Part shown: in pieces, positions 1 through 64,000 of the stretch
How positions within the stretch are numbered: the stretch's first letter is position 1
How the letters are laid out: every line of letters starts with the position of its first letter
Assembly (NCBI GenBank): GCA_038851755.1
Contig: JAWCKR010000001.1
Span: 53,637 to 117,636 of the forward strand
Source of the DNA: Candidatus Hadarchaeales archaeon
Lineage (GTDB): Archaea; Hadarchaeota; Hadarchaeia; Hadarchaeales; WYZ-LMO6
Direction: 5' to 3'
DNA length: 64,000 nt
Notes under the pieces: generated by a model
What the model saw: the letters and a program-made list of their open reading frames with translations, nothing else
What the model was told of the DNA's origin: nothing
The model's database searches: none
Program-made: the position numbers and the translations under genes

Positions 1-1210
1 TGTCGCGGATCGCGAACCTGGCAAGCTGGGGTATGTCCGAGACCTTCTCGATCACGAGGGGCTTCGTGGGCCTCACCCTGATGGTGGCCATGTCCCCCCT
101 CTTTATGAACTGGGGATGCTCCTCCACCACCTGGCCCGTCTTCGGGTCCATCTTGTTGATGATTTCCGTGATCTGGCAGGCCACCTGAGCGGTGTGAACG
201 TGGAACACGGGCGTGTAGCCCGCCGCTATGGCCGTCGGGTGCTGCAGGACCGCTATCCTGGCCACGAACTCGCTAGCCACCGTTGGCGGGGAGCTCGGCA
301 GGCCCGCCACGTCACCCCTCCTGATCTCGTTCTTGGCTATACCCCTGATGTTGAACCCGATGTTGTCCCCTGGCTCCGCCTTGGGGATGGACTCGTGGTG
401 CATCTCTATGGACTTCACCTCGCCCGTCTTCCCGGAGGGCTCGAACACCAGGGTGTCACCCACCTTGAGCACGCCCGTCTCCACCCTACCCACGGGCACC
501 GTTCCCACACCCGTGATGGAGTACACGTCCTGGATGGGAATCCTGAGGGGCTTGTCTATGGGCTTGGGAGGTATCACGAAGGCGTCCAAGGCCTGCAGCA
601 TGGTGGGGCCGCTGTACCACTTCATTTTCTCGCTCGGCTTCGTCACGTTCTCTCCGTGGAAAGCCGCCACCGGTACGAAGGGGAACTTGTCCGCGTTCCT
701 GAAGCCAACCACCTTCAGCATCTCCATAATCTCCGACCTCAGCTTCTCGTAGACTTCCTTCTTGTAGTCCACGAGGTCCATCTTGTTGATGGCCACCGCC
801 AGCTGCCCCACCCCCAGCGTGAAGGCGAGGGCGGCGTGCTCCCTCGTCTGGGGCATGATCCCGTCGTCCGCAGCCACCACCAGGATGCCTGCGTCAGCCT
901 GGCTGGCCCCTGTAATCATGTTTTTGACGAAGTCCCTGTGACCGGGAGCATCTATCAGGGTGAAGTAGTACTTGTCGGTCTCGAACTTCCTGTGGGCGAG
1001 GTCTATCGTGAGCCCGCGCTCCCTCTCCTCCTTCAGATCGTCCATCACCCAGGCGAACTTGAAGGTCTTGCCCTTGTCCCCCAGGGCCTCGAACTTCTTT
1101 ATCTCCTCCTCCTTCACCGCTCCCTTCTCGAAGAGCAACCTCCCCAGGAGGGTGGACTTGCCATGGTCCACGTGCCCCATCGTCACCAGGTTCAGGTGTG
1201 GCTTGGCCAT
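1..1210 (-). CDS. tuf: Translation elongation factor EF-1alpha (aEF1A), 3' end truncated by window edge
   Basis: Reverse strand translates [26 protein letters not shown]...[20 protein letters not shown]...NKMD (GTPase G1-G4 motifs). ATG at 1210..1208. Reading frame runs off position 1. Confidence 0.95.
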
Positions 1211-1241
1211 CTTCTCGACCTTAGTCTCGATTGTCCTCCCG

Positions 1242-1251
1242 GATTTAAATC
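1242..1251. promoter_or_regulatory. Perfect 10-bp palindromic A/T box GATTTAAATC between rps7 stop and tuf start; candidate internal promoter (TATA-like) for tuf
   Basis: Sequence ccGGATTTAAATCt. Centre lies ~36 nt upstream of the tuf ATG, with a GGGAGG run between box and start. Only A/T-rich element in the S7-tuf spacer. Confidence 0.3.
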
Positions 1252-1261
1252 TTTTTGCGTT

Positions 1262-1861
1262 TCACCTGGCCTTTTCGGCTATCCTCTCTATCTCTTCCTT
1301 CCTGGCCACGGCGTAGCTCTTGGAGTCGTACTGGGAGGCCAGGATGATCTCCTCTGCCAGGCACTCCTCTATGGGCTTTTTGTTTCTGAAGGAGGCGGCG
1401 AAGGCCCCCGCCGCCAGGTTCATCAGGGCCACGTCAATCCCCCTGGCTGGAGAGGCGTCCACCGCCAGGTGGTAGGTGATGCCCCCGTAGGTGATCCTCG
1501 TCGTTTCCTCCCTGGGGGCGGCGTAGTGGATGGCGTCCACCAGCACCTGCAGGGGGTTCTTCTTCGTCCTCTCCTCTATGATCTCAAAAGCCCTCTTCAC
1601 GATGTTGTAGGCCTTGTGCTTCTTCCCGCACGCCCCTGCCCCCCTGATCACCTTCCCCCCTATCTTCTTGGCCCCGGGACCCGACCTCATGACCTTGTTG
1701 ATAAGGCGCTCCACTATGGGCACCTCCGCTTTGCCCAAGCTCCTGGAGGCCTGCCTCCCCCCGGAGGACAGGGCGAGGGTGGGCTGCAATCTCAGGTACC
1801 TCTTCATCCCCGGGTCCCTGATCTCCACCCCCTCCGCGGACCACTTCCCAAAGTACTTCAT
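1262..1861 (-). CDS. rps7: 30S ribosomal protein S7 (uS7)
   Basis: MKYFGKWSAEGVEIRDPGMKRYL...NKVMRSGPG...HYAAPREETTRITYGGITY typical uS7. The track ORF starts at TTG 1867; ATG (MKYFGKW) at 1861 is preferred. Confidence 0.92.
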   Translation of the reverse strand: MKYFGKWSAEGVEIRDPGMKRYLRLQPTLALSSGGRQASRSLGKAEVPIVERLINKVMRSGPGAKKIGGKVIRGAGACGKKHKAYNIVKRAFEIIEERTKKNPLQVLVDAIHYAAPREETTRITYGGITYHLAVDASPARGIDVALMNLAAGAFAASFRNKKPIEECLAEEIILASQYDSKSYAVARKEEIERIAEKAR

Positions 1862-1871
1862 CTCCAAGCCC

Positions 1872-2300
1872 TCACCTCGCCGGTTTTTCCTTCCTGCCCT
1901 TCACCAGCTCCTTCAGGGAGACACCGTTCACCTTCACCACCCTGTACCTCACCCCAGGGATGTCCCCCTTCGGACCCCCCTGGGCACCTCCTATCCCCTC
2001 TATGATCACCTCGTCGTGCTCGTCGATGAACCCTATGGCCCCGTCACCGGGGGCGAAGGCGGTGACCTGCCTGCCGTTCTTCACGATCTGTACCCTCACG
2101 CACTTCCTTATGGCCGAGTTGGGCTGCTTTGCCTCCATCCCCACCTTCTCCAGAACGATGGCCCTCGCCTGCGGGGCACCCTCCAAGGGATCGGCTTTCT
2201 TGTCCAGCTCCAGCACCCTCCGCTGGTAAGCCGAGTCCTTCCACCTGAACCTCTGCCTGCTGGACCTCAGCTTCCTGGCCGCAAATTCTCCCTTTCCCAT
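1872..2300 (-). CDS. rps12: 30S ribosomal protein S12 (uS12)
   Basis: [20 protein letters not shown]...[30 protein letters not shown] typical uS12. ATG at 2300..2298. Confidence 0.93.
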
Positions 2301-2321
2301 CTCATCCCTTCCGGCGCTCCC

Positions 2322-2746
2322 TCATTTTATTATTATGTTGTGGATTCCGCAGTTCCTCTGGGCAAGCTTCTTCGCCCTCTTGATCCTTGCCCCGCCCTTC
2401 CCTATCGCCAGCCCCTTGTCCTGCTGCCTCACCTCCAGCACCGCCACCTTCTTCCCGTCCTCCTCCATGAAGGTCAGGGAACCTATCTGGGCGGGGGAGA
2501 AGAGCAGCCTGAGGAACTCCTCCGGATCCTCCGAGTATCCCACCACCTCCACCTCCTTTCCGAGGAGCCTCCTGAGCTTCTTTATATGGCACCCGTTCTT
2601 CCCCACGCAGAGCCCCACCAGCTCCTTCTGCACCAGAAACACCAGCCTGTTCTCCCCCTCGCTGAGGATGCAATCCCTGGCCTTCACCCCGCTGACCATC
2701 TCCAGGAGGGAGATGTACCTCATCTCTTCCTCGCTGAGGGTGATGT

Positions 2747-2750
<4 letters not shown>
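2322..2750 (-). CDS. nusA: Transcription termination/antitermination factor NusA homologue (archaeal KH-domain form)
   Basis: 142 aa with two KH-like GXXG segments (GKNGCHIKKL, GKGGARIKRA). Conserved position between rpl30e and rps12. ATGA overlap with rpl30e. Confidence 0.88.
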
Positions 2751-6834
<4,084 letters not shown>

Positions 6835-6846
6835 TCCCTCACCTCC

Positions 6847-9800
6847 TCAGGCCTTGTCCCGCAGCCTTATGCGGGCATCCAGGCAGAGGGACCTGAGCTC
6901 ATCCAGCATCAGCTTGAAGGCATACGGCATCTCCACGGTGTAGATCTCCGACTCCTCCTCGCAGAAAGGACAGTAGGTCCTGCCCCTCCTCCTGTCATAA
7001 ACGGCGAAGTGCCCGCACCTACCGCAGACCAAAGCGTCGAACTTGTCCGAGCTCTCCAAAAGCCTGTCCCTGAGCAGCCTGGCCGCGCCGTACCCTATCA
7101 GGCAGTCCCTCTCCATCTCCCCGAACCTGAGCCCCCCTTCCCTCGCCTTTCCCTCCGTGGGCTGGTGGGTGAGGACCTGAACAGGCCCCCTGGACCTCAC
7201 GTGCACCTTGTCCGCCGCCATGTGGTGAAGCTTCTGGTAGTAGCAAACCCCTATGAAGATCTCTGCAGGAATCATCTCCCCGGTCATCCCGTTGTACATC
7301 ACCTCCTTCCCCACGGGGTGGAAGCCCCTCTCCTTCAGCATCTCCCTGATCCTCTCCTCCGGCTCTCCCTCGAAGGTGGTGCCATCCACCTCCTTCCCCA
7401 CCAGCGCGCCAGCCTTCCCCGCCACCATCTCCAGGAGCTGTCCTATCGACATCCTGGAGGGTATGGCATGGGGGTTGATGATGAGGTCGGGGACGATGCC
7501 GCTCTCCGTGAAGGGCATATCCGCTCCGTCCATCACCAATCCCACCACTCCCTTTTGTCCATGCCTGGAGGCGAACTTGTCCCCCACTTCGGGTATCCTG
7601 AGACTCCTCACTCTAACCCTTGCCGCCCTGTTCCCTTCAGCCGTCATCACCAGATAAACCATGTCAGCTATTCCCTCTTCCCCCGGCTTTACCCTGATGG
7701 AACTCTCCCTCCTTCCCACCTCCATCTTTACCCCAAACTCGTCCGTTTCCTCGAAGAATCGTGGGGGACTGGTCCTACCTATCACCACATCCTCCACCAC
7801 GAGCCTGGACTCCGGCTCCACTATTCCCTCCTCCCCGAGGCTGGCATAATGGGAGATGTCCGAGTACCCCCTGACTTCCTCGCTGGGTATCTCGAACTTG
7901 TCCCTCTGCCCACCGGAGTACCTTCCCTCCTCGGCCTCGTAGATGGTGAAGGAGGTGCTCCTTCCCAGTCCGCGGTCTATCGAATCCCTGTTGACTATGA
8001 GGGCATCCTCCATGTTGTAACCGCCGTAACATGCGATGGCCACCACCAGGTTCTGACCGCAGGGCCTCTCCCTGAATCCCAGGAGGTCCATCACCTTGGT
8101 CCCCACCAAGGGGCGCTGCGGATAGTGGAGGAAGTAGGCGTGAGTATCGGTTCTGGTGTGCATGCTCACGGAGAAAACCCCCAGGGCCTGCTTCGCCATG
8201 TTCGCCCCGTAGGTGTTGCGGGGTGACTGGTTGTGCTCGGCGTAGGGAATGAGGGAAGCGCTGCCACCCAGCATGGCTAGGGGGTGAAGCTCCAGATGGG
8301 TGTGCTCGGGGGTGAGCTCCTCGGGGTTGACCGCCACGTAGGTGTTCTCCTCCTCGTCCGCATCCAGGTACTCGACCACCCCGCTCCTGACGAGCTCGCT
8401 CCAGCTCATCCTGCCGCTCCTGAGCATCTCCAGGTGCTGATCGGTGACCAGGGGTTTGCCGTCCTTCACCACTATCAGGGGTCTCCGCACCCTTCCCGGA
8501 TCGCACCAGACCGTTACCTCGTTGGTGTCCTTCTTGAACCTGACGTTAACCTGGTCGCTGAGCTCCCCCTTCCTCCTTCTCTCCCTTATCTCGTTGGCCA
8601 GCTTCTCCCCGTCCTCCACCGTGCCTATCACCCTCCCGTTGAGGAAGACCGCCACCCTGCCGCTGCGCTCACCTCCCTTCCTGATGGGAAAGACCCCTAT
8701 CCCGTAGAGGGTCTTCTCCACCCTCCCCTCATCATCTCCCGTGGAGATTTCGGCGGTGAGGGCGAGGTTCTTCACCAGACCGCAATTGGGTCCCTCGGGA
8801 GTTTCCGACGGACATATCTTCCCCCAGTGGGTGGGGTGGAGGTCCCTAGCCTCGAAGTGCGGCTGGCTCCTGCTCAGCGGGGAGATGATCCTGCGAAGGT
8901 GCGAGAGGGTGGAGATGTAGTTGGTCCTGTCCAGGAGCTGGCTCACCCCCGTCCTCCCGCCGGGCCAGTTCCCGGTCGCGAGGGTGTGCCTGATCTGCTC
9001 GGTGAGGAGGTCCGCCCTGGCCGCCGTCCTGAGGTTGAGCTCCCTGCCCCTGGAGTGGGAGCGCTCCAGCTGATACTTGATGTCCTTTATGAGGTTGACG
9101 AGGGCCACCCTGAAGATGTTCTCCAGCATCTCCCCGCTCAGCTTCAGGCGCTTGTTCCCGTAGTGGTCCTTGTCGTCCACCCCCCTCCTGCCCAGGGAGA
9201 GCTCTATCACCCTCTCCACCATGCTGCCCAGGAAGTAGGCCTTGGCCAGCCTGTCCTCGGGGGAGGTGCCTATGTGGGGAAGGAGGTACTTGTCCAGGAC
9301 CTCCTGCGCCCTCTGGAGCCTGTAGCTCTTCACCTGCCCTATGGCCACCCTCTTCCCTATCACGTCCAGCGCGTCCTTCTCCGTCTTTATCTCCACGCCC
9401 TCCGTCAGGTTCTCGAAGAGCTCCCTCACGATCTCCGGGTCATCGGAGACCGCCTCCACGATGTCCTTGTCCTTGACCAGGCCCAGGGCCCTCATCACCA
9501 CGACCAGCGGCAGCTGCCCCGGGACAGAGGGGAAGGAAACCCGTATCAAGCCGTCCTTCTTGCGCTCCACCACCACCAGCGCGCGGAAGCCCCGGCGGCT
9601 GGAGAAAACCTTGGCCACCTCCACCCCCAGGCGCTCGTCCCTCTCCACCAGGATGGAGTTCGTGGCCAGATCATCCTGGATGACGATGACCCTCTCCGAC
9701 CCGTTGATGATGAAGTATCCCCCCGGATCCATGGGATCCTCCCCCATGGCCACCAGCTCCTCCTCGCTCTTTCCGCGGAGGACACATATTTTGGACTTCA

Positions 9801-10164
9801 GCATCACGGGAATTTCCCCTATCATCACCGTCTGGGGGGGAGACTTCTGTCCCTTGGAGACGATGCTCATCTCCAGGTGAAGAGGAGCCAGGTAGCTCAT
9901 GTTGCGCATCCTGGCGATGTGAGGGGTAACCGTGGGGGGCCTCGAATAGGACCCGTCCGCCTCCCGGAACCAGGGTTCTCCCACCGTGATCTTGCCGAAC
10001 TCTACATGGGTCCCCTCTATGTCCAGGTCTATCCCACCCACGTCGTCTATCACCCGCTGGAGGCCATTATCTATGAAATCGTTGTAAGAGTCCAGGTGCT
10101 GCCTGACCAGGCCCCTTTCCTTCAGGAAAGCCTCCACCAGAACCCATCGGTCCCGGAGCACCAA
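6847..10164 (-). CDS. rpoB: DNA-directed RNA polymerase subunit B, unsplit (single 1105-aa polypeptide)
   Basis: N-term ...GLVRQHLDSYNDFIDNGLQ, ...GQKGVVGLV..., C-terminal Zn ribbon CGRCGHFAVYDRRRGRTYCPFCEE. Not split into B'/B''. TTG start with GGAGGG 8 nt upstream. Confidence 0.97.
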   Translation of the reverse strand: MVLRDRWVLVEAFLKERGLVRQHLDSYNDFIDNGLQRVIDDVGGIDLDIEGTHVEFGKITVGEPWFREADGSYSRPPTVTPHIARMRNMSYLAPLHLEMSIVSKGQKSPPQTVMIGEIPVMLKSKICVLRGKSEEELVAMGEDPMDPGGYFIINGSERVIVIQDDLATNSILVERDERLGVEVAKVFSSRRGFRALVVVERKKDGLIRVSFPSVPGQLPLVVVMRALGLVKDKDIVEAVSDDPEIVRELFENLTEGVEIKTEKDALDVIGKRVAIGQVKSYRLQRAQEVLDKYLLPHIGTSPEDRLAKAYFLGSMVERVIELSLGRRGVDDKDHYGNKRLKLSGEMLENIFRVALVNLIKDIKYQLERSHSRGRELNLRTAARADLLTEQIRHTLATGNWPGGRTGVSQLLDRTNYISTLSHLRRIISPLSRSQPHFEARDLHPTHWGKICPSETPEGPNCGLVKNLALTAEISTGDDEGRVEKTLYGIGVFPIRKGGERSGRVAVFLNGRVIGTVEDGEKLANEIRERRRKGELSDQVNVRFKKDTNEVTVWCDPGRVRRPLIVVKDGKPLVTDQHLEMLRSGRMSWSELVRSGVVEYLDADEEENTYVAVNPEELTPEHTHLELHPLAMLGGSASLIPYAEHNQSPRNTYGANMAKQALGVFSVSMHTRTDTHAYFLHYPQRPLVGTKVMDLLGFRERPCGQNLVVAIACYGGYNMEDALIVNRDSIDRGLGRSTSFTIYEAEEGRYSGGQRDKFEIPSEEVRGYSDISHYASLGEEGIVEPESRLVVEDVVIGRTSPPRFFEETDEFGVKMEVGRRESSIRVKPGEEGIADMVYLVMTAEGNRAARVRVRSLRIPEVGDKFASRHGQKGVVGLVMDGADMPFTESGIVPDLIINPHAIPSRMSIGQLLEMVAGKAGALVGKEVDGTTFEGEPEERIREMLKERGFHPVGKEVMYNGMTGEMIPAEIFIGVCYYQKLHHMAADKVHVRSRGPVQVLTHQPTEGKAREGGLRFGEMERDCLIGYGAARLLRDRLLESSDKFDALVCGRCGHFAVYDRRRGRTYCPFCEEESEIYTVEMPYAFKLMLDELRSLCLDARIRLRDKA

Positions 10165-10168
10165 CCCC

Positions 10169-10423
10169 CTATCCCTCCACCACGTATCTGTACGCCACCG
10201 TTCTCCCTGCCGTGAAGCTCTCCCTCTTGATCTCCACGATATCCCCGGGCTTCGCCCCTATGACCCTCGCCACCGGGTCTGAACTCTTCAGCAGGGGAAG
10301 CTGATGGGGCCTCACCCTGTACCTCTTCAGGACCTCTTCCCCCTCCTCCTTTGACAGTACTCTATGCTCAGGCACCAGCGCGTGCCCCCGGGGATCGAAC
10401 TCCTCACTCATCCTCCCGCCCAT
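10169..10423 (-). CDS. rpoH: DNA-directed RNA polymerase subunit H (Rpb5 homologue)
   Basis: 84 aa; [51 protein letters not shown] matches the RpoH family. ATG 10423..10421 lies 1 nt from the tRNA-Lys 3' end. Confidence 0.9.
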
Positions 10424-10424
10424 A

Positions 10425-10499
10425 CGGGCCTGGTGGGATTCGAACCCACGACTCCCGGCTTAAAAGGCCGGTGCGCTAGCCAGACTGCGCTACAGGCCC
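10425..10499 (-). tRNA. tRNA-Lys (anticodon UUU)
   Basis: Reverse strand GGGCCTGTAGCGCAGTCTGGCTAGCGCACCGGCCTTTTAAGCCGGGAGTCGTGGGTTCGAATCCCACCAGGCCCG. 7-bp acceptor stem, D-arm GCGC/GCGC, anticodon stem CCGGC/GCCGG with loop CTTTTAA, T-arm GTGGG-TTCGAAT-CCCAC, discriminator G, no encoded CCA; 75 nt. Confidence 0.9.
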
Positions 10500-10524
10500 A
10501 ACTAACGGAGGGGTCGAAACTACT

Positions 10525-10534
10525 TATATTTATC
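10525..10534 (-). promoter_or_regulatory. TATA box of tRNA-Lys promoter (probably also drives the rpo operon)
   Basis: Reverse strand reads aaagagATAAATATAAgtagtttcgacccctccgttagtt then the tRNA 5' G. The A/T box is centred ~30 nt upstream of the mature tRNA 5' end. Confidence 0.45.
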
Positions 10535-10600
10535 TCTTTCGGATAAGGGCCTGACGTGCCGATTTCCCGGACTTTGACTCCTCCGGGGACCCCCAAGAGC

Positions 10601-12082
10601 TCACTCGGCTTCGTATACCCTCCCCTTCTCCACCTCTCCCCTCTCGAACCTCTCCCTCATCTCGTCCGCTATCTTCTGCGCCAGGGGGGTGGGGTATTTC
10701 CCCGTGAGGCAGCCGAGACAGAGTTCCTCCCTCTTCATCCCCGTTGCCCTCACGAAGCCCTCCAGGGACTGATAGTGAACGGAGTCCGCCCCTATCAGGC
10801 GGGCTATCTCCTCCTCCCGGTGGGTGGAGCCTATCAGCTCCCCGAAGGTGGCCATATCTATGCCATAAAAGCAGGGGGAAAGGATGCGCGGAAAGGTGAA
10901 GTACATGTGGACCTCCGCGGCCCCGGCCATCCTGAGCTTCCTTATCACCCTCCTGGAGGTGTCACCCCTCACTATCGAGTCCTCCACCACCGCTATCCTC
11001 TTTCCCTTGAGGCTCTCCGTGACGTTGATCTTCTTGGAAATGATCTTCTCCCTCTCCTCGGAACTCGAGATGAAGGCCCGGTCCACCACATACCTGTGCC
11101 TCCTCACTCCCCTTTCCCAGGGTATGCCCGTGACCTCGTGCATTCCATAAGCCGCATCGTCACCCGTGGAGGGTATGGAGACTATCGCATCCACCCTTCT
11201 CTCGAGCTCCGGGTCTTCTCTGGCCAGGTTCCTCCCGAACTCCTCCCTCACCTTATAAACTGGCCTGCCATCGTGGAGCACGGAGTCGGGCCTGGCGAAG
11301 TAGGCGAACTCGAAGCTGCAGAAGGCCCTCCTCTCCCCCTCCACTATCTTCTCCCTCCTGGCCCCCTGCCCGGACCATATCAGCAGCTCCCCAGGCTGGA
11401 CCTCCGCCTCGTACCTGAACTCGTTTATGTCCAACCCCACGCTCTCGGAAGAAACAGCGAAGGTCTGGTTGTCCGGGCTGCAGCCGTAGCACAGTGGCTT
11501 TATCCCCAGCGGGTCCCGGAAGGCGAAGAGCTCCCCCCTCTGTGTGATGCCCACCACGGAGAAGGCCCCTTCCACTTCCCTCATACAGCCTTCCACCGCC
11601 GAAACCAAGTCGGAGTTCTTCAACCCCTTAAGCAGCTTCCTGGAGAGAAGCTCTATGTCGGAGGAGGAGCAGGAGGGACCCCTCGTCTTCCCCCTCAGCT
11701 CCGCCCTGAGTTCCTTCACATTCACCAGATTTCCATTGAAGGCCAAAGCCACCCTCTCCTCCCCCCCCATCACAAAGGGCTGTATGTCCCTGAGGAGCCA
11801 GTATCTGGTGCTCCTTCCGGAGGTGGCGTACCTCACGTGCCCCATCCCCACGTGGCTCTTGAAAGCCCGGAAAAGCCTTCTCACCACGGGATGCCTCACG
11901 GGTGGGAGCAGGCCGAGGGAGCGGTGGGTGAAGAAGTCCCCCTCCCTGAACTCCGCGAACCCGTGAGAGTGATGTCCCCGATGGTTCTGGGAGATTAAAC
12001 CCCAGTACACGTAGGGGAAGACCCCCTTGCCCTCAAAATCGAAAGCACCGAAGACCCCGCAGGACTCTCCAGAAACTTCCAC
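10601..12082 (-). CDS. purF: Amidophosphoribosyltransferase (glutamine PRPP amidotransferase)
   Basis: Short propeptide MEVSGES then CGVFG N-terminal nucleophile Cys. C-terminal PRTase domain (VVEDSIVRGDTS) and Fe-S Cys ligands (CLGCLTGKYP). Confidence 0.95.
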   Translation of the reverse strand: MEVSGESCGVFGAFDFEGKGVFPYVYWGLISQNHRGHHSHGFAEFREGDFFTHRSLGLLPPVRHPVVRRLFRAFKSHVGMGHVRYATSGRSTRYWLLRDIQPFVMGGEERVALAFNGNLVNVKELRAELRGKTRGPSCSSSDIELLSRKLLKGLKNSDLVSAVEGCMREVEGAFSVVGITQRGELFAFRDPLGIKPLCYGCSPDNQTFAVSSESVGLDINEFRYEAEVQPGELLIWSGQGARREKIVEGERRAFCSFEFAYFARPDSVLHDGRPVYKVREEFGRNLAREDPELERRVDAIVSIPSTGDDAAYGMHEVTGIPWERGVRRHRYVVDRAFISSSEEREKIISKKINVTESLKGKRIAVVEDSIVRGDTSRRVIRKLRMAGAAEVHMYFTFPRILSPCFYGIDMATFGELIGSTHREEEIARLIGADSVHYQSLEGFVRATGMKREELCLGCLTGKYPTPLAQKIADEMRERFERGEVEKGRVYEAE

Positions 12083-12113
12083 TCCCCCACCAGAGGGGGT
12101 TGGAGGTCCTCCC

Positions 12114-12956
12114 TTAAAATTTCTTTCCCGTAACTCTCTCGTAGCACTCGACGTACTTCTTGGAGGTCTGGAGAACGACCTCGGGAGGGAGGCGGGGGGC
12201 TGGGGGCTTCTTGTCCCATCCCACGCTGATCAGGTAATCCCTCACGTACTGCTTGTCGAAGCTCGGGGGGTCCTTCCCCTCCTGGTACCCCTCCAAAGGC
12301 CAGAAGCGGGAGGAGTCCGGGGTTAGAACCTCATCTATCAGGAGAAGCTCCCCACGGCTGGAGCCGAACTCGAACTTGGTGTCGGCTATCAGAACTCCCC
12401 TCTTCTCGGCCAAGGAAAAGGCCCTCTCGTAAAGGGAAAGGGAGAGCTCCCTGATCTCCTCCGCCACTTTCCTTCCCAGTCTCTCCACCACCTCCTCCCA
12501 CCGCACCTCCCTGTCGTGCCCGCTCTCCTCCTTGGTGGTGGGGGTGAGAAGGGGCTCCGGCAGCCTGGAGGCCTTCTTGAGGCCTGGAGGCAAATGAACC
12601 CCGCACACGCTCTTGCCAGCCGCATAGCTCTCCCAGGCTGACCCGTACAGGAAGCCCCTGACGATGAACTCGAAGGGGAAAGGGGAGGCCTTCCTCACCA
12701 GCATGCTCCTTCCGTCCACCGCCTCCACGAAGTGGCTCGGAACATCACTGAAGAGGTTGAACCAGAAAACGGAGAGCCTGTTCAGGGCCTCACCCTTGTG
12801 GGGAATGCCGTTCGGGAGCACCACATCGAAGGCCGAAATCCTGTCGGTGGAAACCACGAGGAGGTTTTCCCCCAGCTCGTAAATGTCCCTGACCTTCCCC
12901 CTCTTGTAGAGTTTGAGGGGAAGCTCCGATTGTAAGAGGGGCTCCTCTACCTCCAT
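12114..12956 (-). CDS. purC: Phosphoribosylaminoimidazole-succinocarboxamide synthase (SAICAR synthetase)
   Basis: 280 aa; ...LYKRGKVRDIYE...ADTKFEFG... typical PurC. 10-nt overlap with purE. Confidence 0.93.
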   Translation of the reverse strand: MEVEEPLLQSELPLKLYKRGKVRDIYELGENLLVVSTDRISAFDVVLPNGIPHKGEALNRLSVFWFNLFSDVPSHFVEAVDGRSMLVRKASPFPFEFIVRGFLYGSAWESYAAGKSVCGVHLPPGLKKASRLPEPLLTPTTKEESGHDREVRWEEVVERLGRKVAEEIRELSLSLYERAFSLAEKRGVLIADTKFEFGSSRGELLLIDEVLTPDSSRFWPLEGYQEGKDPPSFDKQYVRDYLISVGWDKKPPAPRLPPEVVLQTSKKYVECYERVTGKKF

Positions 12957-13426
12957 CCTCTCACAGCAGATTCGTCCGCGGAGAGGACTTCTTCCCTCCT
13001 CCTCCTCTGCCAGGAAGAGAGCTTCTCCGCCAGTCCTCTGTCCAACAGGGAGAGGATTTTGGCGGCTGCCAGGGCCGCCCCCTCCGGGTCCATCACCACC
13101 AGGGGGGCCACACCCTTGGGCATGCGCAGGGAGGAGAAGATGTCAAGGGGAAAGCTCTCCACCTTCACGGGGCAGGCTATCACGGGATGTCTCACCTGTG
13201 CGTCCACCATCCCGGAGAGAGCGTTGGACCTTCCCGCGAACGTGAGGTAGACCAGCTCCTCCCCGCTGCGCTCGTATTCCTCCAGCATCCGCAGGAGCCT
13301 ATCGGGGGTCTTGTGGGCGGAGGCCACCCGCTCCTCGAACCTCACCCCAAGCTCCCTCAGGAGGGCCCTGGCGGGCTCCGCGAACTCCACATCCGCCCTG
13401 GACCCGTAGAGGACTACGACCTTCAC
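12947..13426 (-). CDS. purE: N5-carboxyaminoimidazole ribonucleotide mutase / AIR carboxylase catalytic subunit
   Basis: 159 aa; MKVVVLYGSRADVEFAEPA...ASAHKTPDRL...FAGRSNALSGMV typical PurE fold. Confidence 0.9.
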   Translation of the reverse strand: MKVVVLYGSRADVEFAEPARALLRELGVRFEERVASAHKTPDRLLRMLEEYERSGEELVYLTFAGRSNALSGMVDAQVRHPVIACPVKVESFPLDIFSSLRMPKGVAPLVVMDPEGAALAAAKILSLLDRGLAEKLSSWQRRRREEVLSADESAVRGWR

Positions 13427-13463
13427 TGCACCCGGGAGAGGGTCGGTGGGGAAGTTTTTAATC

Positions 13464-13859
13464 CTACCGCCCTCGTCCAGCTTTCGACTCCCGGCGGCCC
13501 ATCGCTTCTTCCACGGCCTTCTTGATCATCCTCTTGGGTGGATAGGGGTAGTGCCTCCCCCCGTAGAAGTAAACCCTGCACCCGAGCTTGCACTCCCTTC
13601 GAACGAAATGACCAGCGCTCTCGGCAAGCTCCTCGCAAGAAGGGCACCTCCCCTTCGTGACCTCCTCTTGAACATCCCTACCATCCACCAGCACGGTGGG
13701 CGAACCCAAAAACCCGTGCTCCTTGGCCTTTTCCTCCGTGTCTATCAGTATTTCTTCCACCTCCGCTTTTACCCCCAGTTCTCTCAGGACCTCTCTGACC
13801 ACCTCCTTGGTCTTCAGGCACCATGGGCAGTCCAATATGTACAGAATCTGAATCTTCAC
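13464..13859 (-). CDS. Thioredoxin/glutaredoxin-fold protein (CPWC active site) with a C-terminal Cys-rich (CPSC...C..C) extension, embedded in the pur operon
   Basis: KVKIQILYILDCPWCLKTKEVVREVL...GSPTVLVDG is a Trx fold; tail ...GRCPSCEELAESAGHFVRRECKLGC. The track ORF begins at GTG 13928 inside purQ with no RBS. GTG at 13859 follows the purQ stop, preceded by GAGGGAAAGAAG; preferred start. Confidence 0.6.
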   Translation of the reverse strand: MKIQILYILDCPWCLKTKEVVREVLRELGVKAEVEEILIDTEEKAKEHGFLGSPTVLVDGRDVQEEVTKGRCPSCEELAESAGHFVRRECKLGCRVYFYGGRHYPYPPKRMIKKAVEEAMGRRESKAGRGR

Positions 13860-13873
13860 CTTCTTTCCCTCGA

Positions 13874-14665
13874 TTATCTCCTTAAATTCTCCACTATGGA
13901 AGAGAAGATCTTTCTCCCGTCGCCCCACTCGGGAGGAGAATCACCCCCCGTCCAGTCGGGAAGCTGCCAGCCGAAGACCGCCCTCTCCGGATGGGGCATC
14001 AGGCCCATGATCCTGCCCGTGGAGTCGCATATGCCTGCAATATCGAAGAAGGACCCGTTGGGGTTCACCGGGTACCTCCCGCCCGCTGGCCTCCCCCTCC
14101 GGTCGCAGTACCTGAAGACCAGCTGATCCTTCTCACGGAGCTTCCTCAGGTACTCCTTCTCCCTGCCCGCCGGGAAAAGGAACTTCCCCTCCGCATGCGC
14201 CACGGGCATCCTCACCACCTCCCCCTTCCTCATCCCCCTCGTGAAGAGGCACTTCCCGCCGTTCTCCACCCTCAGATATGTCCACCTGCACTCGAACTTC
14301 GCCGAGTTGTTGAGGGCAAGGGCCGCCTGCACCTCCCCCCACTTGAAGCCTGGCAGGAGACCCGCCTCCACCAGCACCTGAAAGCCGTTGCAGATCCCCA
14401 GGATGGCCCCTCCTCCCTCCACGAACTCCCTAAGGACGGGGAGCATCCTCCCGGCAAGCTCCTTGCCCATGATCGCACCTGCCCTCACCCTGTCCCCGAA
14501 GGAGAAGCCACCGGGAATCACCAGCACGTCGTATCCCCTCAGTCCCTCCTCCAGCATCCTCCTGAAGTGGACCAGCTCCACCTCCGCACCAGCCTCCTCC
14601 AGAGCAACCTTCGTCTCGCCGTCGCAGTTGGTCCCGCCCGCCCTCACGACACAGGCCCTCACCAC
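13874..14665 (-). CDS. purQ: Phosphoribosylformylglycinamidine synthase subunit PurQ (glutaminase)
   Basis: VVRACVVRAGGTNCDGE...ILGICNGFQVLVEAGLLPG...MPHPER is a class-I glutamine amidotransferase triad. GTG start overlaps the purL stop (gcGTGGTGAgg). The track ORF (to 14986) is a Gly-rich over-extension running into purL. Confidence 0.9.
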   Translation of the reverse strand: MVRACVVRAGGTNCDGETKVALEEAGAEVELVHFRRMLEEGLRGYDVLVIPGGFSFGDRVRAGAIMGKELAGRMLPVLREFVEGGGAILGICNGFQVLVEAGLLPGFKWGEVQAALALNNSAKFECRWTYLRVENGGKCLFTRGMRKGEVVRMPVAHAEGKFLFPAGREKEYLRKLREKDQLVFRYCDRRGRPAGGRYPVNPNGSFFDIAGICDSTGRIMGLMPHPERAVFGWQLPDWTGGDSPPEWGDGRKIFSSIVENLRR

Positions 14666-17010
14666 GCCGGATTCCTCCAGGCCTTCCTCAGCTCCTCCGC
14701 CCCCACCGTCCACCCACCTCCCTTCCCCCTGAACCTCAGTACCCCTTCCCCCACCACGTGCCCTATCCTCGCAGCTCTCCCCCCCGTCATCTCCCTGAAC
14801 TCCTCCTCCCTTTCCTCCCTCACCTCCAGCAGGAACCTGCTGTTGGACTCCGAGAAGAGGAGGAAGTCCTCTCTGAGCCTGCCCTCGGAGGGGACCAGCG
14901 AAAGGTCCACCTCCGCCCCCACTTCCCCCCCCAGCACCATTTCGGCCAGGGCTACCCCCAGCCCACCCTCGGAGAGGTCGTGACACGCCCTCACCAGTTC
15001 TCTCCCCACGGCCTCCTCCACCACCTCCAGGTTCCTTCTGGCCTCCCCCAGTCTCACCCTGGGCACGCTCCTTCCGAGGTAACCGAACAGGGCATAGTAC
15101 TCAGAACCACCCAGCTCCGGGAAGGTGGTTCCCACTAGGTAGAGGGGATCCCCCTCCCTCTTCAGCTCCACGGAAACGGCTCTTCTCACCTCCGGTATCA
15201 CACCCACTGCCGTGATCAGGAGGGTGGGGGTCACAGGACCCAGCGGTGACTCGTTGTACAGGCTGTCCTTTCCCGAGATGAAGGGGGTACCCAGCCCCTT
15301 AGCGAAGCGGTAGCAGGCCTCGCAGGCCCTGACGAGCGAACCGAGCTGCTCCTCCTTCTCGGGGCTCCCCCACACGAAGTTGTCCAGCAGGGCTATCCTC
15401 CTGCCCCCCACGGCCACGTTGTTCCTCACCGCCTCCTCCAGGCTCGAAGCGGCCATCCAGTAAGGATCTATCTTCCCGTACCTGGGCTTCAGCCCGCAGG
15501 AGAGCACCACCCCCTTCTCCGAACCCCTGAGGGGTTTCAGGACCACCCCATCGTTGGGTCCCCCATGCTCCCCCTGCAGGGGCTTCAGAGCGGTGGCCCC
15601 CTGGACCTCGTGGTCGTAGGTCCTGATCACTTCCTCCCTGCTGCAGAGGTTGGGGGAGGAGAGGAGCCTGAGAAGGGCCTTCCTGGGCTCCGGAGGAGAA
15701 AAGCTCGGCTCCTCCAGGGGAGGTGCCCTCCACCTGGCCCTCCTCTCCACCAGCGGAGGAGAGAAGAGGAAGTCCAGATCAAGCTCGGCCACCCTGTGCC
15801 CGCGGTAAAAAACCCTGAGCGGGCCCTTCGTGAACCTTCCGATGGGGGTGGCCTCCACTTCCTCTTCCTCGAAGATCCTCACCACCTCCTCCACGTTCTC
15901 GGGAGGGACGCTCAGGGCCATCCTCTCCTGGGACTCCGAGACCCAGATCTCCCAGGGTTTCATGCCTGGGTACTTCAGCGGAACCTTCTCCAACCAAACC
16001 TCCACCCCGCAGCCGGCCTCCCTCGCCATCTCCCCGCTGGCGCAGGAAATCCCTCCTCCGCCCAGGTCGGTTACGGAGCTGGCCAGGCCCCTCTCCGCTA
16101 TCTCCAGGATCCCCCTCTTGAGTTTTTCCTCTTCTATGGGGTCGGGGATCTGAACGGCCGGCCTGGAGACTTCCTCCGATTCCTCGGAGAGCTCCAGGGA
16201 AGCAAAGGTGACCCCGTGGATGCCGTCCCTGCCCGTCCTTCCTCCCGCCAGGACCAGCAGGTCCCCAGGCCTCGTCCTCTTCACGTAGCTCCTGAGGGGG
16301 AGAAGCCCCACGCACCCGCAGTAGACCACGGGATTGCCCACATAGCTCTCGTCGAAGTATATGGCCCCCGCCACGGTGGGGATGCCCATGTTGTTGCCGT
16401 AAGCCCCTATCCCTGCCACCACCCCCCGGTAGATGTAACGAGGATGCTTGATTCCGGCGGGAAGCCGCTCGTGGGGGAAGCTGAGGGGCCCGAAGCCAAG
16501 CACGTCCAGGCAGGCTATGGGCTTCGCCCACACGCCCAGGATGTCCCTGATCACGCCCCCCACCCCGGTGGCCGCCCCACCGAAGGGCTCGATGGCCGAG
16601 GGATGATTGTGGGTCTCCACCTTAACGGCGAGGGCGTACCCGTCCTCGAACTCCACGATGCCCGCGTTATCCTTGAAGGTGGAGATGCACCAGGGGAGAG
16701 AAAGCTCTTCAGTGACACGGCTTATGAAATCCCTGAAGAGCCTGACCCTTTTCCCCCCCATCCTCACCACCCCCTTGAAGGTCTTGTGGAAGCAGTGCTC
16801 CGACCAAGTCTGGGCGATCCCCTGCAGCTCCACATCGGTGGGGTCCCTGCCTCTCCTGGAGAAGTACCCGCGGCACTCCTCCATCTCCCTCAGGCTCATG
16901 GCCAGGCCCATCTCCCTGCTTATCCTGGAGAGGTCCTCCCTGCCCGCCTCCCGCAACCCTATCTCATAAACCTCGAAGGGGAGCGGGAGCCTCCTGTAAA
17001 GCTCGCTCAA
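14659..17010 (-). CDS. purL: Phosphoribosylformylglycinamidine synthase subunit PurL (FGAM synthase II)
   Basis: 783 aa; ...VETHNHPSAIEPFGGAATGVGGVIRD... and a duplicated AIRS-like domain; typical small-type PurL. Confidence 0.95.
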   Translation of the reverse strand: MSELYRRLPLPFEVYEIGLREAGREDLSRISREMGLAMSLREMEECRGYFSRRGRDPTDVELQGIAQTWSEHCFHKTFKGVVRMGGKRVRLFRDFISRVTEELSLPWCISTFKDNAGIVEFEDGYALAVKVETHNHPSAIEPFGGAATGVGGVIRDILGVWAKPIACLDVLGFGPLSFPHERLPAGIKHPRYIYRGVVAGIGAYGNNMGIPTVAGAIYFDESYVGNPVVYCGCVGLLPLRSYVKRTRPGDLLVLAGGRTGRDGIHGVTFASLELSEESEEVSRPAVQIPDPIEEEKLKRGILEIAERGLASSVTDLGGGGISCASGEMAREAGCGVEVWLEKVPLKYPGMKPWEIWVSESQERMALSVPPENVEEVVRIFEEEEVEATPIGRFTKGPLRVFYRGHRVAELDLDFLFSPPLVERRARWRAPPLEEPSFSPPEPRKALLRLLSSPNLCSREEVIRTYDHEVQGATALKPLQGEHGGPNDGVVLKPLRGSEKGVVLSCGLKPRYGKIDPYWMAASSLEEAVRNNVAVGGRRIALLDNFVWGSPEKEEQLGSLVRACEACYRFAKGLGTPFISGKDSLYNESPLGPVTPTLLITAVGVIPEVRRAVSVELKREGDPLYLVGTTFPELGGSEYYALFGYLGRSVPRVRLGEARRNLEVVEEAVGRELVRACHDLSEGGLGVALAEMVLGGEVGAEVDLSLVPSEGRLREDFLLFSESNSRFLLEVREEREEEFREMTGGRAARIGHVVGEGVLRFRGKGGGWTVGAEELRKAWRNPAW

Positions 17011-17014
17011 CCCC

Positions 17015-17269
17015 TCACCTTCCCAGCTTCCTGACCTCGAAGGAGTAGTCGTCCTTCACCGGGTTGGAGAGGAGCCTCCTGCACATCTCCTCCGTGAGCT
17101 TCCTGGCCTCCTGGAGGCTGGAGGCGGTGAACTCTATCTCGTATACCTTCACCACCCCCACGCGGTGGACCCTGTACCTGAGGTCCTGCAGAGCCTCCTT
17201 GGTGCTCTCCCCCTCCGGGTCCAGGTAGCCTGGCTTCAACCTCACCTCCACCCTGCTCAGATATTTCAT
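17015..17269 (-). CDS. purS: Phosphoribosylformylglycinamidine synthase subunit PurS
   Basis: MKYLSRVEVRLKPGYLDPEGESTKEALQDLRYRVHRVGVVKVYEIEF; ~84 aa PurS fold. ATG at 17269 forms an ATGA overlap with the purM stop. The track ORF is over-extended to 17344. Confidence 0.85.
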   Translation of the reverse strand: MKYLSRVEVRLKPGYLDPEGESTKEALQDLRYRVHRVGVVKVYEIEFTASSLQEARKLTEEMCRRLLSNPVKDDYSFEVRKLGR

Positions 17270-18411
17270 GCCCTCCACCCGTACTCGAACTTTCCGGTTC
17301 CGCTCTTTATGATCACCCGGTTCCCCCCCTTTCCCCTTTCGCACCTCCCTATCACCCCTGCCTCCAGCTTAAATCCCTCCGAAACCCTCACCACCTCCTC
17401 CACGTCCTCCGGGTCCACCACCAGCTCAAAACCCACCCCCATGTTGAACACCTCGTACATCTCCCTCCACTCCACCCTCCCCTCCCTCTGCACGAGGAGG
17501 AAGATGGGATCGGGCTCGGGCAACCGGTCCTTCACATAAACGAGGTTCTTCCCCACCCTCAAACTCTTGGTGAGGCCTCCTCCCGTGTTGTGCACCATGA
17601 GCTTCACCCCTTCCCCCACCCTCTTGAGGATCCTCAGAACTACGGGAGCGAAGACGCGGGTGGGTGAGAGGATGGCCTCCCCCACCGTCATGCCCAGCTC
17701 GTCCAGATAATCGTCGAACCTGAACCTGCCCCGGTAACCCCCCCTGTCCACGAGCTCGGGATACCTCCGGGTGTACTCCCCCCTCATGAGCACGTGCCTG
17801 GCGAGGGTGATGCCGTTGCACATCATGCCGCTGTTTTCCCTCTTCTCGTACCTCGTCCTCCCTCCGCTCCTGAGGCCCACGATCAAATCTCCCGCTTTCA
17901 CCCTCTCCCCCTTCCTCACCTCCGACAACCTCACTCTGGCCGCCAGGACACCGGCGAGGTCCAGCGTCCTCACCTGATCGGGAAGATCCGCCGTCTCCCC
18001 GCCCAGGAAAGGTATCTCCAGCCCCAGGGCCTCCAGCTCCTTGAGGGCCCTCCGGAAGCCGGAAACCAGGTGGAAGAGGAGCTCGCGCTTGGGGAGGAGG
18101 CGGGGGTTGAGGGTGAGGTAGTCCGCGAAGGCGAGGGGGTGGAAGGGACCCACGCAGACCACGTCGTCCACGTTCATGGCCAGGACATCCTGGGCCAGCC
18201 CCTCGAACCAGGACGGGTCCCCGGTCTCCCTCCAGTGGAGGTAGCTCTGCTGGGGCTTGCTCCCCGCCCCATCAGCATGCAGGATCAGCCCCGTCTCCCT
18301 TCCCTCCCTCCCCACCGGGCAGAAGGGTACCAAATCCGCGTCCAGGAGGGAGAGGAAGAGTTCCGTTCCCTCCTTCTTCGCGTCCACTCCTAGGGAACGG
18401 TAGAGGCTCAA
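17266..18411 (-). CDS. purM: Phosphoribosylformylglycinamidine cyclo-ligase (AIR synthetase)
   Basis: 381 aa AIRS/AIRS_C two-domain protein (...GGETADLPD...; ...NTGGGLTKSL...). Position in pur operon. ATGA overlap with the folD stop. Confidence 0.88.
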   Translation of the reverse strand: MSLYRSLGVDAKKEGTELFLSLLDADLVPFCPVGREGRETGLILHADGAGSKPQQSYLHWRETGDPSWFEGLAQDVLAMNVDDVVCVGPFHPLAFADYLTLNPRLLPKRELLFHLVSGFRRALKELEALGLEIPFLGGETADLPDQVRTLDLAGVLAARVRLSEVRKGERVKAGDLIVGLRSGGRTRYEKRENSGMMCNGITLARHVLMRGEYTRRYPELVDRGGYRGRFRFDDYLDELGMTVGEAILSPTRVFAPVVLRILKRVGEGVKLMVHNTGGGLTKSLRVGKNLVYVKDRLPEPDPIFLLVQREGRVEWREMYEVFNMGVGFELVVDPEDVEEVVRVSEGFKLEAGVIGRCERGKGGNRVIIKSGTGKFEYGWRA

Positions 18412-19277
18412 CCCTTTCCCCCCAGCGCCTCCGAGGCCAGGAGGGTGTTGTGGAGGAGCATCACGCGCGTCATGGGGCCCACCCCGCCAGGCACGGGCGC
18501 GAGGTGGGAGGCCTTTCGGCTCACCCCCTCAGGGTCCGCATCCCCCATCAGCTTCCCGCCCACGTAGTTCATGCCCACATCCACCACCACGGCACCCTCC
18601 CCCACCATTTCCTCGGTGAGGATGAAGGAAGGCCTCCTCCCCACCGCCGAGACCAGCAGCTCGGCTTCCCTGGTCCTCTCCTCCAGTTTCTTCGTCTTGG
18701 AGTGGCAGAGGAGGACGCTGGCATCCCTGTCCAAAAGGAGCTTGGCCAGGGGCTTCCCCACCAGGTCACTCCTGTTGATGATGACCGCCAGCTTCCCCCT
18801 CACCTCTATCCTGTACTTGTCCAGCAGCCTCAGGATGCCCTTGGGCGTGCACGGGAGGAGGCTTCTCTCTGGATCGTACTGTCCCTTCCACAGCTTCCCC
18901 ACGTTGTAGGGGTGGAGGCCGTCCACATCCTTTTCTGGGGAGATCTCCTCCACCAGACGCTTCGGGTCAAGGTGGGGAGGAACGGGGAGCTGCACGAAGA
19001 TTCCGTGAACTCTCCTGTCCTCGTTCAGACGGTGGATGAGCCCCTCCAGCTCCCCCTCCTCCACGGAAGAGGGAAAAGCGTGCAGCTCGAAGGAGATTCC
19101 CACCTCCGCGCAGTCCCTCCTCTTCCCCTCCACATAGATCTTGGAGGCCGGGTTGTCCCCCACCAGAAGGGTGGCAAGGGTGGGGGTTATCCCCCTCCTC
19201 TTCAGGCCCGCGACCCTCGCGCGCAGTTCCACCTTAATTTCTTCGGCCAGGGCCTTCCCGTCCATGAGCACGACCAT
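18408..19277 (-). CDS. folD: Bifunctional 5,10-methylene-tetrahydrofolate dehydrogenase / methenyl-THF cyclohydrolase
   Basis: MVVLMDGKALAEEIKVELRARVAGLKRRGITPTLATLLVGDNPASKIYV...VPGGVGPMTRVMLL is a canonical FolD. Confidence 0.9.
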   Translation of the reverse strand: MVVLMDGKALAEEIKVELRARVAGLKRRGITPTLATLLVGDNPASKIYVEGKRRDCAEVGISFELHAFPSSVEEGELEGLIHRLNEDRRVHGIFVQLPVPPHLDPKRLVEEISPEKDVDGLHPYNVGKLWKGQYDPERSLLPCTPKGILRLLDKYRIEVRGKLAVIINRSDLVGKPLAKLLLDRDASVLLCHSKTKKLEERTREAELLVSAVGRRPSFILTEEMVGEGAVVVDVGMNYVGGKLMGDADPEGVSRKASHLAPVPGGVGPMTRVMLLHNTLLASEALGGKG

Positions 19278-19285
19278 GCTCTCCC

Positions 19286-20734
19286 TCAGAAGGAGGGAGT
19301 CGCCTTCTTCCCCAGCCTCTCCGCGTACCTGGAGAGCACCGGGGCCACCTCCCTCTCAAGAAAGCGATCGCACCTCTCCACGGCATCCCCCACATGCCTG
19401 GAGGGGTCGAGGACCTCCTCCAGCTCCTCAGGCGTCAGGAGACGACCCACCACGGGATCCTCCCTCAGAAGGGAAGGCAGGGGATTCTCCCTTCCTTCCC
19501 TGACCCTCTCCCAAGCCTGGAAGGAAAGCTTCCTCAGCCTCTCGTGCATCTCCTGCCTGTTCTCCCCCTTCCTCACCAGAAGCATCAGGAGGGGCTCCAG
19601 GGCGGAGAAGGGGGAGAAGAGCTTGAGGTTGCGGGTGATCATGGCCTGGTTCACCGTCATCCCCTCCACCACCTTCTGATATACCATAAGAACTTCTTCC
19701 ACCGCCAGGAAGCTCTCCGCTATGATCACCCTTCGGTTGGCGGAATCATCCAGGGTGCGCTCGAGAAGGGTGTGGGAGGCGTTCTCCCAGGCCACCCTGG
19801 GCAGGGAGGCCACGTACCTGGCCAGCGAGCACATGCGCTCCGAGAGGACGGGATTGCGCTTGAAGGGCATGGCGGAGGAGCCCACCTGCGCCTCCCCCAG
19901 GGGCTCGGAGAGCTCCCCCCACACGGGTGAGTGCAGGTGCCTGAGGTCGGCCCCGAACTTGTGGGCGCTCTGGGCTATCCCTGCCAGAACGGAGAGGACC
20001 ATGAAGTCCAGCTTCCTGGGGGCGGTCTGCCCCGAGATGGTGAAGTAGGAAAGGCCCAGCTTCTCCATCACCTTGGCCTCAAGCTCCGCAGGTTCGGCCT
20101 TTCCCCCAAGCAACCTCTTGAAGCTGGCGGAGGTTCCCACCGCCCCCTTCACTCCCTTCCCCTTCAGAAACTCTGAGAGCAGAAGCTCCACCGCCCTCAG
20201 GTCGAGGAGGAGGTCCTGGGCGTAGAAAGCCAGCCTGTACCCCACCGTGGTGGGCTCGGCCGGCTGGAGGTGGGTCCAGCCCATGCAGACGGTGGCCCTG
20301 TGCTCCTTTATCCTGAGGGAGAGGGAATGGAGGCAGTTGACCAGCCTGGTGAGGAGGAGGTCGAGGGCCCTCCTCATCCTCAGCACGTCCGCGTTGTCCT
20401 CTATGTCCATCGAGGTGGCCCCGAGGTGGAGCTTCCCTCCCCCTCTGGGACACTGCTGGGAGAAGACCTTGAGCTCCGCCATGAGGTCGTGCCTTATTTC
20501 CTTCTCCACCCTCTGGGAGAGCTCCAGGTCCACATGTTCCTTCCCCGCCTTCTCCCTGATCTCCCTCAGCTCCTCCTCGGAGATCAGACCGTACTCCGCC
20601 TGGGCCTCGGCCAGTGCTTTCCACACCTTCCTCCAGAGGGCCCTGTACTCCAGCTCTGAGAAGAGGGAGCGCATCTCCTCGCTCCCGTATCTCCAAGTGA
20701 AGGGAGACAGAAAGGTACGGTAGTCGAAGCCCAT
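19286..20734 (-). CDS. purB: Adenylosuccinate lyase
   Basis: 482 aa; ...GATSMDIEDNAD..., ...HLQPAEPTTVGYRLA..., signature ...GSSAMPFKRNP... of the fumarase/ASL family. Confidence 0.93.
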   Translation of the reverse strand: MGFDYRTFLSPFTWRYGSEEMRSLFSELEYRALWRKVWKALAEAQAEYGLISEEELREIREKAGKEHVDLELSQRVEKEIRHDLMAELKVFSQQCPRGGGKLHLGATSMDIEDNADVLRMRRALDLLLTRLVNCLHSLSLRIKEHRATVCMGWTHLQPAEPTTVGYRLAFYAQDLLLDLRAVELLLSEFLKGKGVKGAVGTSASFKRLLGGKAEPAELEAKVMEKLGLSYFTISGQTAPRKLDFMVLSVLAGIAQSAHKFGADLRHLHSPVWGELSEPLGEAQVGSSAMPFKRNPVLSERMCSLARYVASLPRVAWENASHTLLERTLDDSANRRVIIAESFLAVEEVLMVYQKVVEGMTVNQAMITRNLKLFSPFSALEPLLMLLVRKGENRQEMHERLRKLSFQAWERVREGRENPLPSLLREDPVVGRLLTPEELEEVLDPSRHVGDAVERCDRFLEREVAPVLSRYAERLGKKATPSF

Positions 20735-20756
20735 TTCTTCCTTCCTCTCCTTGAAA

Positions 20757-20766
20757 GGTTTTTAAC
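20757..20766. promoter_or_regulatory. Shared A/T box (GGTTTTTAAC) centred 28 nt from both divergent start codons (purB ATG 20734, purH ATG 20790)
   Basis: 55-nt divergent spacer. The single TTTTTAA element is equidistant from both ATGs; purine-rich runs (ggaggagagagggggagg / aggagaggaagg) flank it on each side. Confidence 0.4.
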
Positions 20767-20789
20767 TTTGGGGAGGAGAGAGGGGGAGG

Positions 20790-22322
20790 ATGCGGGTCAG
20801 AAACGCCCTGATAAGCGTTTGGGACAAGAGGGATCTGGAGGAGTTCGCGAGGGGTTTGACGGAACTGGGGGTTCAAATCTTCTCGAGCGGGGGAACGGCA
20901 AGGTTTCTGCGGGAGAGGAGGATACCCGTGAAGGAGGTGAGCGAACTCACGGGCTTCCCCGAGATCCTGGACGGAAGGGTCAAGACCCTCCACCCCATCA
21001 TCCACGCCGGCATTCTGGCCAGGAGGGATTTGCCCTCCCACCTGAACACCCTCAGGGAGAAGGGAATCCCCGCCATAGACCTGGTGGCCGTGAACCTCTA
21101 CCCCTTCGTTGAGACCATCAGCAAGGCCGGGGTCACGCTGGAGGAGGCGCTGGAGAACATAGACATAGGGGGACCCGCCATGGTGAGGGCTGCCGCCAAG
21201 AACTACAGGGACGTGATCGTGGTGGTCAGGCCAGAGAGGTACGGGGAGGTCCTGAGGGAGCTGAGGGAGAAGGGGGACCTGAGCGAGGAGAAGAGGCTGG
21301 AGCTGGCCGTGGAGGCCTTCGCCCACACCTCCTCCTACGACTCGTCCGTTCAGGCCTACTTGGCGGGACTGACCCACGACAAAGGATTGCCGCCCTTCCT
21401 GGGGCTGAGCTACAGGAAGGTCTCCGACCTAAGGTACGGGCAGAACCCCCACCAGAGGGGGGCACTCTACACCGAGACCCCTGCCTGGGGAATAGCGAGC
21501 GCCAGGCTCCACCAGGGGAAAGAGCTCTCCTTCAACAACCTGATGGACCTGGATGCCGCCCTGGACCTCCTCAGGGAGTTCGAGGAGACGACGGCGGTGG
21601 TGATCAAGCACACCAACCCCTGCGGGCTGGCCTCGGACCCGGAGGTCAGGAGGGCCTACGTGAAGGCCAGGGAGTGCGACCCCATCTCCGCCTTCGGTGG
21701 GGTGGTGGGGATAAACCGGAGGGTCGACAGGGGAACGGCGGAGGAGATCACCTCCACCTTCATCGAGGCCGTGGTGGCGCCCTCCTACGAACCTGAGGCC
21801 CTGGAGGTGATGAAGAAGAAGACGAACATGAGGGTGCTGGAGCTCCCCTCCTTCGAAAGCAGGGCAAGGCTCCGCTTCAGGCAGATAAGCGGTGGGCTCC
21901 TGGTGGAGGACGAGAACTCCCTCCTCCTGCGCCCCCAGGAGCTCAGGGTGGTCACGGAGAGGAAGCCCACGCCGGAGGAGATGGAACAGCTCCTCTTCGC
22001 CTGGAAGGTGGTGAAGCACGTGAAATCCAACGCCATCGTGGTGGCCAGGGACAAGCAGGCGGTGGGGGTGGGGGCGGGACAAACCAGCAGGGTGGACTCC
22101 ACGGAGATAGCCCTGAAAAAGGCGGGTCCGAGGGCCAGGGGGGCGGTCCTGGCCTCAGACGCCTTCTTCCCCTTCCCCGACTCCGTGCAGAAGGCCGCCG
22201 AGGCTGGAATCACGGCCATCATCCAGCCCGGAGGTTCCATCAGGGACCAGGAGTCCGTGAACGAGGCGAACAGGCACGGGATGGCCATGGTGTTCACCGG
22301 AGTGAGGCACTTCAAGCACTGA
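20790..22322 (+). CDS. purH: Bifunctional AICAR transformylase / IMP cyclohydrolase (bacterial-type PurH)
   Basis: MRVRNALISVWDKRDLEEFARGLTELGVQIFSSGGTARFL... (MGS-like IMPCH domain) plus C-terminal AICARFT domain (...GAGQTSRVDS...); 510 aa. Confidence 0.95.
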   Translation: MRVRNALISVWDKRDLEEFARGLTELGVQIFSSGGTARFLRERRIPVKEVSELTGFPEILDGRVKTLHPIIHAGILARRDLPSHLNTLREKGIPAIDLVAVNLYPFVETISKAGVTLEEALENIDIGGPAMVRAAAKNYRDVIVVVRPERYGEVLRELREKGDLSEEKRLELAVEAFAHTSSYDSSVQAYLAGLTHDKGLPPFLGLSYRKVSDLRYGQNPHQRGALYTETPAWGIASARLHQGKELSFNNLMDLDAALDLLREFEETTAVVIKHTNPCGLASDPEVRRAYVKARECDPISAFGGVVGINRRVDRGTAEEITSTFIEAVVAPSYEPEALEVMKKKTNMRVLELPSFESRARLRFRQISGGLLVEDENSLLLRPQELRVVTERKPTPEEMEQLLFAWKVVKHVKSNAIVVARDKQAVGVGAGQTSRVDSTEIALKKAGPRARGAVLASDAFFPFPDSVQKAAEAGITAIIQPGGSIRDQESVNEANRHGMAMVFTGVRHFKH

Positions 22323-22349
22323 CCCGGCCTCGGGCTCGAAGGGGAAAGA

Positions 22350-23366
22350 ATGGAGGTGCTGGAGGAGGGAAGGGGGAAGCTGCTGGGATGGTGCGACCCA
22401 GAAGAGCACAGGGAATGGGTGAGGAAGAATAAGAGCAGGGAAATGGTGGAGAAGGTCACCACCCTGCAAGAGGCCGTCGCCCGCTTCGTGAAGAACGGGT
22501 GCCTGGTGGCCTTCGGGGGCTTCGGCCATGTGAGGGTCCCCATGGCCTTCATCTACGAGATGATCAGGCAGGGGAAGAGGGGCCTGAAGGTGGCCGGGAA
22601 AACTGCCGTGCACGACCTCGACTGCCTGATCGCGGCGGGCTGCGTGGCGGAGGTGGAGGTGGCCTACTCCTTCGGGCACGAGCTCAGGGGGCTCTCCCCC
22701 GCCTCCAGGAGGGCGGTGGAGGGGGGGAAGGTGAAGGTGGTGGCGGAGCTGAGCAACGCGGCCTACCAGTGGAGGTTCAGAGCGGCCGCCGCCGGCCTGC
22801 CCTTCATGCCCGCCTACGTGATGCTGGGGACCGACACCCTCAGGAGGAGCTCCGCGAAGGTGGTGAGGGACCCCTTCACCAAGAGGCCGATCTGCCTCGT
22901 CCCCGCCTGCTTCCCTGACGTGGCGGTGATCCACGTGCACGAGTGCGACGCCTACGGGAACTGCAGAATAGAGGGGGCGCTGGTGGAGGATTTCGAGCTG
23001 GCGAGGGCGGCCAAGAGGCTGGTGGTGACCACGGAGAGGATCATCCCCAACGAGAGGATAAGGAAGGAGCCCTGGAGGACCGTCATTCCCTACCTCTGCG
23101 TGGACGCCGTGGTGGAGGTGCCCTACGGCTCCCATCCCTGCAACATGCCTGGCATGTACTACTTCGACGAGGAGCACCTGGCGGAGTACCTCTCCTTCAC
23201 CCGGACAGAGGAAGGCACGGCGGAGTACTTCAGGAAGTACGTGTACGGGGTGAAGGACTTCCCGCAGTACCTGGAGAGGGTGGGGGGGAAGAGGAAGCTG
23301 AGGTTGCTGGAGAGGCTGGAGAGGGGAAGGGGAACCTACTCCTACCCGTGGAGGGAGAAGGGATGA
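22350..23366 (+). CDS. Family-I CoA-transferase subunit A (glutaconate/3-oxoacid CoA-transferase-like)
   Basis: 338 aa; ...NGCLVAFGGFGHVRVPMAF... typical alpha subunit. Followed by the beta subunit with an ATGA overlap. Confidence 0.8.
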   Translation: MEVLEEGRGKLLGWCDPEEHREWVRKNKSREMVEKVTTLQEAVARFVKNGCLVAFGGFGHVRVPMAFIYEMIRQGKRGLKVAGKTAVHDLDCLIAAGCVAEVEVAYSFGHELRGLSPASRRAVEGGKVKVVAELSNAAYQWRFRAAAAGLPFMPAYVMLGTDTLRRSSAKVVRDPFTKRPICLVPACFPDVAVIHVHECDAYGNCRIEGALVEDFELARAAKRLVVTTERIIPNERIRKEPWRTVIPYLCVDAVVEVPYGSHPCNMPGMYYFDEEHLAEYLSFTRTEEGTAEYFRKYVYGVKDFPQYLERVGGKRKLRLLERLERGRGTYSYPWREKG

Positions 23367-24121
23367 AGTACAGCAGGACGGAGATGATGGTGGTGGCCGC
23401 CTCCCGCCTGCTGGAGGACGGGAAAACCGTTCTCACCGGGACGGGAATGCCCGTGCTGGCTGCCCTCCTGGCCAGGGCCACCAGGGCTCCCGGGCTCTCC
23501 ATCATCTTCGAAGCCGGAGGGGTGGCCCCACTGCAACCCCCCACCCTCCCCCTCTCGGTGGGAGACTCCATGACCGTGCACAGGGCGGTGATGGCCGCCA
23601 GTATGGACTACGTCATGTCGCTGGCGCAGGCGGGATACGCCGACTACGCCTTCCTGGGGGCTGCACAGATAGACCCCTACGGCAACCTCAACACGACGGT
23701 GATAGGCCCCTACGAGCATCCGAGGGTCAGGCTCCCGGGAAGCGGAGGGGCCAACGACTTCGGTTCTCTGTGCTGGAGGACCATCGTGCTGATGAAGCAG
23801 GAAAGGAACAGGTTCGTGGAGAAGCTGGACTTCCTCACCACCCCGGGCTACCTCACGGGAAAGGGTGCCAGGGAGAGGGCGGGGCTTCCCAGGAACACGG
23901 GGCCCTGGCGGGTGGTCACGCAGCTTGGAGTGTACGGGTTCGGGGAAGACCTGAGGCTCAGGCTCCTGCGGGTCTATCCTGGAGTGACGCTGGAAGAGGT
24001 GAGGAACTCCAGCGGCTTCGAGGTGGTGAGGGGAAGGGTGGAGGAAGAACCCGAACCCACCGCGAAGGAACTCAAAGCCCTGAGAAAGCTCGATCCCTAC
24101 GGGATAGTGGTGGGAAAGTGA
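23363..24121 (+). CDS. Family-I CoA-transferase subunit B
   Basis: MKYSRTEMMVVAASRLLEDGKTVLTGTGMPVLAA...LPGSGGANDFGS (beta-subunit motif). ATG at 23363 overlaps the subunit-A stop. The track ORF from 22943 is over-extended. Confidence 0.8.
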   Translation: MKYSRTEMMVVAASRLLEDGKTVLTGTGMPVLAALLARATRAPGLSIIFEAGGVAPLQPPTLPLSVGDSMTVHRAVMAASMDYVMSLAQAGYADYAFLGAAQIDPYGNLNTTVIGPYEHPRVRLPGSGGANDFGSLCWRTIVLMKQERNRFVEKLDFLTTPGYLTGKGARERAGLPRNTGPWRVVTQLGVYGFGEDLRLRLLRVYPGVTLEEVRNSSGFEVVRGRVEEEPEPTAKELKALRKLDPYGIVVGK

Positions 24122-24122
24122 A

Positions 24123-25553
24123 CTAGGTGCCCCTCTCCGACTCCGAGGGGAGGAGGACGTCGTGGGGCCTGGTCTCCTGGGCCCCCAGGGGAGAGAGAAC
24201 GGCGAACCTGGCCTTCTCCCAGAGGTCCCTGATGCTCCTAGCCCCCGCGTACCCCATGGAGGCCCTCAGGCCCAGCACCAGCTCCTTCACGGCCGTGCTC
24301 ACCTCACCCTTGTAGGGCACCCACCCCTCCACGCCCTCCGCTATCCCCTTGGAAGGAACGGAGTACCTGTCCAGCGAGTACCTCTTGGCCATGGCCGAGG
24401 GACTCCCCATCCCCCTGTACTGCTTGTAGTACCTTCCCCCTATGCTCACCAGCGTCCCTGGGGCCTCCTTGCACCTGGCGAAGAGGTTCCCCGCCATGAC
24501 CACGGAGGCCCCGGCAGCCAGCGCCAGCGCTATGTCTCCCGGGCCCCTGACCCCCCCGTCGGCCATCACCGGGAGCTCCAGCCCGTAGTCCCTCAGGGCG
24601 TCGGCCACGCTTGCGGTGGCGTAGAGGGTGGGGGATCCCGCCTTCGTGACCTCGGTGGTCACGCATATCGAGCCGGAGCCCACCCCCGCCCTGAAACCGG
24701 CCACACCCTCCAGCTTGGTGATCACGTCCTCCGCGGCCTGGTAGGTCCCCACGTTCCCCACCACCAGGTCCGCCTCCACCTCCTCCAGCATCCTCTTGGT
24801 GGCCTCCAGCACGGCTGAGTTGTGGAAGTGGGCCACGTCCGTCACCAGCACGTTGACGTACCTGTCCAGCTTCTTCGCCCTCTCCAGGTCGAAGGGGGAG
24901 ACCGCGGCCGCGCACAGGAGCTGTCCCTCCTCGTCCCTGGCCGCCTCCGGGTACTTTCCCCTGAGCATGATGTCCCTGAAGGTGATGAGCCCCCTGAGGT
25001 TCCCGTTCTCGTCCACGATGGGGAGCTTCTCGATCTTGTGCTGGTGGAGAAGGTCCTTCGCCTCCTCCAGGCTTATCCCTTCCCTGGCCGTCACCACCTC
25101 CTTCGTCATCACGCTTTCCACCCTGAACTCGGGGTTGGCGAAGCGCACGTCCCTGCCCGTCAGGATGCCCACCAGCTTCCCACCCTTCACCACCGGAAGA
25201 CCCGAGATGTGGTGGGCCTCCATGAGCTTCATGGCCTCGCCCACCGTCTGGTCAGGGGCCACGGTCACCACCTCCCTTATCACCAGGGACTCCGCCCGCT
25301 TCACCTTCTTGGCCATCTCCACCTGCTCCTCCACGCTGCAGTTGCGGTGGAGGACGCCCACCCCTCCCTCCCTCGCCATCGCTATCGCCATCTCGGTCTC
25401 CGTGACGGTGTCCATCGGGGAGGAGACAAGGGGAATGTTCAGGGAATAGTTCTTGGTGAACCTGGTCCTCACGTCGATCTCGGAGGGCTCGACCGCCAGC
25501 CCGGGGAGCAGGATGAGGTCGTGGAAGGTGAGGGCCAGTTCAGCCCCCGTCAC
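24123..25553 (-). CDS. guaB: Inosine-5'-monophosphate dehydrogenase with CBS pair
   Basis: ...ALTFHDLILLPG...; tandem CBS domains; catalytic loop GVGSGSICVTTEVTKAGSP; ...GGVRGPGDIALALAAGA... GTG at 25553 is preceded by AGGAGGaaa. The track ORF to 25835 is a Gly-rich over-extension overlapping the upstream gene. Confidence 0.9.
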   Translation of the reverse strand: MTGAELALTFHDLILLPGLAVEPSEIDVRTRFTKNYSLNIPLVSSPMDTVTETEMAIAMAREGGVGVLHRNCSVEEQVEMAKKVKRAESLVIREVVTVAPDQTVGEAMKLMEAHHISGLPVVKGGKLVGILTGRDVRFANPEFRVESVMTKEVVTAREGISLEEAKDLLHQHKIEKLPIVDENGNLRGLITFRDIMLRGKYPEAARDEEGQLLCAAAVSPFDLERAKKLDRYVNVLVTDVAHFHNSAVLEATKRMLEEVEADLVVGNVGTYQAAEDVITKLEGVAGFRAGVGSGSICVTTEVTKAGSPTLYATASVADALRDYGLELPVMADGGVRGPGDIALALAAGASVVMAGNLFARCKEAPGTLVSIGGRYYKQYRGMGSPSAMAKRYSLDRYSVPSKGIAEGVEGWVPYKGEVSTAVKELVLGLRASMGYAGARSIRDLWEKARFAVLSPLGAQETRPHDVLLPSESERGT

Positions 25554-25618
25554 TTTCCTCCTGAAGCCTCCCTCCGGCACTCTTCCACCTTCTATCAAGG
25601 AAAGGGGGGAGTTTAACC

Positions 25619-26128
25619 CTATCGGGAGACGGGGGGTCCTCCCTCGAACTCCCTCAGCAGTCTCTCCACTTCGCCCCTCACCTTCTCCACCTCCACCACC
25701 ACCACTCCCTCTCCCGGCTGCCCGTACAGGACCACGGTGCCCGGAGGGGACTTCGCCACGGCCGCGAGCGTGGCCAGGTCCTCCTCCCCCTCCACCACTA
25801 TCTTCAGGGGAGGGGGGAGGTCGAAGGTCTCCCACAGCTCCCTGGAGAGGGTGGCCGGTGGATTCACCACCCTCCTCTCGGGAAAATCCAGCTCCTCCAC
25901 CCTCCTCCTCTCCTCTCCAGACAGGGGGGAGCGGAGGGTCTTGAAGTCCACCACGCAGACATCGGGCCTCACCCCCTCTCCCAGGAGGGTGGCGGTGACC
26001 ATGTCCCCCACCGTCACTATCCTTCTCGGTCGGAGGGTTCTCACGTGCCTCAGGGCCTCCCCCATGCTTGGGAAGACCCTGCCCAGCGGCCTCTTGAGCC
26101 TGTCCCTGAGGTGCTCCGGAAGCCTCAT
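25619..26128 (-). CDS. DUF359/COG1909 protein, probable GTP-dependent dephospho-CoA kinase
   Basis: 169 aa; MRLPEHLRDRLKRPLGRVFP...IVTVGDMVTATLL...VVDFKT... matches the small DUF359 family assigned as archaeal DPCK. ATGA overlap with the DGGGP synthase stop. Confidence 0.55.
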   Translation of the reverse strand: MRLPEHLRDRLKRPLGRVFPSMGEALRHVRTLRPRRIVTVGDMVTATLLGEGVRPDVCVVDFKTLRSPLSGEERRRVEELDFPERRVVNPPATLSRELWETFDLPPPLKIVVEGEEDLATLAAVAKSPPGTVVLYGQPGEGVVVVEVEKVRGEVERLLREFEGGPPVSR

Positions 26129-26994
26129 CCCAACCTCCCCAGCAGGAAGGCCAGCAGGCCGAAGAGCATCCAGAGGAGGGAGAGGCGCTTGAGCTCCGCT
26201 GCCTTACTGGCCGAGGGCTTCCTCAGGGAGAGGAAACCCGTGGAGAGGAAGCCCGCGTCCGCCAGCACCACGGGAGGAAGGTACCAGGGGGAGACCTCAC
26301 CCAGCAGAAGGGGGAGGGGGCTCAGCGCCACGGCCGAGAGGTAGAAGAGGAGGACGAAGGAAGCCGCACCCTTCTGGCCTCTGGAGACCGCGAGCGTCCT
26401 GATCCCCCTTCTCCTGTCCCCCTCCACATCCGCCATCCCCTTCAAAATCTCTCTCCCCGTGTTGGAAAGGAAAGCCATGAGCAGGAAGAAGGAGAGGGTA
26501 AGGGTGGGTTCTTCGCCCACCACCAGGGGACCGTAGAGGAAAGGTATGGCCACGCAGGTGCTCACCATCAGGTTGCCGGGCAGCCCCGTCCTCTTCCCCC
26601 TCGCGTTGTAGTAGGTGGAAAGAAGGAAGGAGAGAACGGCGACGAGCAGGGGATAGAGGGTCCCCCTCTCCACCCAGCTCCCGGCCGCGGAGAGAAGGCC
26701 GAGCGCCGCCAGCCAGGAAGCGAAGAGGAGGGCCTCTCCCGTCGAAACGAGGCCGCTTGGGATGGGCCGGCCAGGCTGGTTCACCTCGTCCACGAAGCGG
26801 TCGAAGTAATCGTTCACCGTCATGGAGGCCCCTGTGAGGAAGAAAGCCGTGGAGAAACCGAGAAGGCTCGGGAGGAACTCCAGCCTGCCCACGGCCAGGA
26901 TCTCCCCCACCAGGACGGCGAGCCCCATCATGAGGCAGTTGGGAAGCCTGAGAAGGGAGAGAAAAGCCCGGAGCCTGCGCAGGGGGGTCTTCAT
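26125..26994 (-). CDS. Digeranylgeranylglyceryl phosphate synthase (UbiA prenyltransferase family)
   Basis: Multi-TM protein with NDYFDRFVDEVNQPGRPIPSG (UbiA Asp-rich motif 1) and a second D-rich region. ATG (MKTPLRRLRAF) at 26994; the track start at TTG 27021. Confidence 0.85.
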   Translation of the reverse strand: MKTPLRRLRAFLSLLRLPNCLMMGLAVLVGEILAVGRLEFLPSLLGFSTAFFLTGASMTVNDYFDRFVDEVNQPGRPIPSGLVSTGEALLFASWLAALGLLSAAGSWVERGTLYPLLVAVLSFLLSTYYNARGKRTGLPGNLMVSTCVAIPFLYGPLVVGEEPTLTLSFFLLMAFLSNTGREILKGMADVEGDRRRGIRTLAVSRGQKGAASFVLLFYLSAVALSPLPLLLGEVSPWYLPPVVLADAGFLSTGFLSLRKPSASKAAELKRLSLLWMLFGLLAFLLGRLG

Positions 26995-27096
26995 GACTTT
27001 CAAGGGGGATGAACCCTCCAAGTTTTAACCCTACCGAAATCCCCTCCGAAAAAGCTCACCCTATAATAACCCTACGCGCCAAAAACACCGAAGGAC

Positions 27097-28689
27097 ATGG
27101 AGCTCAAGAAAACCACCTCACTCTGCCCGGAGTGCCTCAGTATTCTCCAGGCGACCCTTTACGAGAAAGATGGCAAGGTCTGGATGAAGAAGGTCTGCCC
27201 GGAGCACGGGGAGTTCGAGGAGGTTTACAGCGGGTCCTCCGAGTGGTACAGGAGGGCCGAACGGTACGCGATGGACGGAAGGGGGGTGGAGAACCCGCAG
27301 GTGACCAAGAAGGATCCCTCCTGCCCTCAAGACTGCGGCCTGTGCAGCCTCCACCTGAGCCATACGGCGCTTGCAAACATCGTGCTGACGAACAGGTGCG
27401 ATCTGACGTGCTGGTATTGCTTTTTTTTCGCCCAGCGACTCGGCTACGTCTACGAGCCCACCCTCAAGCAAATTGAGGAGATGCTCAAGGTCCTCAAGAG
27501 CGAGAAACCCATCGCGTGCAACGCGGTGCAACTGACGGGTGGGGAGCCCTGCCTGAGGGAGGATCTCCTCGAGATCATAAGGCTGATCAAATCTTACGAC
27601 TTCGACCACATCCAGCTCAACACCAACGGGATAAGGCTGGCGCAGGAACCGGAACTCGCGTCGAAGGTCCGCGAGGCCGGGGTGAACACCCTCTACCTCA
27701 GTTTCGATGGGGTGAGCGAGAAAACGAACCCCAAAAACCACTGGGAGTTCCCCCTGGCCCTGGAGAACTGCCGGAAAGCGGGACTGGGGATAGTGCTCGT
27801 ACCCACCGTCATCAAGGGAGTGAACGACCATGAGATCGGGGACATCGTGAAGTACGCCTTCAGGAACCTCGACATCGTCAGAAGCGTGAACTTCCAGCCG
27901 GTTTCCCTCGTGGGGAGGATGCCCCGCGAGGAGAGGGACCGGTACAGGATAACCATCCCCGACGTCATCAAGAAACTGGAGGAGCAGACCAACGGGGAGG
28001 TAACCCTGCAGGACTTTTTCCCCGTGCCCACGGCCCTCGTGATAAGCAGGTTCATCGAGGGGCTCACGGGCAGACCGAGCTACGACCTCAGCTCCCACTT
28101 CGCGTGCGGAGCGGCGACCTACGTGTTCAGGGAGAACGGAAGGATGATCCCGATCACCAGGTTCATAGACGTGGAGGGCTTCCTGGAGTACATGAGGGAG
28201 AAGACGGAGGAGCTGAAGAGGGGAAAGAGCAGGACCCTCATGAAACTGAAGCTCCTCGCCTCCATAGGGAAGTTCATAGACTCGAGGAAGAAGCCCAGGG
28301 ACCTCAAGCTGGGCAGGCTCATCTATCAGATTTTCGTGAGACGGAACTACGGCGCCCTCGGCCAGTTCCACATGAAGTCCCTCTTCATAGGGATGATGCA
28401 CTTCATGGACCTCTACAACTACGACGTGGAGAGGGTGAAGAGGTGCTGCATCCACTACGTGATGAGCGACAACAGGGTGGTTCCCTTCTGCGCCTTCAAC
28501 GTCATCCCCGAGTGGTACAGGGACAAGGACCAGGAGAGCCAGGGAGTCCCCATAGAGGAGTGGGAGAGGAGGACCGGGAAGAAGCTCAGGGACGACCTCT
28601 ACAAGCGCGACGTGGAAAGGCTCAAGCGGACGGACGCTTACCGTAAGTTCGAGCAGGATCTGAAGGAGATAAAGTCAGGCCTTTACTAG
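27097..28689 (+). CDS. Radical-SAM protein, probable tetraether lipid synthase (Tes / GDGT-MAS-like)
   Basis: 530 aa; N-terminal Cys/His knuckles (CPECLS...CPEHG, rubredoxin-like); radical-SAM CX3CX2C (NRCDLTCWYC); long C-terminal domain with further Cys (CCIHY...C). Sits between DGGGP synthase and GGR/GGGPS/G1PDH. TATA-like ctATAATAAc centred ~31 nt upstream of the ATG. Confidence 0.6.
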   Translation: MELKKTTSLCPECLSILQATLYEKDGKVWMKKVCPEHGEFEEVYSGSSEWYRRAERYAMDGRGVENPQVTKKDPSCPQDCGLCSLHLSHTALANIVLTNRCDLTCWYCFFFAQRLGYVYEPTLKQIEEMLKVLKSEKPIACNAVQLTGGEPCLREDLLEIIRLIKSYDFDHIQLNTNGIRLAQEPELASKVREAGVNTLYLSFDGVSEKTNPKNHWEFPLALENCRKAGLGIVLVPTVIKGVNDHEIGDIVKYAFRNLDIVRSVNFQPVSLVGRMPREERDRYRITIPDVIKKLEEQTNGEVTLQDFFPVPTALVISRFIEGLTGRPSYDLSSHFACGAATYVFRENGRMIPITRFIDVEGFLEYMREKTEELKRGKSRTLMKLKLLASIGKFIDSRKKPRDLKLGRLIYQIFVRRNYGALGQFHMKSLFIGMMHFMDLYNYDVERVKRCCIHYVMSDNRVVPFCAFNVIPEWYRDKDQESQGVPIEEWERRTGKKLRDDLYKRDVERLKRTDAYRKFEQDLKEIKSGLY

Positions 28690-28746
28690 CTCGGCGAGCG
28701 ATGCGCAACGCTTCCCTTATAAGTCCACCGGAAAAGTTAGCTGAAG

Positions 28747-29916
28747 ATGTCAGAGCAACAGGAGTACGACGTGATCGTGGTGGGTGCAGGGCCCGCGGGC
28801 CTGATGGCTTCCAGGAAGGCCGCTGAGGCCGGGGCCAGCACCCTCCTGCTGGAGAGGGAGAACTCCCTGGGGAAAAAGCCCTGCGGGGAGGCTGTGTCCG
28901 TGTCCACGCTCGAGGACGCCGGAGTGAAGGGAGGGAGGTTCATCCGCAACCGCGTGGAGATCTTCAGGGTGCACGCCCCTGACGAGCGGAAGTACGTGGA
29001 CATCCTCTCCCGCAAGCTGGGAACGGCGGGATACGTGATAGAGAAGGGACTCTTCCTGAAAGAGCTGGCCTACCTGGCCGTCAAGAGGGGAGTGGAGATG
29101 AGGATGGGTTCGCCCGTGCTGGACCTGAGGAGGGTGGAGGGGTGGTGGGAGGTCCTAGTCAAGCAGGGGGCGGAGAGGAGGAAGTTCAGGGGAAAGATAG
29201 TGATAGGATGCGACGGGGTGAACTCGGTGGTGGCCGGGAAGGCCCTGCGGGTGAAAAAGCCCGAGGTCATCCCCTGCTTCCAGTACAAGATGGTGAACTG
29301 CGGGGTAGAGGACCCGCACACGCTGGAGGTCTACCTGGGGAAGGAGGTGGCCCCCGGGGGCTACGTGTGGCTCTTCCCGAAGGACGGGGGGGAAGCCAAC
29401 GTGGGGATAGGGGTGAGGGGGGCGCCGGCCAAGCCCTACCTAGACCGCTTCCTCTCCTCCCATCCCGAGCTCTTCGGCGGGGCCGGCGTGGTGGAGGTGG
29501 GCGCTGCACCCGTGCCGGTGGGGGGGGAAGTCGAGAGGGTGGTGGGGGAGGGGGTGATGGTGTGCGGGGATGCGGGCGGGCAGGTGATACCCCTCACGGG
29601 GGGAGGAATCCACTCCTCCGTGGTCGCGGGGAAGATGGCGGGAGAGGTGGCGGGAGAGGCCGTGAAGGGGGGCAGGGAACTGCAGGAATACCCCCGGAGA
29701 TACGAGGAGTGGAGCGAAAGGATCTCCCGGAGCCTGAAGGTGCTCAGGCTCATAGAGAAGCTGAGCGACAAGGAGCTGAACCAGCTGGCCGACCTCCTCA
29801 CCGGCCAGGACGTGGTGGACCTGGCCAACGGGACCAACCTGAAAAGGGTGGGGAGGAAGCTCCTGCGGCATCCTCACTTCGCCCTCCGCCTGGCGAGGGG
29901 GCTGCTGGGTGGTTGA
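28747..29916 (+). CDS. Geranylgeranyl reductase (digeranylgeranylglycerophospholipid reductase), FAD-dependent
   Basis: YDVIVVGAGPAGLMASRKAAEAGASTLLLER...KPCGEAVS... (FAD Rossmann + conserved Cys); 389 aa typical GGR. Confidence 0.9.
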   Translation: MSEQQEYDVIVVGAGPAGLMASRKAAEAGASTLLLERENSLGKKPCGEAVSVSTLEDAGVKGGRFIRNRVEIFRVHAPDERKYVDILSRKLGTAGYVIEKGLFLKELAYLAVKRGVEMRMGSPVLDLRRVEGWWEVLVKQGAERRKFRGKIVIGCDGVNSVVAGKALRVKKPEVIPCFQYKMVNCGVEDPHTLEVYLGKEVAPGGYVWLFPKDGGEANVGIGVRGAPAKPYLDRFLSSHPELFGGAGVVEVGAAPVPVGGEVERVVGEGVMVCGDAGGQVIPLTGGGIHSSVVAGKMAGEVAGEAVKGGRELQEYPRRYEEWSERISRSLKVLRLIEKLSDKELNQLADLLTGQDVVDLANGTNLKRVGRKLLRHPHFALRLARGLLGG

Positions 29917-30676
29917 GCTGGGCAGGGTGGAGAAGTACCTGAGGGAGGGGATGCGAAAGCATCCGCTGCACCTCACGCTGGTGGACCCCGAGAAGACCCG
30001 CGGGGACAAAGCGGGGGAACTCTGCAGGAGGGCGGAGAAAGCGGGGACCTCGGCCATCATGGTCGGGGGCTCCACCGTGTGCTCCACCACCCTCGTGGAC
30101 GAAACGGTGAAGGCCATCAAGAAGGAGGTGGAGCTCCCCGTCATCCTTTTTCCCAACAACCTCTCCGGCATCAGCAGGTACGCCGACGCCATCTTCTTCA
30201 TGTCCCTCCTCAACTCCTCCAACCCCTACTTCCTCATCGACGCGCAGGCCCTGGGGGCTCCCCTCGTGAGGGAGTACGGCCTGGAGGTCCTCCCCATGGG
30301 CTACCTCATCCTGGGACCGGGGGGAACGGCGGGCTTCGTGGGGCAGGCGAGGTTCCTCCCGCTGGAAAAGGCGGAGCTGGCGGCAGCCTACGCTCTAGCC
30401 GCCCAGTACCTGGGGATGCACTTCGTCTACCTGGAAGCGGGCTCGGGGGCCCCCACGCCCGTTCCACCCCAGACCATCTCCGCCGTCCGGAAGTGCGTGG
30501 ACCTCCCCCTCATCGTGGGAGGGGGAATAAGGACGGGAGAGGAGGCCAGGAGGGCGGCGCAGGCCGGGGCGGACCTGGTGGTGACGGGAACGGTGGTGGA
30601 GGAGGGAAGGGTGGAGGAGAAGATAGGGGAAATGGTGGAGGCCCTCCGAAAGGTGCGCCGGGGTAAGGAGCGTTGA
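29909..30676 (+). CDS. Geranylgeranylglyceryl phosphate synthase (PcrB family)
   Basis: ...HLTLVDPEKT...AIMVGGS...YLEAGSGAP...LIVGGGIRTGEEA is a TIM-barrel GGGPS. GTG start overlaps the GGR stop (GTGGTTGA). Confidence 0.9.
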   Translation: MVELGRVEKYLREGMRKHPLHLTLVDPEKTRGDKAGELCRRAEKAGTSAIMVGGSTVCSTTLVDETVKAIKKEVELPVILFPNNLSGISRYADAIFFMSLLNSSNPYFLIDAQALGAPLVREYGLEVLPMGYLILGPGGTAGFVGQARFLPLEKAELAAAYALAAQYLGMHFVYLEAGSGAPTPVPPQTISAVRKCVDLPLIVGGGIRTGEEARRAAQAGADLVVTGTVVEEGRVEEKIGEMVEALRKVRRGKER

Positions 30677-31713
30677 GGGACATCCACACCATCGACCTCC
30701 CCACCAGAGTGGTGGTGGGGAGAAAGGTGATCGAGAAGGTGGGGGAGACCTGCAGGGAGCTGGGCTTGAGGGGGAGGGTCCTGGTGCTCTCTGGTCCCCA
30801 CACCCAAACCAGGGCCGGAAGGAGGGTGATCACCTCACTGGAGGAAGAGGGCTTCGAGCCCAACCTCCTCAGGGTGGAGGGGGAACCCCTGGAGGAGGTG
30901 GAGGAGGAGATCCGGAGGACCAGGCCCTCCTTCCTGGTGGGGGTGGGGGGAGGGAGGGTGATAGACCTGGCCAAGTACTCCTCCTCGAGGGCCCGTCTTC
31001 CCTTCCTCAGCGTCCCCACCGCCGCCTCCCACGACGGCATCGCCAGCTCCAGGGCCTCCCTGCGCAGGCTGGGACCCCTCTCCGTGGACGCACGCACCCC
31101 CCTCGCCATCCTGGCCGACGTGGAGGTGATCTCCCGTTCCCCCCACCGCCTCACGGCGAGCGGGTGCGGTGACCTGATGGCCAAGTTCACCGCCGTGAGG
31201 GACTGGAGGCTCTCCCACCTCCTCACGGGGGAGTACTACGGGGACTACTCCGCACAGCTGGCCCTGATGAGCGCGGAGGTGACGGCGCGCAACTCCAAGC
31301 TGATAGGGGAGGGAAAGGAGGAAGGGGTGAGGGTGGTGGTGGAGGCCCTCATCAGCTGCGGGGTGGCCATGTGCATCGCCGGCAGCTCCAGGCCCTGCAG
31401 CGGCTCGGAGCACTCCTTCGCCCACGCGCTCGAGGAGGTCTCCCCCAACCCCTCCCTGCACGGGGAGAGGTGCGGGGTGGGCACCATCCTCATGGCCTAC
31501 CTCCACGGGATGAACTGGAAGAGGGTGCGCAGGGTCCTCTCGGAGGTGGGAGCACCCACCACGGCGGAGGAGCTGGGAGTGGAGGGGGAGGCGGTGGTGG
31601 AGGCCATGCTCAGGGCCAGGGAAATCAGGCCCGAGAGGTTCACCATCCTGAACAGGAAAAAGCTGAACAAGGAGATGGCGAGGAGGATAGCGGAAAAAAC
31701 GGGAGTGGTCTAG
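30673..31713 (+). CDS. egsA: Glycerol-1-phosphate dehydrogenase [NAD(P)+]
   Basis: 346 aa of the DHQS/glycerol-DH superfamily: ...VLSGPHT..., ...VGVGGGRVIDLAKY..., ...SHDGIAS..., metal ligands H..H. TTG start overlaps the GGGPS stop (TTGA). Confidence 0.88.
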   Translation: MRDIHTIDLPTRVVVGRKVIEKVGETCRELGLRGRVLVLSGPHTQTRAGRRVITSLEEEGFEPNLLRVEGEPLEEVEEEIRRTRPSFLVGVGGGRVIDLAKYSSSRARLPFLSVPTAASHDGIASSRASLRRLGPLSVDARTPLAILADVEVISRSPHRLTASGCGDLMAKFTAVRDWRLSHLLTGEYYGDYSAQLALMSAEVTARNSKLIGEGKEEGVRVVVEALISCGVAMCIAGSSRPCSGSEHSFAHALEEVSPNPSLHGERCGVGTILMAYLHGMNWKRVRRVLSEVGAPTTAEELGVEGEAVVEAMLRAREIRPERFTILNRKKLNKEMARRIAEKTGVV

Positions 31714-32804
31714 GAGGGAAAGCCCGTCTCGGAGAGGAGCTCCCGGGAAGAGTTCCCGAAGACCTCCTTTCTCATCTCCTCGAGCAGGAGGTCAAGGTTC
31801 CTCCCCTCCTTCGCGGAGATGGGGAGGACGGGAAGGGGGAGCCTGCCCAGCACCTCCATCTTCTCCCCCAGCTCCTGAGGGGAGAGGAGGTCCACCTTGT
31901 TGAGGGCCACCAGGATCCTCAGTCCCCTCTCCGAGAGGATCTCCAGACTCACCTTGAGCTTCCTGAGGATCTCCGACATGGGGTCGCTTCCGTCCACCAC
32001 CAGGACCACCAGGTCCGCGGAGTAAATCTCCTCGAGGGCCGCCTTGAAGGCCTCCACCATCCAGGGGGGCAGTCCCTCGATGAAGCCCACGGAGTCCGTC
32101 ATCAGGACCCTCTCGCAGCCCTTCACGGCCCTCGTCCTGACCGTCAGGGTGGTGAACATCCTGTCGTCCACCTCCACATCGGAGCGGGTGAGGGCGTTCA
32201 GGAGGGTGGACTTGCCGGCGTTGGTGTACCCCGCCAGAGCCACCAGCCTGAAACCCCTCCTCCTGCGCTGACCCCTCCTCTTCTCCCTCGACTCCGCCAG
32301 GGCCCTGAGCTTCTTCCTAAGGATGGCCATCCTCCTCTTCACCATGTCCAGGTACATGTTGAGCTCGTACTCACCCCTCCCCCGGAACCCTGGCTGCTCG
32401 ACCGAGAGGAGGTTCCTTATCCTCTCCCTCAGCCTGGGGAATTCGTAGCTGAGCCTGGCGTACTCCACCTGCAGCTTCGCCTCCGGTGATCCGGCCCTGC
32501 GGGCGAAGATCTCCAGGATGAGCTGAAACCTGTCCATCACCTCCACCCCCAGGGCCCTGTTCAGGTTGAAGAGCTGCGAGGGGGTGAGCTGGTTGGCGAA
32601 GATCACGAGCTCCGCCCCCTTCAGCCTCACGAGCTCGGCCACCTCCCCCACCTTCCCCCTTCCTATCTGGAAGGCCGGATCGGCCTCCCTCACCTGCACC
32701 ACCTTCCCCACCACCTCGTGCCCCATGGTCTCGGCCAGCTCCTGCAGCTCCCCCAGCTCGTCCCTTCCGCCCGGCTGCACCCTCTGCACGAGAACGGTAC
32801 GCAT
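31710..32804 (-). CDS. hflX: GTPase HflX
   Basis: N-terminal HflX domain plus G-domain: GYTNAGKSTLLNALT (G1), DSVGF (G3), NKVD (G4); 364 aa. Confidence 0.9.
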   Translation of the reverse strand: MRTVLVQRVQPGGRDELGELQELAETMGHEVVGKVVQVREADPAFQIGRGKVGEVAELVRLKGAELVIFANQLTPSQLFNLNRALGVEVMDRFQLILEIFARRAGSPEAKLQVEYARLSYEFPRLRERIRNLLSVEQPGFRGRGEYELNMYLDMVKRRMAILRKKLRALAESREKRRGQRRRRGFRLVALAGYTNAGKSTLLNALTRSDVEVDDRMFTTLTVRTRAVKGCERVLMTDSVGFIEGLPPWMVEAFKAALEEIYSADLVVLVVDGSDPMSEILRKLKVSLEILSERGLRILVALNKVDLLSPQELGEKMEVLGRLPLPVLPISAKEGRNLDLLLEEMRKEVFGNSSRELLSETGFPS

Positions 32805-32879
32805 CTCAGTAACTGGGTTTCCTGGAGTTTAATCCTGCCCCTCGGCGTCCCTATAAAGTGTACCTCCCAAGGGGGGAAG

Positions 32880-34649
32880 ATGCGGAGGCATGCGCACGCA
32901 GACCCCGGAGGGAAGAGGAAACGCGCCTCTCTCCTCATGGCCGCGCTGACGATGTCCCCCCTCATCCTTTCCCTCTCCCTCCCGCCAGCCGGTGCCCTCC
33001 GCCTCTCCCCCTCCTACACCTCGGTGGTGGTGGAGTTCCAGATCCTGGAGGACAGGACGGTAAGGGTGGGAGAGAACTGCGTCCTCAACCTCCCAAGTTT
33101 CTATTCTTCTATCACCATCAAGCGCACCCTTCCCTCCGAGAACGTGCAGGAGCTGGAGGCCTGGTGCGAACCTGGGGAGCTGAGGCTGGAGAACCGAACC
33201 GTGGAGGAGGGGACCGAGGTGACCCTCACCATCTCGTTCAGCTCTCCCTTCCGGGGGGAGCTGAGGTACGGGCTCTCCTACAGGGCGGCGGGATGGGTGG
33301 GCGGGGCTGGGCCCAAGTACGAGGCGGTGCTCGGGGGGGTGAGGATAGGGGCTGGAGGCTACCCCTACGAGAGCTACCGGATCACCATCAGGGGACCTCC
33401 CGGAAGCAAACTCTTCTGGCACGAGCCCAGGGATGCCGTTCCCTCGGCCGATGGCCTCTCCGTCACCTACTCCACCTCCGTGGGGGCACCAGGAAGCTTC
33501 GGAGGGATGCTCGCCACCTTCTACACCACGCCCGTCTACTACAAGCTCACCCTCACGGAGAGCCTGGGGAACTCCGGTGGGAGCAGCTGCGACCTGGTGA
33601 TGAACCTCCTCCTCTTCAGCGAGGGGAAGGCGCATTTCGCCTCGCTGGTTACCTCCGACCCTTCGCCCGGCAGCCTCTACGCGGACGAGGAGAACAACTT
33701 CTACGCCTCCTTCAGGCTGAAGCTGGCGCCAGGTGAGAACAAACGGGTAAAGGTGGAACTGGTGTGGAAGGTGGAGCTGTACGATCCGGGGATTTCCTCC
33801 GAGAACTCAGGTACCCTCGACGACCTGCCCCAGGGCATGGAGGAGTACACGGTGGAAAGGAAGTGGTGGGAGGTGGAGGAGCTGCGCCCCCTCTCCCTCC
33901 AGCTCACGGGAGGGGAGAGGAACCTCTACCTCCTCTGCCGCGAGCTTCTCCGGTGGATGGACGGCGCCATCGCCTACGTGCCCACCCAGGAGAGGCAGGG
34001 GGCCCTGGAGACCTACCGAAGGGGAGCGGGGGACTGCGACTGCCTGAGCGACCTCCTCATCGCCCTGCTCCGGTCCCTGGGCGTGCCCTCCCGCCTCTCC
34101 TTCGGCTGGACCGCGGAGGAAAACGGGGCTGGGAACCACGCCTGGGTGGAGGTCCATCTCCCGGGATGGGGGTGGCAACCGGTGGACCCCACCTGGTCGA
34201 AGGGCTCCGAGAAGTACCTCTTCAGGATGGACCCCCTCCACCTCTGCAGGGGCTCCAGGGGGCTGACCTCCTCCGACTCCTACCTCTCCAGGGCCTACTA
34301 CGGGGGCTACCCGGAGGTGGGGCTCGAGGAAGTCTCCCTCGTCCTCCTCTCGGAGGAGGAGGCCCTGCAGGAGTTCCTCCTCTCCGCCCGCACCCTTCTG
34401 TGCCTGGCGGAGGAGGGGGGGGAGGACCCCAGGCTGGAGGTGGCCCGGGAGAGCCTCCGGAGAGCCGAGAACGGCGGGGGAATGGAAGAAGCCCTTCGAT
34501 CCCTCTCCCTTTCCCTCTCGGTGCTGAGGGAAAGGGGGAAACCGCTCGAACTCCCCCGCAGGGTTCCCACCTGGGCTCTGGCGCTACTGGCGGGAAGTGC
34601 GGCGGCGCTGGCGTTGGCGCTGGGGCTGGGCCTGAGGAGGAGAGCCTGA
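32880..34649 (+). CDS. Secreted, C-terminally membrane-anchored transglutaminase-like (papain-fold Cys-His-Asp) protein
   Basis: N-terminal signal-like [22 protein letters not shown]; core [29 protein letters not shown]...[22 protein letters not shown] (TGase-like C/H/D); C-terminal TM helix [24 protein letters not shown] 32880 (alternative 32937); TATA-like ctATAAAg at 32861-68. Confidence 0.75.
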
Positions 34650-36008
34650 CCCGACCCTGGGCAACTCCTTCAGGGCCTTCTCCACCAGCTCCCTCGGGTA
34701 CTCGTAGTCCTCCAGCTTCCCCTGCAGGTAGGCGTCCCACGCCCCCAAATCGAGCATGCCATGCCCGCTGCAGTTGAAGAGGATCACCTTTTCCTCCCCC
34801 GTGCGCTTGCACCTCAGGGCCTCGTCCACCACCGCCCTTATCGCGTGGGCCGTCTCGGGGGCGACCACGAAGCCCTCCGCCCTGGCGAAGAGGTTGGCCG
34901 CCTCGAACACCTCGTTCTGGTGGTAGGCCAGGGCACCCACGTAACCCTCCTTGGTGAGCTTGCAGAGGAGGGGGGCGTCACCGTGGTACCTGAGACCACC
35001 CGCGTGGATGGGCGGGGGAACGAAGGTGTGCCCGAGGGTGTACATCTTCAGGAGAGGTGTGAGCCCGGCCGAGTCACCGTGGTCGTAGGTGTAAATCCCC
35101 TTGGTGAGGGTGGGACAGGCTTTGGGCTCGCAGGAGAAGGCCTGCAGCTCGGGCTTTTTCCCCGTGAGCTTGTCCATCAGGAAGGGGAAGAGGAGACCCG
35201 CGTAGTTGCTCCCCCCTCCCACGCACCCGAGGATCACGTCGGGATACTCCCCCGCCAACTCCATCTGTTTCTTGGCCTCCAGCCCCACCACGGTCTGGTG
35301 CAGGAGAACGTGGTTCAGCACGCTTCCCAGGGAGTACTTGGTGTTCCTGTGGGTGACGGCGTCCTCGATGGCCTCGGAGATGGCTATGCCCAGACTGCCG
35401 GGGTTCTGCGGATCCTCCTCCAGAATCCTCCTGCCGTACTCCGTCCTCTCGCTGGGACTGGGAACGCACTCCGCCCCCCATATCTCCATGAGGATCCTCC
35501 GGTAGGGCTTACCCTCGTAGCTAACCCTGACCATGTACACGGTGCACTCCAGCCCGAAGAGCATGGTGGCGAAGGCCAATGCACTTCCCCACTGTCCCGC
35601 CCCCGTTTCCGTGGTCAGCCTCTCCACGCCCTCCTTCATGTTGTAGTAGGCCTGGGCCACCGAGGTGTTCGGCTTGTGGCTCCCCGCGGGGCTCACCCCC
35701 TCCCACTTGTAGTAAATCCTGGCGGGGGTCTTCAGCATGCGCTCCAGCCTGACCGCCCTGTAGAGGGGGGTGGGCCTCCAGATCCTGTAGACCTCCCTCA
35801 CCTCCTCGGGGATGGGTATCCACCTCTCCTGGCTGACCTCCTGCTTGATCAGCTCCCTGGGGAAGATGGGCTCCAGATCCTGTGGGCCCACGGGCTTCCC
35901 CGTGGCCGGGTTGAGGGGGGGATCCAGAGGGGAGGGAAGGTCCGCCTGGATGTTGTACCAGGCCTTGGGCAGCTCCTCCTCGTCCAGCAGGAACTTCACG
36001 CGCTCCAT
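34584..36008 (-). CDS. trpB2: Tryptophan synthase beta-like protein TrpB2 (stand-alone)
   Basis: [25 protein letters not shown]... (TrpB2-type N-terminal extension); PLP-binding ...SHKPNT... and GGGSNYAG. No trpA neighbour. 66-nt convergent overlap with the preceding gene. Confidence 0.88.
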
Positions 36009-36046
36009 CGGCTCTTCTTTTTTTTCACAAAGAATAAAAATGTTCC

Positions 36047-36769
36047 TTAAGGCACAAATCTGTTCTTCCCCAGGGAAAGGAGGAACTCACGGGTCTTGGT
36101 CCCCAGACCCAGCGTCTCAGCCCTCAGGAGGTCCTCCACCCCATCCACGTCCGTGGCCACCGTCTCCGACCGGTAAATCTTGGGCCTTATCCCCGCCCTG
36201 AGGCTCTCCCTCACATGGAGGGGGAAGCTCTCCCCTCCGAACCTGAGGGGGATCACGTCGGGCGGGCGCAGGAACAGGGCGTTGGTCCCCCGGGCGTAAG
36301 AGGGGGCGATCACCACCTCCCTCTCGGAGGAAGCCATCCCCACTATCCCCTCCACATCATCCACCCTGAGGAAGGGAAGATCGGCGGGGAGGATCAGGAC
36401 CTCCCTCGCTCCCTCCCTCACCGCCCTCCCCACCGCCAGCGAGAGGGCCAGGTTCAGCTCCAGCCCGGGCTCCCTCAGGACCTCCGCGCCCATCCCGGAG
36501 GCGAGGCGCAGGACCTCCTCGTCCGGTGAGACCACCACCCTCCTCATCCTCACCCTGGAGAGGACCCCCAGCATGTCAGAAAGCATGCACAGGACCAGTT
36601 CCCTCCTCTCCGGGGGAGTGAGGACCCCCTCGAAGGTGGACTTGGCCCTAGAGAGGGGTTTCAGGGGCAGAACCACCCAGCCTTTTCCTTCCTCCACGGT
36701 CTCCATGAACTCACGGAAGAAGACGCTTTTACCCCTTCGGAGGGATACGTGATTTATTACCGGGGGCAT
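36047..36769 (-). CDS. cofC: 2-phospho-L-lactate (or PEP) guanylyltransferase CofC
   Basis: ...[15 protein letters not shown]...; MobA-like NTP-transferase fold; 240 aa. ATG at 36769; a later in-frame ATG (36706, METVEEG...) is also possible and would remove the head-to-head overlap with cofG. Confidence 0.78.
36753..36760 (+). promoter_or_regulatory. TATA-like box (ATTTATTA) ~26 nt upstream of the cofG ATG (leaderless geometry)
   Basis: gtgATTTATTAccgggggcatcgaggaaagggtATG. Box centre to ATG 36782 is ~25.5 nt. Confidence 0.4.
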
Positions 36770-36781
36770 CGAGGAAAGGGT

Positions 36782-37795
36782 ATGGACCCCCCCCGCAAGG
36801 TGGTGACCTATTCCCTGAACGTCTTCGTGCCCCTCACCAACTTCTGTAGGAACCGATGCGCCTACTGCGGCTTCAGAAGGGAGGAGGGGGAAGCCACCTT
36901 CCTCTCTCCACAGGAGGTCTTCTCCCTCGTGCTAAGGGGGAAGAAGGCCGGATGCTCGGAAGTGCTGCTCACGCTGGGGGAGAGACCCGAGGTCTACCCC
37001 TCAGCGAGGGAGAAGCTCAGGGAGCTGGGCTACCGGACCACCTCCGAGTACCTGGAGGACCTGTGCAGGCACATCCTCAGGTTGGGCCTTCTCCCCCACA
37101 CCAACGCGGGGGTGCTGAGCGAGGAAGAGCTGGGCAGGCTCAGGAGGTACAACGCCAGCATGGGGTTGATGCTGGAGTGCGCCGCCAGGCTCGAGGCCCA
37201 CCGGGAGAGTCCAGGGAAGGACCCGGAGCTCAGGCTGAGGTTCATAGAGAAGGCCGGGAGGCTCAGGATCCCCTTCACCACGGGCCTCCTGGTGGGGATA
37301 GGGGAGAACCGAGAGGACAGGAGGAGGTCGCTGGAGGAGATAAGAAGACTGCACGAGGAGTACGGGCATATCCAGGAGGTCATCGTCCAGCCCTTTTCTC
37401 CCAAGCCAGGGACCCCGATGGGCGGTTTTCCCCCTCCCAGCCCGGAGGAGCTGCTGGACACCGTGAGGATGGCCGCGGAGATCCTTCCCCCAGACATGGG
37501 CATCCAGATCCCCCCGAACCTGGTTCCGGATGTGGTGCCCTTCCTCGAGGCTGGGGCCAACGACCTCGGAGGCCTCTCCGAGGTCACCCCTGACTTCGTG
37601 AATCCGGAGCACAACTGGCCTCCGCTGGGGGAGCTCCGGAGGAAGGTGGAGTCCGCAGGTTTCGAGCTCAGGGAAAGGCTACCCCTTTATCCCAAATACG
37701 CGACCGATGCCTCTTTCATGTCCGAGGAGGTCAGGAAGGTCACCTCCAGGCTGGCCGATGGGGAAGGCTACAGGCGTCCTCTCCAAAAAGATTAA
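36782..37795 (+). CDS. cofG: FO synthase subunit 1 (7,8-didemethyl-8-hydroxy-5-deazariboflavin synthase CofG), radical SAM
   Basis: ...VTYSLNVFVPLTNFCRNRCAYCGF... (CX3CX2C) and the remainder typical of CofG. ATG (MDPPRK) at 36782; the track start is GTG 36749. Confidence 0.9.
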   Translation: MDPPRKVVTYSLNVFVPLTNFCRNRCAYCGFRREEGEATFLSPQEVFSLVLRGKKAGCSEVLLTLGERPEVYPSAREKLRELGYRTTSEYLEDLCRHILRLGLLPHTNAGVLSEEELGRLRRYNASMGLMLECAARLEAHRESPGKDPELRLRFIEKAGRLRIPFTTGLLVGIGENREDRRRSLEEIRRLHEEYGHIQEVIVQPFSPKPGTPMGGFPPPSPEELLDTVRMAAEILPPDMGIQIPPNLVPDVVPFLEAGANDLGGLSEVTPDFVNPEHNWPPLGELRRKVESAGFELRERLPLYPKYATDASFMSEEVRKVTSRLADGEGYRRPLQKD

Positions 37796-37820
37796 GAACG
37801 TGGGAACCAGAGGCTCCAAC

Positions 37821-38975
37821 ATGAAAGGGGGAAGAGCGAGGGGCTCCTCCGCCCTGGAGGGACGGTGGGAGAAAAGGCTGGCGGAGATAGACCCCCTCGT
37901 GGCCGGGGCCCTGGACAGATCCCTCTCCGGCAAAAGCCTGAGTTTGAGGGAGACGGCAGAGCTGCTCAGGACGGAGGGGAGGGAACTGCAGCTCCTCCTC
38001 CTGGCGGCGGACCTGGTGAGGAGAGGGCTCGTGGGTGAGGTCGCCACCTACGTGGTCAACCGGAACATCAATCACACCAACATCTGCACGGGCTCCTGCA
38101 GGTTCTGCGCCTTCCGCCGCCCCCCCTCCCATCCGGAGGCCTACTCCCTCACCCCCCAGCAGCTGAGGGCGAAGGTGGAGGAGGCCGTGAGGATGGGGGC
38201 CACCGAAATCTGCCTGCAGGGTGGTCTCCACCCCGACTTCGGACTGGAAACTTACCTGGACCTCCTCCGCATCATCAGGGGGGTTTCGGAGGAGCTCCAC
38301 ATCCACGCCTTCTCCCCCGCCGAGCTCGACCACCTCTCCCGGAAAGAGGGGATGTCCGTGGATGAGGTGCTGAAACCTCTCAAGGAAGCCGGCCTGAACT
38401 CGGTTCCGGGGACGGCCGCGGAAATCCTGAGCGACAGGGTGAGGGAGATCATCTGCCCGACGAAGATCAAGACGAAGAGGTGGGTGGAAATCGTCAAGAC
38501 CTGTCACCGGAGGGGGATACCCACCACCTCCACCATGATGTACGGAACGGTGGAAACTCCCGAGGAAAGGGCCGGACACCTCCTGCTCCTGAGGGAAATC
38601 CAGAAGGAAACGGGAGGCTTCACGGAGTTTGTCCCCCTTCCCCTGGTTCCCAAGAAGACCGAACTTTATTCCTCGGGCATCACCGGTCCCACCATAAGGG
38701 ACAACCTGAGGACGCACGCCGTGGCCAGGCTGGCCCTGGCGGGTTACATCAACCACGTGCAGGCCTCATGGGTGAAGCTGGGACCGGAGGGGGCCTGCGC
38801 CATGCTGATGGCCGGGGCGGACGACCTGGGAGGAACCCTGTTCGAGGAGAACATCACCAGGGAGGCGGGAGGGGAGTGGGGGCAGGGAATGACCCCCCAC
38901 CAGCTCAGGCTCCTCATCCTGCGGGCCGGAAGGATACCCAGGCAGAGGTCCACCCTCTACGAACTCCTGGACTGA
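37821..38975 (+). CDS. cofH: FO synthase subunit 2 (CofH), radical SAM
   Basis: ...YVVNRNINHTNICTGSCRFCAF... (CX3CX2C); ...LQGGLHPDF...; 384 aa from ATG (MKGGRARG) at 37821. The track ORF from 37707 overlaps the cofG 3' end. Confidence 0.9.
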   Translation: MKGGRARGSSALEGRWEKRLAEIDPLVAGALDRSLSGKSLSLRETAELLRTEGRELQLLLLAADLVRRGLVGEVATYVVNRNINHTNICTGSCRFCAFRRPPSHPEAYSLTPQQLRAKVEEAVRMGATEICLQGGLHPDFGLETYLDLLRIIRGVSEELHIHAFSPAELDHLSRKEGMSVDEVLKPLKEAGLNSVPGTAAEILSDRVREIICPTKIKTKRWVEIVKTCHRRGIPTTSTMMYGTVETPEERAGHLLLLREIQKETGGFTEFVPLPLVPKKTELYSSGITGPTIRDNLRTHAVARLALAGYINHVQASWVKLGPEGACAMLMAGADDLGGTLFEENITREAGGEWGQGMTPHQLRLLILRAGRIPRQRSTLYELLD

Positions 38976-39898
38976 CGGCCCATCTCCTCCAGGACCCTCC
39001 TGGCCAGCCTCCTCCTCTCCGCCAGATTCCTCATCCAGAGGTTGGCCAGATGCACCCTCATCCCCACCTCCTCCACGGAGGGAGCGAACTCCCTGTCCGA
39101 GAGGTGCAGGAAGAAGTGCCCTGCCACCTCCCTGTAGTACTCGGCCACCCCCCTGGGGCTCACCTCGAACCCCAGGGCCTCCATCAACTTCCCCGCGGGA
39201 CCGCTCACCGGGGCCCTCCCCAGAATGGGACTCACCACCCCCACCTCCTCCTTCCTCCTCCTCAGCTCCTCCCGGATCTTCCTGAGGGAGAGGATGGGCC
39301 CTATGCTGGTCACGGGGTTGCTGGGCCCTATCAGCACGAAGTCGCTCTCCCTGAGCGCGCGCAGAACCCCGGGGGCGGGCTCAGCCTCCTCAGAACCCCT
39401 GAACCTCACCCCCCTGACCCTCTCCCTCCCCCCTCGACCCACCCAGAACTCCTGGAAATGCACCCAGCCCCGGGGGGTGAGGATTTCCGTGACCACCCTG
39501 TCGTCCGTCATGGGCAGGACCCTGGCCCTCACCCCCCATCTCCTGCAGAGCTCGGAGGTGAACCGGGAGAGCCTCTTCCCCCTCCTGAGCTCCAGGGTCC
39601 TGAGAAGGCAGGTCGCCCTGTCCCTGTCCCCCAGCCTGAGGAGCTCCTTCACCCCCAGTTCCCGCAGGGCGAGGTGGGTCTCAAAGGTGTCGCCCCTTAT
39701 CCCCCACCAGGTCTCCTCGTTGATGAGACCGGAAAGGGTGTAGACCACGGCATCCAGGTCGGGGGAAACGTGCAGACCCGACACCTCCACGTCGTCTCCG
39801 GTGTTGACCACCACGCACAGCTCATCCTCCTCCACCTCCCTCACCATCCCCTGCAGGAGCTTCGGGGTGCCCGTGCCCCCGGAAAGGAGGGCGATCAT
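38957..39898 (-). CDS. cofD: 2-phospho-L-lactate transferase (LPPG:FO transferase) CofD
   Basis: MIALLSGGTGTPKLLQGM... and the rest of the CofD/YvcK-like fold; 313 aa. Confidence 0.9.
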   Translation of the reverse strand: MIALLSGGTGTPKLLQGMVREVEEDELCVVVNTGDDVEVSGLHVSPDLDAVVYTLSGLINEETWWGIRGDTFETHLALRELGVKELLRLGDRDRATCLLRTLELRRGKRLSRFTSELCRRWGVRARVLPMTDDRVVTEILTPRGWVHFQEFWVGRGGRERVRGVRFRGSEEAEPAPGVLRALRESDFVLIGPSNPVTSIGPILSLRKIREELRRRKEEVGVVSPILGRAPVSGPAGKLMEALGFEVSPRGVAEYYREVAGHFFLHLSDREFAPSVEEVGMRVHLANLWMRNLAERRRLARRVLEEMGRQSRSS

Positions 39899-39921
39899 CT
39901 CCCCAGCTCCCCCTCCCCCCT

Positions 39922-39939
39922 AAAAAGGGTGGGCTTTTT
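39922..39939. promoter_or_regulatory. Palindromic bidirectional promoter element AAAAAG-GGTGGG-CTTTTT between divergent cofD and the HAD gene
   Basis: Arms AAAAAG/CTTTTT are reverse complements. The minus-strand CTTTTTA centre is ~26 nt from the cofD ATG (39898). The plus-strand CTTTTTTT run is ~32 nt from the HAD ATG (39970). Confidence 0.4.
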
Positions 39940-39969
39940 TTCTTCCCCCTCCAGGTATCGGGGACCTGG

Positions 39970-40593
39970 ATGAGGGTAAAGGCTGTGCTCTTCGACCTGG
40001 ACGGGGTGCTGGTGGACTCCCTAGACGTCTGGTACAGGTCGATGAACGAGACCCTGAGCAAGTTCGGAAGGGAGAGGGTGGGGAAGGGGGAGTACCTCAA
40101 GAGGTACTGGGGCTTCAGCCTCTCCAAGAACTTCGAGAGGCTGGGGCTGGGAAGGGAAGCCGTGGACTACTGCCTCTCCCGATACGAGCACCACCTGGAA
40201 GAGATCCAACCTTTCCCCGAAACGAGGGAGGTGCTGGAAGAACTCAGGAGGAGGAGGTTCAAGCTGGCCCTCGTCACCAACACCCCCTCCCGCATGGTGC
40301 AGCGCCTCCTCTCCAAACTGAACCTGAGGGAGTTCTTTCACGCCGTCATCACGGGGGACGATGTGAGGAAGGCCAAGCCACATCCAGACGCCGTGAGAAA
40401 GGCCTGCCGCCAGCTGGAGGTCCCTCCGGAGCAGGCTGTGCTGGTGGGGGACACCAGAAGCGACGTGCTGGCGGGAAGGAGCGCCAAAGTGGTGGTGGTG
40501 GGAGTGGGGGTGGAGGGAGATGTCAGGATCGAGAACCTGAGAGACCTCCTCCTCTTCCTGAGGACCTCAGGAGAAGAGGTCCTTCTCCCTTGA
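39970..40593 (+). CDS. HAD-superfamily hydrolase (phosphatase / beta-phosphoglucomutase-like subfamily IA)
   Basis: MRVKAVLFDLDGVLVDS (motif I DxDG); ...LALVTNTP... (motif II); ...KAKPHPD...LVGDTRSD... (motifs III/IV). Confidence 0.8.
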   Translation: MRVKAVLFDLDGVLVDSLDVWYRSMNETLSKFGRERVGKGEYLKRYWGFSLSKNFERLGLGREAVDYCLSRYEHHLEEIQPFPETREVLEELRRRRFKLALVTNTPSRMVQRLLSKLNLREFFHAVITGDDVRKAKPHPDAVRKACRQLEVPPEQAVLVGDTRSDVLAGRSAKVVVVGVGVEGDVRIENLRDLLLFLRTSGEEVLLP

Positions 40594-41325
40594 CCTCACC
40601 AGCTCCCTGGCTCTCCCCTTTCCCTTCTCGTAGACCGCTCCCCTCACCAGCACCACCGGGGTACCCTCCCCCGCCTCGCCCATCATCAGAACGGCCGCGG
40701 CCGCCAGGGCATCGGCCTGGGCCAGCACCGTGACCTTCAGCTCCTTCCCGTACAGGTCCCTTCTTCCCCTGAGGTCGAGCAGGGGTTTCATTCCCGCCAC
40801 ACCTATGGCCACGCCCAGGCACCCCGTCCTGAAGGCCCTGCCCTGGGTGTCGGAGATGATCACGGCCACCTCCACTCCCAGTTCCTCCCTGATCCTCCTC
40901 CTGATCTTCTCGGCGCTACCGTCGGGGTCCCGTGGGAGGAGGGTCACATGGTCCTTCTCCACGTTGGAGTGATCCACCCCGGCGTTGGCGCACACGAAGC
41001 CGTGCTCCGTTCTTGTGATGAGCACGTGAGAGGACCTCAGGATTTCCCTGGCCTCCCTGAGGATCACCTCCACCTCCCTGGCGTCCTTCTCCAGACGCGA
41101 GGCCAGCCTCTTCGCCGCTTCTGAGGGCCTGATCCTTCTGAGGTCCACGACCGCACCCTCCGCCTTGGAGACTATGGACTGGGCAACCACGAGCACGTCC
41201 CCGGATTGGAGGGAGAGCCCCTGGGAGCGAAGGGCCTTCACCACCAGCTCCCCTATGTCGTCCCCCTTCTTCACCATGGGAAAACCGGGGAGGGGGATCA
41301 CCTCCATCCTGGAGAGTTCGGGCAT
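40567..41325 (-). CDS. cofE: Coenzyme F420-0:L-glutamate ligase CofE (paralogue 1)
   Basis: ...MEVIPLPGFPMVKKGDDIGELV...SKAEG...ANAGVDHSN... typical CofE. ATG at 41325 (MPELSRMEV...) lies ~26.5 nt from the centre of the palindromic TATA at 41343-60 (leaderless geometry). The track start is GTG 41343 inside the palindrome. Confidence 0.85.
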   Translation of the reverse strand: MPELSRMEVIPLPGFPMVKKGDDIGELVVKALRSQGLSLQSGDVLVVAQSIVSKAEGAVVDLRRIRPSEAAKRLASRLEKDAREVEVILREAREILRSSHVLITRTEHGFVCANAGVDHSNVEKDHVTLLPRDPDGSAEKIRRRIREELGVEVAVIISDTQGRAFRTGCLGVAIGVAGMKPLLDLRGRRDLYGKELKVTVLAQADALAAAAVLMMGEAGEGTPVVLVRGAVYEKGKGRARELVRSREKDLFS

Positions 41326-41342
41326 CCTAGCAGTTTCCCACA

Positions 41343-41360
41343 CCGGGATTTTATACCCGG
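41343..41360. promoter_or_regulatory. Palindromic TATA element CCGGG-ATTTTATA-CCCGG shared by the two divergent cofE paralogues
   Basis: 5-bp perfect inverted arms around an 8-bp A/T box. Centre is 26.5 nt from the minus-strand cofE ATG (41325) and ~56 nt from the plus-strand cofE GTG (41408). Confidence 0.45.
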
Positions 41361-41407
41361 CTTAGAACCCGAACACCTTCATAAGGGGGGAGAACCACTT
41401 CTCACCC

Positions 41408-42175
41408 GTGGAAGTGAGGCTGATAGGCATCAGGACACCCCTGGTGAGGCCGGGGGACCATCTCCCCAGCCTGCTCCTGAAGACCCTGAGGAAGGCGGGG
41501 GGGCTGAGGAACGGCGACATCCTGGTCCTCTCCTCCAAGGTGGTGGCCGTCTCCCAGGGAAGGATGGTGAAGCTCTCGGAAGTCAGGCCCAGCGCCAGAG
41601 CCCTGCGCCTCTCCAGGAAGGCCGGCCTGGACCCCTCCTTCGTGGAAGTGGTGCTGAGGGAGGCTGACGCGGTGCTCGGAGTCTCCAGGGGGGCCCTCCT
41701 CACCCTGGTGAAGGGTCTCCTCTGCGCCAACGCGGGGGCGGACCTCTCCAACGCCCCACCCGGTTACGCCATCCTCCTCCCCTCCGAACCGCAGCGGTTC
41801 GCGGAGGGGCTGAGGGAATACCTCAGGAAAGAGGAGGGGGTGGAGGTGGGAATAGTCCTCTCCGACAGCACGGTGCGACCCCTCAGGCTGGGAACGGTGG
41901 GGCAGGCGGTGGGAATCTCCGGGGTGCCGGGGGCTCTCGACTGCCGGGGAAGGCGTGACCTCTTCGGCAGGAGGCTGAGGGTGACGAGAAGGGCCATCGC
42001 CGATCAGCTGGCCACGGCCGGTGAACTCCTGATGGGGGAGGCGGGGGAGAGGATTCCCCTAGTGGTGGTGAGGGGCCTCAGGATAAGGGGCAAAGGTGTG
42101 GGCACTCCTGCAGTGAAACCGGAGGAGTGTCTTTACTCCCAGCTGCTGGCGGGGAAGATCAGGAGGAGCGGCTGA
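41408..42175 (+). CDS. cofE: Coenzyme F420-0:L-glutamate ligase CofE (paralogue 2)
   Basis: MEVRLIGIRTPLVRPGDHLPSLLL...SSKVVAVSQG...CANAGADLSN... is a second full-length CofE. GTG is the first in-frame start after an upstream TAG. Confidence 0.85.
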   Translation: MEVRLIGIRTPLVRPGDHLPSLLLKTLRKAGGLRNGDILVLSSKVVAVSQGRMVKLSEVRPSARALRLSRKAGLDPSFVEVVLREADAVLGVSRGALLTLVKGLLCANAGADLSNAPPGYAILLPSEPQRFAEGLREYLRKEEGVEVGIVLSDSTVRPLRLGTVGQAVGISGVPGALDCRGRRDLFGRRLRVTRRAIADQLATAGELLMGEAGERIPLVVVRGLRIRGKGVGTPAVKPEECLYSQLLAGKIRRSG

Positions 42176-42935
42176 GGGGCTTCAGCTCAACGCCCCTCCT
42201 GTCGGAATGTACCTCAAAGCAAACCTCTTCCAGCAGGGTCCCGGAGAGCTTCTCGCACACCATCAGTTCCCTCCCTCCCGGGGAGGGCTCCTTGCGGAAG
42301 CTTATGATTCCGTCCGCCTTGGAGAGGATGTTGGCCTCGAAGGAGGGGTCCAGGGTCCCGGGAATGAGGGGGGCTATTATGGTAAAGCCCCACTTCCTGC
42401 AGGCCTCGCTTAGCTCCTCCAGGAAGGCCAGGAACTCCACCTTCTCCTCCTCGGAGAAGAAGAGGGCGAAGTCGTTGAGGGGGAAGAAGATCAGGACGGA
42501 GTTGGAGGCCTCCCTCTCCAGGAACTTCGAGAGGTCGGAGAAGATCTTGGACTTGGCATCCCTCACCACCTTCCCATCCGTCTGCTTGAGCCACCTGGCC
42601 AGGTCCACGAAGGACTCGGGGAGTTCCCAGAAGGAGCGGAAGAAGACCTTATGGGAGAACGCCTTGCAGAAGTCCTCCGAGAACTTCCCCCCCACATCCT
42701 GCAGCACGCTCTCCTTGCTGGTGGTGAGGGTGAGATACCAGACACGCTCGGGAAGGACCTGGTTCTCGCGCAGCTTGGAACCGTTGAGTTTCGCCAGCCT
42801 CACGGAGAGGGTGTGGAGAAAGTCCTCCTTCCTGGTCCCTGGTGGCCCCACCAGCACGACCATGGCGCCCACGGGAAGCCCGCCTTGACAGACTTTATCT
42901 AGGGGCTCAAAACCAGTGGGGATCCGGAGGATCAT
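42159..42935 (-). CDS. KaiC/RadA-like RecA-superfamily ATPase domain protein with degenerate Walker A
   Basis: MILRIPTGFEPLDKVCQGGLPVGAMVVLVGPPGTRKEDFLHTL... ; the P-loop reads GPPGTRKE instead of GxxxxGK[ST]. ATG at 42935 is preceded by a purine-rich leader (aaaggaaagaaagtgaaaggaaatgga) and an A/T box (ttataatttaaaa) ~31 nt upstream. Confidence 0.7.
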   Translation of the reverse strand: MILRIPTGFEPLDKVCQGGLPVGAMVVLVGPPGTRKEDFLHTLSVRLAKLNGSKLRENQVLPERVWYLTLTTSKESVLQDVGGKFSEDFCKAFSHKVFFRSFWELPESFVDLARWLKQTDGKVVRDAKSKIFSDLSKFLEREASNSVLIFFPLNDFALFFSEEEKVEFLAFLEELSEACRKWGFTIIAPLIPGTLDPSFEANILSKADGIISFRKEPSPGGRELMVCEKLSGTLLEEVCFEVHSDRRGVELKPLSRSS

Positions 42936-43068
42936 TCCATTTCCTTTCACTTTCTTTCCTTTTAAATTATAACACCCTTGCTGTACTATATCCAATCTTG
43001 GAATATCTCTAACTTAAAAATCCTCCACAAAGGTTTATGCCGGACCCTCCCACTTCTCCAGAGGCCCC

Positions 43069-44316
43069 ATGGAGACCCTCAAGTGGTTCACCCTGCTCGT
43101 CCTCCTGGGATGCTACTCGCTGGTGATCTCCCGCAGGACCAGAATTTCCCTGGTCTCCCTCTCCTCCGCCCTCCTCCTCCTGGTGGTGGGGGCCCTGAGC
43201 CCCCGAGAAGCCGCGGACTCCGTAAGATGGGGCGTCCTGGGCCTCTACTGGGGCTTCCTCCTCCTCTCCCTTCTCTTCTCGGAGAGCGGACTGCCCTCCG
43301 TGCTGGCCCACCGCCTCCTCAGGACCTCCGGGAGCGAGGGGAGGGCCCTCCTCCTCCTCTGCGGCCTCACCGCCCTCTTCTCCGCCTTTCTGGAGAACGT
43401 GGGGGTGGTCCTCATGATGGCCCCCATAGCGCTGGAGCTGGCGAGGAAGACCCGCTCCTCTCCCTTCCTCCCCCTCATCTCCGTGGCCCTCTCCTCCAAC
43501 ATGGTGACCACCGTGAGCATGGTCGCCGATCCCCCCTCCATCATCCTGGCCTCGGAGACCGGCATGCACTTCGCGGACTTTTACTGGTTCAAGGGCAGGC
43601 CCGGCCTGGGCACCCTCTCGGTGGTCGGGGTGCTGGCCGGTCTCCTCACCCACTATTTCCTCCACCTCAGGAAGAGAGGCGAACCCGTGAGAGTGAGGGA
43701 GGAAAAGAAGAAGGTGGACTACTCCCCCCTCCTCCTCTTCCTGGCGGGCATCCTCCTCCTCTGCCTGGACCCCTACCTGGGGATAGGTCCTGGCGTCATA
43801 GGGATGGGGGTGGGAGCGGGCTCCCTCCTGCTGGGCTGGAGAAGGGCCGGCAGAATCCTCAGGGAGTTCGACTGGGATTCCCTTCTCTTCCTGGTGGGCA
43901 TCTTCGTGGTGATAGGGGCCGCCCAGAACGTGGGGCTCCTGGGGGACCTGGCCAGGGGTCTCAGGGATCTCAGGCTCGGTCCGGCCTTCACCCTCCTCCT
44001 GCTCACCTACCTCTCCGTGGCCCTCTCCTCTTTCATGGACAATGTCCCCCTCACCGTGCTGATGCTCCCCGTCTGCGCGGACCTGGGAGCTTCCCTGGGC
44101 ATGAGTCCTCTCCCCCTGATGTACGGGGTGTTGATGGGGACGGGGATAGGGGGGAATATCACTCCGGTGGGGGCCACCGCCAACGTCTTCGCCTGCAGGA
44201 TGCTGGAGAAAAGGGGCTACAGGATAAGGCTGAAGGAGTACCTGAAGCTCAGCCTGCCCCTCTCCCTCGTCTCCGTGTCCGTCTCCTATCTCCTCCTGCA
44301 GCTTTTCTGGATGTAG
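43069..44316 (+). CDS. Polytopic membrane permease, ArsB/NhaD (ion-transporter) superfamily
   Basis: 415 aa, ~10-12 hydrophobic helices with an internal repeat architecture (halves 1-190 / 230-415) typical of ArsB/NhaD/CitMHS-type anion permeases. Confidence 0.7.
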   Translation: METLKWFTLLVLLGCYSLVISRRTRISLVSLSSALLLLVVGALSPREAADSVRWGVLGLYWGFLLLSLLFSESGLPSVLAHRLLRTSGSEGRALLLLCGLTALFSAFLENVGVVLMMAPIALELARKTRSSPFLPLISVALSSNMVTTVSMVADPPSIILASETGMHFADFYWFKGRPGLGTLSVVGVLAGLLTHYFLHLRKRGEPVRVREEKKKVDYSPLLLFLAGILLLCLDPYLGIGPGVIGMGVGAGSLLLGWRRAGRILREFDWDSLLFLVGIFVVIGAAQNVGLLGDLARGLRDLRLGPAFTLLLLTYLSVALSSFMDNVPLTVLMLPVCADLGASLGMSPLPLMYGVLMGTGIGGNITPVGATANVFACRMLEKRGYRIRLKEYLKLSLPLSLVSVSVSYLLLQLFWM

Positions 44317-44355
44317 CCAGGAAACCGATTTAGGCGGACGGACAGAGAGAATAAG

Positions 44356-45804
44356 ATGACCGTGAAGCTCAGGAGGATAGACGAGGTCAGGTGGGAGATC
44401 CCGCAGGACTACAAGCCCCACATGAGCGTTCCCGCCCGCATCTACGCGGACGAAGAGATGATAAGGGAGATGGGAAAGGACCTGACGCTCGAGCAGGCGG
44501 CCAATGTCTCCTCCCTCCGCGGGATCTACAGGTACAGCATCACCCTCCCCGACGGACACCAGGGCTACGGTTTTCCCATCGGTGGTGTGGCTGCCACCGA
44601 CGCCGACACCGGGGTGATAAGTCCCGGGGGTGTGGGATACGACATCAACTGTGGAGTCCGGCTGATACGTACCGAACTCCACAAACCGGAGGTGGAGCCC
44701 AAGCTCAAGGAGCTGGTGGAGACCCTCTTCAAGAATGTCCCCTCCGGTCTCGGCAGCACCGGGCACGTGAGGCTCACCCCCTCCGAGCTTGACCAGGTGC
44801 TGGAGAACGGGGCGCTGTGGGCGGTGGAGAACGGCTTCGGCTGGCGCGAGGACCTCGAGCGGCTGGAGGAAGGAGGACGCATGGAAGGCGCGGACCCGCG
44901 GAAGGTGAGCGCCGAGGCCAAGCGTCGGGGCTTCCCCCAGCTCGGCAGCCTGGGAAGCGGGAACCACTTCCTGGAGGTCCAGGTGGTGGACAAGATCTAC
45001 CTCCCGGAGGTGGCCAAGGTCTTCGGTCTGGAGGAGGAGGGTCAGGTCACGGTGATGATCCACACGGGATCCCGTGGCCTGGGGCACCAGGTCTGCTCCG
45101 ACTACCTCAGGACGATGGAGAGGGCGGCCCACCAGTACCGCATCTCCCTTCCCGACAGGGAACTCGTCAACGTCCCCTTCACCTCACCCGAGGGACAGGC
45201 GTACTTCTCCGCCATGAAGGGGGCCGCCAACTTCGCCTGGGCCAACAGGCAGATGATCACCCACTGGGTGAGGCAGAGCTTCGAGCACGTCTTCGGAAGG
45301 GGAGCCGAGGCCCTGGGGCTTCACGTGGTCTACGACGTGGCGCACAACATCGCCAAGCTGGAGGAGCACAGGGTGAACGGGGAAAGGAGGAAGGTGGTGG
45401 TGCACAGGAAGGGTGCCACGAGGGCCTTCGGTCCCGGGCACCCCCAGCTCCCCTCCCCCTACAGGGGGGTGGGCCAGCCCGTCCTCATCCCGGGTGACAT
45501 GGGCACGGCCTCCTACCTGCTGGTGGGTACGGATAAAGCCATGGAAGAGACCTTCGGCTCCACCGCCCACGGAGCGGGGAGGCACCTCTCCAGGACGGCC
45601 GCCCTCAGGCAGTTCAGGGGGGAGGAGATCAGGGGCAGGCTGTGGGAGAGGGGGATCTACGTCAGGGCCGCCAAGCTCTCCGTGGTAGCGGAAGAGGCCC
45701 CGGAGGCCTACAAGAGCGTGGACAAGGTGGTGGAGATCACGCACCGGGCTGGCCTCTCCTTGAAGGTCGCCAGGCTCACCCCCCTGGGAGTGGCCAAGGG
45801 CTGA
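44356..45804 (+). CDS. rtcB: RNA-splicing ligase RtcB (tRNA-splicing / 3'-P RNA ligase)
   Basis: 482 aa with full RtcB signature: ...[10 protein letters not shown]..., ...[13 protein letters not shown]..., ...[10 protein letters not shown]..., metal-ligand His/Cys and the guanylylated His region (...TAHGAGR...). Confidence 0.95.
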
Positions 45805-45806
45805 GG

Positions 45807-46643
45807 ATGAGCTCCCTCTCCGTTCTGCTCCCCTCCTCCCTGGTCTCCGACGGCAGGAGCCAGCTGGAGAAGACCTTCAAGCTCGGGACGGTGGCACGTG
45901 CCCTGGCCATCTTCAGGGTGGAGGAAGTGGTGATCTACCGGGACGGGGACCCCCACGTCAGGGACCACCGAAGGGAGGCCGAGTTCATCAGCACGGTGCT
46001 GAGGTACGCGGAGACCCCCCAGTACCTCAGGAGGCTCCTCTTCCCGAAAAAGGAGGCCCTCAAATACGTGGGAGTCCTTCCTCCCCTCCGCACCCCCCAC
46101 CACCCCCTCCAGGGTGAGAAGAACCAGCCCGGGGCCTTCAGGGAAGCCGCGGTGGTGAGGGCGGAGAGGGGGAGGAGCCTGCTGGAGCTGGGACTGGCGG
46201 AGAAGGGGGTGGCGGAGAGGAGGCTGGAGGAAGGAAGCAGGGTGACCGTGAGGCTGGTGGAGAGGGAAGGGAACCTTTGGAGGGTGGAGGTGGTGCCCAG
46301 GGAGAGCACCGGGGAATACTGGGGGTACCGAGTGCTGGAGAAGGGGGGCCTGGCGGAGGCCGTCAGGCGGTATGAGGCTTACTTTAAAATAGGAACGTCG
46401 AGATACGGTAAAAAACTGGAGGAGCTGAGAAGGAGCCTGAGGGAGATGAAACCCGAACGGATCATGGTGGCCTTCGGAGGCCCTTACGGCGGCCTGCTCT
46501 CCGTGTGCGAGAGGGAGGGCAGGAGAGCGGAGGAACTCTTCCACCTCCTGGTGAACACCCTCCCGGGACAGGGGGCGGCCACGGTGAGGACGGAGGAGGC
46601 CCTGATGGCCACGCTTGCCCTCCTGCGTGCGGAGGTGGAGTGA
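45807..46643 (+). CDS. SPOUT-class (trefoil-knot) putative RNA methyltransferase, DUF171/COG2106-like
   Basis: MSSLSVLLPSSLVSD...LGTVARALAIFRVEEVVIY... and C-terminal knot region ...MVAFGGPYGGL...LVNTLPGQGAATVRTEEAL... ATG at 45807, 2 nt after the rtcB stop. The track ORF from 45642 overlaps rtcB. Confidence 0.6.
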   Translation: MSSLSVLLPSSLVSDGRSQLEKTFKLGTVARALAIFRVEEVVIYRDGDPHVRDHRREAEFISTVLRYAETPQYLRRLLFPKKEALKYVGVLPPLRTPHHPLQGEKNQPGAFREAAVVRAERGRSLLELGLAEKGVAERRLEEGSRVTVRLVEREGNLWRVEVVPRESTGEYWGYRVLEKGGLAEAVRRYEAYFKIGTSRYGKKLEELRRSLREMKPERIMVAFGGPYGGLLSVCEREGRRAEELFHLLVNTLPGQGAATVRTEEALMATLALLRAEVE

Positions 46644-47639
46644 GTGGGAAGGAGAGCACACAGGCCCAGGCGCGGATCCCTTGCCTACTCACCCAGGGTG
46701 AGGGCACCCTCCCCGGTACCGCATATCAGGGCCTGGCCCGAAGTCAAGGAAACGCGCCTGCTGGGCTTCGCGGGCTACAAGGCGGGGATGACCCATGTCT
46801 TCTACGTGGACGACAGGAAGAGCAGCCCCACCTCGGGGAAGGAAATCCTCTCTCCCGCCACCGTCATCGAGGCTCCACCCCTGAGGGTCTGCGGGATAAG
46901 ATTGCTGGGCAAAACCGACCACGGGCTCAGGACGCTCACCGAGGTCTGGGCCGGTGACCTCCCCAAGGAGCTGGGCAGGAAACTGAACCTTCCCAAGGCT
47001 TCCCCGGAGGAGGGAAGGAAGAAGGCGGAGGAACTCGTGAGGGAGGGGAAGGTGGAGGAGGTCAGGGCCCTCGTGTGCACCCAGCCCTGGCTCTGCTCGG
47101 GACCCAAGAAAAAACCGGACGTCTTCGAGGTAGGGGTAGGAGGACCCGACGTGGCCTCAAGGTGGGAGTACTGCAAGAACCTGCTGGGCAAGGAGGTGAA
47201 GGCCTCGGAGGTGTTCAAGCCAGGGGAGTACGTGGACGCCACCGCCATCACGAAGGGCAAGGGGTTCGAGGGACCCGTGAAGAGGTGGGGTGTGAAGATC
47301 CTGCCCAGGAAGACGGACGAGGGAAGGAGGCAGGTGGGTACCCTGGGACCCTGGACCCCCGCCAGGATCATGTGGAGTGTCCCCGCCGCCGGGCAGATGG
47401 GCTATCACCAGAGAACGGAGCTGAACAAGCGCATCCTGAAGATAGGGAAGGGGGAGGAGGTGACTCCTCCGGGAGGGTTCAGGAGGTGGGGACCCGTGAA
47501 GAGCGAGTACCTGCTGGTGGCCGGATCCCTCCCAGGTCCCACCAAGAGACTGGTCCAGCTGAGACCGGCGAGGAGGGCTGAGGGAACCGGGGGCGTCCCC
47601 GTGCTGACCTACATGGCGGGTACGGGTGTGGAGAGATGA
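46644..47639 (+). CDS. rpl3: 50S ribosomal protein L3 (uL3)
   Basis: MGRRAHRPRRGSLAYSPRVRA... typical archaeal uL3 N-terminus. GTG start directly after the upstream TGA, with GGAGGTGGAG upstream. Confidence 0.95.
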   Translation: MGRRAHRPRRGSLAYSPRVRAPSPVPHIRAWPEVKETRLLGFAGYKAGMTHVFYVDDRKSSPTSGKEILSPATVIEAPPLRVCGIRLLGKTDHGLRTLTEVWAGDLPKELGRKLNLPKASPEEGRKKAEELVREGKVEEVRALVCTQPWLCSGPKKKPDVFEVGVGGPDVASRWEYCKNLLGKEVKASEVFKPGEYVDATAITKGKGFEGPVKRWGVKILPRKTDEGRRQVGTLGPWTPARIMWSVPAAGQMGYHQRTELNKRILKIGKGEEVTPPGGFRRWGPVKSEYLLVAGSLPGPTKRLVQLRPARRAEGTGGVPVLTYMAGTGVER

Positions 47640-48412
47640 AAGCTCCCGTTTTCTCCCTCGAGGGAGCGAAGGTGGAAGAGGTGGAGCTCCCCGAGGTCTT
47701 CCAGGAAGAGTACAGGCCCGACCTCATCAGGAGGGCCGTCCTCTCCTCCCAGACCGCCCGCTTGCAACCCAAGGGAGTGGACCCCATGGCCGGAAAGCGC
47801 ACCTCGGCCGAGACCTGGGGGAAGGGATACGGGGTGGCCAGGGTGCGGAGGGTGAAGGGAAGGGGGTCTCCCGCCTCCGGCAGCGGGGCCTTCGCTCCTC
47901 ACACGGTGGGCGGCAGGAGGGCCCATCCACCCCTCCCCCAGAAGGTCCTCCGGGAGAGGATAAACCGGAAGGAAAAGAAGCTGGCCTTCCGCTCCGCGGT
48001 GGCCGCCACGGCCAGGAAGGAACTGGTGAGCTCCCGAGGCCACCTGACGGAGAAGGTCCCCTCCCTTCCCCTGGTGGTGGAGGACGGGCTGGAGGAACTC
48101 TCCGAGACCAAGAGGGTGAAGGAGGTCTTCCAGAAACTGGGGCTCTGGGAGGAGGTGGAGAGGGTCTACCAGCGTGTGAAGATCAGGGCGGGGAGGGGAA
48201 AGATGAGGGGCAGGAGGTACAGGAGCCCCGTGGGGCCCCTGGTGGTGGTCTCCGGGGACAGGGGTATAAAGAAGGGGGCGGGGAACCTTCCTGGGGTGAA
48301 GGTGGTGGAGGTTAGGAACCTGGGGGTGGAGGACCTCGCTCCGGGGGGGATGCCCGCCAGGCTCACCCTCTGGACCCGCTCCGCCCTGCGGCAGCTGGAG
48401 GGCAGGATATGA
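47636..48412 (+). CDS. rpl4: 50S ribosomal protein L4 (uL4)
   Basis: 258 aa; ...GKGYGVARVRRVKGRGSPASGSGAFAPHTVGGRRAHPP... typical uL4. ATGA overlap with rpl3. Confidence 0.95.
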   Translation: MKAPVFSLEGAKVEEVELPEVFQEEYRPDLIRRAVLSSQTARLQPKGVDPMAGKRTSAETWGKGYGVARVRRVKGRGSPASGSGAFAPHTVGGRRAHPPLPQKVLRERINRKEKKLAFRSAVAATARKELVSSRGHLTEKVPSLPLVVEDGLEELSETKRVKEVFQKLGLWEEVERVYQRVKIRAGRGKMRGRRYRSPVGPLVVVSGDRGIKKGAGNLPGVKVVEVRNLGVEDLAPGGMPARLTLWTRSALRQLEGRI

Positions 48413-48672
48413 AGGATCCCCACAAGGTAATCCTGTACCCGCTCGCCACCGAGAAGGCCGTGAGGCTGATAGAGGCGGAGAACAAGCTGACCTTCGTGGT
48501 CTCCCCCGATGCCAACAAGACGGATGTGAAAAGGGCGGTGGAGCTCCTGTACGGGGTGGAGGTGGAAAGCGTGAACGTGGAGCGGGACCGGGAGGGGAAG
48601 AAGCGGGCCTACGTGAAGCTCACCCCAAGATTTATTGCGGATGAAGTGGCATCCAAGCTGGGGGTGATCTGA
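48409..48672 (+). CDS. rpl23: 50S ribosomal protein L23 (uL23)
   Basis: MKDPHKVILYPLATEKAVRLIEAENKLTFVVSPDANKTDVKRAVE... typical uL23. Confidence 0.93.
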   Translation: MKDPHKVILYPLATEKAVRLIEAENKLTFVVSPDANKTDVKRAVELLYGVEVESVNVERDREGKKRAYVKLTPRFIADEVASKLGVI

Positions 48673-49376
48673 TGGGAAAGATCATAAGGGCGCAGAGGAT
48701 CGGGAAGGGCTCCCCCACCTACAGGGCGAAGAGCTGGAGGAGGGTGGGGGAGGTGAGGCTTCCCCCTCCCAAGGCGAGCAGGGGGGTGGTGGTGGACCTC
48801 GTGCACGAGCCCGGCAGGGGATACCCGCTCATGCTGGTGAAGTTCGAGGAGGGCTTCAGGGTGGTGCTGCCCGCCCCTGAGGGCATAAAGGTGGGGGAGG
48901 AAGTGGAGTGCGGCCCCGGGGCCAGCGACAGGCCCGGGAACATCAAGCCCCTGGCGGAGATACCTGAGGGCACCAGGATCTTCAACATCGAGTCCCTGCC
49001 GGGGGACGGGGGAAAGTTCGTCAGGACCTCAGGATCCCACGGTATCCTGGTCGCCAAGGAGGCGGGGAGGGCGATGGTGCAGCTGCCCTCCGGGGAGATA
49101 AAGACCCTGGACCTCAGGTGCAGGGCCGTCATAGGAACGGTCTCCGGAGGGGGGAGGATCGAAAAACCCTTCCTCAAGGCGGGGAAGAGGTATCACGCCA
49201 TGCTGGCCAGGGGGAAACCCTACCCGCGTGTGAAGGGTGTGGCCATGAACGTGGTGGACCATCCCTTCGGAGGGGGGAGGGGAAGGCACGCGGGAAGGCC
49301 CAAGATAGTGTCGAGGAGGGCGCCCCCGGGACAGAAGGTGGGCCTCATCGCCGCCAGAAGGGTGGGCAAGAGGTAG
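48672..49376 (+). CDS. rpl2: 50S ribosomal protein L2 (uL2)
   Basis: ...[13 protein letters not shown]...[19 protein letters not shown]... is the uL2 signature. Confidence 0.95.
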
Positions 49377-49380
49377 GCGA

Positions 49381-49788
49381 ATGCCCAAGAAGTTCACTTA
49401 CCGCGGGTACACCCTGGAGGAGCTGAAGAAGCTCCCTCTCGAGGACTTCGCCAAGCTCCTTCCCTCCCGCCAGCGCAGGGCCATCCTCAGGCTCGTGCGC
49501 GGGCTCCGCCCGGAGGAGAAGAAGCTCCTCTCGAAGGTGAGGGAAATCTCCAAGAAGGGCGATGGGGAGACCATCATACGCACCCACCTGAGGGAGATGG
49601 TCATCCTCCCCGAGATGGTGGGGTTGAAGTTCGGGGTGCACAATGGAAAGGAGTTCGTGGTGGTGGAGATAAAGCCGGAGATGATCGGGCACCGGCTGGG
49701 GGAGTTCAGCCAGACCAGGAAGAAGGTGACGCACGGGGCCCCGGGCATAGGGGCCACCCGCAGCTCCATGTTCGTGCCCCTGAAGTGA
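49381..49788 (+). CDS. rps19: 30S ribosomal protein S19 (uS19)
   Basis: [18 protein letters not shown]...[30 protein letters not shown]... typical uS19. Confidence 0.95.
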
Positions 49789-49792
49789 TGAG

Positions 49793-50248
49793 ATGCCCAA
49801 GTTCGGTTACTCCTGCAAGGTGGAAGAACCCTGCGCCAAGGCCATGGGCAGGGAGCTCAGGATCTCCCCCAAGGACGCGGTGGAGATCTGCAGGGAGATA
49901 AAGGGCATGAAGCTCCGCGAGGCCCAGTCCTACCTGGAGGAAGTGGTCAAGGGGGAGAGGGCCGTGCCCTTCAGGAGGCACGCCAAGAAGGTGGCCCACC
50001 ACAAGGGCACGAAGGGGGCAGGGGCCTTCCCCGCCAAGGCCGCGAAGGCCATCCTGGAGGTGCTGAAAAACGCGGAAGCCAACGCCGCCTACAAGGGACT
50101 GGACGCCGAAAAGCTGAAGGTGGTGCACGCCAGCGCCAGCAGGGGCATCATCCTGCCTGGCATCCTGCCCAGGGCCTTCGGAAGGGCCACCCCCTACAAC
50201 AGGCCCCTCACCAACGTGCAGATCGTGCTGAAGGAGGCCCAGGCTTGA
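49793..50248 (+). CDS. rpl22: 50S ribosomal protein L22 (uL22)
   Basis: 151 aa; ...AKAMGRELRISPKDAVEICREIKGMKLREAQSYLE... typical uL22. Confidence 0.93.
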   Translation: MPKFGYSCKVEEPCAKAMGRELRISPKDAVEICREIKGMKLREAQSYLEEVVKGERAVPFRRHAKKVAHHKGTKGAGAFPAKAAKAILEVLKNAEANAAYKGLDAEKLKVVHASASRGIILPGILPRAFGRATPYNRPLTNVQIVLKEAQA

Positions 50249-50904
50249 GGGTGGACAAGCTCTTCGTGAAGAGGGCCATAGATTTCGCGGAGCTGAACGA
50301 GTACCTGGAGAAGGAACTTGAGCATGCGGGCTATGCGGGAGTGAGCATGAGCAGGGTGCCCACGGGCACCAGGATCACCCTCTACGTGGAGCGTCCGGGG
50401 GCCGTCATAGGGAAGAAGGGGAAGAGCGTGCAGGAGCTGACGGACGAGCTGACCAAGAGGTTCAAGGTGGAGAACCCGCAGGTGGAGGTGGTGGGAATAG
50501 AGAAGCCCGAGCTGAGCGCACCCATCATGGCGAAGAGGATAGCCTTCGCCCTGGAGAGGGGGGCCCACTTCAGGTCACTGGGATACACCTTCATGAACAG
50601 GATCATGGAGGCCGGGGCCAGGGGGGTGGAGATCGTGATCTCGGGGAAGCTGGGTGGGGAGAGGGCCAAGCGGATGAGGTTCTATCAGGGATACCTGAGC
50701 AAAGCCGGGGACCCCGCCCACAGGCTGGTGAGCTACGGCTACGCCTACGCCAAGCTGAAGCCCGGGGTGGTGGGGGTGAAGGTCAGGATCATGCCTCCCG
50801 TGCCCACGCCGGACGAGATAAAGATGAGGACCGAAACCCAGAAAACCGAGGAACCACCAACGGAAAAGGCTGCGGAGGGAGAGAGTGGCGGTGCTGAGGG
50901 CTGA
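50245..50904 (+). CDS. rps3: 30S ribosomal protein S3 (uS3)
   Basis: KH domain (...VIGKKGKSVQELTDEL...) plus uS3 C-domain. TTG start overlapping the rpl22 stop (TTGA); GTG at 50251 is an alternative. Confidence 0.92.
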   Translation: MRVDKLFVKRAIDFAELNEYLEKELEHAGYAGVSMSRVPTGTRITLYVERPGAVIGKKGKSVQELTDELTKRFKVENPQVEVVGIEKPELSAPIMAKRIAFALERGAHFRSLGYTFMNRIMEAGARGVEIVISGKLGGERAKRMRFYQGYLSKAGDPAHRLVSYGYAYAKLKPGVVGVKVRIMPPVPTPDEIKMRTETQKTEEPPTEKAAEGESGGAEG

Positions 50905-51097
50905 TGAGATAAGGGGAATGAGCCTGGAGGAGATGAAGGCCAAGCTCAGGGAGCTCCGCGCTGAGCTGGCCAGGGAGAGGGCGGTGAGGAGGGGGGGAGT
51001 CCCCTCCGACAACCCCATGAGGGCCAGGGAGCTCAAGCGCGCCATAGCAAGGATTTTAACGGTGGTGCGAGAAAAGGAAAGGGTGAAAGTTCCATAA
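50885..51097 (+). CDS. rpl29: 50S ribosomal protein L29 (uL29)
   Basis: MAVLRADEIRGMSLEEMKAKLRELRAELARERA... is the uL29 coiled-coil. GTG start. Confidence 0.85.
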   Translation: MAVLRADEIRGMSLEEMKAKLRELRAELARERAVRRGGVPSDNPMRARELKRAIARILTVVREKERVKVP

Positions 51098-51408
51098 TGC
51101 AGGGAATCTGTCCACGCTGCGGCCTTCCCACCGAACTCTGCGTCTGCGGTGAAATCTCCCGGGAACAGCAGAAGATCACCGTCTACTCGGAGAGCCGCAG
51201 GTTCGGGAAGGTGGTGACGGTGATAGAGGGGCTGGACGAGAAGAAGAGCGACCTGAAGGAGCTGCTGAAGAAGCTGAAGAGCAAAATGGCCTGCGGGGGG
51301 ACGATGAGGGAGAGGAGCATCGAACTCCAGGGGGACCACAAGGACAGGATAAAGGAAGTGCTGGTGGAGCTCGGGTTTTTACCCGAGTCCATAGACGTTA
51401 TCGAGTGA
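51097..51408 (+). CDS. Translation initiation factor SUI1 (aIF1/eIF1 homologue) with N-terminal Zn ribbon
   Basis: MQGICPRCGLPTELCVCGE...KITVYSESRRFGKVVTVIEGL...KELLKKLKSKMACGGT... is the SUI1 fold. TAATG overlap with rpl29. Confidence 0.88.
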   Translation: MQGICPRCGLPTELCVCGEISREQQKITVYSESRRFGKVVTVIEGLDEKKSDLKELLKKLKSKMACGGTMRERSIELQGDHKDRIKEVLVELGFLPESIDVIE

Positions 51409-51409
51409 G

Positions 51410-51679
51410 ATGCCCCTGCGGCCCGCCAACCTGCCCAGGCACGAGCTGATAGGACTGGAGGTGGAGGTGCTGGAGAGCAGGGACCCTGGGCTGAAGGGCC
51501 TGCGTGGCAGGGTGGTGGACGAGACGAAGAACATGCTTAAAATACGGGTGGGGGGAAAGGTAAAAAGCGTGCCGAAGTCCATAGTCTACCTGAGGTTCGT
51601 CCTGCCGGAGGGAGAAGAAGTGAGGGTGGAAGGAAAGAGGCTGGTGGCGAGGCCCGAGGAGAGGGTGAGGAAGGTATGA
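51410..51679 (+). CDS. rnp1: Ribonuclease P protein component 1 (Rpp29/Pop4)
   Basis: 89 aa; ...[35 protein letters not shown]... is the Rpp29 Sm-like fold. Conserved position between SUI1 and rps17. Confidence 0.8.
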
Positions 51680-51996
51680 AGAGCGTGCTGGGAATGAGGG
51701 CCCCAGAGACCCCTTGCTCCGATCCGCGCTGTCCCTTCCACGGGAGCCTCTCCGTGAGGGGGAGGGTGCTGGAGGGGACGGTGGTGAGCGACAAGAGGGC
51801 GAAGACCGTGACGGTGGAGATCCCCCGCGTCCACAGGGTGGAGAAGTACGAGAGGTTCGAGAAGAGAACCTCCAGGATCCACGCCCACAACCCCCCCTGC
51901 ATCAACGCCAGGGTGGGGGAGAGGGTGAAGATAGCGGAGTGCCGGAGGCTGAGCAAGACGAAGGCCTTCGTGGTGATAGGGAAGGAGGGGGGCTGA
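51676..51996 (+). CDS. rps17: 30S ribosomal protein S17 (uS17)
   Basis: ...[45 protein letters not shown]... typical uS17 OB fold. Confidence 0.92.
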
Positions 51997-52419
51997 ATGG
52001 GGAAGAGGGCAGGAGGCATCATGGCCACGGGCATGGCCGCCCCCGTCCGCGCGCTGCCCATAGGCGCCAGGCTGAGCTGCGCCGACAACACGGGGGCCAA
52101 GGAGATTCAGATCATCTCGGTGGTGGGGTTGAAGGGGAAGAGGAGGAGGCTGCTCTCGGCGGGGGTGGGTGACCAGGTCGTGGCCTCCGTGAAGAAGGGG
52201 ACCCCCGAGCTCAGGAAGCAGATCGTGCGCGCCGTGGTGGTCAGGCAGAGGAAGCCTTACCTCAGGAGCGACGGGATCAGGATCAAGTTCGAGGACAACG
52301 CCGCCGCCATCATCACCCCGGACGGCTCCCCCAAGGGCTCGGAGATCAGGGGGCCCATAGCCAAGGAGGCGGCCGAGCGCTGGCCCAAGCTGGCGGGAAT
52401 AGCCACGATGGTGGTGTGA
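51997..52419 (+). CDS. rpl14: 50S ribosomal protein L14 (uL14)
   Basis: ...[24 protein letters not shown]...[13 protein letters not shown]... typical uL14. Confidence 0.95.
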
Positions 52420-52800
52420 GTGAAGAGCAAAAAGCCTGGAAGGCAGAGGCTCAGGCTCCACACCATGCCCCTCCACAGAAGGCACAAACTGCTCTCCGCC
52501 ACCCTCAGTCCGGAACTGAGGGAGAAGTACGGCAGGAGGTCCCTCCCCGTGAGGAAGGGGGACAAGGTGAGGATCCTCAGGGGGGACTTCAGGAAGCTGG
52601 AGGGGGAGGTGCTGGGGGTGGACCTGAAGAGGGTGGCGGTGACGGTGGGAGGAGCCAGCACCAGGAAGGCGGACGGGACAGAGGTCCCGAGGAAGATCCA
52701 CCCCTCCAACCTCATGATCCTGAAGCTGGCCCAGGACAAGGAGAGGGAGAAGGCCCTCGCCAGGTCAAAACAGCAAAAAATTCCTACAAAATCTCTTTAA
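52420..52800 (+). CDS. rpl24: 50S ribosomal protein L24 (uL24), KOW domain, with A-rich low-complexity 3' tail
   Basis: ...VRKGDKVRILRGDFRKLEGEVLGVDLKRVAVTV... (KOW). GTG start after the rpl14 TGA. Last ~12 codons (SKQQKIPTKSL) are encoded by an A-rich stretch. Confidence 0.88.
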   Translation: MKSKKPGRQRLRLHTMPLHRRHKLLSATLSPELREKYGRRSLPVRKGDKVRILRGDFRKLEGEVLGVDLKRVAVTVGGASTRKADGTEVPRKIHPSNLMILKLAQDKEREKALARSKQQKIPTKSL

Positions 52801-52831
52801 ATCTCATTTCAAAAGAAAAAAAACGAAGAAC

Positions 52832-53962
52832 ATGGACCGGAGAGGGATTGCGCCCATCTTGCTGGTGGCAGTAATAGCAGTGGTAGCGGTGGTGGCTGGC
52901 GCTGCAGTGGTGGTGATGAGGGGAGGCGCGAAGTCAGGGACTCCTGTGTACGCTGGATCGCAGGAAGCCTCCATGCCCTCGTACCTCGCCGGACAGCTCT
53001 GGTACATGGATGTGGAAGGAATCACCATCCACGCCTACTTCATTCAGGGAAAAACCGCGGGCGAGATCCTGAGCTGGTACAGAGAGGAGATGGCTGACAG
53101 GGGCTATGAGAACTACGCGGAGCTGTTTGCAGCTACCCTTCCCATACCCCCATACGGTACCTTCGAGTGGGGGTGGATAGCGTTCAGGAAAGGGGACCGA
53201 GCTGTGGTGGTGGGTGCCTTCAGCGGGACCACGGAAGGTCAGACGGGATGCTGGTACGCCGTAGCGGAAGGACCGTTGAACAAGCTGATGCCACCCGGAG
53301 CACCGGGAGGAGGTCCGGAGCAGCTCCCTGGCTCCGACCAGGCGAGCGGTGTCGAGCCCATTAGCAGGTACCCAGGATCGATAATGCTATCGCACGAAAC
53401 CTCAGGACCTTGGCCGGACCGGATCTCGATCGGCTATGGAAGCACAGAAAACCGACACCGCGTTATAGGGAGCTGGTTCGAAACCCACCTCACCCAGGCT
53501 GGGTGGAGCGTCATAGAAGAGAGTGAAAGCGAAGAGGAGGTCGTCCTGTGGTTCAGAAAAGGTGAGAACGAGGTGGGCCTGTACGTGTACCCGCCGGAGG
53601 AGCAGAGAGCGTACTCCAGGATAAACGTGGTTTTCGATTGCTGGAGGATCCCCGAAAGGGATCTCAAATCCGGAGAGGAACCTGTCGAGCGGTACCCGGG
53701 AGCGGTGATCATCGAGTATTTGCAAGTCGTCATGCAAGGGGGAAAAACCATCACCATCAACTACGTCAGCAAAGCAGGGGCTGACAACATCTTCAACTGG
53801 TACCTGAACTCCCTGCCCCAACAGGGATGGACCATCATCGCCTATTCCCCGAGCGAGTGGGGCATCTCCGCTACGAAGGGTTACAGCACGCTGACGGTGG
53901 AGGTTTCCCCCAACGAGCGACAGTATGCGGAGATAGACGTAATGTACATGGGACCAGCATAA
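52832..53962 (+). CDS. Hypothetical secreted/membrane-anchored protein with three tandem ~95-aa repeats; atypical codon usage
   Basis: N-terminal hydrophobic anchor IAPILLVAVIAVVAVVAGAAVVV. Repeats aa 46-140, 172-270, 281-376 share EP[IV]xRYPG[SA][IV]...I.I.Y...i.[SN]W[FY]..L..[AQ]GW[ST][IV]I...W...[RK]KG...[LV].V. Codon usage (frequent GAA, AAA, TAC, GGA, GCA) differs from neighbours. Confidence 0.6.
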   Translation: MDRRGIAPILLVAVIAVVAVVAGAAVVVMRGGAKSGTPVYAGSQEASMPSYLAGQLWYMDVEGITIHAYFIQGKTAGEILSWYREEMADRGYENYAELFAATLPIPPYGTFEWGWIAFRKGDRAVVVGAFSGTTEGQTGCWYAVAEGPLNKLMPPGAPGGGPEQLPGSDQASGVEPISRYPGSIMLSHETSGPWPDRISIGYGSTENRHRVIGSWFETHLTQAGWSVIEESESEEEVVLWFRKGENEVGLYVYPPEEQRAYSRINVVFDCWRIPERDLKSGEEPVERYPGAVIIEYLQVVMQGGKTITINYVSKAGADNIFNWYLNSLPQQGWTIIAYSPSEWGISATKGYSTLTVEVSPNERQYAEIDVMYMGPA

Positions 53963-53963
53963 G

Positions 53964-53980
53964 TCTCTTCTCTTTTTTTT
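53964..53980 (+). terminator. Oligo-T tract (archaeal terminator-like) after the repeat-protein gene
   Basis: gtctcttctcTTTTTTTTg immediately 3' of the TAA stop. Confidence 0.4.
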
Positions 53981-54025
53981 GAAACCGGCATAAACAGATA
54001 AGAGGGAGCAGGCCCTAGAGGGAAG

Positions 54026-54685
54026 ATGCGCATAGACCTGCACACCCACTCCCTCCTGAGCGACGGGAAGGTCCTGCCCGTGGAGCTCGCCAGGAGGGCG
54101 GAGGTCATGGGGCACGTGGCCCTGGCCATCACCGACCATGCCGATCCCTCCAACCTCGAGAGGCTCGTGCCCCAGATCCTCAAGGCCTCCGAGGAGGTGA
54201 ACAGGAGCATGAAGATCAGGCTCGTGCCGGGAGTGGAGCTCACCCATCTCCCCCCCTCCAGCATAGGAAAGATGGCGAAGCTGGCGAGAAAGCTGGGGGC
54301 CGCCCTGGTGGTGGTGCACGGGGAGAGTCCCGTGGAGCCCGTCCCCCCGGGAACCAATGAGGCCGCGCTGAACTGCGGGGAGGTTGACCTGCTTGCCCAT
54401 CCAGGTTTCCTCTCCCCACAGCTGGCCGAGAAGGCGGAGAAGGAGGAGGTGTACCTGGAGCTGACCTCCAGGAGGGGACATTCCCTCACCAACGGGTGGA
54501 TAGCCAGGGTAGCGGGGGGGTCCGGATGCAGGCTGCTGGTGAACACCGACGCCCACGACCCGGAAGACCTCCTCACCCAGGAGGAAGCCAGGAAGGTGGC
54601 GCTGGGGGCGGGGTTGGAGAAGAGGGAAGCGGAGAGGGCCGTGAAGGAGAACCCGAGGGCCCTCCTCAAGAGGTTAGGATATTGA
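54026..54685 (+). CDS. PHP-family phosphoesterase, probable histidinol-phosphatase (HisJ/HisK-type)
   Basis: MRIDLHTHSLLSDG... (PHP motif I), ...AITDHAD..., ...HPGF..., ...NTDAHDPE... metal-binding His/Asp. Translationally coupled (TTGA) to hisC and followed by the his operon. Confidence 0.7.
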   Translation: MRIDLHTHSLLSDGKVLPVELARRAEVMGHVALAITDHADPSNLERLVPQILKASEEVNRSMKIRLVPGVELTHLPPSSIGKMAKLARKLGAALVVVHGESPVEPVPPGTNEAALNCGEVDLLAHPGFLSPQLAEKAEKEEVYLELTSRRGHSLTNGWIARVAGGSGCRLLVNTDAHDPEDLLTQEEARKVALGAGLEKREAERAVKENPRALLKRLGY

Positions 54686-55764
54686 GGCTCCTCTCGAGGA
54701 GGGTCAGGGAGTTCCTGAAGGCGGGGAGGGCCTACCCCTACGCCGGAGAGTACGGGAGGAGGAGGGAGGTGGTGAACCTTGCCTCCAACGAGAGCCCCTT
54801 TGGTCCCTCCCCCCTCGTCCTCAGGGCCCTGAGGGAGGCCCTCCCCCAGGTGGGCTACTATCCCGACCCGAAGGCGGAGGGACTGAGGAAGGCCGTGGGA
54901 AGGTACGTAGGACTTGGAGGGGAGGAGGTGCTGCTCGGGAACGGGTCGGATGAGCTCATGGACCTCCTCTGCCGGGCCCTCCTCGATCCGGGGGACCGCG
55001 TCCTCCTCCCCCTCCCCACCTTCAGCTTCTACGAGACCGGGGTGCTGCTGAGCGGCGGAGTGCCGAGGTTCTACAGGGGGAGGGGGGTGGAGTGGGACCC
55101 GGAGGAGCTGGTCTCGGCCTGCAGGGGGGTCAAGCTGGTCTTCCTGGGGCGGCCGAACAACCCCACCGGGAGCTGCCTGGAGGAGGAAGCGGTGGAGGGG
55201 CTGCTGGACACCGGGGCCCTGGTGGTGGCCGACGAGGCCTACGTGGAGTTCTCCTCCAGGGGGTCCCTGGCGCGGTGGGTCAGGAGGAGGGAGAACCTGG
55301 CGGTGCTCAGGACCTTCTCCAAGGCCTTCGGGCTGGCCGGGCTCCGGGTGGGCTACCTGCTCGCCCGACCCGAGCTGGTCTCCGTGCTGGAGAGGCTGCG
55401 CCAGCCCTTCAACGTGAACAGGCTGGCCCAGGTGGCCGCCGAAGCCGCCCTCAGGGACCTGAAGCACATGAAGAGGGTGGTGGGGGAGGTGAGGAGGGAA
55501 AGGGAGCGTTTGAGGCACGAGCTCCTCTCCCTGGGGCTGAAGGTCCTCCCCTCGGAGGCCAACTTCCTGATGGTGGGGACCTCTCCCTGGGGGAAGACGG
55601 CGCCCGAGCTCTGCAGGGAGCTCTACCGCGAAGGGATCCTCATAAGGGACCTCTCCGGCTTCAGGGGGGCGGGAAAGGAGTGGGTGAGGATCACGGTGGG
55701 GAGAAAGGAAGAAAACGAAAGACTCATAGAGGCGCTTGGAAAGGTGAAGGGGGGAAGAAAGTGA
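54682..55764 (+). CDS. hisC: Histidinol-phosphate aminotransferase
   Basis: ...NLASNESPFGP..., ...LGNGSDELMD..., ...FSKAFGLAGLRVGY... (PLP Lys); class-II aminotransferase. TTG start overlapping the upstream stop. The track ORF from 54496 is over-extended. Confidence 0.88.
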   Translation: MRLLSRRVREFLKAGRAYPYAGEYGRRREVVNLASNESPFGPSPLVLRALREALPQVGYYPDPKAEGLRKAVGRYVGLGGEEVLLGNGSDELMDLLCRALLDPGDRVLLPLPTFSFYETGVLLSGGVPRFYRGRGVEWDPEELVSACRGVKLVFLGRPNNPTGSCLEEEAVEGLLDTGALVVADEAYVEFSSRGSLARWVRRRENLAVLRTFSKAFGLAGLRVGYLLARPELVSVLERLRQPFNVNRLAQVAAEAALRDLKHMKRVVGEVRRERERLRHELLSLGLKVLPSEANFLMVGTSPWGKTAPELCRELYREGILIRDLSGFRGAGKEWVRITVGRKEENERLIEALGKVKGGRK

Positions 55765-56627
55765 AGCTGACGATGAGCGTGCCCAAGGGACACCTGGAGG
55801 AGCCCACGGTGAGGCTGCTCCAGAACTCCGGCATAGGGGTGGTGGGGAGGGACGGCAGGCAGCTCTTCTGCCGGACCCACGACCCGGAGCTGGAGCTGGT
55901 GTTCGTGAGAGCGGAGGACATACCCGACTTCGTGGCCGGGGGAGCCACCGAGCTGGGCATCACGGGATACGACCTGGTGTGCGAGAGCGGGAGGGAGAAG
56001 GAGGTGGTGGAGCTGCTGGACCTGGGATACGGCTTCACCAGGATGGTGATAGCCTCCCCCGAGGGGTCCGGGATAGCCTCGCCCTCCGACTACCGCCCGG
56101 GGCTGAGGGTGGCCACGGAGTTCCCCAACCTCACCCGCCAGTACTTCTCGAAAAGGGGGATAGAGGTGGAGGTGGTCAACCTCACCGGGGCCGCCGAGAT
56201 CGCCCCCCTCATAGGGGTGGCCGACCTGATCGTGGACGTGACCAGCACGGGAACCACCCTGCGCACCCACCGCCTGCGGGTGGTGGACACCATCCTGGAG
56301 AGCACCGCCAGGCTGGTGGCCAACAGGAAAAGCATGGGGGAGAAGGGGGAGAAGATCGAGGAGATCAGGACGGCCCTGAGGAGCGCCACGGAGGCCGAGG
56401 GTAAGAAGCTGATCCTCCTCAACCTGCCCGAGAACAGGCTGGAGGAGGTCAAGAAGATACTCCCGGGCATGTCGGGCCCCACCGTCTCCCGGGTGGAGGC
56501 CAAAGAGCCCATGCTGGCCGTTCAGGCGGTGGTGAAGGAGTCGGAGGTGTACAGGGTGGTGAGGGAGCTCAAGAGGGCGGGGGGGAGGGACATCCTGGTG
56601 CTTCCCATCGAGCGCGTCCTCCCCTAG
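55761..56627 (+). CDS. hisG: ATP phosphoribosyltransferase (long form)
   Basis: ...KLTMSVPKGHLEE..., ...DIPDFVAGGATELGITGYDL..., ...DVTSTGTTLR... typical HisG plus C-terminal regulatory domain. GTG (GTGA overlap) at 55761 or ATG at 55773. Confidence 0.9.
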   Translation: MKLTMSVPKGHLEEPTVRLLQNSGIGVVGRDGRQLFCRTHDPELELVFVRAEDIPDFVAGGATELGITGYDLVCESGREKEVVELLDLGYGFTRMVIASPEGSGIASPSDYRPGLRVATEFPNLTRQYFSKRGIEVEVVNLTGAAEIAPLIGVADLIVDVTSTGTTLRTHRLRVVDTILESTARLVANRKSMGEKGEKIEEIRTALRSATEAEGKKLILLNLPENRLEEVKKILPGMSGPTVSRVEAKEPMLAVQAVVKESEVYRVVRELKRAGGRDILVLPIERVLP

Positions 56628-56635
56628 GTGCCAGC

Positions 56636-57343
56636 TTGCTGGTGATTCCCAGCGTGGACATCAGGAGGGGGAGGTGCGTCAGGCTGAGGGAGGGGAGGGT
56701 GGAGGGGGAGAAGGTCTACGGGAATCCCCTGGAGTGGGCGAGGAGGTGGGAAGGAGAGGGGGCCCGCCTCCTGCATGTGGTGGACCTCGACGCCGCCATG
56801 GGCATGGGGAGCAACCTGGGGCTGATCCTGGACCTCCTCAGGGGAAAGAGGTGCAGGATCCAGGTGGGTGGTGGGATAAGGTCCCTGGAGGTGGCGAGGA
56901 GGTACCTCGAAGGGGGGGCTGAGAGAGTGGTGGTGGGCACCTCCGCCGTTAAAAACCCCGGGCTGGTGAAGAGGTTAGTGGAAGCCCTGGGAGGGGAGAG
57001 GGTGGTGGTGGCCCTGGACTCCAGGGGAGGAAAGGTGGTGGTGGAGGGCTGGAGGGAGGAGACGGGAAGGGAAGTGGTGGAGGTGGCCAGGGAAATGGAG
57101 GAGCTGGGGGTAGGGTGCCTCCTCTACACCGACGTGGAGGCCGATGGCACGATGCGGGGGATAGGGGAGAGGGTGGCGGAGATCCTCTCCAGGATAAGGC
57201 TCCCGGTGATCCTCTCGGGGGGGGTTCGCTCCCTGGAGGACGTGAGGAGGGCGAAGGAGGCGGGGGCGGCGGGGCTGATCGTGGGCACGGCCCTCTACGA
57301 GGGAAGGTTCACCCTGGGGGAGGCCATGGAGGTGGCGGAATGA
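56636..57343 (+). CDS. hisA: ProFAR isomerase (1-(5-phosphoribosyl)-5-[(5-phosphoribosylamino)methylideneamino]imidazole-4-carboxamide isomerase)
   Basis: MLVIPSVDIRRGRCVRL... LHVVDLDAA... VGGGIRS... ILSGGVRSLEDV is a TIM-barrel HisA. TTG start. Confidence 0.9.
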   Translation: MLVIPSVDIRRGRCVRLREGRVEGEKVYGNPLEWARRWEGEGARLLHVVDLDAAMGMGSNLGLILDLLRGKRCRIQVGGGIRSLEVARRYLEGGAERVVVGTSAVKNPGLVKRLVEALGGERVVVALDSRGGKVVVEGWREETGREVVEVAREMEELGVGCLLYTDVEADGTMRGIGERVAEILSRIRLPVILSGGVRSLEDVRRAKEAGAAGLIVGTALYEGRFTLGEAMEVAE

Positions 57344-57908
57344 GGAGGTGCAGGCTGGAGAGGAAGACCGGGGAGACGGAGGTGGAGGTCTCCCTCAAGC
57401 TCGACGGTGAGGGCGAGGCCGAGGTGGAGACGGGAATAAGGTTCCTGGACCACCTCCTCTCCCACCTGGCCAAGCACTCGGGCTTTGACCTGCAGGTGAA
57501 GGCGAAGGGTGACATGGAGCACCACGTGGCCGAGGACGTGATGCTCGTGCTGGGACAGTGCCTGGAGAGGGCCCTGGGGGACAAGAAAGGGATAAGGAGG
57601 ATGGGGGACGCGATCGTGCCCATGGACGAGACCCTGGTGATGGTCTCCGTGGACCTGAGCGGGAGGGGCTACTCCTCCCTCGAGCTCAAGCTCAGGGCCA
57701 AGAAGGTGGAGGATCTGGACGCGGACCTGCTCGAGCACCTCCTCCAGACCTTCGCCCAGAACGGAAGGTTCAACCTGCACGTGCAGGTGCTGAGGGGCAG
57801 GAACGACCACCACAAGGCGGAGGCGGTCTTCAAGGCCCTGGGGCTGGCCCTGGGGGAGGCCTGCAGCAGGAGGGGGGGAGGAATCCCCAGCACGAAGGGT
57901 GTGCTCTC

Positions 57909-57912
<4 letters not shown>
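57340..57912 (+). CDS. hisB: Imidazoleglycerol-phosphate dehydratase
   Basis: MRRCRLERKTGETEVEVSLKLDG...FLDHLLSHLAKHSGFDL...GRNDHHKAEAVFKALG typical IGPD. ATGA overlap with hisA. Confidence 0.92.
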
Positions 57913-59182
<1,270 letters not shown>

Positions 59183-59186
<4 letters not shown>

Positions 59187-59611
59187 AGCTGAAACCCGAA
59201 CGGGCGGAGGAGCTGGTGAGGGGGCTGAACTTCAGGGAGGGTCTGGTGACGGCGGTGGTGCAGGACGAGAGGACGGGGGAGGTGCTGATGGTGGCCCACC
59301 AGGACCCGGAGGCCGTGAGGAGGACCCTCACCACGGGGCTGATGCACTACTGGAGCCGCTCCAGGGGGAAGCTCTGGCTGAAGGGGGAGAGCTCCGGGCA
59401 CGTGCAGCGCCTGAGGGGTGTGAGGGTGGACTGCGACGGTGACGCCCTCCTCTACAGGGTAAGGCAGGTGGGGGGCGCCTGCCACGAGGGCTACCGCTCC
59501 TGCTTCTTCAGGGGACTGAAGGGTGGAAGGCTGGCGGAGGTGGAGAGGAGGATCTTCGACCCGGAAAAGATTTACGGGGAGGAGGGGAAGCGGAGGAAGG
59601 CGGTGAGATGA
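59183..59611 (+). CDS. hisI: Phosphoribosyl-AMP cyclohydrolase
   Basis: ...[56 protein letters not shown]...[10 protein letters not shown] is a canonical PRA-CH. ATGA overlap with hisD. Confidence 0.88.
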
Positions 59612-60795
59612 AGTACGTGGTGGTGCTGGGGGACGGGATGGCGGACCACCCCGTCCGGAGGCTGGGGGGGAAGACCCCTCTGGAGGTGGCCCACAAGCCC
59701 AACCTGGACTCCCTGGCCAGGGAAGGAGAGATGGGGATGCTGAGGACCGTTCCGAACGGCATGCCCCCGGGATCGGATGTGGCCAACCTCTCCATCCTGG
59801 GGTACAGGCCCGAGACCTGCTACACGGGAAGGGGGCCGCTGGAGGCGGCTGACCTGGGGGTGAGGCTCGGGCCCAACGATGTGGCCTTCAGGTGCAACCT
59901 GATCACCGAGAAGGACGGGAGGATGCACGACTACTCCGCCGGGCACATCACCACGGAGGAGGCGGCGGAGCTCCTAGGGGAGCTGGGGCGCAGGTTCAGG
60001 AAGGGGGAGTTCCACGTGGGGATCACCTACCGCCACGTCTTCGTCCTCAGGAACTGCGATCCCAGGCTGGAGACCGATCCGCCCCACGAGATCCCGGGGG
60101 AGCCCATAGCCCGGCACCTGGTCAGGCCCCCCGACGATCCCCTGGCCAGGGAACTGAACCGCCTGATGCTGGAGTCCAAGCGGGTCCTCTCGGAGCACCC
60201 CGTCAACAGGGCCAGGGAGATGCAGGGGAAGAACCCTGCGAACATGATCTGGCTCTGGAGCCAGGGGGGGAGGCCCAGGCTGCAGAACTTCAGGAAGAAG
60301 TACGGGGTGAAGGCCGCCCTGATCTCCGCCGTCCCCCTCATCCGCGGGATAGGGGTGTACACGGGGATGACCCTGGTGAAGGTGCCTGGCGCCACGGGCT
60401 ACTTCGACACCAACTACGAGGGGAAGGCCCTGTACGCGCTCAGGGCGCTGGAAGACCACGACTTCGTCTACCTGCACGTGGAAGCCCCTGACGAGGCCGG
60501 GCACGAGGGCAACCTGGAGATGAAGGTGAAGGCCATAGAGGACCTGGACCGGAGGCTCCTCGGCCCCCTCCTGGACGGTCTGCCCGAGGGGTGCAGGATA
60601 GCCGTCCTCCCGGACCACCCCACGCCCCTGGAGGTCAAGACCCACGTGGCCGAGCCCGTGCCCTTCGTCATCCACGGCCCCGGGGTGAAAGGGGACGGCA
60701 TGACCTTCTCCGAGAGGAACGGGGAGAAGGGATCGGCGGGCTTCCTGGAGGGGGAAGGGTTCATGCGGAGGTTCCTGGCCACCGGACGCCGGTAG
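59608..60795 (+). CDS. apgM: 2,3-bisphosphoglycerate-independent phosphoglycerate mutase, archaeal type
   Basis: [40 protein letters not shown]...[16 protein letters not shown]...[13 protein letters not shown] is the aPGAM signature. ATGA overlap with hisI. Confidence 0.9.
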
Positions 60796-60801
60796 GGTGG
60801 T

Positions 60802-61890
60802 CTACGCCAACCCCTCGAGCGCCTCCACGATCGCGTCCGCCATCTCCCTGGTCCCCACCGCCGAGGGATCGGAGGGGTCGGGCTTCATGTCGTAGGTCAC
60901 CCTCTTCCCCTCCGCTATCACCTGCGCCACGGCCCTCTCCAGCCTGGAGGCGGCGTCCACCTCCCCCAGGTACCTGAGCATCATCACCGCGCTCAGGATG
61001 GTGGCCGTGGGGTTCACCTTGTTCTTCCCCGCGTACTTGGGGGCACTGCCGTGGACGGGCTCGAACACCGCTCCCCTCTCCCCGATGTTGGCGCTGGGGG
61101 CCACCCCCAGTCCACCCACCAGACCGGCGCAGAGGTCGGAGAGGATGTCCCCGTAGAGGTTGGGACACACGAGGACATCGTAGAGTTCGGGCTTCTGGAC
61201 CAGCTGCATGGACATGTTGTCCACGATCCTGTCCTCGAACTCTATATCGGGATACTCGTTCGCCACCCTCCTGGCGGTCTCCAGGAAGAGCCCGTCAGAG
61301 AACTTCAGGATGTTGGCCTTGTGCACGGCGGTGACCTTCCTCCTCCCGTTCCTCCTGGCGTACTCGAAGGCGAACCTCACGATCCTCTCCGAGGCTGCCA
61401 CCGAGATGGGCTTCAGGCTCACCCCGGAGTCCTCCCTGAGGGAGATCCCCCTGAGCCTCCTGAGGAACTCCAGGAACTGCCTGGTGTCCTCCTTCCCCCT
61501 CTCGAACTCCACCCCTGCGTACAGGTCCTCGGTGTTCTCCCTGATCACCACCAGGTCCACCCCCTCATACCTGCTCCTCACCCCCCTGTACCACCTGCAG
61601 GGCCTGACGTTGGCGTAGAGGTCCAGGGCCTGCCTGAGGGCCACGTTCACGCTCCTGAAGCCCTTCCCCACGGGGGTGGTGATGGGCCCCTTGAGGGCAA
61701 CGCCGTTTCTCCTCACCGACTCCAGCACCTCCTCCGGGAGGGGAGTTCCCTTCTCCCGCATGACCTTCTCCCCGGCCTCCACCACCTCCCACTCTATCCT
61801 CACCCCCGTGGCCTCCACGCACCTCCGAGCCGCCTCCGTGACCTCGGGGCCCACTCCATCCCCAGGGATGAGGGTGACGCGGTGGACCAT
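60802..61890 (-). CDS. Beta-decarboxylating dehydrogenase of the isocitrate/homoisocitrate/3-isopropylmalate dehydrogenase family
   Basis: [17 protein letters not shown]...[36 protein letters not shown]...[14 protein letters not shown]... is closest in motif pattern to IDH/HICDH. The track ORF 60802..63108 is a chimeric read-through across the next gene. Confidence 0.8.
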
Positions 61891-61895
61891 TCTCC

Positions 61896-63209
61896 TCAGA
61901 CCTCGAAACCCGCCTTCCTGGCCAGCTGCCTGAACTCCTCGTCCCTCAGGGGCATCCTGCGGGTTCCGTTGACGAACTTCTCCTTGATGACCTCCACCAG
62001 CTGCTCGAGCCTGGGGTCCTTCTCCTCCACCGGCCTCCCCAGTATCTCCTGCAGCCTGAGCCTGATCCCGTGCTTCCCGGACCTCTTCCCTATCACGATG
62101 GTCCTGCGCTGTCCCACCAGCTCGGGAGGGAAGGGCTCGTACGTGAGGGGAAGGGCGGAGATCCCCTGCAGGTGGATCCCGGACTCGTGGGCGAAGGCCG
62201 CGTCCCCCACGATGGCCTTGTTGAGGGGGAGGTGGTACCCGGTGGCGGAGGAGAAGAGGAGGGCCAGCTCCCTGAGGGGGGCGAAGTTCCACTTGGTCAC
62301 GTCGTGGTGCAGGTAGCAGTTGAGCATGACCTTCTCCGTCTCCGCGTTCCCCGCCCTGTCCCCCACCCCCAGGAAGGTCGTGCTCACGTAAACCTTGTCG
62401 TAGAGCCCCGAGGCCGCCCTCACCGCCGCCATGGTGTTCTCCACCGCGTTCCCGAGATCGTCGTGCGCGTGGATCTCCACGTAGGGGATCCTGGTCTCCC
62501 TGCGGATGTGCCTGATCTTGGCCGGGATGCCGTTGGGGAGGGTGGCGAGGGGATCGGAGAGGCCCACCCCCACCGTGTCGCAGATGCGGTAGACCGTGGC
62601 ACCGGCCTCCGCCACGGCGTTGATGAACAGCCTCTCGAACTCCCAGTCCGCCCTGGTGCTGTCCTCCCCGTGCACGAAGACGGTGAGGCCGTGCTCCGCC
62701 GCGTAGGAGACCACCTCCACCACCCTCTCCAGCAGCTGGAGGGGGGTGCTCTCCCACTTCTCGAAGTGGATGTAGGAGACCGGATGCGAGATGCCCACCT
62801 GCTTGAAGTCCAGGGAGAGGGCCGCGTCCACGTCCTCCTTGGAGGCCCTGCACCAGGCCGCCATCATGTCCCCCAGCCCGGCATCCCTCATGAGCTTCAC
62901 GGCCTGCTGGTCCGTCTTCGTGAAGGTGAGGACCTCCAGCCTCTCCACCCCCAGGTCCCTCAGGAGGCAGGCGATGCGGCAGGTGTCCTCGGGCTTCGGG
63001 GTGACCATCCCGGCCATCTGCAGGCCCTCCCGGAGGGTGGTGTCGTCCACCACCACCTCCACGTTGAGCGGGACGGGACGGTATACCAGCTTGCGCAGGC
63101 GCTCCCACTTCTCCCTGTCGAAGTGGGGGGAGGAGAGCTCCCTCAGCAGGGTAAGCTCCTGCAGCCTCTTCTTCTGGAAGGAATCCTCTCCGGGTTTCAA
63201 AGGCTCCAC
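61896..63209 (-). CDS. Homocitrate synthase / 2-isopropylmalate synthase / citramalate synthase family (DRE-TIM metallolyase), short form without LeuA regulatory domain
   Basis: ...[13 protein letters not shown]..., ...YRICDTVGV..., ...[19 protein letters not shown]..., ...AHESGIH...; 437 aa. GTG start. Confidence 0.8.
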
Positions 63210-63230
63210 GATTTTTAACGGGGGTTCTGC

Positions 63231-64000
63231 CTAATTAGCCTTCCGAAAGCCTTTCCCCTCCACCGAGAGCTTGGAGGGACTCCCCAATCCCCCTTCCACC
63301 GAGAACTTCACCCCGAGCATCCCCTCCACCAGCTCCACGTTGGTGAGGGCGTGGAGGGTGAGATGGGTGCTCCAGAGCTCCGACCTCCCCTCCGCCAGGG
63401 CCACATAGGGGACGAGCTGATCCGTGAGGTACCTGTCCACGGCATGCCCCGTCCTCAGCTCCTCCAGCAGGAACTCCGCCGCCTCCCTTCCCACCTTCTC
63501 CGCGGGCTTCCCCGGCCTGCCCAGGGAACTGCTCCCCAGGATCCCTCCCCTCGAGGTGAGGGCCCAGAGGACCACCCCGCTCCCGGGCCCTGGAGAGGGT
63601 CCCTCCGGTGTTTCCACCCTCACCCTGGCCCCGTATCCCTCCTTCAGGAGGCGAAGCTTGGCGGCATGGGCCTGCCTGGTGGCCACATGGGGGGGCAAAC
63701 CCGCGCAGTGGGAGATCCCCTCCACCCTCTCCACCCTCCCCGCCTCGGTGAGCTCCAGGGATCGAAGCACCTCCACGGGATGGGTCCTCACCACCACCTT
63801 TCCCCCTCCCTTCGGGTAGTGACCCCTCCGGAGGCACTCCAGCTCCACCCTGTATCCCATCCTGGCCAGCACGGGAAGGGTCACGTGCCTGAAGTAATCC
63901 ACCGGAGGGGCGAGGGGATTGTCCGTTCCCCCCGTCACCTCCACCTCCGCGGGCCCCGAGGCGAAAGCCAGGGGGGGAAGCAGGGCCTGCAGGAGGAGGA
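63231..64000 (-). CDS. rtcA: RNA 3'-terminal phosphate cyclase (C-terminal part; continues past window end)
   Basis: ...[48 protein letters not shown]... and the insert domain; frame stays open to position 64000. Confidence 0.85.

Follow-up and report, generated by a model that had tools for sequence, protein, structure and literature searches.

A purine-gene cluster, tRNA-Lys(UUU) and the RNA-polymerase/str genes in a 20-kb co-directional array of one Hadarchaeales subclade: a probable mosaic of nested transcription units

In E. coli, the thrU-tyrU-glyT-thrT-tufB operon is the textbook example of tRNA genes transcribed together with a gene for translation, and the pur operon of B. subtilis comprises the genes purEKBCSQLFMNHD. 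The latter operon is named in PMC4223553 and PMC3347571. The order rpoH-rpoB-rpoA′-rpoA″-L30e-nusA-S12-S7-EF-1alpha on one strand is the standard str/L30e cluster of archaea, in which fusA (EF-2) between S7 and EF-1alpha is optional (PMC10833476). In Methanococcus maripaludis, mixed operons of ribosomal-protein and RNA-polymerase (RNAP) genes contain internal starts and terminators (PMC10450193). A literature search found no earlier description of pur-rpo adjacency, in line with the preliminary description, to which the arrangement was not known from any described archaeon, and no earlier account of tRNA-rpoH co-transcription.

The window analyzed here (the whole stretch of DNA, 64 kb long) carries at positions 1–20734 an array of 19 genes and tRNA-Lys(UUU), the identity of each being backed by family models. 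Gene and tRNA models confirmed the earlier statement that all 20 features from purB to tuf are on the minus strand, to which the coordinates below refer unless otherwise indicated. The first half of the array runs purB, folD, purM-like, purS, purL, purQ, a DUF2703/thioredoxin-like gene, purE, purC and purF, and the second half tRNA-Lys(UUU), rpoH, rpoB (unsplit), rpoA′, rpoA″, L30e, nusA, S12, S7 and EF-1alpha. The spacers, re-measured from conserved start codons, are in array order +8, −4, −4, +4, −4, +14, +37, −10 and +31 nt from purB to purF, and +100, +13, +4, +12, +1, −14, −4, +21, +4 and +51 nt from purF to tuf. The range of −14 to +51 nt given previously stands for all of them except that between purF and the tRNA, which measures 100 nt. 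Unrelated operons also follow one another in long same-strand series elsewhere in the window, e.g., ribosomal-protein genes followed by his genes.

Concerning the purine genes, family models identified purB (19286..20734; NCBIfam TIGR00928, 375 bits), purS (17015..17270; TIGR00302, 76 bits), purL (14659..17010; TIGR01736, 693 bits), purQ (13874..14662; TIGR01737, 254 bits) and purC (12114..12956; NF010568, 362 bits). Scores under the model cutoffs were obtained for folD (18408..19277; FolD models at about 320 bits, E ~1e-95, cutoffs 333–559 bits), the purM-like AIR synthase gene (17266..18411; TIGR00878, 157 bits, cutoff 236 bits), purE (12947..13426; TIGR01162, 128 bits, cutoff 149.6 bits, full length) and purF (10601..12082; TIGR01134, 340 bits, slightly under the 350-bit cutoff, full length). 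The Pfam domains THF_DHG_CYH and THF_DHG_CYH_C were found in homologues of folD, AIRS/AIRS_C were found in those of the purM-like gene, and the translated purF product has a 7-residue propeptide ahead of the catalytic Cys. The 131-aa DUF2703/DF-family thioredoxin-like gene within the cluster (13464..13859; NF049942, 86 bits; Pfam PF10865 and PF13192) is present in some relatives and absent from others. A bacterial-type bifunctional purH is divergent from purB (20790..22322, plus strand; NF002049, 728 bits), and guaB lies 3.4 kb away from purB. Since purD, purN/purT and purK were found neither in the array nor in the other scanned ORFs of the window, the purine set is incomplete, and the cluster is not the complete de novo purine operon that had been announced.

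The rpoH-to-tuf portion is the canonical archaeal cluster, and every gene in it gave an above-cutoff NCBIfam equivalog match: rpoH (10169..10411, 80 aa; NF007129, 106 bits), unsplit rpoB (6847..10164; NF006335, 1679 bits), rpoA′ (4222..6834; NF006336, 1411 bits), rpoA″ (3033..4220; TIGR02389, 502 bits), rpl30e (2747..3046; NF002172, 113 bits), the archaeal nusA-like gene (2322..2750; TIGR01952, 145 bits), rps12 (1872..2300; NF003254, 254 bits), rps7 (1262..1867; NF003106, 274 bits) and the 5′ part of tuf (1..1210; NF008969, 682 bits), which is truncated by the window edge and whose start, the ATG at 1210, was set by alignment with relatives. No fusA was found between S7 and tuf, where the 51-nt spacer is without an ORF; the published consensus allows this variant. 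In two Thermoproteota MAGs (L071 and L072), guaB comes directly after S7. The tRNA-Lys(UUU) gene is at 10425..10499 (ARAGORN; Rfam RF00005, 73 bits), and an Rfam scan of positions 1–21000 matched this tRNA alone, with no riboswitch or leader RNA. The conserved start of rpoH is the second ATG, at 10411; the first one (10423) was rejected, as in-frame conservation is missing in relatives. The locus is also an annotation trap, since gene-calling programs prolong rpoH into the neighbouring tRNA gene.

Promoter-like boxes, here as throughout predictions from the sequence, were counted as AT-rich 8-mers (at least 7 of 8 A/T) centred 26–40 nt upstream of a feature start. Eight of the 20 features have one, compared to 1.04 expected (eight were reached in 0 of 20000 circular shifts), and seven of the boxes are internal to the array, where about one is expected. 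There are more boxes than the three (purB/purH, tRNA-Lys and, as a possible one, tuf) listed in the preliminary description. The box-to-start geometry is likewise found at lead genes elsewhere in the window. A scan for bacterial sigma-70 promoters and hairpin terminators gave counts at shuffle level and was thus uninformative for an archaeal host.

The 55-nt spacer between purB and purH holds a quasi-palindromic box, CCAAAG-TTAAAAAC-CTTTCAAGG (20749..20771, no strand assigned), whose core AAAG-TTAAAAAC-CTTT has its centre 29 nt away from the ATG of purB and 27 nt away from that of purH. The box is conserved in the relatives L003, L005 and L060 and combines what is expected of a shared-TATA bidirectional promoter (one roughly equidistant AT-rich core, inverted BRE-like purine tracts and conservation), which makes it a putative bidirectional promoter. 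Inside the purine cluster, AT-rich boxes are located before the DUF2703 gene (GAGAATTTAAGGAG, 13878..13891, at the purQ stop, centre about 26 nt upstream of the GTG), before purE (TAGGATTAAAAACTTCC, 13450..13466, centre about 32 nt upstream of the start) and before purF (GGGAAAGAAATTTTAAGGG, 12111..12129, at the purC stop, centre about 38 nt upstream of the start, a putative promoter). A related purE box (CTAAAAG) occurs in L003, L005 and L063, with or without the DUF2703 gene. Five lineages retain the purF box, among them L060, in which purC is deleted. The box is spelled with seldom-used codons (AAA for 7% of Lys, TTT for 10% of Phe) and with the less common stop TAA (2 of 15 stops). The putative tRNA-Lys promoter is a BRE/TATA block (CCGAAAGAGATAAATATAAG, 10523..10542, TATA centred some 28 nt ahead of the 5′ end of the tRNA), near-invariant in all 14 subclade contigs, in contrast to the remaining, variable part of the purF-tRNA spacer. 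Farther downstream, the putative S12 promoter (CACAACATAATAATAAAATGA, 2322..2342, AT-rich, centre about 30 nt upstream of the ATG) is made by the final nusA codons (IIIK-stop), a codon choice with P ~0.006 given usage; the box is kept across lineages, but its conservation, like that of the purS box, is confounded because both are within coding sequence. The BRE/TATA box before tuf (CGCAAAAAGATTTAAATCC, 1241..1259, centre about 39 nt upstream of the ATG) is conserved in five lineages and can still be made out in the distant L066, there preceded by T5 runs.

In agreement with the earlier claim that no oligo-T tract separates the blocks, no array spacer contains a run of five or more T on the transcribed strand. 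Two T-runs were seen in 20.7 kb, both intragenic, compared to about 1.6 expected from composition; this scarcity matches base composition and hence is no evidence of selection, so that it was rejected as a selection signal. Neither run is conserved, and neither was accepted as an internal terminator: the T6 of purL is missing from all four relatives, and the T5 of the DUF2703 gene recurs only in L060, within a recombination patch of 90–95% identity. The relative L063 has zero T5 runs across its 20-kb array. This, together with the lack of a canonical terminator between the units of the window, means that a long read-through transcript could be formed.

The same array was found in 14 independent contigs of about five lineages, species- to genus-level, at 80–90% nucleotide identity, all from one subclade of the Hadarchaeales, uncultured archaea of hot springs. 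The synteny search proposed with the preliminary description placed the purF-tRNA-rpoH junction in this subclade alone among the genomes sampled, at loci with RpoB at least 89% identical. The junction persists down to about 80% nucleotide identity, which fits weak selection and inertia alike. In the Bathyarchaeota locus L057, a stretch of about 8 kb, occupied by other genes and a tRNA-Ser, separates purC-purF from rpoB, and the locus was set aside as a different arrangement. The actual junction between both blocks is the variable part of the purF-tRNA spacer (10543..10600). The spacer is 100 nt long here and 55–87 nt in relatives, and this variable part shows no sequence conservation. Only the L060/L062/L075 lineage has a T5 run right after purF; since the other four of the five lineages have no T-run there, read-through from pur to the tRNA is physically possible. 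Folding of the purF-tRNA-rpoH region was not significant (z = −1.45) and gave no extra structure or terminator hairpin.

Taking all this together, the array is a lineage-specific juxtaposition of known, ordinary units. It is probably best read as a mosaic of nested transcription units, placed head-to-tail in the subclade ancestor, rather than as one purpose-built 20-kb operon. The partial purine cluster purB-purF would start at the AT-rich box that it shares with the divergent purH, probably with additional starts inside it, ahead of the DUF2703 gene, of purE and of purF. The BRE/TATA promoter of tRNA-Lys(UUU) would serve the genes from rpoH to nusA too, and the boxes before S12 and tuf may raise the expression of more abundant translation components. 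Some read-through into tRNA/rpo is likely, because most lineages lack oligo-T after purF; it would be a by-product of neutral rearrangement, tolerated rather than selected as coupling. The location of guaB, near the cluster here and after S7 in the two Thermoproteota MAGs, was weighed against this reading.

Quite unlikely is the alternative that purB-to-tuf forms a single super-operon, with read-through from the purB promoter into rpo/str and a selected coupling of purine supply to RNAP and ribosomes, as the preliminary description had proposed. The tight spacing, the lack of T5 runs in every spacer and at the junction of four of the five lineages, the retention of that junction and the guaB of L071 and L072 speak for it. 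Nevertheless, so few T-runs are expected from base composition, and the tRNA, purF, purE and tuf boxes, conserved across lineages, are not those of an operon without internal promoters; the near-invariant tRNA promoter, above all, and the S12 box further leave the fused unit unsupported. The junction sequence is unconstrained, with a T5 run in one lineage, and in more distant Hadarchaeota the upstream genes are unrelated, often on the opposite strand. Moreover, the purine pathway is incomplete, inducing RNAP under purine scarcity is physiologically hard to justify, and M. maripaludis is harmed by surplus RNAP subunits (PMC10450193).

The linkage of tRNA-Lys(UUU) to rpoH, which spans the whole phylum, is more notable than the pur-rpo array. 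The tRNA is directly 5′ of rpoH in all 27 Hadarchaeota-like loci with RpoB at least 60% identical (10 of 10 at 85% or more, 17 of 17 at 60–85%), with differing upstream genes. In a second RpoH profile search, the only genera with cultured members among the 120 matches listed were Methanocella and Acidianus. The spacer here is 13 nt, G-rich (UAUGGGCGGGAGG, 10412..10424), and contains no TATA box, T-run or encoded CCA; across Hadarchaeota the distance is 13–38 nt, with no TATA or AT-rich box and no T-run between. Because of this, the tRNA-Lys promoter is most likely also the promoter of rpoH-rpoB-rpoA′-rpoA″-L30e-nusA. RNase P and RNase Z would then excise a CCA-less tRNA-Lys and leave an rpo mRNA with a short leader.

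Very unlikely, instead, is a separate transcription of rpoH from a promoter hidden in the tRNA gene, with the T-loop TTCGAAT or the anticodon loop CTTTTAA acting as a weak TATA. In its favour, the T-loop precedes the rpoH ATG by about 27 nt, the anticodon loop is rich in T and A, and short or absent leaders are apparently usual in this genome; yet neither element has the AAAG-type BRE of the other boxes, the variation of the tRNA-rpoH distance (13–38 nt) means that the T-loop-to-ATG geometry is not kept, and no lineage has a terminator after the tRNA. That the pur-rpo junction arose as a chimera during assembly or binning has practically no probability, even though the source is an uncultured-organism assembly and the sole exact purF match was on short contigs: the adjacency is genuine, the 14 contigs differing in sample, assembler and archive (NCBI, JGI, ENA, Logan) and showing lineage-specific sequence differences.

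Extending the reading in which the tRNA promoter serves rpoH, it might be speculated, although the whole proposal is rather unlikely, that the essential RNAP core operon of Hadarchaeota lacks its own promoter and is a 3′ extension of pre-tRNA-Lys(UUU), with an mRNA 5′ end made by RNase Z, and that in the hot-spring subclade terminator-less read-through out of the purine genes gives the synthesis of RNAP and translation factors a purine-responsive input. The array synteny as such says little about regulation. The tRNA-Lys-rpoH pair is a conserved, phylum-wide candidate for co-transcription of a tRNA and an mRNA in archaea, one that would supply the core transcription machinery, and the locus is suited to studying tRNA-processing-dependent mRNA 5′ ends in uncultured thermophiles. 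It also bears on internal promoters setting the RNAP : ribosomal-protein : EF-1alpha ratio.

Compared to the published archaeal cluster, the genes from rpoH to EF-1alpha have the same order and orientation and the spacing is tight or overlapping, while the differences are the lack of fusA between S7 and tuf, the unsplit rpoB, the tRNA-Lys(UUU) at the 5′ end and, in this subclade, the purine cluster directly upstream. As in bacterial pur operons, most de novo purine genes form a co-directional cluster in which stops and starts overlap; unlike in them, purD, purN/purT and purK are missing, the cluster takes in folD and the DUF2703 thioredoxin-like gene, purH diverges from it and promoter-like boxes lie within it. 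The array resembles M. maripaludis in its long co-directional strings of expression-machinery genes of differing required abundance and, as predicted here, in internal signals that tune their relative levels. Those signals are mapped terminators in M. maripaludis and promoter-like boxes only, with no T-runs, here, where the upstream partner is moreover a biosynthetic cluster. Like the E. coli thrU-tyrU-glyT-thrT-tufB operon, the locus has a tRNA directly upstream of an expression-machinery gene, on the same strand and with no terminator between; as there, the mRNA would depend on the promoter of the tRNA, and processing would release the tRNA. It differs from that operon in belonging to an archaeon with BRE/TATA, in its single tRNA, in the RNAP subunits downstream and in a co-transcription that is presumed from gene arrangement.

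The array consists of twenty minus-strand features, from purB (20734) to tuf, the EF-1alpha gene (start codon at 1210, running to position 1), in a window of about 62% G+C. All the genes named in the preliminary description, which had been made from the sequence alone, were borne out by family models. The first block comprises, in this order, purB, folD, a purM-like gene, purS, purL, purQ, a thioredoxin-like gene of the DUF2703/DF family, purE, purC and purF, and the second one tRNA-Lys(UUU) (ARAGORN call; Rfam, 73 bits), rpoH, an unsplit rpoB, rpoA′, rpoA″, L30e, nusA, S12, S7 and the 5′ part of the EF-1alpha gene; purH is divergent from purB. With start codons set by conservation in relatives, the spacers were +8, −4, −4, +4, −4, +14, +37, −10, +31, +100 and +13 nt from purB to rpoH, and +4, +12, +1, −14, −4, +21, +4 and +51 nt from rpoH to tuf. 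The range of −14 to +51 nt claimed before holds at 18 of the 19 junctions and fails at purF-tRNA (100 nt), the one that matters most. The PurF protein of the window was identical to one of GCA_038846705.1, and the RpoH of the window falls into a cluster under the NCBI name 'Candidatus Hadarchaeales archaeon'; the next relatives were Hadarchaeota MAGs, WYZ-LMO6 among them.

Together with purH, the cluster covers steps 1, 4, 5, 6 (purE only), 7, 8, 9 and 10 of the purine pathway. Genes purD, purN/purT and purK were found neither in the array nor in the other window ORFs scanned, so that calling the de novo purine operon "complete" was an overstatement. What had been observed is a real array, with a junction spacer of 100 nt and an incomplete purine pathway as the points to be amended. 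In PurF, seven residues (VEVSGES; window 12062–12082) precede the catalytic Cys, which implies a cleaved propeptide, as is likewise cleaved from B. subtilis PurF. The DUF2703 gene, between purQ and purE (13464–13859, minus strand), is carried by some lineages only, and a patch including its flanks (about 13190–13990) is 90–95% identical to the homologous contig L060, whereas identity is about 79% over the remaining array; this points to recent recombination or transfer. The window also contains guaB at 24123–25835, 3.4 kb from purB. In two Thermoproteota MAGs (L071 and L072, about 19361–20258), guaB (IMP dehydrogenase) comes straight after S7, replacing tuf, an independent instance of a purine-nucleotide gene beside the str cluster.

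Relatives were sampled by a PurF-based scan with one genome per GTDB species, by look-ups based on RpoH, and by an RpoH-profile scan of JGI metagenomes. The purF-tRNA-Lys-rpoH junction was common to 14 independent contigs, which excludes an assembly chimera as its source, and the array was entire from purH to tuf on contigs long enough to show it. All 14 encode RpoB at least 89% identical to that of the window and represent about five lineages, at nucleotide identities of 80–90%, with small differences among them: purC is deleted in one of them (contigs L060–L062 and L075), and the DUF2703 gene is missing in others. The junction was found in no other sampled locus, 50-odd Bathyarchaeia purF loci included, nor in the more distant Hadarchaeota (L006, L066–L070, L079–L090, L155/L156). 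As a synapomorphy, the pur-rpo arrangement marks a single subclade of Hadarchaeales. In line with the preliminary description, by which it is not known from any described archaeon, no previous description was located in a literature search of incomplete coverage.

Concerning the other side of the junction, tRNA-Lys(UUU) was directly 5′ of rpoH in all 27 Hadarchaeota-like loci sampled (10/10 with RpoB identity of at least 85% and 17/17 with 60–85%). The named Hadesarchaea B3_Hades and DG-33-1 belong to this set, in which tRNA-Asp(GUC) frequently comes first, immediately before tRNA-Lys. In the window, tRNA-Lys and the spacer to rpoH occupy 10412–10499. The tRNA-rpoH spacer measures 13–14 nt in the subclade of the window, 18 nt in L066, 20–25 nt in L079/82/86, 30 nt in DG-33-1 and 38 nt in L069/70; in these Hadarchaeota loci it is G-rich in every case and contains neither a T-run nor an AT-rich box. 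Upstream of the tRNA, the neighbour depends on the lineage: an opposite-strand PhoU/TrkA gene, an opposite-strand MgtC gene, tRNA-Asp plus a DUF763 gene, or the pur cluster. The latter is one of several alternative neighbours of the tRNA/rpo block, gained once in one subclade, and the tRNA-rpoH link predates the pur-rpo link and is tighter. Beyond Hadarchaeota, among the 80 top-scoring hits of a profile weighted towards Hadarchaeota, a biased sample, the link was looser in Methanocella (L100, L121, L157; spacer of 66–84 nt), a tRNA-Asp/tRNA-Lys pair preceded rpoH in 'Bathyarchaeota ex4484_205' (L096), and the link was missing in Acidianus, Culexmicrobium, two Thermoproteota MAGs and one Bathyarchaeia MAG.

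Translation of rpoH starts from the ATG at 10411; the one at 10423, abutting the tRNA, was rejected, as in relatives it is out of frame or missing. The rpoH frame is open as far as, or into, the tRNA gene (window 10408–10596, 10411–10423; P0001, P0005), and public rpoH calls set the start too far upstream (84 aa, or 93 aa opening with translated tRNA sequence); these overlong calls are an annotation artefact. One possible reading of the rpoH ORF in L096 (5812–6237) gives 141 aa and an N-terminal extension of 60 residues, rich in Lys/Arg/Ser, that begins 22 nt past tRNA-Lys; both 141-aa and 89-aa forms occur among public gene calls.

Octamers with at least seven A/T are scarce in this G+C-rich genome (34 segments per 20.8 kb). 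They were centred 26–40 nt upstream of 8 of the 20 feature starts (purB, purS, the DUF2703 gene, purE, purF, the tRNA, S12 and tuf), versus a mean of 1.04 starts in circular shifts, none of which reached 8 in 20,000 trials; there are more promoter-like boxes than the three noted previously. Those of the DUF2703 gene, purE, purF, the tRNA, S12 and tuf lie at 13878–13891, 13450–13466, 12111–12129, 10523–10542, 2322–2342 and 1241–1259, respectively. Lead genes of the window outside the array show the same geometry, and a box centre about 27–35 nt from the start codon implies that leaders would be short or absent. The predicted tRNA box, CCGAAAGAGATAAATATAAG, is near-invariant in 14/14 contigs, the rest of the purF-tRNA spacer being variable in sequence and 55–100 nt long, with a T5 run right behind the purF stop in one lineage. 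The predicted purF box, GAAATTTTAA, is retained in 5/5 lineages, the purC-less one included. Its codons are rare ones (AAA, 7% of Lys; TTT, 10% of Phe), and its stop is TAA, the less frequent choice (2 of 15 stops). Although purC is lost in L060–L062 and L075, this lineage keeps the purF leader and, at the former purC stop, the AT-rich box. The predicted tuf box, GCAAAAAGATTTAAAT, can still be made out in the distant L066, downstream of T5 runs. The predicted S12 box coincides with the last nusA codons, ATA ATA ATA AAA (P about 0.006 given codon usage), and its conservation is confounded by coding sequence. Finally, the 55-nt purB/purH spacer contains a single, conserved, quasi-palindromic predicted box (20749–20771; AAAG-TTAAAAAC-CTTT), whose centre is 29 nt away from the ATG of purB and 27 nt from that of purH. 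As a bidirectional, shared-TATA promoter it is a good candidate, and both mRNAs would be near-leaderless. Between cofD and a HAD hydrolase gene, a shared T/A tract of similar kind is found (39922–39941).

As stated in the preliminary description, no oligo-T tract separates the blocks: no array spacer holds a run of T≥5 on the transcribed strand. The array has only two such runs, one inside purL, missing in 4/4 relatives, and one inside the DUF2703 gene, found among relatives in L060 only, inside the near-identical patch. Their scarcity is ruled out as a sign of selection, since composition predicts about 1.6 per 20.7 kb (T about 15% of the sense strand). Runs of T5–T8 do follow some other window genes, e.g., at 36036–36040 and 53973–53980, the latter a T8 behind an unannotated 376-aa ORF.

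With a tRNA-rpoH gap of 13–38 nt, without TATA box or terminator, the simplest reading for Hadarchaeota is that the tRNA promoter would transcribe tRNA-Lys(UUU) and the RNA polymerase genes jointly. The CCA-less tRNA would be cut out by RNase P and RNase Z, and extra promoters ahead of S12 and tuf would provide for ribosomal proteins and EF-1alpha, which are needed in larger amounts. It is from sequence and conservation that we infer co-transcription, read-through, RNA processing and the activity of the promoters. The proposal of one fused purine-rpo/str operon is only partly supported: read-through from purF would be physically plausible in four of the five lineages, but the internal promoter boxes are conserved and the fifth lineage has the T5 run. 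These same two features, together with the free junction, speak against a selected coupling of purine expression to the polymerase genes. The case of M. maripaludis does so too: there, a surplus of RNA polymerase subunits harms assembly and growth (PMC10450193).

In this genome, it is normal for unrelated operons to form long strings on one strand. One such string, at 44356–60795, runs through RtcB, an RNA methyltransferase, the ribosomal-protein operon (about 46.6–52.8 kb), his genes and apgM. Elsewhere in the window are a compact archaeal membrane-lipid cluster (26125–31713; DGGGP synthase, tetraether synthase Tes, geranylgeranyl reductase, GGGP synthase and G1P dehydrogenase) and an F420 biosynthesis cluster (36047–42175; cofC, a cofH-like radical SAM gene, cofD and a HAD hydrolase) with two divergently placed cofE (F420 ligase) paralogues.

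The by-product best open to testing is the tRNA-led RNA polymerase operon. The pur-rpo arrangement is without located precedent and of modest interest; its block from rpoH to EF-1alpha has the standard make-up of the str/L30e cluster in archaea (PMC10833476), and it can be said that the array as a whole brings together known kinds in a new variant.

Follow-up and report, generated by a model that had tools for sequence, protein, structure and literature searches.

A tRNA-Lys(UUU) gene directly precedes the RNA polymerase operon across Hadarchaeota and may provide its promoter and the 5' end of its mRNA

How are the core RNA polymerase genes of an archaeon transcribed, and where does translation of the first of them begin, when the start of that gene nearly touches the 3' end of a tRNA gene? 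This question is raised by a locus in an uncultured Candidatus Hadarchaeales archaeon, found in a 64,000-nt stretch of DNA (contig JAWCKR010000001.1 of assembly GCA_038851755.1, positions 53,637 to 117,636; hereafter the window) with a G+C content of 63.6%. On the minus strand, purE (13426..12947), purC (12956..12114) and the amidophosphoribosyltransferase gene purF (10601..12082; Pfam GATase_6/7 and Pribosyltran) are followed, 101 nt after the purF stop codon, by a 75-nt tRNA-Lys(UUU) gene (10425..10499). Immediately downstream lies an 84-codon ORF (10423..10169) that encodes the RNA polymerase subunit RpoH (Rpo5; Pfam RNA_pol_Rpb5_C, E=4e-29), identical to P0001, a protein annotated in a Candidatus Hadarchaeales MAG. 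The rpoH stop codon is separated by 5 nt from an unsplit rpoB of about 1105 aa (6847..10164; Pfam Rpb2 domains 1-7). Next come rpoA' (4222..6834; 870 aa; Rpb1 domains 1-5), whose ATG is preceded by the Shine-Dalgarno (SD) sequence GGAGGTGA 4 nt upstream, and rpoA'' (3033..4220; 395 aa; Rpb1 domain 5). The genes for L30e (3046..2747) and a NusA-like KH protein (2750..2322), both identified with Pfam, continue this gene string, and S12 (2300..1872) and S7 (1867..1262) lie beyond them, all on the minus strand. Elsewhere in the window, a quick check of an apparently gene-poor stretch (51900..54100) revealed ordinary ORFs only and no repeat array.

The tRNA gene was delimited using the Rfam tRNA model (RF00005), which gave a full-length match of 73.2 bits at 10499..10425. 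ARAGORN also called a tRNA-Lys(ttt) but placed it one base off, at 10500..10424; we adopted the Rfam register because it yields the canonical U8/A14. The tRNA was the only Rfam match, both in the whole window at the gathering threshold and around the locus at E<=1. The gene has no intron, its anticodon is at 10464..10462, and its acceptor stem comprises 7 bp (GGGCCUG/CAGGCCC) followed by the discriminator G10425. CCA is not encoded, since UAU follows the discriminator. The predicted transcript is thus a canonical cloverleaf lacking CCA, as expected of a tRNase Z substrate; tRNase Z cuts directly after the discriminator of such precursors. Past the discriminator, the sequence reads T (10424), ATG (10423..10421; hereafter ATG1), GGC GGG AGG, a second in-frame ATG (10411..10409; hereafter ATG2, Met5 of the long ORF) and AGU GAG. 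The initial annotation had placed the discriminator at 10425 and an in-frame ATG at 10423..10421, and both the Rfam match and the sequence confirm this geometry. It had also taken ATG1 as the rpoH start and proposed that the tRNA promoter drives the rpo operon, with tRNase Z leaving a leaderless rpoH mRNA with a 1-nt 5' UTR.

To identify the rpoH start, we compared the junction with those of relatives taken from the GTDB-species collection, JGI metagenomes and an assembly index. Of 35 distinct Hadarchaeota-type junctions, 31 have the rpoH start codon precisely 9 codons upstream of an invariant His in the motif H-x-LVP; in the other four, this distance is 7, 8, 8 and 11 codons. In the window, the 9-codon position is occupied by ATG2, from which rpoH (10169..10411) encodes 80 aa followed by a stop codon. 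Furthermore, we examined the clade of the window, defined by the same purF-tRNA-rpoH synteny and by RpoH proteins that are 77-90% identical. Eight of its 9 sequences retain an ATG at +2..+4 after the tRNA, but only the window and a 90% relative, L168, have it in the rpoH frame. It is out of frame in six others (L081, L084, L090, L172, L174 and L176), where it opens unrelated, non-conserved ORFs of 2, 20, 30, 37, 52 and >130 codons, and L089 has a GTG instead. No other RpoH compared has anything that matches the four extra residues, MGGR, which ATG1 would add. An ATG located 1 nt past the end of a tRNA is not beyond chance, with a likelihood of about 1/64 per position and 1/3 for the frame. ATG1 owes its frame to a lineage-specific difference of one base in the length of the spacer (13 nt vs 14). 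Public annotations of rpoH in the clade disagree: close homologues are mostly annotated at 80 aa, the protein identical to that of the window is annotated by NCBI at 84 aa, and one 93-aa call extends into the tRNA. Amid these inconsistencies, comparative frame analysis settles the choice of start: because the 9-codon rule holds phylum-wide and ATG1 is rarely in frame, ATG2 is probably the real start of rpoH, and the assignment of ATG1 by the initial annotation is probably wrong.

This has direct consequences for the proposed leaderless mRNA. In a study of Thermococcus kodakarensis, mRNAs with a 5' UTR of 8 nt or less were classified as leaderless (PMC4247193). The conserved start lies 13 nt past the tRNA 3' end, which is the predicted 5' end of the mRNA (9-15 nt in the clade), so the rpoH mRNA would fall outside this class. 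Initiation at ATG1 on a message carrying a 1-nt 5' UTR left by tRNase Z has some points in its favor, as ATG1 is in frame in both the window and L168, is used in the public 84-aa annotation (P0001), and belongs to a genome in which the canonical SD of ATG2 is degenerate and operon-first genes look leaderless, implying that the required machinery exists. Conversely, if a processed 5'-UAUG were an efficient start, six relatives that retain the same ATG out of frame would mis-initiate their rpoH mRNA. Together with the isolated MGGR residues and the phylum-wide distance to the invariant His, this disfavors leaderless initiation at ATG1, which we regard as quite unlikely.

We then considered how ATG2 could be recognized by the ribosome. 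The spacer between the tRNA and the conserved start is UAUGGGCGGGAGG (10412..10424; 13 nt) in both the window and L168. It is 14 nt long in L081 and L088 (UAUGGGGUGGGAAG), L084 and L090 (CAUGGGGCGAAGGG), L172 (CAUGGGUCGAAGGG) and L174 (CAUGGGGUGAGAGG), 15 nt in L089 and L170 (UGUGGGGGCGGCGGG) and 9 nt in L176 (UAUGGGACG). Hence, spacers measure 9-15 nt in the window clade, and they measure 16-38 nt in other Hadarchaeota. The window spacer, which we infer to be the 5' UTR of rpoH after tRNase Z cleavage, is G-rich, complementary to the anti-SD, and devoid of T-runs and A/T boxes. When pairing was computed with a 16S rRNA 3' end assumed to be GAUCACCUCCU rather than read from the window genome, every Hadarchaeota spacer was found to contain an anti-SD-complementary run, with energies of -3.6 to -12.2 kcal/mol, which usually ends 3-5 nt before the rpoH start. 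L081 and L174 carry GGGGUG(A) at the canonical place, starting 2-3 nt past the tRNA end and ending 3 nt before the ATG, with energies of -9.5 and -10.6 kcal/mol against the same assumed anti-SD. With an SD 2-3 nt away from the tRNA, the mRNA would have to begin at the tRNA 3' end or further upstream.

Internal genes of the window have SD cores (GGAGG or GGTGA) that start at -14..-9, where L081 and L174 also place theirs. Before ATG2 of the window, GGAGG starts at -5 with zero spacing, and only GGG is found at -10..-8. GGGAGG abutting the AUG is the strongest anti-SD pairing in the window, although its placement is atypical for this genome: the window map contains one other gene with a zero-spacing SD, and that gene looks leaderless. 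The initial annotation had dismissed this GGGAGG as a functional SD for Met5 on account of its zero spacing. The abutment and its atypical placement are borne out, but relatives carry a canonical GGGGUG(A) before the conserved ATG. These observations suggest that the ancestral state is a short SD-led leader that has become degenerate in the window.

Other operons of the window, such as those whose first genes start at 20790, 28747, 27097, 36008 and 13426, show an A/T box with its centre 26-36 nt upstream of the start codon of the first gene. Since these operon-first genes look leaderless, a leaderless initiation pathway is evidently present, and the organism probably translates many leaderless mRNAs. 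One could imagine that, in the lineage of the window and L168, a 1-nt change (GGGG to GGG) weakened the ancestral SD and at the same time framed the tRNA-adjacent AUG, allowing tRNase Z to generate a functionally leaderless rpoH mRNA. If true, this lineage would have switched from SD-led to processing-generated leaderless initiation for its core RNA polymerase operon, a scenario that seems improbable to us.

The juxtaposition of the two genes is itself far more widespread than the in-frame ATG1. In a scan of the GTDB-species collection, all 15 genomes labelled Hadarchaeota or Hadesarchaea carried a same-strand tRNA-Lys(UUU) directly before rpoH, at a distance of 9-38 nt. Overall, 45 of 177 rpoH loci displayed a tight arrangement, defined as a same-strand tRNA-Lys(UUU) located <=80 nt from the His codon. 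The purF-tRNA-rpoH synteny is common to L081, L084, L168 and L170-L175; other Hadarchaeota keep the tRNA-Lys-rpoH junction even though what lies upstream of it differs (tRNA-Asp, tRNA-Tyr). Unlike the presence of an ATG 1 nt from the tRNA, this tight juxtaposition across the phylum is beyond chance. Outside the phylum, the spacer can be much longer (303 nt in L017, 118-124 nt in L046) and A/T-rich with TATA-like boxes near rpoH, which gives these loci the look of an independent rpoH promoter. Comparison of the junction in related genomes thus reveals a conserved tRNA-Lys-rpoH linkage, with an in-frame ATG1 limited to the window and L168.

Where, then, would transcription of rpoH begin in Hadarchaeota? 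We searched for A/T boxes, defined as 8-mers with at least 7 A/T. The sole cluster of such 8-mers within 300 nt upstream of rpoH is located at 10521..10535, upstream of the tRNA, and none was found from 10520 to 10169, i.e. from the cluster through the tRNA gene to the end of rpoH. This agrees with the initial annotation, which had reported a single TATA-like box nearby, upstream of the tRNA. The box, ATAAATATAA, occupies 10533..10524 on the minus strand and is preceded by the purine-rich CGAAAG (10541..10536) and AG. The combined element CGAAAG-AG-ATAAATAT spans 10541..10526, 27-34 nt upstream of the tRNA 5' end, and ATAAATAT(AA) constitutes the full A/T box. The box CGAAAGAGATAAATATAAGTAG is nearly invariant among 9 distinct clade sequences, while its flanks diverge, both at -16..-7 (10 nt) and upstream of the BRE (alignment A3). 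A conserved purine-rich BRE followed by an A/T-rich 8-mer is what is expected of an archaeal BRE/TATA promoter, and the sequence, the A/T scan and the clade alignment all point to 10524..10541 as the putative promoter of tRNA-Lys. The centre of an archaeal TATA box usually lies about 27 nt from the start site; on this basis, transcription is predicted to start at about A10503/G10502, giving a tRNA leader of 3-4 nt. Furthermore, spacers across Hadarchaeota (G-rich, 9-38 nt) contain no A/T box.

An rpoH promoter could nevertheless be embedded in the tRNA gene itself, in which case the tRNA and rpo transcripts would be independent. Two elements come into consideration. The anticodon loop CTTTTAAG (10467..10460) could act as a TATA box, with a start at about 10437 and a leader of about 25 nt; it resembles the putative TATA boxes CTTATAAG before 28747 and CTTTTTAG before 39898. 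Alternatively, the T-loop TTCGAAT, 25-31 nt before ATG2, could direct a leaderless transcript, as the distance from its centre to ATG2 in the clade matches the geometry of the leaderless promoters of the window. However, neither element is preceded by a purine-rich BRE, and both are universal features shared by all tRNA-Lys(UUU) genes, which makes their presence uninformative. TTCGAATC, with its central CG, would make a poor TATA box, and since the spacer reaches 38 nt in other Hadarchaeota, the distance from the T-loop to the start varies. The SD-like runs of the spacers also make it less plausible that a leaderless transcript starts at ATG2, and we know of no archaeal promoter internal to a tRNA gene. 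We therefore consider an internal promoter very unlikely.

We also looked for sites at which transcription could terminate, taken as runs of at least five T since the host is archaeal. The minus strand is free of such runs from 13500 to 1, the tRNA-rpoH spacer and the 101-nt gap between purF and the tRNA included. In related genomes, trailers of the nearby tRNA-Asp and tRNA-Tyr genes are T-rich or A/T-rich and show a run of T4-5 within 20 nt in 4 of 9 cases; no such run was found within 20 nt in the tRNA-Lys trailers. Hence, the tRNA and rpoH lie on the same strand with neither a promoter nor an oligo-T terminator in the spacer, and this arrangement is conserved across the phylum, as expected at the sequence level of a co-transcript.

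The lack of T-runs from purE onward, along with the synteny of purF, the tRNA and rpoH in the clade, is also compatible with transcription arriving mainly by read-through from purE-purC-purF, the box at 10533..10524 merely boosting the tRNA. The tRNA would in that case be cut out of a long pur-tRNA-rpo precursor by RNase P and tRNase Z. Against this, L081 carries a T5 run (GGCTTTTTATG) immediately downstream of purF, and other Hadarchaeota keep the junction downstream of tRNA-Asp or tRNA-Tyr. Furthermore, the conserved BRE/TATA before the tRNA would be sufficient alone. Read-through as the main source of rpo transcription thus appears distinctly improbable, although some contribution from the pur genes may occur. 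It would in any case alter only where transcription starts, as release of the rpo mRNA would still depend on the tRNA.

In several Hadarchaeota, the 5' flank of the tRNA (AGCCGCTTTCT) and its trailer (...GCGG...) looked complementary by eye, and perfect 8-mers looked compensatory between L004 (cagccgcg/cgcggctg) and L051 (cagctacg/cgtagctg). We assessed such pairing with RNAduplex. In the window clade, leader-trailer duplex energies did not differ from those of dinucleotide-shuffled leaders (z of -0.9 to +0.8). A matrix of cognate and non-cognate pairs showed no general covariation, and the cognate leader was not the best partner in the window clade. The exceptions were L004/L005 (-30 kcal/mol, best of 17 leaders), L006 and L011, which alone rose above background. 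The G-rich trailers pair with nearly any leader, and the 5' arm is near-invariant in most clades (alignment A2) and hence provides little information on pairing. Inspection by eye of the strongest case revealed no 3-nt bulges 4 bp apart. A leader-trailer helix or BHB-like stem was thus rejected as part of the mechanism in the window on the basis of the shuffles and the matrix; it is also disfavored by the proximal TATA box, which places the predicted start site downstream of the 5' arm. Pairing of the L004/L005 type is a lineage-specific curiosity. Finally, the MFE fold of the predicted precursor (10503..10370) did not return the cloverleaf (z = -0.8) and was uninformative.

Since there is no room for a promoter between the tRNA and rpoH, a BRE/TATA lies upstream, no oligo-T terminator intervenes, and the arrangement is conserved across the phylum, the most economical explanation is co-transcription followed by release by tRNase Z. 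In this model, tRNA-Lys(UUU), rpoH, rpoB, rpoA', rpoA'', L30e and nusA would form a single transcription unit driven by the BRE/TATA at 10541..10524, with a start near 10503. RNase P would remove the 3-4 nt leader, and tRNase Z would cut after G10425, yielding a CCA-less tRNA and an rpo mRNA with U10424 as its 5' end. RpoH would then be translated from ATG2 (10411..10409) as an 80-aa protein, behind a 13-nt G-rich leader that would descend from the SD leader still seen as GGGGUGA in close relatives. ATG1 would be part of the conserved trailer/SD sequence, brought into frame only in the window/L168 lineage, probably via a 1-nt change in spacer length. Our comparison therefore supports, at the level of sequence, the earlier proposal that the tRNA promoter serves the rpo operon, and we consider co-transcription with tRNA-dependent formation of the mRNA 5' end likely, though by a modest measure.

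Co-transcripts of tRNAs and mRNAs are already known in general. In T. kodakarensis, a tRNA-Lys gene (TKt03) lies inside the 159-nt 5' UTR of TK0306, and dRNA-seq revealed one TSS upstream of the tRNA, the two being 'apparently co-transcribed' (Jaeger et al. 2014, PMC4247193). As in the window, an archaeal tRNA-Lys immediately precedes a protein-coding gene of the same strand. However, TK0306 encodes a DEAD-box helicase at a single locus and its co-transcript is supported by dRNA-seq, whereas the arrangement described here involves the core RNA polymerase operon, a spacer of 9-38 nt and an entire phylum, with co-transcription predicted from sequence.

Animal mitochondrial mRNAs released by tRNA punctuation are leaderless, and the leaderless reading of the initial annotation parallels this situation. 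In Arabidopsis mitochondria, RNase Z cutting at the 3' end of an upstream tRNA or t-element sets the 5' end of the mRNA that follows (Forner et al. 2007, PMC1920247). Yet organellar transcripts are long polycistrons with many punctuation sites, while the window has one tRNA before one operon, and unlike leaderless organellar mRNAs, the comparison of the window with its relatives points to a 13-nt leader derived from an SD.

In Escherichia coli, the thrU-tyrU-glyT-thrT-tufB operon places a housekeeping gene on a tRNA promoter, and processing separates its mRNA from the tRNAs. Here as in the tufB operon, a gene of the expression machinery would be tied to the activity of a stable-RNA promoter. 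Operons of the tufB type nonetheless rely on RNase E and RNase P, encode the CCA, and are transcribed from a stringently controlled sigma-70 promoter, and tufB lies much farther from the last tRNA than rpoH does in the window. In Haloferax, RNase P and tRNase Z were shown in vivo to release RNAs flanked by tRNA-like elements with exact ends (PMC4946936). That case involves engineered or non-tRNA t-elements, unlike the genuine tRNA that precedes an essential operon in the window. We found nothing specific in the literature on a tRNA-Lys/rpoH linkage or on TSS data for Hadarchaeota (Hadesarchaea). What is particular to the present case is the presence of core RNA polymerase subunits downstream of the tRNA, the extremely short spacer, and the fixation of the arrangement across a phylum.

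If co-transcription holds, the phylum to which the window and L168 belong would have RNA polymerase genes that lack a promoter of their own and depend on that of a tRNA. Synthesis of RNA polymerase would then be hard-wired to a stable-RNA promoter, and tRNase Z, instead of transcription initiation, would generate the 5' end of the rpo mRNA, which would carry a monophosphate. Such an organization would bear on how transcription and translation capacity are coupled in archaea, as well as on how processed 5' ends are translated and protected.

The juxtaposition of tRNA-Lys(UUU) and rpoH extends far outside the Hadarchaeota. Of the 62 loci with any tRNA gene in the 400 nt upstream of rpoH, 55 carry tRNA-Lys(UUU). 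We observed this gene on the same strand as rpoH at a distance of 28 nt (L023/L108) or 85-303 nt (L017, L046/L133 and L111), and on the opposite strand in L018, L054, L061, L069, L141 and L146. In Sulfolobales- and Desulfurococcales-type loci, tRNA-Lys(UUU) and rpoH are divergently oriented and separated by about 150 nt. This neighbourhood suggests an ancient linkage or a common bidirectional promoter region.

The annotated length of rpoH varies within the clade of the window (80, 84 and 93 aa). The 93-aa RpoH protein P0003 (L081:2501-2782) is annotated from a GTG located within the T-arm of tRNA-Lys, and its N-terminal residues are translated tRNA sequence. The same applies to the public annotations of L082 and L083, and these calls are annotation artefacts. 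In another relative, the spacer between the tRNA and rpoH reads C AUG GGG UGA GAGG AUG (L174:1187-1203). The tRNA-adjacent AUG opens a mini-ORF of two codons whose stop lies 4 nt ahead of the rpoH start and overlaps a GGUGA Shine-Dalgarno core, an arrangement that is probably coincidental.

The clade of the window possesses a single BRE/TATA-like box upstream of tRNA-Lys. Other Hadarchaeota, including L001, L002, L004, L006, L011 and L051, carry up to three successive BRE/TATA-like boxes 30-90 nt upstream of the tRNA (cgaaagCCTTAAAAg, TTTAAATAg and cgaaaagCATAAAAAgg). The proximal box of L001 and L011 sits too near tRNA-Lys to act as its TATA box because the predicted transcription start site would fall inside the tRNA. 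In L004 (2355-2480), L005 (155-280) and L051 (2362-2486), a long complementary pair flanks tRNA-Lys on both sides. Positions -26 to -7 of L004 are complementary to positions +4 to +23 (19 bp, two mismatches, -30 kcal/mol), and the homologous site of L051 has a perfect 8-mer with compensatory changes (cagccgcg/cgcggctg in L004 vs cagctacg/cgtagctg in L051). Transcription of the 5' arm would only be possible from a more distal A/T box. This bracketing pair is absent from the clade of the window.

In the window, the 3' end of the nusA-like gene contains an A/T-rich box (AACATAATAATAAAATGA, 2322-2339, minus strand) whose centre is about 32 nt ahead of the S12 start codon (2300). This box is likely an internal promoter of the S12-S7 genes, and the rpo transcription unit may therefore end or be supplemented there.

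In a survey of gene starts taken from a crude ORF map of the window, operon-first genes, such as those starting at 20790(+), 20734(-), 27097(+), 28747(+), 36008(-), 13426(-) and 39898(-), display an A/T-rich 8-mer centred 26-36 nt ahead of the start codon, and are therefore probably leaderless. Operon-internal genes carry GGAGG or GGTGA cores starting at -14 to -9, as exemplified by rpoA' (GGAGGTGAGGGA-ATG). This dual pattern, familiar from other archaea, is seen here in a Hadarchaeota genome.

Follow-up and report, generated by a model that had tools for sequence, protein, structure and literature searches.

In their 2010 study, Pawlowski et al. placed both DUF2703 and ArsD among the families new to the thioredoxin-like clan, and they also reported DUF2703-ArsD fusions (PMC3091736). 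The NCBIfam family NF049942, also named 'Hypothetical protein DF', appears in a list of predicted selenoprotein families with its function given as unknown (PMC13188914), and a Rhodococcus ars cluster that is induced by arsenate includes a DUF2703 gene (PMC6514093). Both DUF2703 and NF049942 are catalogued, uncharacterised families, to which the protein described here adds a member; no biochemistry for any DUF2703 or DF protein was found in the literature naming these families. The combined DUF2703/DF group is large, with about 850 clusters at E<=1e-10. The new member is encoded between purQ and purE in a 64-kb window, that is, the whole stretch of DNA analysed, from Candidatus Hadarchaeales archaeon. 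All positions below follow the numbering of this window, and the features of the locus are collected in Table 1.

Table 1. Coordinates of the DUF2703 gene, its motifs and its surroundings at the purQ-purE junction.
Feature	Position	Strand	Evidence or remarks
purQ, 262 aa, upstream neighbour	13874..14662	minus	GATase_5 + TIGR01737
14-nt spacer after purQ stop	13860..13873	minus	TCGAGGGAAAGAAG; Shine-Dalgarno-like GAGGG 7 nt before GTG
Upstream in-frame extension of the longest ORF (probably not translated with the DUF2703 protein)	13860..13928	minus	GTG at 13928; overlaps purQ 3' end
DUF2703 / DF-family thioredoxin-fold CDS, 131 aa	13464..13859	minus	GTG start, TAG included; Pfam + NCBIfam, homologues, public calls
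CPWC motif (C11-C14), N-terminus of helix 1	13818..13829	minus	translation; subfamily conservation; model helix 12-28
GSPT loop (G52-T55), thioredoxin cis-proline position	13695..13706	minus	conservation; aligns with 'vPt/a' loop of MJ0307
Cys cluster C72-P-S-C75 ... C90-K-L-G-C94	13578..13646	minus	translation; subfamily conservation
37-nt spacer before purE	13427..13463	minus	TATA-like TTAAAAA at 13455-13461, 28 nt before purE GTG
purE, 159 aa, downstream neighbour	12947..13426	minus	AIRC + TIGR01162

The longest open reading frame at the locus encodes 154 aa and overlaps the purQ end by 55 nt. The preliminary description correctly recognised a real frame, which lies on the minus strand. Its coordinates, 13464-13928, begin too far upstream, but the start that it described in words, the GTG at 13859-13857, is the supported one. 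The 115 homologues are about 121-131 aa long and begin with MKIQ/E-LLY at the point matching this codon, and most of the aligned homologues lack the N-terminal extension. The 131-aa form is also called on the near-identical public contigs L087 and L089; the longer start was chosen by some gene callers (P0001, and a 151-aa variant on L090). A 226-aa antisense frame on the plus strand (13446-14126) was rejected as a high-GC artefact. The spacings described earlier are exact: a GTG with a ribosome-binding site lies 14 nt past the purQ stop (TAA at 13876-13874), with GAGGG in the spacer, and the gene ends with TAG at 13466-13464, 37 nt ahead of the purE GTG at 13426.

The protein matches Pfam DUF2703 (PF10865) with 48.5 bits against a gathering cut-off of 23.6 (E 1.1e-12, profile positions 20-119 of 120), and NCBIfam NF049942, 'DF family (seleno)protein', with 86.1 bits against a cut-off of 70 (E 1.2e-24, the full profile, 1-96 of 96). 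The Pfam Thioredoxin_3 model is matched as well (39.8 bits, cut-off 24.8, E 4.6e-10). A precomputed DUF2703 match is common to all of the 100+ close homologues. Scores fell short of the cut-offs for the MTH895/ArsE family TIGR00412 (26.2 bits, cut-off 62), for Glutaredoxin PF00462 (20 bits, gathering cut-off 22.9) and for the equivalog model TIGR00411 of MJ0307 thioredoxin (39 bits, cut-off 92.75), of which the protein is a relative and not a member. The AlphaFold model (pLDDT 85.3) has the order beta-alpha-beta-alpha-beta-beta...alpha, so that the thioredoxin-like fold expected of a DUF2703 protein, and proposed earlier for this CPWC protein, is borne out by the Pfam and NCBIfam profiles and by the model. 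The DUF2703 signature is complete, comprising C11, C14, G52-S-P-T55, C72, C75, C90, C94-R-x-Y97 and P107-P108. Neither an internal stop nor an in-frame TGA that could encode selenocysteine interrupts the window ORF, and every candidate position is occupied by cysteine; because the name of NF049942 allows Cys forms, the absence of selenocysteine does not exclude membership. Distant tblastn matches that start only at residue 21 had raised the possibility of an in-frame selenocysteine codon, and their translation gave an ordinary CxxC together with a divergent N-terminus.

The close subfamily is tight and mainly archaeal, and this archaeal CPWC / CLPC / ECxCGC group falls into one 50%-identity cluster. 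It extends over Hadarchaeota, Nitrososphaeria, several DPANN lineages and Methanoperedens, and also occurs in CPR and WOR-3 bacteria. The CPWC motif is highly conserved in this subfamily (C11 in 113/114 sequences, W13 in 108/114, C14 in 109/114), and so is the GSPT loop, in which S53 is invariant and P54 is found in 111/114. The preliminary description also reported a Cys-rich tail with the pattern CPSC...(18)...C..C. The additional conserved cluster does exist, but its spacing reads CPSC-x14-C-x3-C, and it is no C-terminal appendage: it sits in an internal insertion of roughly 40 residues (about 66-106) that separates strand 4 from the last helix. Here C94 is invariant (114/114), C72 and C75 are each kept in 110/114 sequences and C90 in 109/114. 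A seventh subfamily cysteine, at position 92 in 94/114 sequences, is Leu in the window protein, which thus retains six of the seven. The insertion is modelled at pLDDT 70-82. Helix 73-79 carries C72 and C75 at its N-terminal end, helix 84-92 has C90 at its end, and strand 94-99 begins with C94.

The position between purQ and purE is confirmed by the family matches of both flanking genes. The window purQ product is 100% identical to P0116 of Candidatus Hadarchaeales, and the gene is also called on L087; four public contigs encode an identical PurE and preserve the gene order, and the near-identical contigs L087-L090, which share the window's PurE, keep the order purQ-DUF2703-purE. The 37-nt spacer ahead of purE contains no Shine-Dalgarno sequence. 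Its TTAAAAA box is a motif that occurs five times in the 64 kb, where 0.37 copies would be expected; one of the others precedes the purB start by 24 nt, and an A-rich box before purE is kept in the related contigs L091 and L093. From its sequence and position, this box is a probable internal promoter for purE-purC-purF. The gene had been placed inside a translationally coupled operon; it is indeed closely coupled to purQ, with which it is presumably co-transcribed, but the TATA-like box separates it from purE. The arrangement points to a pur cluster made up, in this archaeon, of two transcription units joined at the purQ-purE junction. The base composition of the DUF2703 gene is atypical, with a GC3 of 0.712 compared with 0.81-0.91 in ten neighbouring genes. 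The only RNA detected by an Rfam scan of the window was a tRNA-Lys; the scan gave no riboswitch and no other RNA close to the gene.

The linkage to purine genes was assessed by tblastn of nine Pur/FolD proteins of the window, together with RpoB and RpoH, against 80 homologue loci. A pur gene lies within 8 kb at one of these genome loci, which is at or below chance. This weak case is bacterial (L019) and has PurE(+PurC) about 1.9 kb away. Eight further metagenome loci had no pur gene (0/8), and a Pfam census of the neighbours at 20 close-subfamily loci revealed neither a pur family nor any conserved partner. The contexts of the homologues are varied and include GatD/GatE, DHH, ribosomal proteins, RpiB and a MarR-HMA-P-type ATPase group. 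Conserved linkage of the kind that would mark a purine-operon accessory protein is thus absent. The earlier proposal of a redox partner or regulatory switch for PurF, PurL or PurQ fails by the refuting condition it had set for itself, as the homologues show practically no association with pur genes (1/80, 0/8 and 0/20), and the neighbourhood comparison it had called for shows that the linkage is not conserved across lineages and that the sister copy is a pseudogene.

This sister copy was found in L091/L092, whose PurQ is 88% identical to that of the window. The slot between purQ and purE is occupied there by a 382-nt remnant of the DUF2703 gene, in which the start codon has changed from GTG to ATA and CPWC to CPSL, an 8-nt deletion shifts the frame, and a 54-nt deletion removes C72-C90 of the Cys insert. 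The remnant still shares with the window protein the unique tail AVEEAMG, and purL, purQ, purE, purC and purF are intact around it. In a more distant relative (L093, PurQ 79% identical) the purQ-purE gap is 204 nt long and yielded no significant remnant of the gene; in L094 (PurQ 65% identical) purQ and purE are 17 nt apart, with nothing between them. Within the window species the frame is intact in six independent contigs. The variants there comprise about six synonymous and four non-synonymous changes, two of the latter in the unconserved tail, so that synonymous variants are in the majority although synonymous sites are about 3-fold fewer. One population variant, R129*, removes the last three residues. 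On these comparisons the gene appears to be under purifying selection in the window species. Decay in the sister lineage indicates that the gene is dispensable there, and not necessarily so in the window species. The 14-nt spacing from purQ together with purifying selection leaves room for lineage-specific co-option.

We consider the most probable reading, at roughly 60%, to be that the gene encodes a stand-alone DUF2703/DF protein with a general Cys-based redox or metal-binding role and is itself a passenger located at an operon junction. As the relatives show accidental arrival and then decay in the sister lineage, we do not regard it as a component of the purine pathway. The CPWC dithiol, where helix 1 begins, would face the conserved cis-Pro loop and may bind a ligand or carry out thiol-disulfide exchange in the manner of small archaeal thioredoxins. 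The insertion would leave from a loop adjoining the CPWC site, bringing C72, C75, C90 and C94 with it, and these residues most likely hold a metal ion or a thiophilic metalloid, for example in a Zn(Cys)4-type site; both the oxidoreductase activity and the metal binding are predictions from sequence. The gene probably entered the junction of purQ with the putative purE promoter before the window species and its sister lineage diverged from their common ancestor. In the window species it would now be read through from purM-S-L-Q as a passenger on which purifying selection persists, and in the sister lineage it has decayed.

The alternative that survives best, a possible but clearly minor one, is a chaperone or sensor of thiophilic metals or metalloids, whose six cysteines would bind As(III), Hg, Cu or Cd or pass the ions to a transporter, a mechanism put forward for ArsD-like proteins of the thioredoxin fold, with no role as a disulfide reductase. 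It is consistent with the contexts of the bacterial genes, which lie in modules of ArsR, an ArsP_1 permease, Thioredoxin_3 and Acr3: in a Pfam census of 26 bacterial long-form loci, the ArsP_1 permease was a neighbour in 17, ArsR in 14 and Thioredoxin_3 in 7. The arsenate-induced Rhodococcus cluster (PMC6514093), the fusions of DUF2703 to MerT and HMA, and a MarR-DUF2703-(CC-motif membrane protein)-HMA-P-type ATPase arrangement around a member of the close subfamily itself (L013/L085) point the same way. In the whole family, moreover, only C11 of the active site and C94 of the hairpin are universal, and most short forms have His or Tyr at the second CxxC position (monothiol CPNH, CPNY), which is atypical of a dithiol reductase. 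However, a scan of some 14 kb surrounding the gene showed no metal-resistance gene, metal genes are rare among the 20 close-subfamily loci, and CPWC and the cis-Pro loop are strictly conserved, just as they are in genuine thioredoxins. The metal leaning of these contexts in the wider family also speaks for the metal side of the leading reading. As the ArsR/permease context is mostly missing from the close archaeal subfamily, the metal role is transferred from distant relatives, and we do not apply the bacterial context directly to the window gene.

The cysteines could also be read as ligands of an iron-sulfur centre. Among 141 family representatives, C14 co-occurs with the Cys-rich insert in 12/15 cases, so the insert may build a single site with the active-site region. 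We think it improbable that the archaeal subfamily is a distinct, horizontally mobile metalloprotein with a composite metal/Fe-S centre that was co-opted here to protect the Fe-S enzyme PurF. Somewhat less probable still is an iron-sulfur protein proper, a thioredoxin-like ferredoxin or Fe-S carrier in which the Cys cluster, possibly with C11/C14, would ligate a [2Fe-2S] or [4Fe-4S] cluster. The six to seven conserved cysteines and the same co-occurrence would suit it, as would the neighbours of two homologues, one adjoining NifS-NifU on the same strand with a 10-nt gap (L020) and one near NifS/NifU (L016); but these are only 2/20 loci, no Fe-S family model of Pfam or NCBIfam is matched, and the spacing CxxC-x14-C-x(1)-C-x-C to our knowledge fits no standard Fe-S motif.

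A lineage-specific helper of purine synthesis would have been co-opted to keep the oxygen-labile [4Fe-4S]/Cys1 enzyme PurF, or the thiols of PurQ and PurL, in the reduced state, its dosage matched by co-expression. The location 14 nt past purQ with its own SD-like GAGGG, the intact and apparently selected frame, and the bacterial locus with purE-purC nearby are in its favour. The window PurF also has a C-terminal CxxC, which we take to be typical of the Fe-S-type (B. subtilis-type) enzyme. Against it, the linkage is absent at 79 of the 80 genome loci and at all eight further metagenome loci, the gene has decayed in the sister lineage, where all of the flanking pur genes remain intact, and other relatives have no such gene altogether. 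In addition, the TATA-like box divides the gene from purE-purC-purF, and the protein is therefore not co-translated with PurF. Such a role is very unlikely and appears close to refuted by the comparative data. Least probable of all is a neutral passenger of no use that is itself being lost, as might be suggested by the pseudogene at the same site in the sister lineage, by the departures of the window protein from the consensus (L73P, C92L and a 3-residue deletion in the insert) and by R129*, but hardly agrees with a frame intact in six independent contigs, with the retention of all near-invariant cysteines and the GSPT loop, or with the excess of synonymous variants given the number of synonymous sites.

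The DUF2703 gene in the pur operon is most probably an ordinary passenger, and its guilt-by-association link to purine synthesis is removed, with little consequence for purine biology. The locus illustrates that a small mobile gene can occupy a core operon without belonging to it, and offers a natural experiment, with the gene intact in one of three related lineages, reduced to a pseudogene in the second and absent from the site in the third. The locus also draws attention to DUF2703/DF as a sizeable uncharacterised family of Cys-rich thioredoxin-fold proteins, whose universal Cys pair and metal-linked contexts merit biochemistry.

Several described proteins combine similar elements. Trx2 zinc-finger thioredoxins join the thioredoxin fold to four extra Zn-binding cysteines in CxxC-type pairs. 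The window protein likewise has four additional cysteines, but in an internal insertion and beside a CPWC motif, whereas Trx2 has an N-terminal Zn finger and a WCGPC active site, and the two are related by fold only, not by sequence. ArsD resembles the window protein in that the active-site region of a thioredoxin fold is rebuilt as a multi-Cys metalloid-binding site, a putative one in our case; in contrast to ArsD, the window protein has no match to the ArsD HMM, and the annotated region around the gene contains no arsA or other ars genes. MTH895/ArsE (TIGR00412; 1ILO) and the Thioredoxin_3 family are similar as small stand-alone CxxC proteins, and members of the latter neighbour bacterial DUF2703 genes; they lack the Cys-rich insertion.

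Among solved structures, the best sequence matches are MJ0307 (1FO5) and MTH807 (1NHO), with E-values of 2.6e-7 and 2.4e-6. Their alignment covers residues 1-60 and the last helix, leaving window residues 61-109 as an insertion. The layout beta1-CPxC-alpha1-beta2-alpha2-cisPro-beta3 and the final helix are common to all three proteins, while MJ0307 and MTH807 have neither the Cys insertion of roughly 40 residues nor the C-R-x-Y hairpin. The hairpin is shared with NF049942, as are the active-site Cys and the GSPT loop, but this 96-position model describes a short form without the CxxC...C insertion, and the window protein is an all-Cys one. The bacterial DUF2703 long forms of the ArsR/ArsP_1-permease modules are 31-40% identical to the window protein. 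They differ from it by an extra N-terminal Cys-rich stretch and by the motif of the insert, CxxC-x3-C as against CxxC-x14-C-x-C-x-C in the archaeal subfamily. They have in common with it the thioredoxin fold, the CxxC, the S-P-T cis-Pro loop, the Cys insertion after strand 4, and the C-R-x-Y/W ... PPK segment with the final helix.

The gene between purQ and purE (the DUF2703 gene; Pfam PF10865) would encode a general cysteine-based redox or metal-binding protein and ride along in the pur cluster as a passenger, a joint reading to which we give a probability of about 0.6. The passenger status is well supported, and the redox or metal biochemistry is inferred. The cluster comprises purB, folD, purM, purS, purL, purQ, the DUF2703 gene, purE, purC and purF, in this order.

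Features of the purine cluster and its surroundings (window coordinates)
Feature	Position	Strand	Remark
TTAAAAA box	20759-20765	-	24 nt before the purB start
purB	19286-20734	-	
folD	18408-19277	-	between purB and purM
purQ	13874-14662	-	
226-aa ORF	13446-14126	+	antisense over the DUF2703 gene; spurious
DUF2703 gene	13464-13859	-	GTG start 13859
TTAAAAA box	13455-13461	-	28 nt ahead of the purE GTG
purE	12947-13426	-	
purF	10601-12082	-	
tRNA-Lys(TTT)	10424-10500	-	between purF and rpoH
rpoH-rpoB			beyond purF and tRNA-Lys

The preliminary description correctly recognized a gene at this place, with a GTG and a good RBS 14 nt past the purQ stop and an end 37 nt before purE. The purQ stop is a TAA, GAGGG stands 7 nt upstream of the GTG, and purE likewise starts with GTG. 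The coordinates 13464-13928 belong to the longest ORF (154 aa), which begins at a GTG within purQ, giving a 55-nt overlap between the two genes. We prefer the GTG at 13859, since it is supported by comparison with homologs: all 115 of 115 database homologs are ~121-131 aa long and begin with MKIQ/E-LLY at this point. The resulting 131-aa form was also chosen by gene callers on near-identical public contigs. Longest-ORF starts are over-extended in purQ (370 vs. 262 aa) and purS (109 vs. 84 aa) as well, and long spurious antisense ORFs such as the 226-aa one are numerous in the window at 64% GC. The 3' end of tRNA-Lys directly adjoins position 10423, where the longest rpoH ORF begins; rpoH may therefore really start at an ATG 12 nt downstream (MSEEF...).

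The encoded protein passes the Pfam profiles DUF2703 (48.5 bits, cut-off 23.6) and Thioredoxin_3 (39.8 bits) and the NCBIfam profile NF049942 'DF family (seleno)protein' (86.1 bits, cut-off 70); it scored too low for the models of MJ0307 thioredoxin, MTH895/ArsE and glutaredoxin. The strand-helix order of an AlphaFold model built with 114 sequences (pLDDT 85.3) is that of a thioredoxin fold, confirming the proposed CPWC thioredoxin-like protein. Its cysteines are C11-P-W-C14, C72-P-S-C75, C90 and C94, each kept in 109-114 of the 114 subfamily sequences; a seventh, at position 92, occurs in 94 of 114, and the window protein has Leu there. Structure and literature searches found no solved structure or biochemical study of any DUF2703/DF protein, and the gene is a further member of a catalogued but uncharacterized family.

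An exhaustive profile search yielded 3206 clusters at E<=1e-3, 848 at E<=1e-10 and only three at E<=1e-30, so the subfamily of the window protein is essentially a single cluster at 50% identity. Its hosts are Hadarchaeota, Nitrososphaeria, Aenigmarchaeota, Pacearchaeota, Woesearchaeota, Iainarchaeota and Methanoperedens, and also bins labeled CPR, WOR-3 and Gammaproteobacteria (55-69% identity). Beyond this cluster, family members are mostly ~105 aa long and lack the insertion; across the family (database proteins P0236-P0384; loci L022, L027, L036, L044, L068, L077 and L080), short monothiol forms (CPNH, CPNY) make up the majority. Among 141 family representatives, the only near-universal cysteines are C11 and C94, the latter in a C-R-x-Y hairpin; this pair, rather than CxxC, may be the true functional unit of the family. 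Position 14 mostly holds His or Tyr. Where it is Cys, 12 of the 15 sequences carry the Cys-rich insertion, which may reflect joint action of C14 and the inserted cysteines, a lead rather than a test because the representatives share phylogeny.

At 26 loci of bacterial long forms the neighbors include an ArsP_1 permease (17), ArsR (14), Thioredoxin_3 (7) and Acr3 (4), and fusions with MerT and HMA domains occur among the short forms. A report on a Rhodococcus ars cluster (PMC6514093) agrees with this metal(loid) context. As a whole, the family tends towards a role with thiophilic metals or metalloids. A metal(loid) chaperone devoid of reductase activity is a doubtful alternative for the window protein. 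In a Pacearchaeota genome (L085:4478-9409, the L013 region) a close-subfamily gene lies in an apparent mobile metal-resistance island, in the order two integrase fragments, MarR/DUF7343 regulator, DUF2703, CC-motif membrane protein, HMA and P-type ATPase. In a CPR bacterium (L020:73-2161) the genes for NifS (cysteine desulfurase), NifU and DUF2703 are co-stranded with a 10-nt gap, and on a Woesearchaeota contig (L016:1056-3895) NifS/NifU, an ArsR-like gene and a small membrane protein adjoin the DUF2703 copy. These two contexts make an Fe-S link possible in a minority of loci; that the window protein itself is an Fe-S protein is improbable.

The proposal that the protein serves as a redox partner or switch for PurF or PurL/PurQ did not hold up in gene neighborhoods. 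Nine Pur/FolD proteins of the window, RpoB and RpoH were compared by tblastn with 80 homolog-bearing genome loci (flanks of up to 8 kb each). Linkage was found in one, a WOR-3 bacterium (L019), where purE-purC lies ~1.9 kb away with two other genes between; this is at or below chance by our own estimate (~11 pur genes per genome, ~16 genes per locus). Eight further metagenome loci had neighbors of other kinds and no pur genes. No neighbor family was common to 20 close-subfamily loci past lineage-specific synteny (GatD/GatE, DHH phosphoesterases, and NifS/NifU twice). The gene is not linked to purine synthesis in these comparisons, and a purine-related function is not supported; a lineage-specific purine helper is quite improbable. 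As for the cluster itself, folD lies within it, and a more distant Hadarchaeales relative (L096:1-176) has 5-formyl-THF cyclo-ligase directly before purM in place of folD, which suggests that purine synthesis in this group has a one-carbon supply of the folate type.

The order purQ-DUF2703-purE recurs on four near-identical contigs with the exact window PurE (L087-L090); the window stems from a Candidatus Hadarchaeales archaeon, its PurQ is 100% identical to database protein P0116, and a public contig of 12.5 kb matches the window at 99.8% identity. In the closest other lineage, a Hadarchaeales sister lineage (L091/L092; PurQ 88% identical), a 382-nt gap with no called gene separates purQ and purE. 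This gap (4838-5219 in both) is a decayed DUF2703 copy, a pseudogene: ATA stands in place of the start GTG and CPSL in place of CPWC, the frame is shifted past ~codon 37 by the loss of 8 nt, and the C72-C90 segment is missing through a 54-nt deletion. The otherwise unique tail AVEEAMG is common to the remnant and the window protein, and full-length purL, purQ, purE, purC and purF flank the remnant. No remnant was detected in the 204-nt purQ-purE gap of the PurQ-79% lineage (L093); the distance is 17 nt in the PurQ-65% lineage, and another gene follows purQ in the PurQ-63% lineage. The GC3 of the DUF2703 gene (0.712 vs. 0.81-0.91 in ten neighboring genes) is atypical for the genome and compatible with a gene that is foreign or was relocated. 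Within the window species, six contigs carry it intact, with ~six synonymous and four non-synonymous variants; two of these four fall in the unconserved tail. The gene is therefore still maintained in this species. A neutral gene heading for loss is very improbable. The side-by-side occurrence of intact copy, pseudogene and empty site is, together with the uncharacterized family, the main interest of the locus.

The claim that the gene lies inside a translationally coupled pur operon stands for its closeness to purQ, but a putative promoter box precedes purE. The 37-nt spacer has no Shine-Dalgarno sequence and contains one of five TTAAAAA occurrences in the 64-kb, 64%-GC window (0.37 expected). 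The A-rich box is kept at this site in L091 and L093, with diverged flanks. It is a putative internal archaeal promoter for purE-purC-purF, suggesting two transcription units and a very short or absent purE leader. If so, the DUF2703 gene would come last (3') in the purM-S-L-Q unit, at a permissive junction rather than within a translationally coupled block.

The nearest solved proteins by sequence profile are the small archaeal thioredoxins MJ0307 (1FO5) and MTH807 (1NHO). Because they align with residues 1-60 and the last helix only, the extra Cys cluster, previously taken for a C-terminal tail, is present but forms an internal insertion of ~40 residues that separates strand 4 from the last helix. 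The loop in this position flanks the active site across thioredoxin folds. The four additional conserved cysteines of this adjacent insertion would most likely hold a metal ion, and the CPWC dithiol would face the cis-Pro loop as in the small archaeal thioredoxins.

Follow-up and report, generated by a model that had tools for sequence, protein, structure and literature searches.

Five genes of the archaeal core-lipid pathway lie together within 5589 bp (positions 26125–31713) of a 64-kb stretch of DNA, here called the window, that comes from a hot-spring genome, the MAG of a Candidatus Hadarchaeales archaeon; database entries from this MAG include proteins identical to those encoded here. A gene for a DGGGP synthase (DGGGPS) on the minus strand is followed on the plus strand by genes for the tetraether lipid synthase Tes, a geranylgeranyl reductase (GGR), GGGP synthase (GGGPS) and sn-glycerol-1-phosphate dehydrogenase (G1PDH). 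All five open reading frames that the first-pass annotation had placed here are found where it put them, and family models and solved structures agree with the families it named. The cluster of known enzymes is real and conserved, and its genes are probably co-regulated; we consider it highly probable that this is a chromosomal core-lipid gene cluster, transcribed in three units and of two-block origin.

In the pathway that we propose, G1PDH would provide the sn-glycerol-1-phosphate backbone, to which GGGPS (first ether bond) and the UbiA-type DGGGPS (second) would attach two geranylgeranyl chains. These chains would be saturated by GGR, and Tes, with a predicted rubredoxin-type iron and three [4Fe-4S] clusters, would couple the chain ends of the saturated diethers through C-C bonds to give GDGT, macrocyclic archaeol being a possible further product. 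The description of this pathway as complete was overstated, since GGPP synthase (GGPPS) and CDP-archaeol synthase (CarS) occur nowhere in the 64-kb window, and neither do HMG-CoA synthase, thiolase, DUF35, UbiD, AcnX or any mevalonate-pathway gene; other parts of the genome would have to supply GGPPS, CarS and the head-group enzymes.

The G+C content of the cluster is that of its surroundings, its neighbours are housekeeping genes, and a repeat search around it returned no flanking repeats, only purine-rich coding ones; for these reasons we do not regard it as an island. There is no integrase and no mobile-element sign at the cluster, and an Rfam scan of the whole window gave one tRNA far from the cluster, nothing relevant to it and no sign of a riboswitch.

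Tes, the radical-SAM protein

The 530-aa product of the gene at 27097–28689 (plus strand) scores 724.8 bits on the NCBIfam model NF045702, "tetraether lipid synthase Tes" (cutoff 450), and its residues 4–492 align to the solved M. jannaschii GDGT-MAS (7TOL) with 486 bits (E = 9e-145). The first-pass proposal that this radical-SAM gene is Tes-like is thereby borne out, and the MoaA- or PqqE-like subfamily that it had named as the alternative fits poorly by NCBIfam model scores (90 and 44 bits, respectively). Its Pfam domains are Zn_ribbon_HMPTM and Radical_SAM. Domain order and every metal ligand are as in the M. jannaschii enzyme (MJ0619; PDB 7TOL/7TOM), which is known to be GDGT-MAS from both biochemistry and structure (PMC9433317); relative to it, the window protein adds a C-terminal tail of ~38 residues that is common to its nearer homologues.

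Residue invariance was judged in an 18-sequence alignment. The radical-SAM CX3CX2C motif, C101/C105/C108, is invariant there and matched to 7TOL. The rubredoxin-type CX2C...CX2H site, C10/C13/C34/H37, corresponds to C9/C12/C33/H36 of GDGT-MAS, and the N-terminal auxiliary [4Fe-4S] site, C76/C80/C83, to its C73/C77/C80. Two invariant histidines, H86 and H89, lie near the latter site, and either could be the His ligand. At the C-terminal auxiliary cluster, M434 and Y454 align with Met439 and Tyr459 of GDGT-MAS, the labile Met and conserved Tyr described, together with the metal ligands, in the structure paper (PMC9433317); for this match, the 7TOL numbering was corrected by hand, from the alignment, for a 20-residue tag. 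C337, C450 and C465 are invariant as well. Judged by this alignment, all metal ligands described for the GDGT-MAS structure are conserved in Tes and, like the Met and Tyr, are invariant across the 18 sequences. Homologues of Tes vary in their product, MA_1114 giving macrocyclic archaeol in trace only (PMC8941075), and because they differ in this way, GDGT as the product of the window enzyme is something that we infer.

The four other lipid genes

GGR (28747–29916, plus strand) is of the digeranylgeranylglycerophospholipid reductase type, with 209 bits on TIGR02032 (cutoff 158.8) and 78 bits on Pfam GGR_cat. Its closest solved structure is the DGGGPL reductase of T. acidophilum (3OZ2; 188.8 bits over residues 5–371), and it does not reach the lineage-specific DGGGPL-reductase equivalogs (185.8 versus 780). 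GGGPS (29909–30676, plus strand), of the PcrB family, scores 215.9 bits on Pfam PcrB, 271 on TIGR01769 (cutoff 161.55), 333.6 on NF003198 (cutoff 247) and 290 against the solved GGGPS 4MM1. G1PDH (EgsA; 30673–31713, plus strand) gives 458 bits on NF002022 (cutoff 413) and matches the solved G1PDH 5FB3 over its full length (254 bits); its stop codon overlaps that of a convergent HflX gene.

The UbiA-family prenyltransferase (26125–26994, minus strand; Pfam UbiA 134 bits) is 289 aa long from the ATG at 26994, in agreement with orthologues called at 289–290 aa; the longest open reading frame begins at a TTG at 27021. Its best three NCBIfam matches are DGGGPS-type models, all under cutoff, and the equivalog cutoffs of NF009521, NF009522 and NF009523 are all missed (256.2 versus 269, 191.5 versus 296 and 129.8 versus 353). 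The closest solved structure is the DGGGPS of M. jannaschii (6M31; 133 bits, full length), followed by a chlorophyll synthase at 59 bits. The translation holds the Asp-rich motifs NDYFDRFVD and DVEGD, and orthologues of 50–60% identity adjoin Tes or GGR in the loci L012, L169 and L172. From its fold, Asp motifs, closest characterised relative and lipid-gene context we file the protein as a predicted DGGGPS, despite the missed cutoffs. Family models and best solved-structure matches thus stand behind all four of these assignments, which the first-pass annotation had also made, and the enzyme identities throughout are those that sequence supports.

Both the Tes and the DGGGPS assignment have a rival. 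The N-terminal domain name of Tes could be taken to mark a pterin methyltransferase, or the protein could be a TrsS-type selenoprotein, in neither case a lipid enzyme; the TrsS model does give it 354 bits. The domain name is presumably a relic, MJ0619 having formerly been annotated as a pterin methylase, with the old HMPTM label persisting in Pfam. The TrsS score falls below its cutoff of 490, whereas the Tes score far exceeds its own, and the gene stands amid four lipid genes. With MJ0619, moreover, a proven GDGT-MAS (PMC9433317), we find this reading scarcely credible. That the UbiA-family gene instead encodes a prenyltransferase of the quinone, haem O or chlorophyll-like kind would accord with its failure on every DGGGPS equivalog cutoff and with the functional diversity of the family (PMC7852524), but DGGGPS accounts for both its top three NCBIfam matches and its closest solved structure, the score of chlorophyll synthase is under half that of 6M31, and the orthologues keep company with Tes or GGR, so that this, too, is quite improbable.

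The predicted DGGGPS heads a leftward series of genes. Its stop codon shares an ATGA overlap with a DUF359 gene (25619–26128, minus strand; Pfam PF04019 104 bits; 86 bits on NCBIfam NF041125, under the cutoff of 300), whose GTP-dependent dephospho-CoA kinase-like product (DPCK) is thus predicted to be translationally coupled to DGGGPS. The third gene of the series, which is no lipid gene, encodes IMP dehydrogenase (IMPDH; 24123–25580, minus strand; Pfam IMPDH 377 bits, TIGR01302 493 bits). Its start is the GTG at 25580, preceded by GAAGGTGGA, which yields 485 aa as in orthologues; a 570-aa open reading frame is over-extended. Linkage of IMPDH to UbiA-DUF359 is kept in L001, L081, L085 and L172.

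Junctions and transcription units

Given the DGGGPS start at 26994, the divergent spacer (26995–27096) is 102 nt long, as first described, and it contains two TATA-like boxes, TTAAAA (minus-strand reading) at 27023–27028 and TATAATAA (plus strand) at 27062–27069, each ~31 nt upstream of its ATG. When the spacers of the window, L001, L081 and L085 are aligned, a TTTAAA/TTAAAA box is conserved; a 39-nt insertion, which carries the second box, is present in the window only. These boxes would act as promoters. Another box, CTTATAAG, lies at 28716–28723 in the Tes-GGR spacer (28690–28746), ~27 nt upstream of the GGR ATG, and is probably an internal promoter; the window, L001 and L081 share a nearly identical ~40-nt block of this spacer. 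Because Tes and GGR have separate promoter-like boxes, the five genes need not be co-transcribed.

The GTGA/TTGA overlaps reported within the rightward genes are half right. TTGA is indeed found at the 4-nt GGGPS/G1PDH junction, where an AAGGAG Shine-Dalgarno-like motif lies upstream of G1PDH, while GGR and GGGPS overlap through the 8-nt GTGGTTGA and not through GTGA. Most likely, then, there are three transcription units: DGGGPS-DPCK-IMPDH would be read leftward, Tes alone rightward from a start in the divergent spacer, and GGR-GGGPS-G1PDH from its own conserved TATA-like box, with coupling via stop/start overlaps.

Comparison with other loci and known systems

The order IMPDH-DPCK-UbiA, then divergently Tes-GGR-GGGPS-G1PDH, is the same in three close relatives (L001, L081 and L085), whose Tes proteins are 82–86% identical to that of the window. 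The first-pass view that lipid genes are usually scattered holds well: all five are linked at two of 80 Tes loci from other species, and at none of 80 distant G1PDH loci, which were drawn from a metagenome scan with the window G1PDH and represent relatives of at most 54% identity, outside the window's own clade. CarS and Tes are linked at 15 of 80 loci. Hadarchaeales with fairly similar Tes proteins, namely L082 (79%) and L002–L006 (70–75%), lack the cluster, and linkage is therefore not required for function. The five-gene order is uncommon but not unique.

Several Bathyarchaeia have GGR-GGGPS-G1PDH beside Tes, UbiA, GGPPS or mevalonate genes. In the Bathyarchaeia-labelled L012, L169 and L170, whose proteins are 50–66% identical to those of the window, a GGR-(GGGPS)-G1PDH unit faces Tes and/or UbiA much as in the window; in L012 (34% G+C) the divergent layout is GGR-GGGPS-G1PDH facing Tes-UbiA. 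Gene order differs, and these loci add GGPPS, HMG-CoA synthase/thiolase/DUF35, and UbiD and AcnX-family genes. We take the HMG-CoA synthase/thiolase/DUF35, UbiD and AcnX families to represent the archaeal mevalonate route. L012, having both GGPPS and these families, is more complete than the window.

Co-localisation of GGGPS and DGGGPS alone is regarded as rare or unusual (Villanueva et al., PMC7852524). In Ca. Cloacimonetes and certain Euryarchaeota the genes for the two ether-bond enzymes lie near each other (PMC7852524), as they do here, but the window links five genes, with Tes and GGR between GGGPS and DGGGPS and the latter two on opposite strands. Adjacency of GGR and Tes served as one clue to the identity of Tes (PMC8941075): in Methanosarcina acetivorans, MA_1484 (GGR), MA_1485 (ferredoxin) and MA_1486 (Tes) place Tes near the reductase that saturates its substrate, as in the window. 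The window cluster lacks such a dedicated ferredoxin, and in M. acetivorans G1PDH, GGGPS, DGGGPS and GGPPS lie at the distant loci ma3686, ma3969, ma0961 and ma0606 (PMC12042123). A synthetic GDGT pathway in E. coli employed the same five activities, G1PDH, GGGPS, DGGGPS, GGR and Tes, but had to be supplemented with GGPPS, CarS, a ferredoxin specific to GGR, and helper plasmids (PMC12042123); the natural cluster, unlike that set, is without GGPPS, CarS and ferredoxin. For Hadarchaeota themselves, which are uncultured, we found no lipid data in the literature.

Origin of the cluster

A more distant relative suggests how the arrangement arose. On its contig NODE_14 (L166/L172) both blocks are present, with 8.6 kb between them, the gap in L172 being an Rnf/ApbE/rSAM-SPASM block; neither this rSAM-SPASM gene of L166 nor a TrmB regulator occurs in the 64-kb window. 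The contig shares HflX-TGase-PALP-CofC-CofD synteny with the window, from which we take its organism to be Hadarchaeota-like, and divergence is uniform, at 57–77% identity over lipid and flanking genes alike. The window Tes is only 64% identical to that of this synteny-sharing relative, yet 70–79% identical to those of cluster-less Hadarchaeales. The window arrangement appears to be derived from an older two-block layout, in which GGR-GGGPS-G1PDH would have faced Tes-UbiA-DPCK-IMPDH, as in this relative; the window clade and L166/L172 would then differ by presence or absence of the 8.6-kb block and by inversion of Tes.

Two other accounts of the linkage deserve weighing. Co-localisation might be a neutral by-product of local rearrangement, without functional co-regulation, the genes working as if scattered. 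The cluster-less Hadarchaeales, the 8.6 kb of Rnf/ApbE genes that part the blocks in L172, the individual promoter-like boxes of Tes and GGR, and the non-lipid IMPDH and DPCK that travel with UbiA would all fit. We nonetheless judge this account unlikely, as independent lineages repeatedly link lipid genes in varied combinations (L012, L169, L170, CarS-Tes and the GGR-ferredoxin-Tes of Methanosarcina), stop/start overlaps occur inside the GGR-GGGPS-G1PDH unit, and the chance of five randomly placed genes falling within such a span of a 1–2 Mb genome is ~1e-9. Slightly easier to entertain, if still not probable, is that Bathyarchaeia and Hadarchaeota exchanged the cluster, or just its GGR-GGGPS-G1PDH core, as a lipid cassette by horizontal transfer. 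The nearest named G1PDH relatives beyond the window clade and P0144, which belongs to the L166/L172 organism, are Bathyarchaeia/Hecatellales (58–63% identity), L012, labelled Bathyarchaeia and with 34% G+C, shares the divergent layout, and the top 120 G1PDH matches include no other Hadarchaeales name, although such absence is weak evidence because no more than roughly a quarter of the proteins in the database are named. Native composition and the lack of integrase and repeats speak against transfer, and flanking synteny with uniform divergence in L166/L172 points to vertical descent within the lineage.

More speculatively, and with considerable doubt, GGR-GGGPS-G1PDH facing Tes-UbiA might be an old, selectable "tetraether membrane module" common to Hadarchaeota and Bathyarchaeia, which moved between them as a unit and grew as GGPPS, CarS, mevalonate genes and further lipid-tailoring radical-SAM enzymes (e.g., the rSAM-SPASM of L166 and L008) were added to it. 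Were this true, membrane-lipid chemistry would be transferable in a single step, and the context around the module could reveal still-unknown lipid enzymes.

Significance

All five enzymes are already known, and nothing here points to a new enzyme or mechanism. Archaeal lipid genes are normally dispersed, which is why Tes was discovered as late as 2022 and why pathways can be inferred from MAGs only piece by piece; through its gene context, a conserved cluster independently supports the Tes assignment in a phylum that is uncultured. Its main use would be in studies of synteny and evolution and as a template for engineering, in that it offers a compact, thermophilic, natural model for tetraether membranes. 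It may further anchor guilt-by-association searches for lipid-modifying enzymes and regulators that are still unknown, and serve as material with which to test whether membrane-lipid pathways move as units, a question that bears on the "lipid divide" debate. For the organisms themselves, the cluster predicts that these Hadarchaeales would produce GDGT.

Layout and genomic setting of the cluster

The minus strand carries genes for IMP dehydrogenase (IMPDH; 24123-25580), a dephospho-CoA kinase-like DUF359 protein (25619-26128) and a UbiA-family prenyltransferase (26125-26994). After a 102-nt spacer, the plus strand continues with those for a 530-aa radical-SAM protein (27097-28689), geranylgeranyl reductase (GGR; 28747-29916), GGGP synthase (GGGPS; 29909-30676) and G1P dehydrogenase (G1PDH; 30673-31713), all identified by ORF listing and family scans. 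Read directly, the junctions are overlaps: ATGA between the UbiA and DUF359 genes, the 8-nt GTGGTTGA between GGR and GGGPS, and TTGA, with an AAGGAG motif just 5', between GGGPS and G1PDH, whose stop codon in turn overlaps that of the convergent HflX gene. The first-pass annotation had described this layout accurately, save that it took the GGR/GGGPS overlap to be 4 nt rather than 8. The longest ORF for IMPDH (24123-25835, minus, 570 aa) runs into DUF359 through a spurious Gly/Arg-rich N-terminal extension; the genuine start codon is the GTG at 25580, which follows a Shine-Dalgarno-like motif and gives 485 aa.

Proteins identical to those encoded here are on record from a 135-kb contig of a Candidatus Hadarchaeales MAG. 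The lipid cluster is not an island. The rest of the window holds housekeeping genes (RNA polymerase, purine synthesis, CoA transferase, F420 biosynthesis, ribosomal proteins, histidine synthesis, RtcB and a transporter), G+C is even along it, and neither repeats nor an integrase were found at the cluster flanks. The F420 cluster (36047-42175; CofC, CofG/H-type radical-SAM proteins, CofD, HAD hydrolase) contains two divergent paralogues of the F420 ligase CofE and is syntenic with L166, a locus of a more distant Hadarchaeota-like organism. The one tRNA gene (10425-10499, minus; 73 bits with the Rfam tRNA model) has RNA polymerase subunit genes directly downstream.

The enzymes and the extent of the pathway

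The radical-SAM protein is Tes-like, as had been proposed, and not of the MoaA/PqqE type: it scores 724.8 bits against the NCBIfam Tes equivalog NF045702 (cutoff 450), compared with 90 for MoaA and 44 for PqqE, and its best solved structure is the GDGT-MAS 7TOL (486 bits, residues 4-492). TrsS was rejected as its identity (354 bits, NCBIfam cutoff 490). The GDGT-MAS structure features a CX2C...CX2H rubredoxin iron, a Cys3-His auxiliary cluster, a CX3CX2C radical-SAM cluster, a C-terminal cluster with a labile Met439 and conserved Tyr459, and a bound archaeal lipid labelled AG, saturated lipids being the substrates of Tes (PMC9433317). The window protein has the iron ligands C10/C13/C34/H37, auxiliary-cluster residues C76/C80/C83 with a His nearby, radical-SAM residues C101/C105/C108, and M434 and Y454 as the equivalents of Met439 and Tyr459, all invariant in an 18-sequence alignment. 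We take AG to be archaetidylglycerol, a head-group-bearing lipid. In a close relative, the Tes orthologue (L085:2942-5068, 708 aa) is interrupted by an intein (PF14890) within its radical-SAM region; an NCBIfam model for intein-containing Tes already exists.

G1PDH (458 bits, cutoff 413; best solved structure 5FB3), GGGPS (271 bits, cutoff 161.55; 4MM1) and GGR (209 bits, cutoff 158.8; 3OZ2) all pass their NCBIfam thresholds. The UbiA protein falls narrowly under the DGGGPS-type equivalog cutoffs (256.2 bits, cutoff 269). We nonetheless assign it as DGGGPS because its best solved structure is 6M31, the M. jannaschii DGGGPS (133 bits, compared with 59 for chlorophyll synthase), both Asp-rich motifs are present in its translation, and its orthologues adjoin lipid genes in other lineages.

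The suggestion that the locus encodes a complete pathway does not hold. The GDGT pathway engineered in E. coli required GGPP synthase (GGPPS), CDP-archaeol synthase (CarS) and a GGR ferredoxin on top of the same five genes (PMC12042123), and a search across the 64-kb window found no GGPPS, mevalonate-pathway or CarS gene, the transporter being the sole other multi-spanning membrane ORF.

Spacers and likely expression

When the spacers of four genomes (the window and its close relatives L001, L081 and L085) are aligned, a TTTAAA/TTAAAA box is conserved at ~31 nt from the ATG of UbiA. The three relatives have this box alone, ~30 nt from the ATG of Tes as well, an arrangement that points to a bidirectional promoter. 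The window spacer carries, relative to these genomes, a 39-nt insertion (27030-27068) that brings a second TATA-like box, TATAATAA (27062-27069), 31 nt 5' of the Tes ATG. Ahead of GGR, CTTATAAG stands ~27 nt from the ATG, within a 40-nt block that hardly varies. We infer three transcription units with short-leader or leaderless transcripts.

Rarity and history of the linkage

The view that such lipid genes are usually scattered is borne out by survey counts, the literature and chance expectation alike. Among 80 Tes loci from species-representative genomes, searched with the window's proteins across 10-kb flanks, five-gene linkage occurs in only two, L001 (identical order) and L012; L081 and L085 add two more close relatives with the window's gene order. 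No linked lipid genes were found at 80 metagenome G1PDH loci (≤54% identity). According to a published analysis, co-localization of just GGGPS and DGGGPS had been recorded only in some Euryarchaeota and in Ca. Cloacimonetes (PMC7852524), and we compute a probability of ~1e-9 that five genes would by chance share 5.6 kb in a 1-2 Mb genome. The cluster is real and conserved, if built of well-known enzymes, and its arrangement is uncommon across archaea but recurrent in Hadarchaeota and Bathyarchaeia.

In the more distant organism (L166/L172, one ENA contig), GGR-GGGPS-G1PDH faces Tes-UbiA-DUF359-IMPDH at a distance of 8.6 kb, the interval being occupied by an rSAM-SPASM gene, RnfCDGEAB and ApbE. 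Relative to L172, the window's clade is without this block, which was either lost there or gained in L172, and has Tes inverted. Because downstream synteny is shared (HflX, transglutaminase-like protein, PALP enzyme, CofC, CofH, CofD, HAD, CofE) and divergence is uniform, at 57-77% identity for lipid and non-lipid genes alike, both blocks appear to have been inherited vertically. The window Tes is only 64% identical to that of the syntenic L172 lineage, but 70-79% identical to those of Hadarchaeales without the cluster (L002-L006, L082); among the best 120 G1PDH matches, Bathyarchaeia are present and other Hadarchaeales are not. This mismatch could stem from lineages evolving at different rates, from linkage having been lost in some of them, or from transfer.

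The rSAM-SPASM protein of that organism (489 aa; L166:6499-7968, minus, the same gene as L172:1472-2941, plus) is encoded divergently from GGR-GGGPS-G1PDH and has an N-terminal extension of ~120 aa; its domains are arranged much as reported for the GMGT synthase Gms (PMC11186832). An Aenigmatarchaeota MAG carries a homologue with 50% identity 1.5 kb downstream of its Tes gene (L008:13011-14399). An NCBIfam scan of the protein matched no model at its cutoff, and the window holds no homologue; it is a candidate lipid-tailoring enzyme.

Lipid-gene neighbors of Tes

At least one Bathyarchaeia locus exceeds the window's cluster. L012 (labeled Bathyarchaeia, 34% G+C) merges mevalonate-pathway and tetraether-lipid genes over ~14 kb (L012:1212-14938), with GGPPS-DUF35-thiolase-HMGCS-G1PDH-GGGPS-GGR facing Tes-UbiA-UbiD-FtsX-AcnX (large, small), and is both larger and more complete. 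L169 has UbiA facing GGR-GGGPS-G1PDH-HMGCS-GGPPS, and L170/L171 (Hecatella) have mevalonate-pathway genes and Tes facing GGR-G1PDH-GGPPS. In one relative (L168:8200-11344), GGGPS and G1PDH are separated by an inserted DUF2070 gene; G1PDH there gives matches in two frames and is annotated as a product of 447 aa, suggesting a frameshift or fusion. Two Nitrososphaerales/Nitrosopumilales MAGs carry a polyprenyl-synthase-like gene immediately 3' of Tes on the opposite strand (L016:9625-10329, L029:6406-7110).

In 15 of the 80 Tes loci (L003, L005, L006, L027, L032, L033, L036, L038, L040, L041, L045, L049, L058, L063, L073), most of them from Archaeoglobi and Hadarchaeum, the gene directly 5' of Tes encodes CarS; the L005 copy scores 187 bits with the Pfam CarS-like model. 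A TrmB-family protein, possibly a Tes regulator, adjoins Tes in ~17 of the 80, across several phyla; neither gene was found in the window. The GGR-ferredoxin-Tes adjacency in Methanosarcina was one clue to the discovery of Tes (PMC8941075). Given this range of neighborhoods, Tes tends to gain lipid-gene neighbors in varied combinations, of which the window's is one of the fuller.
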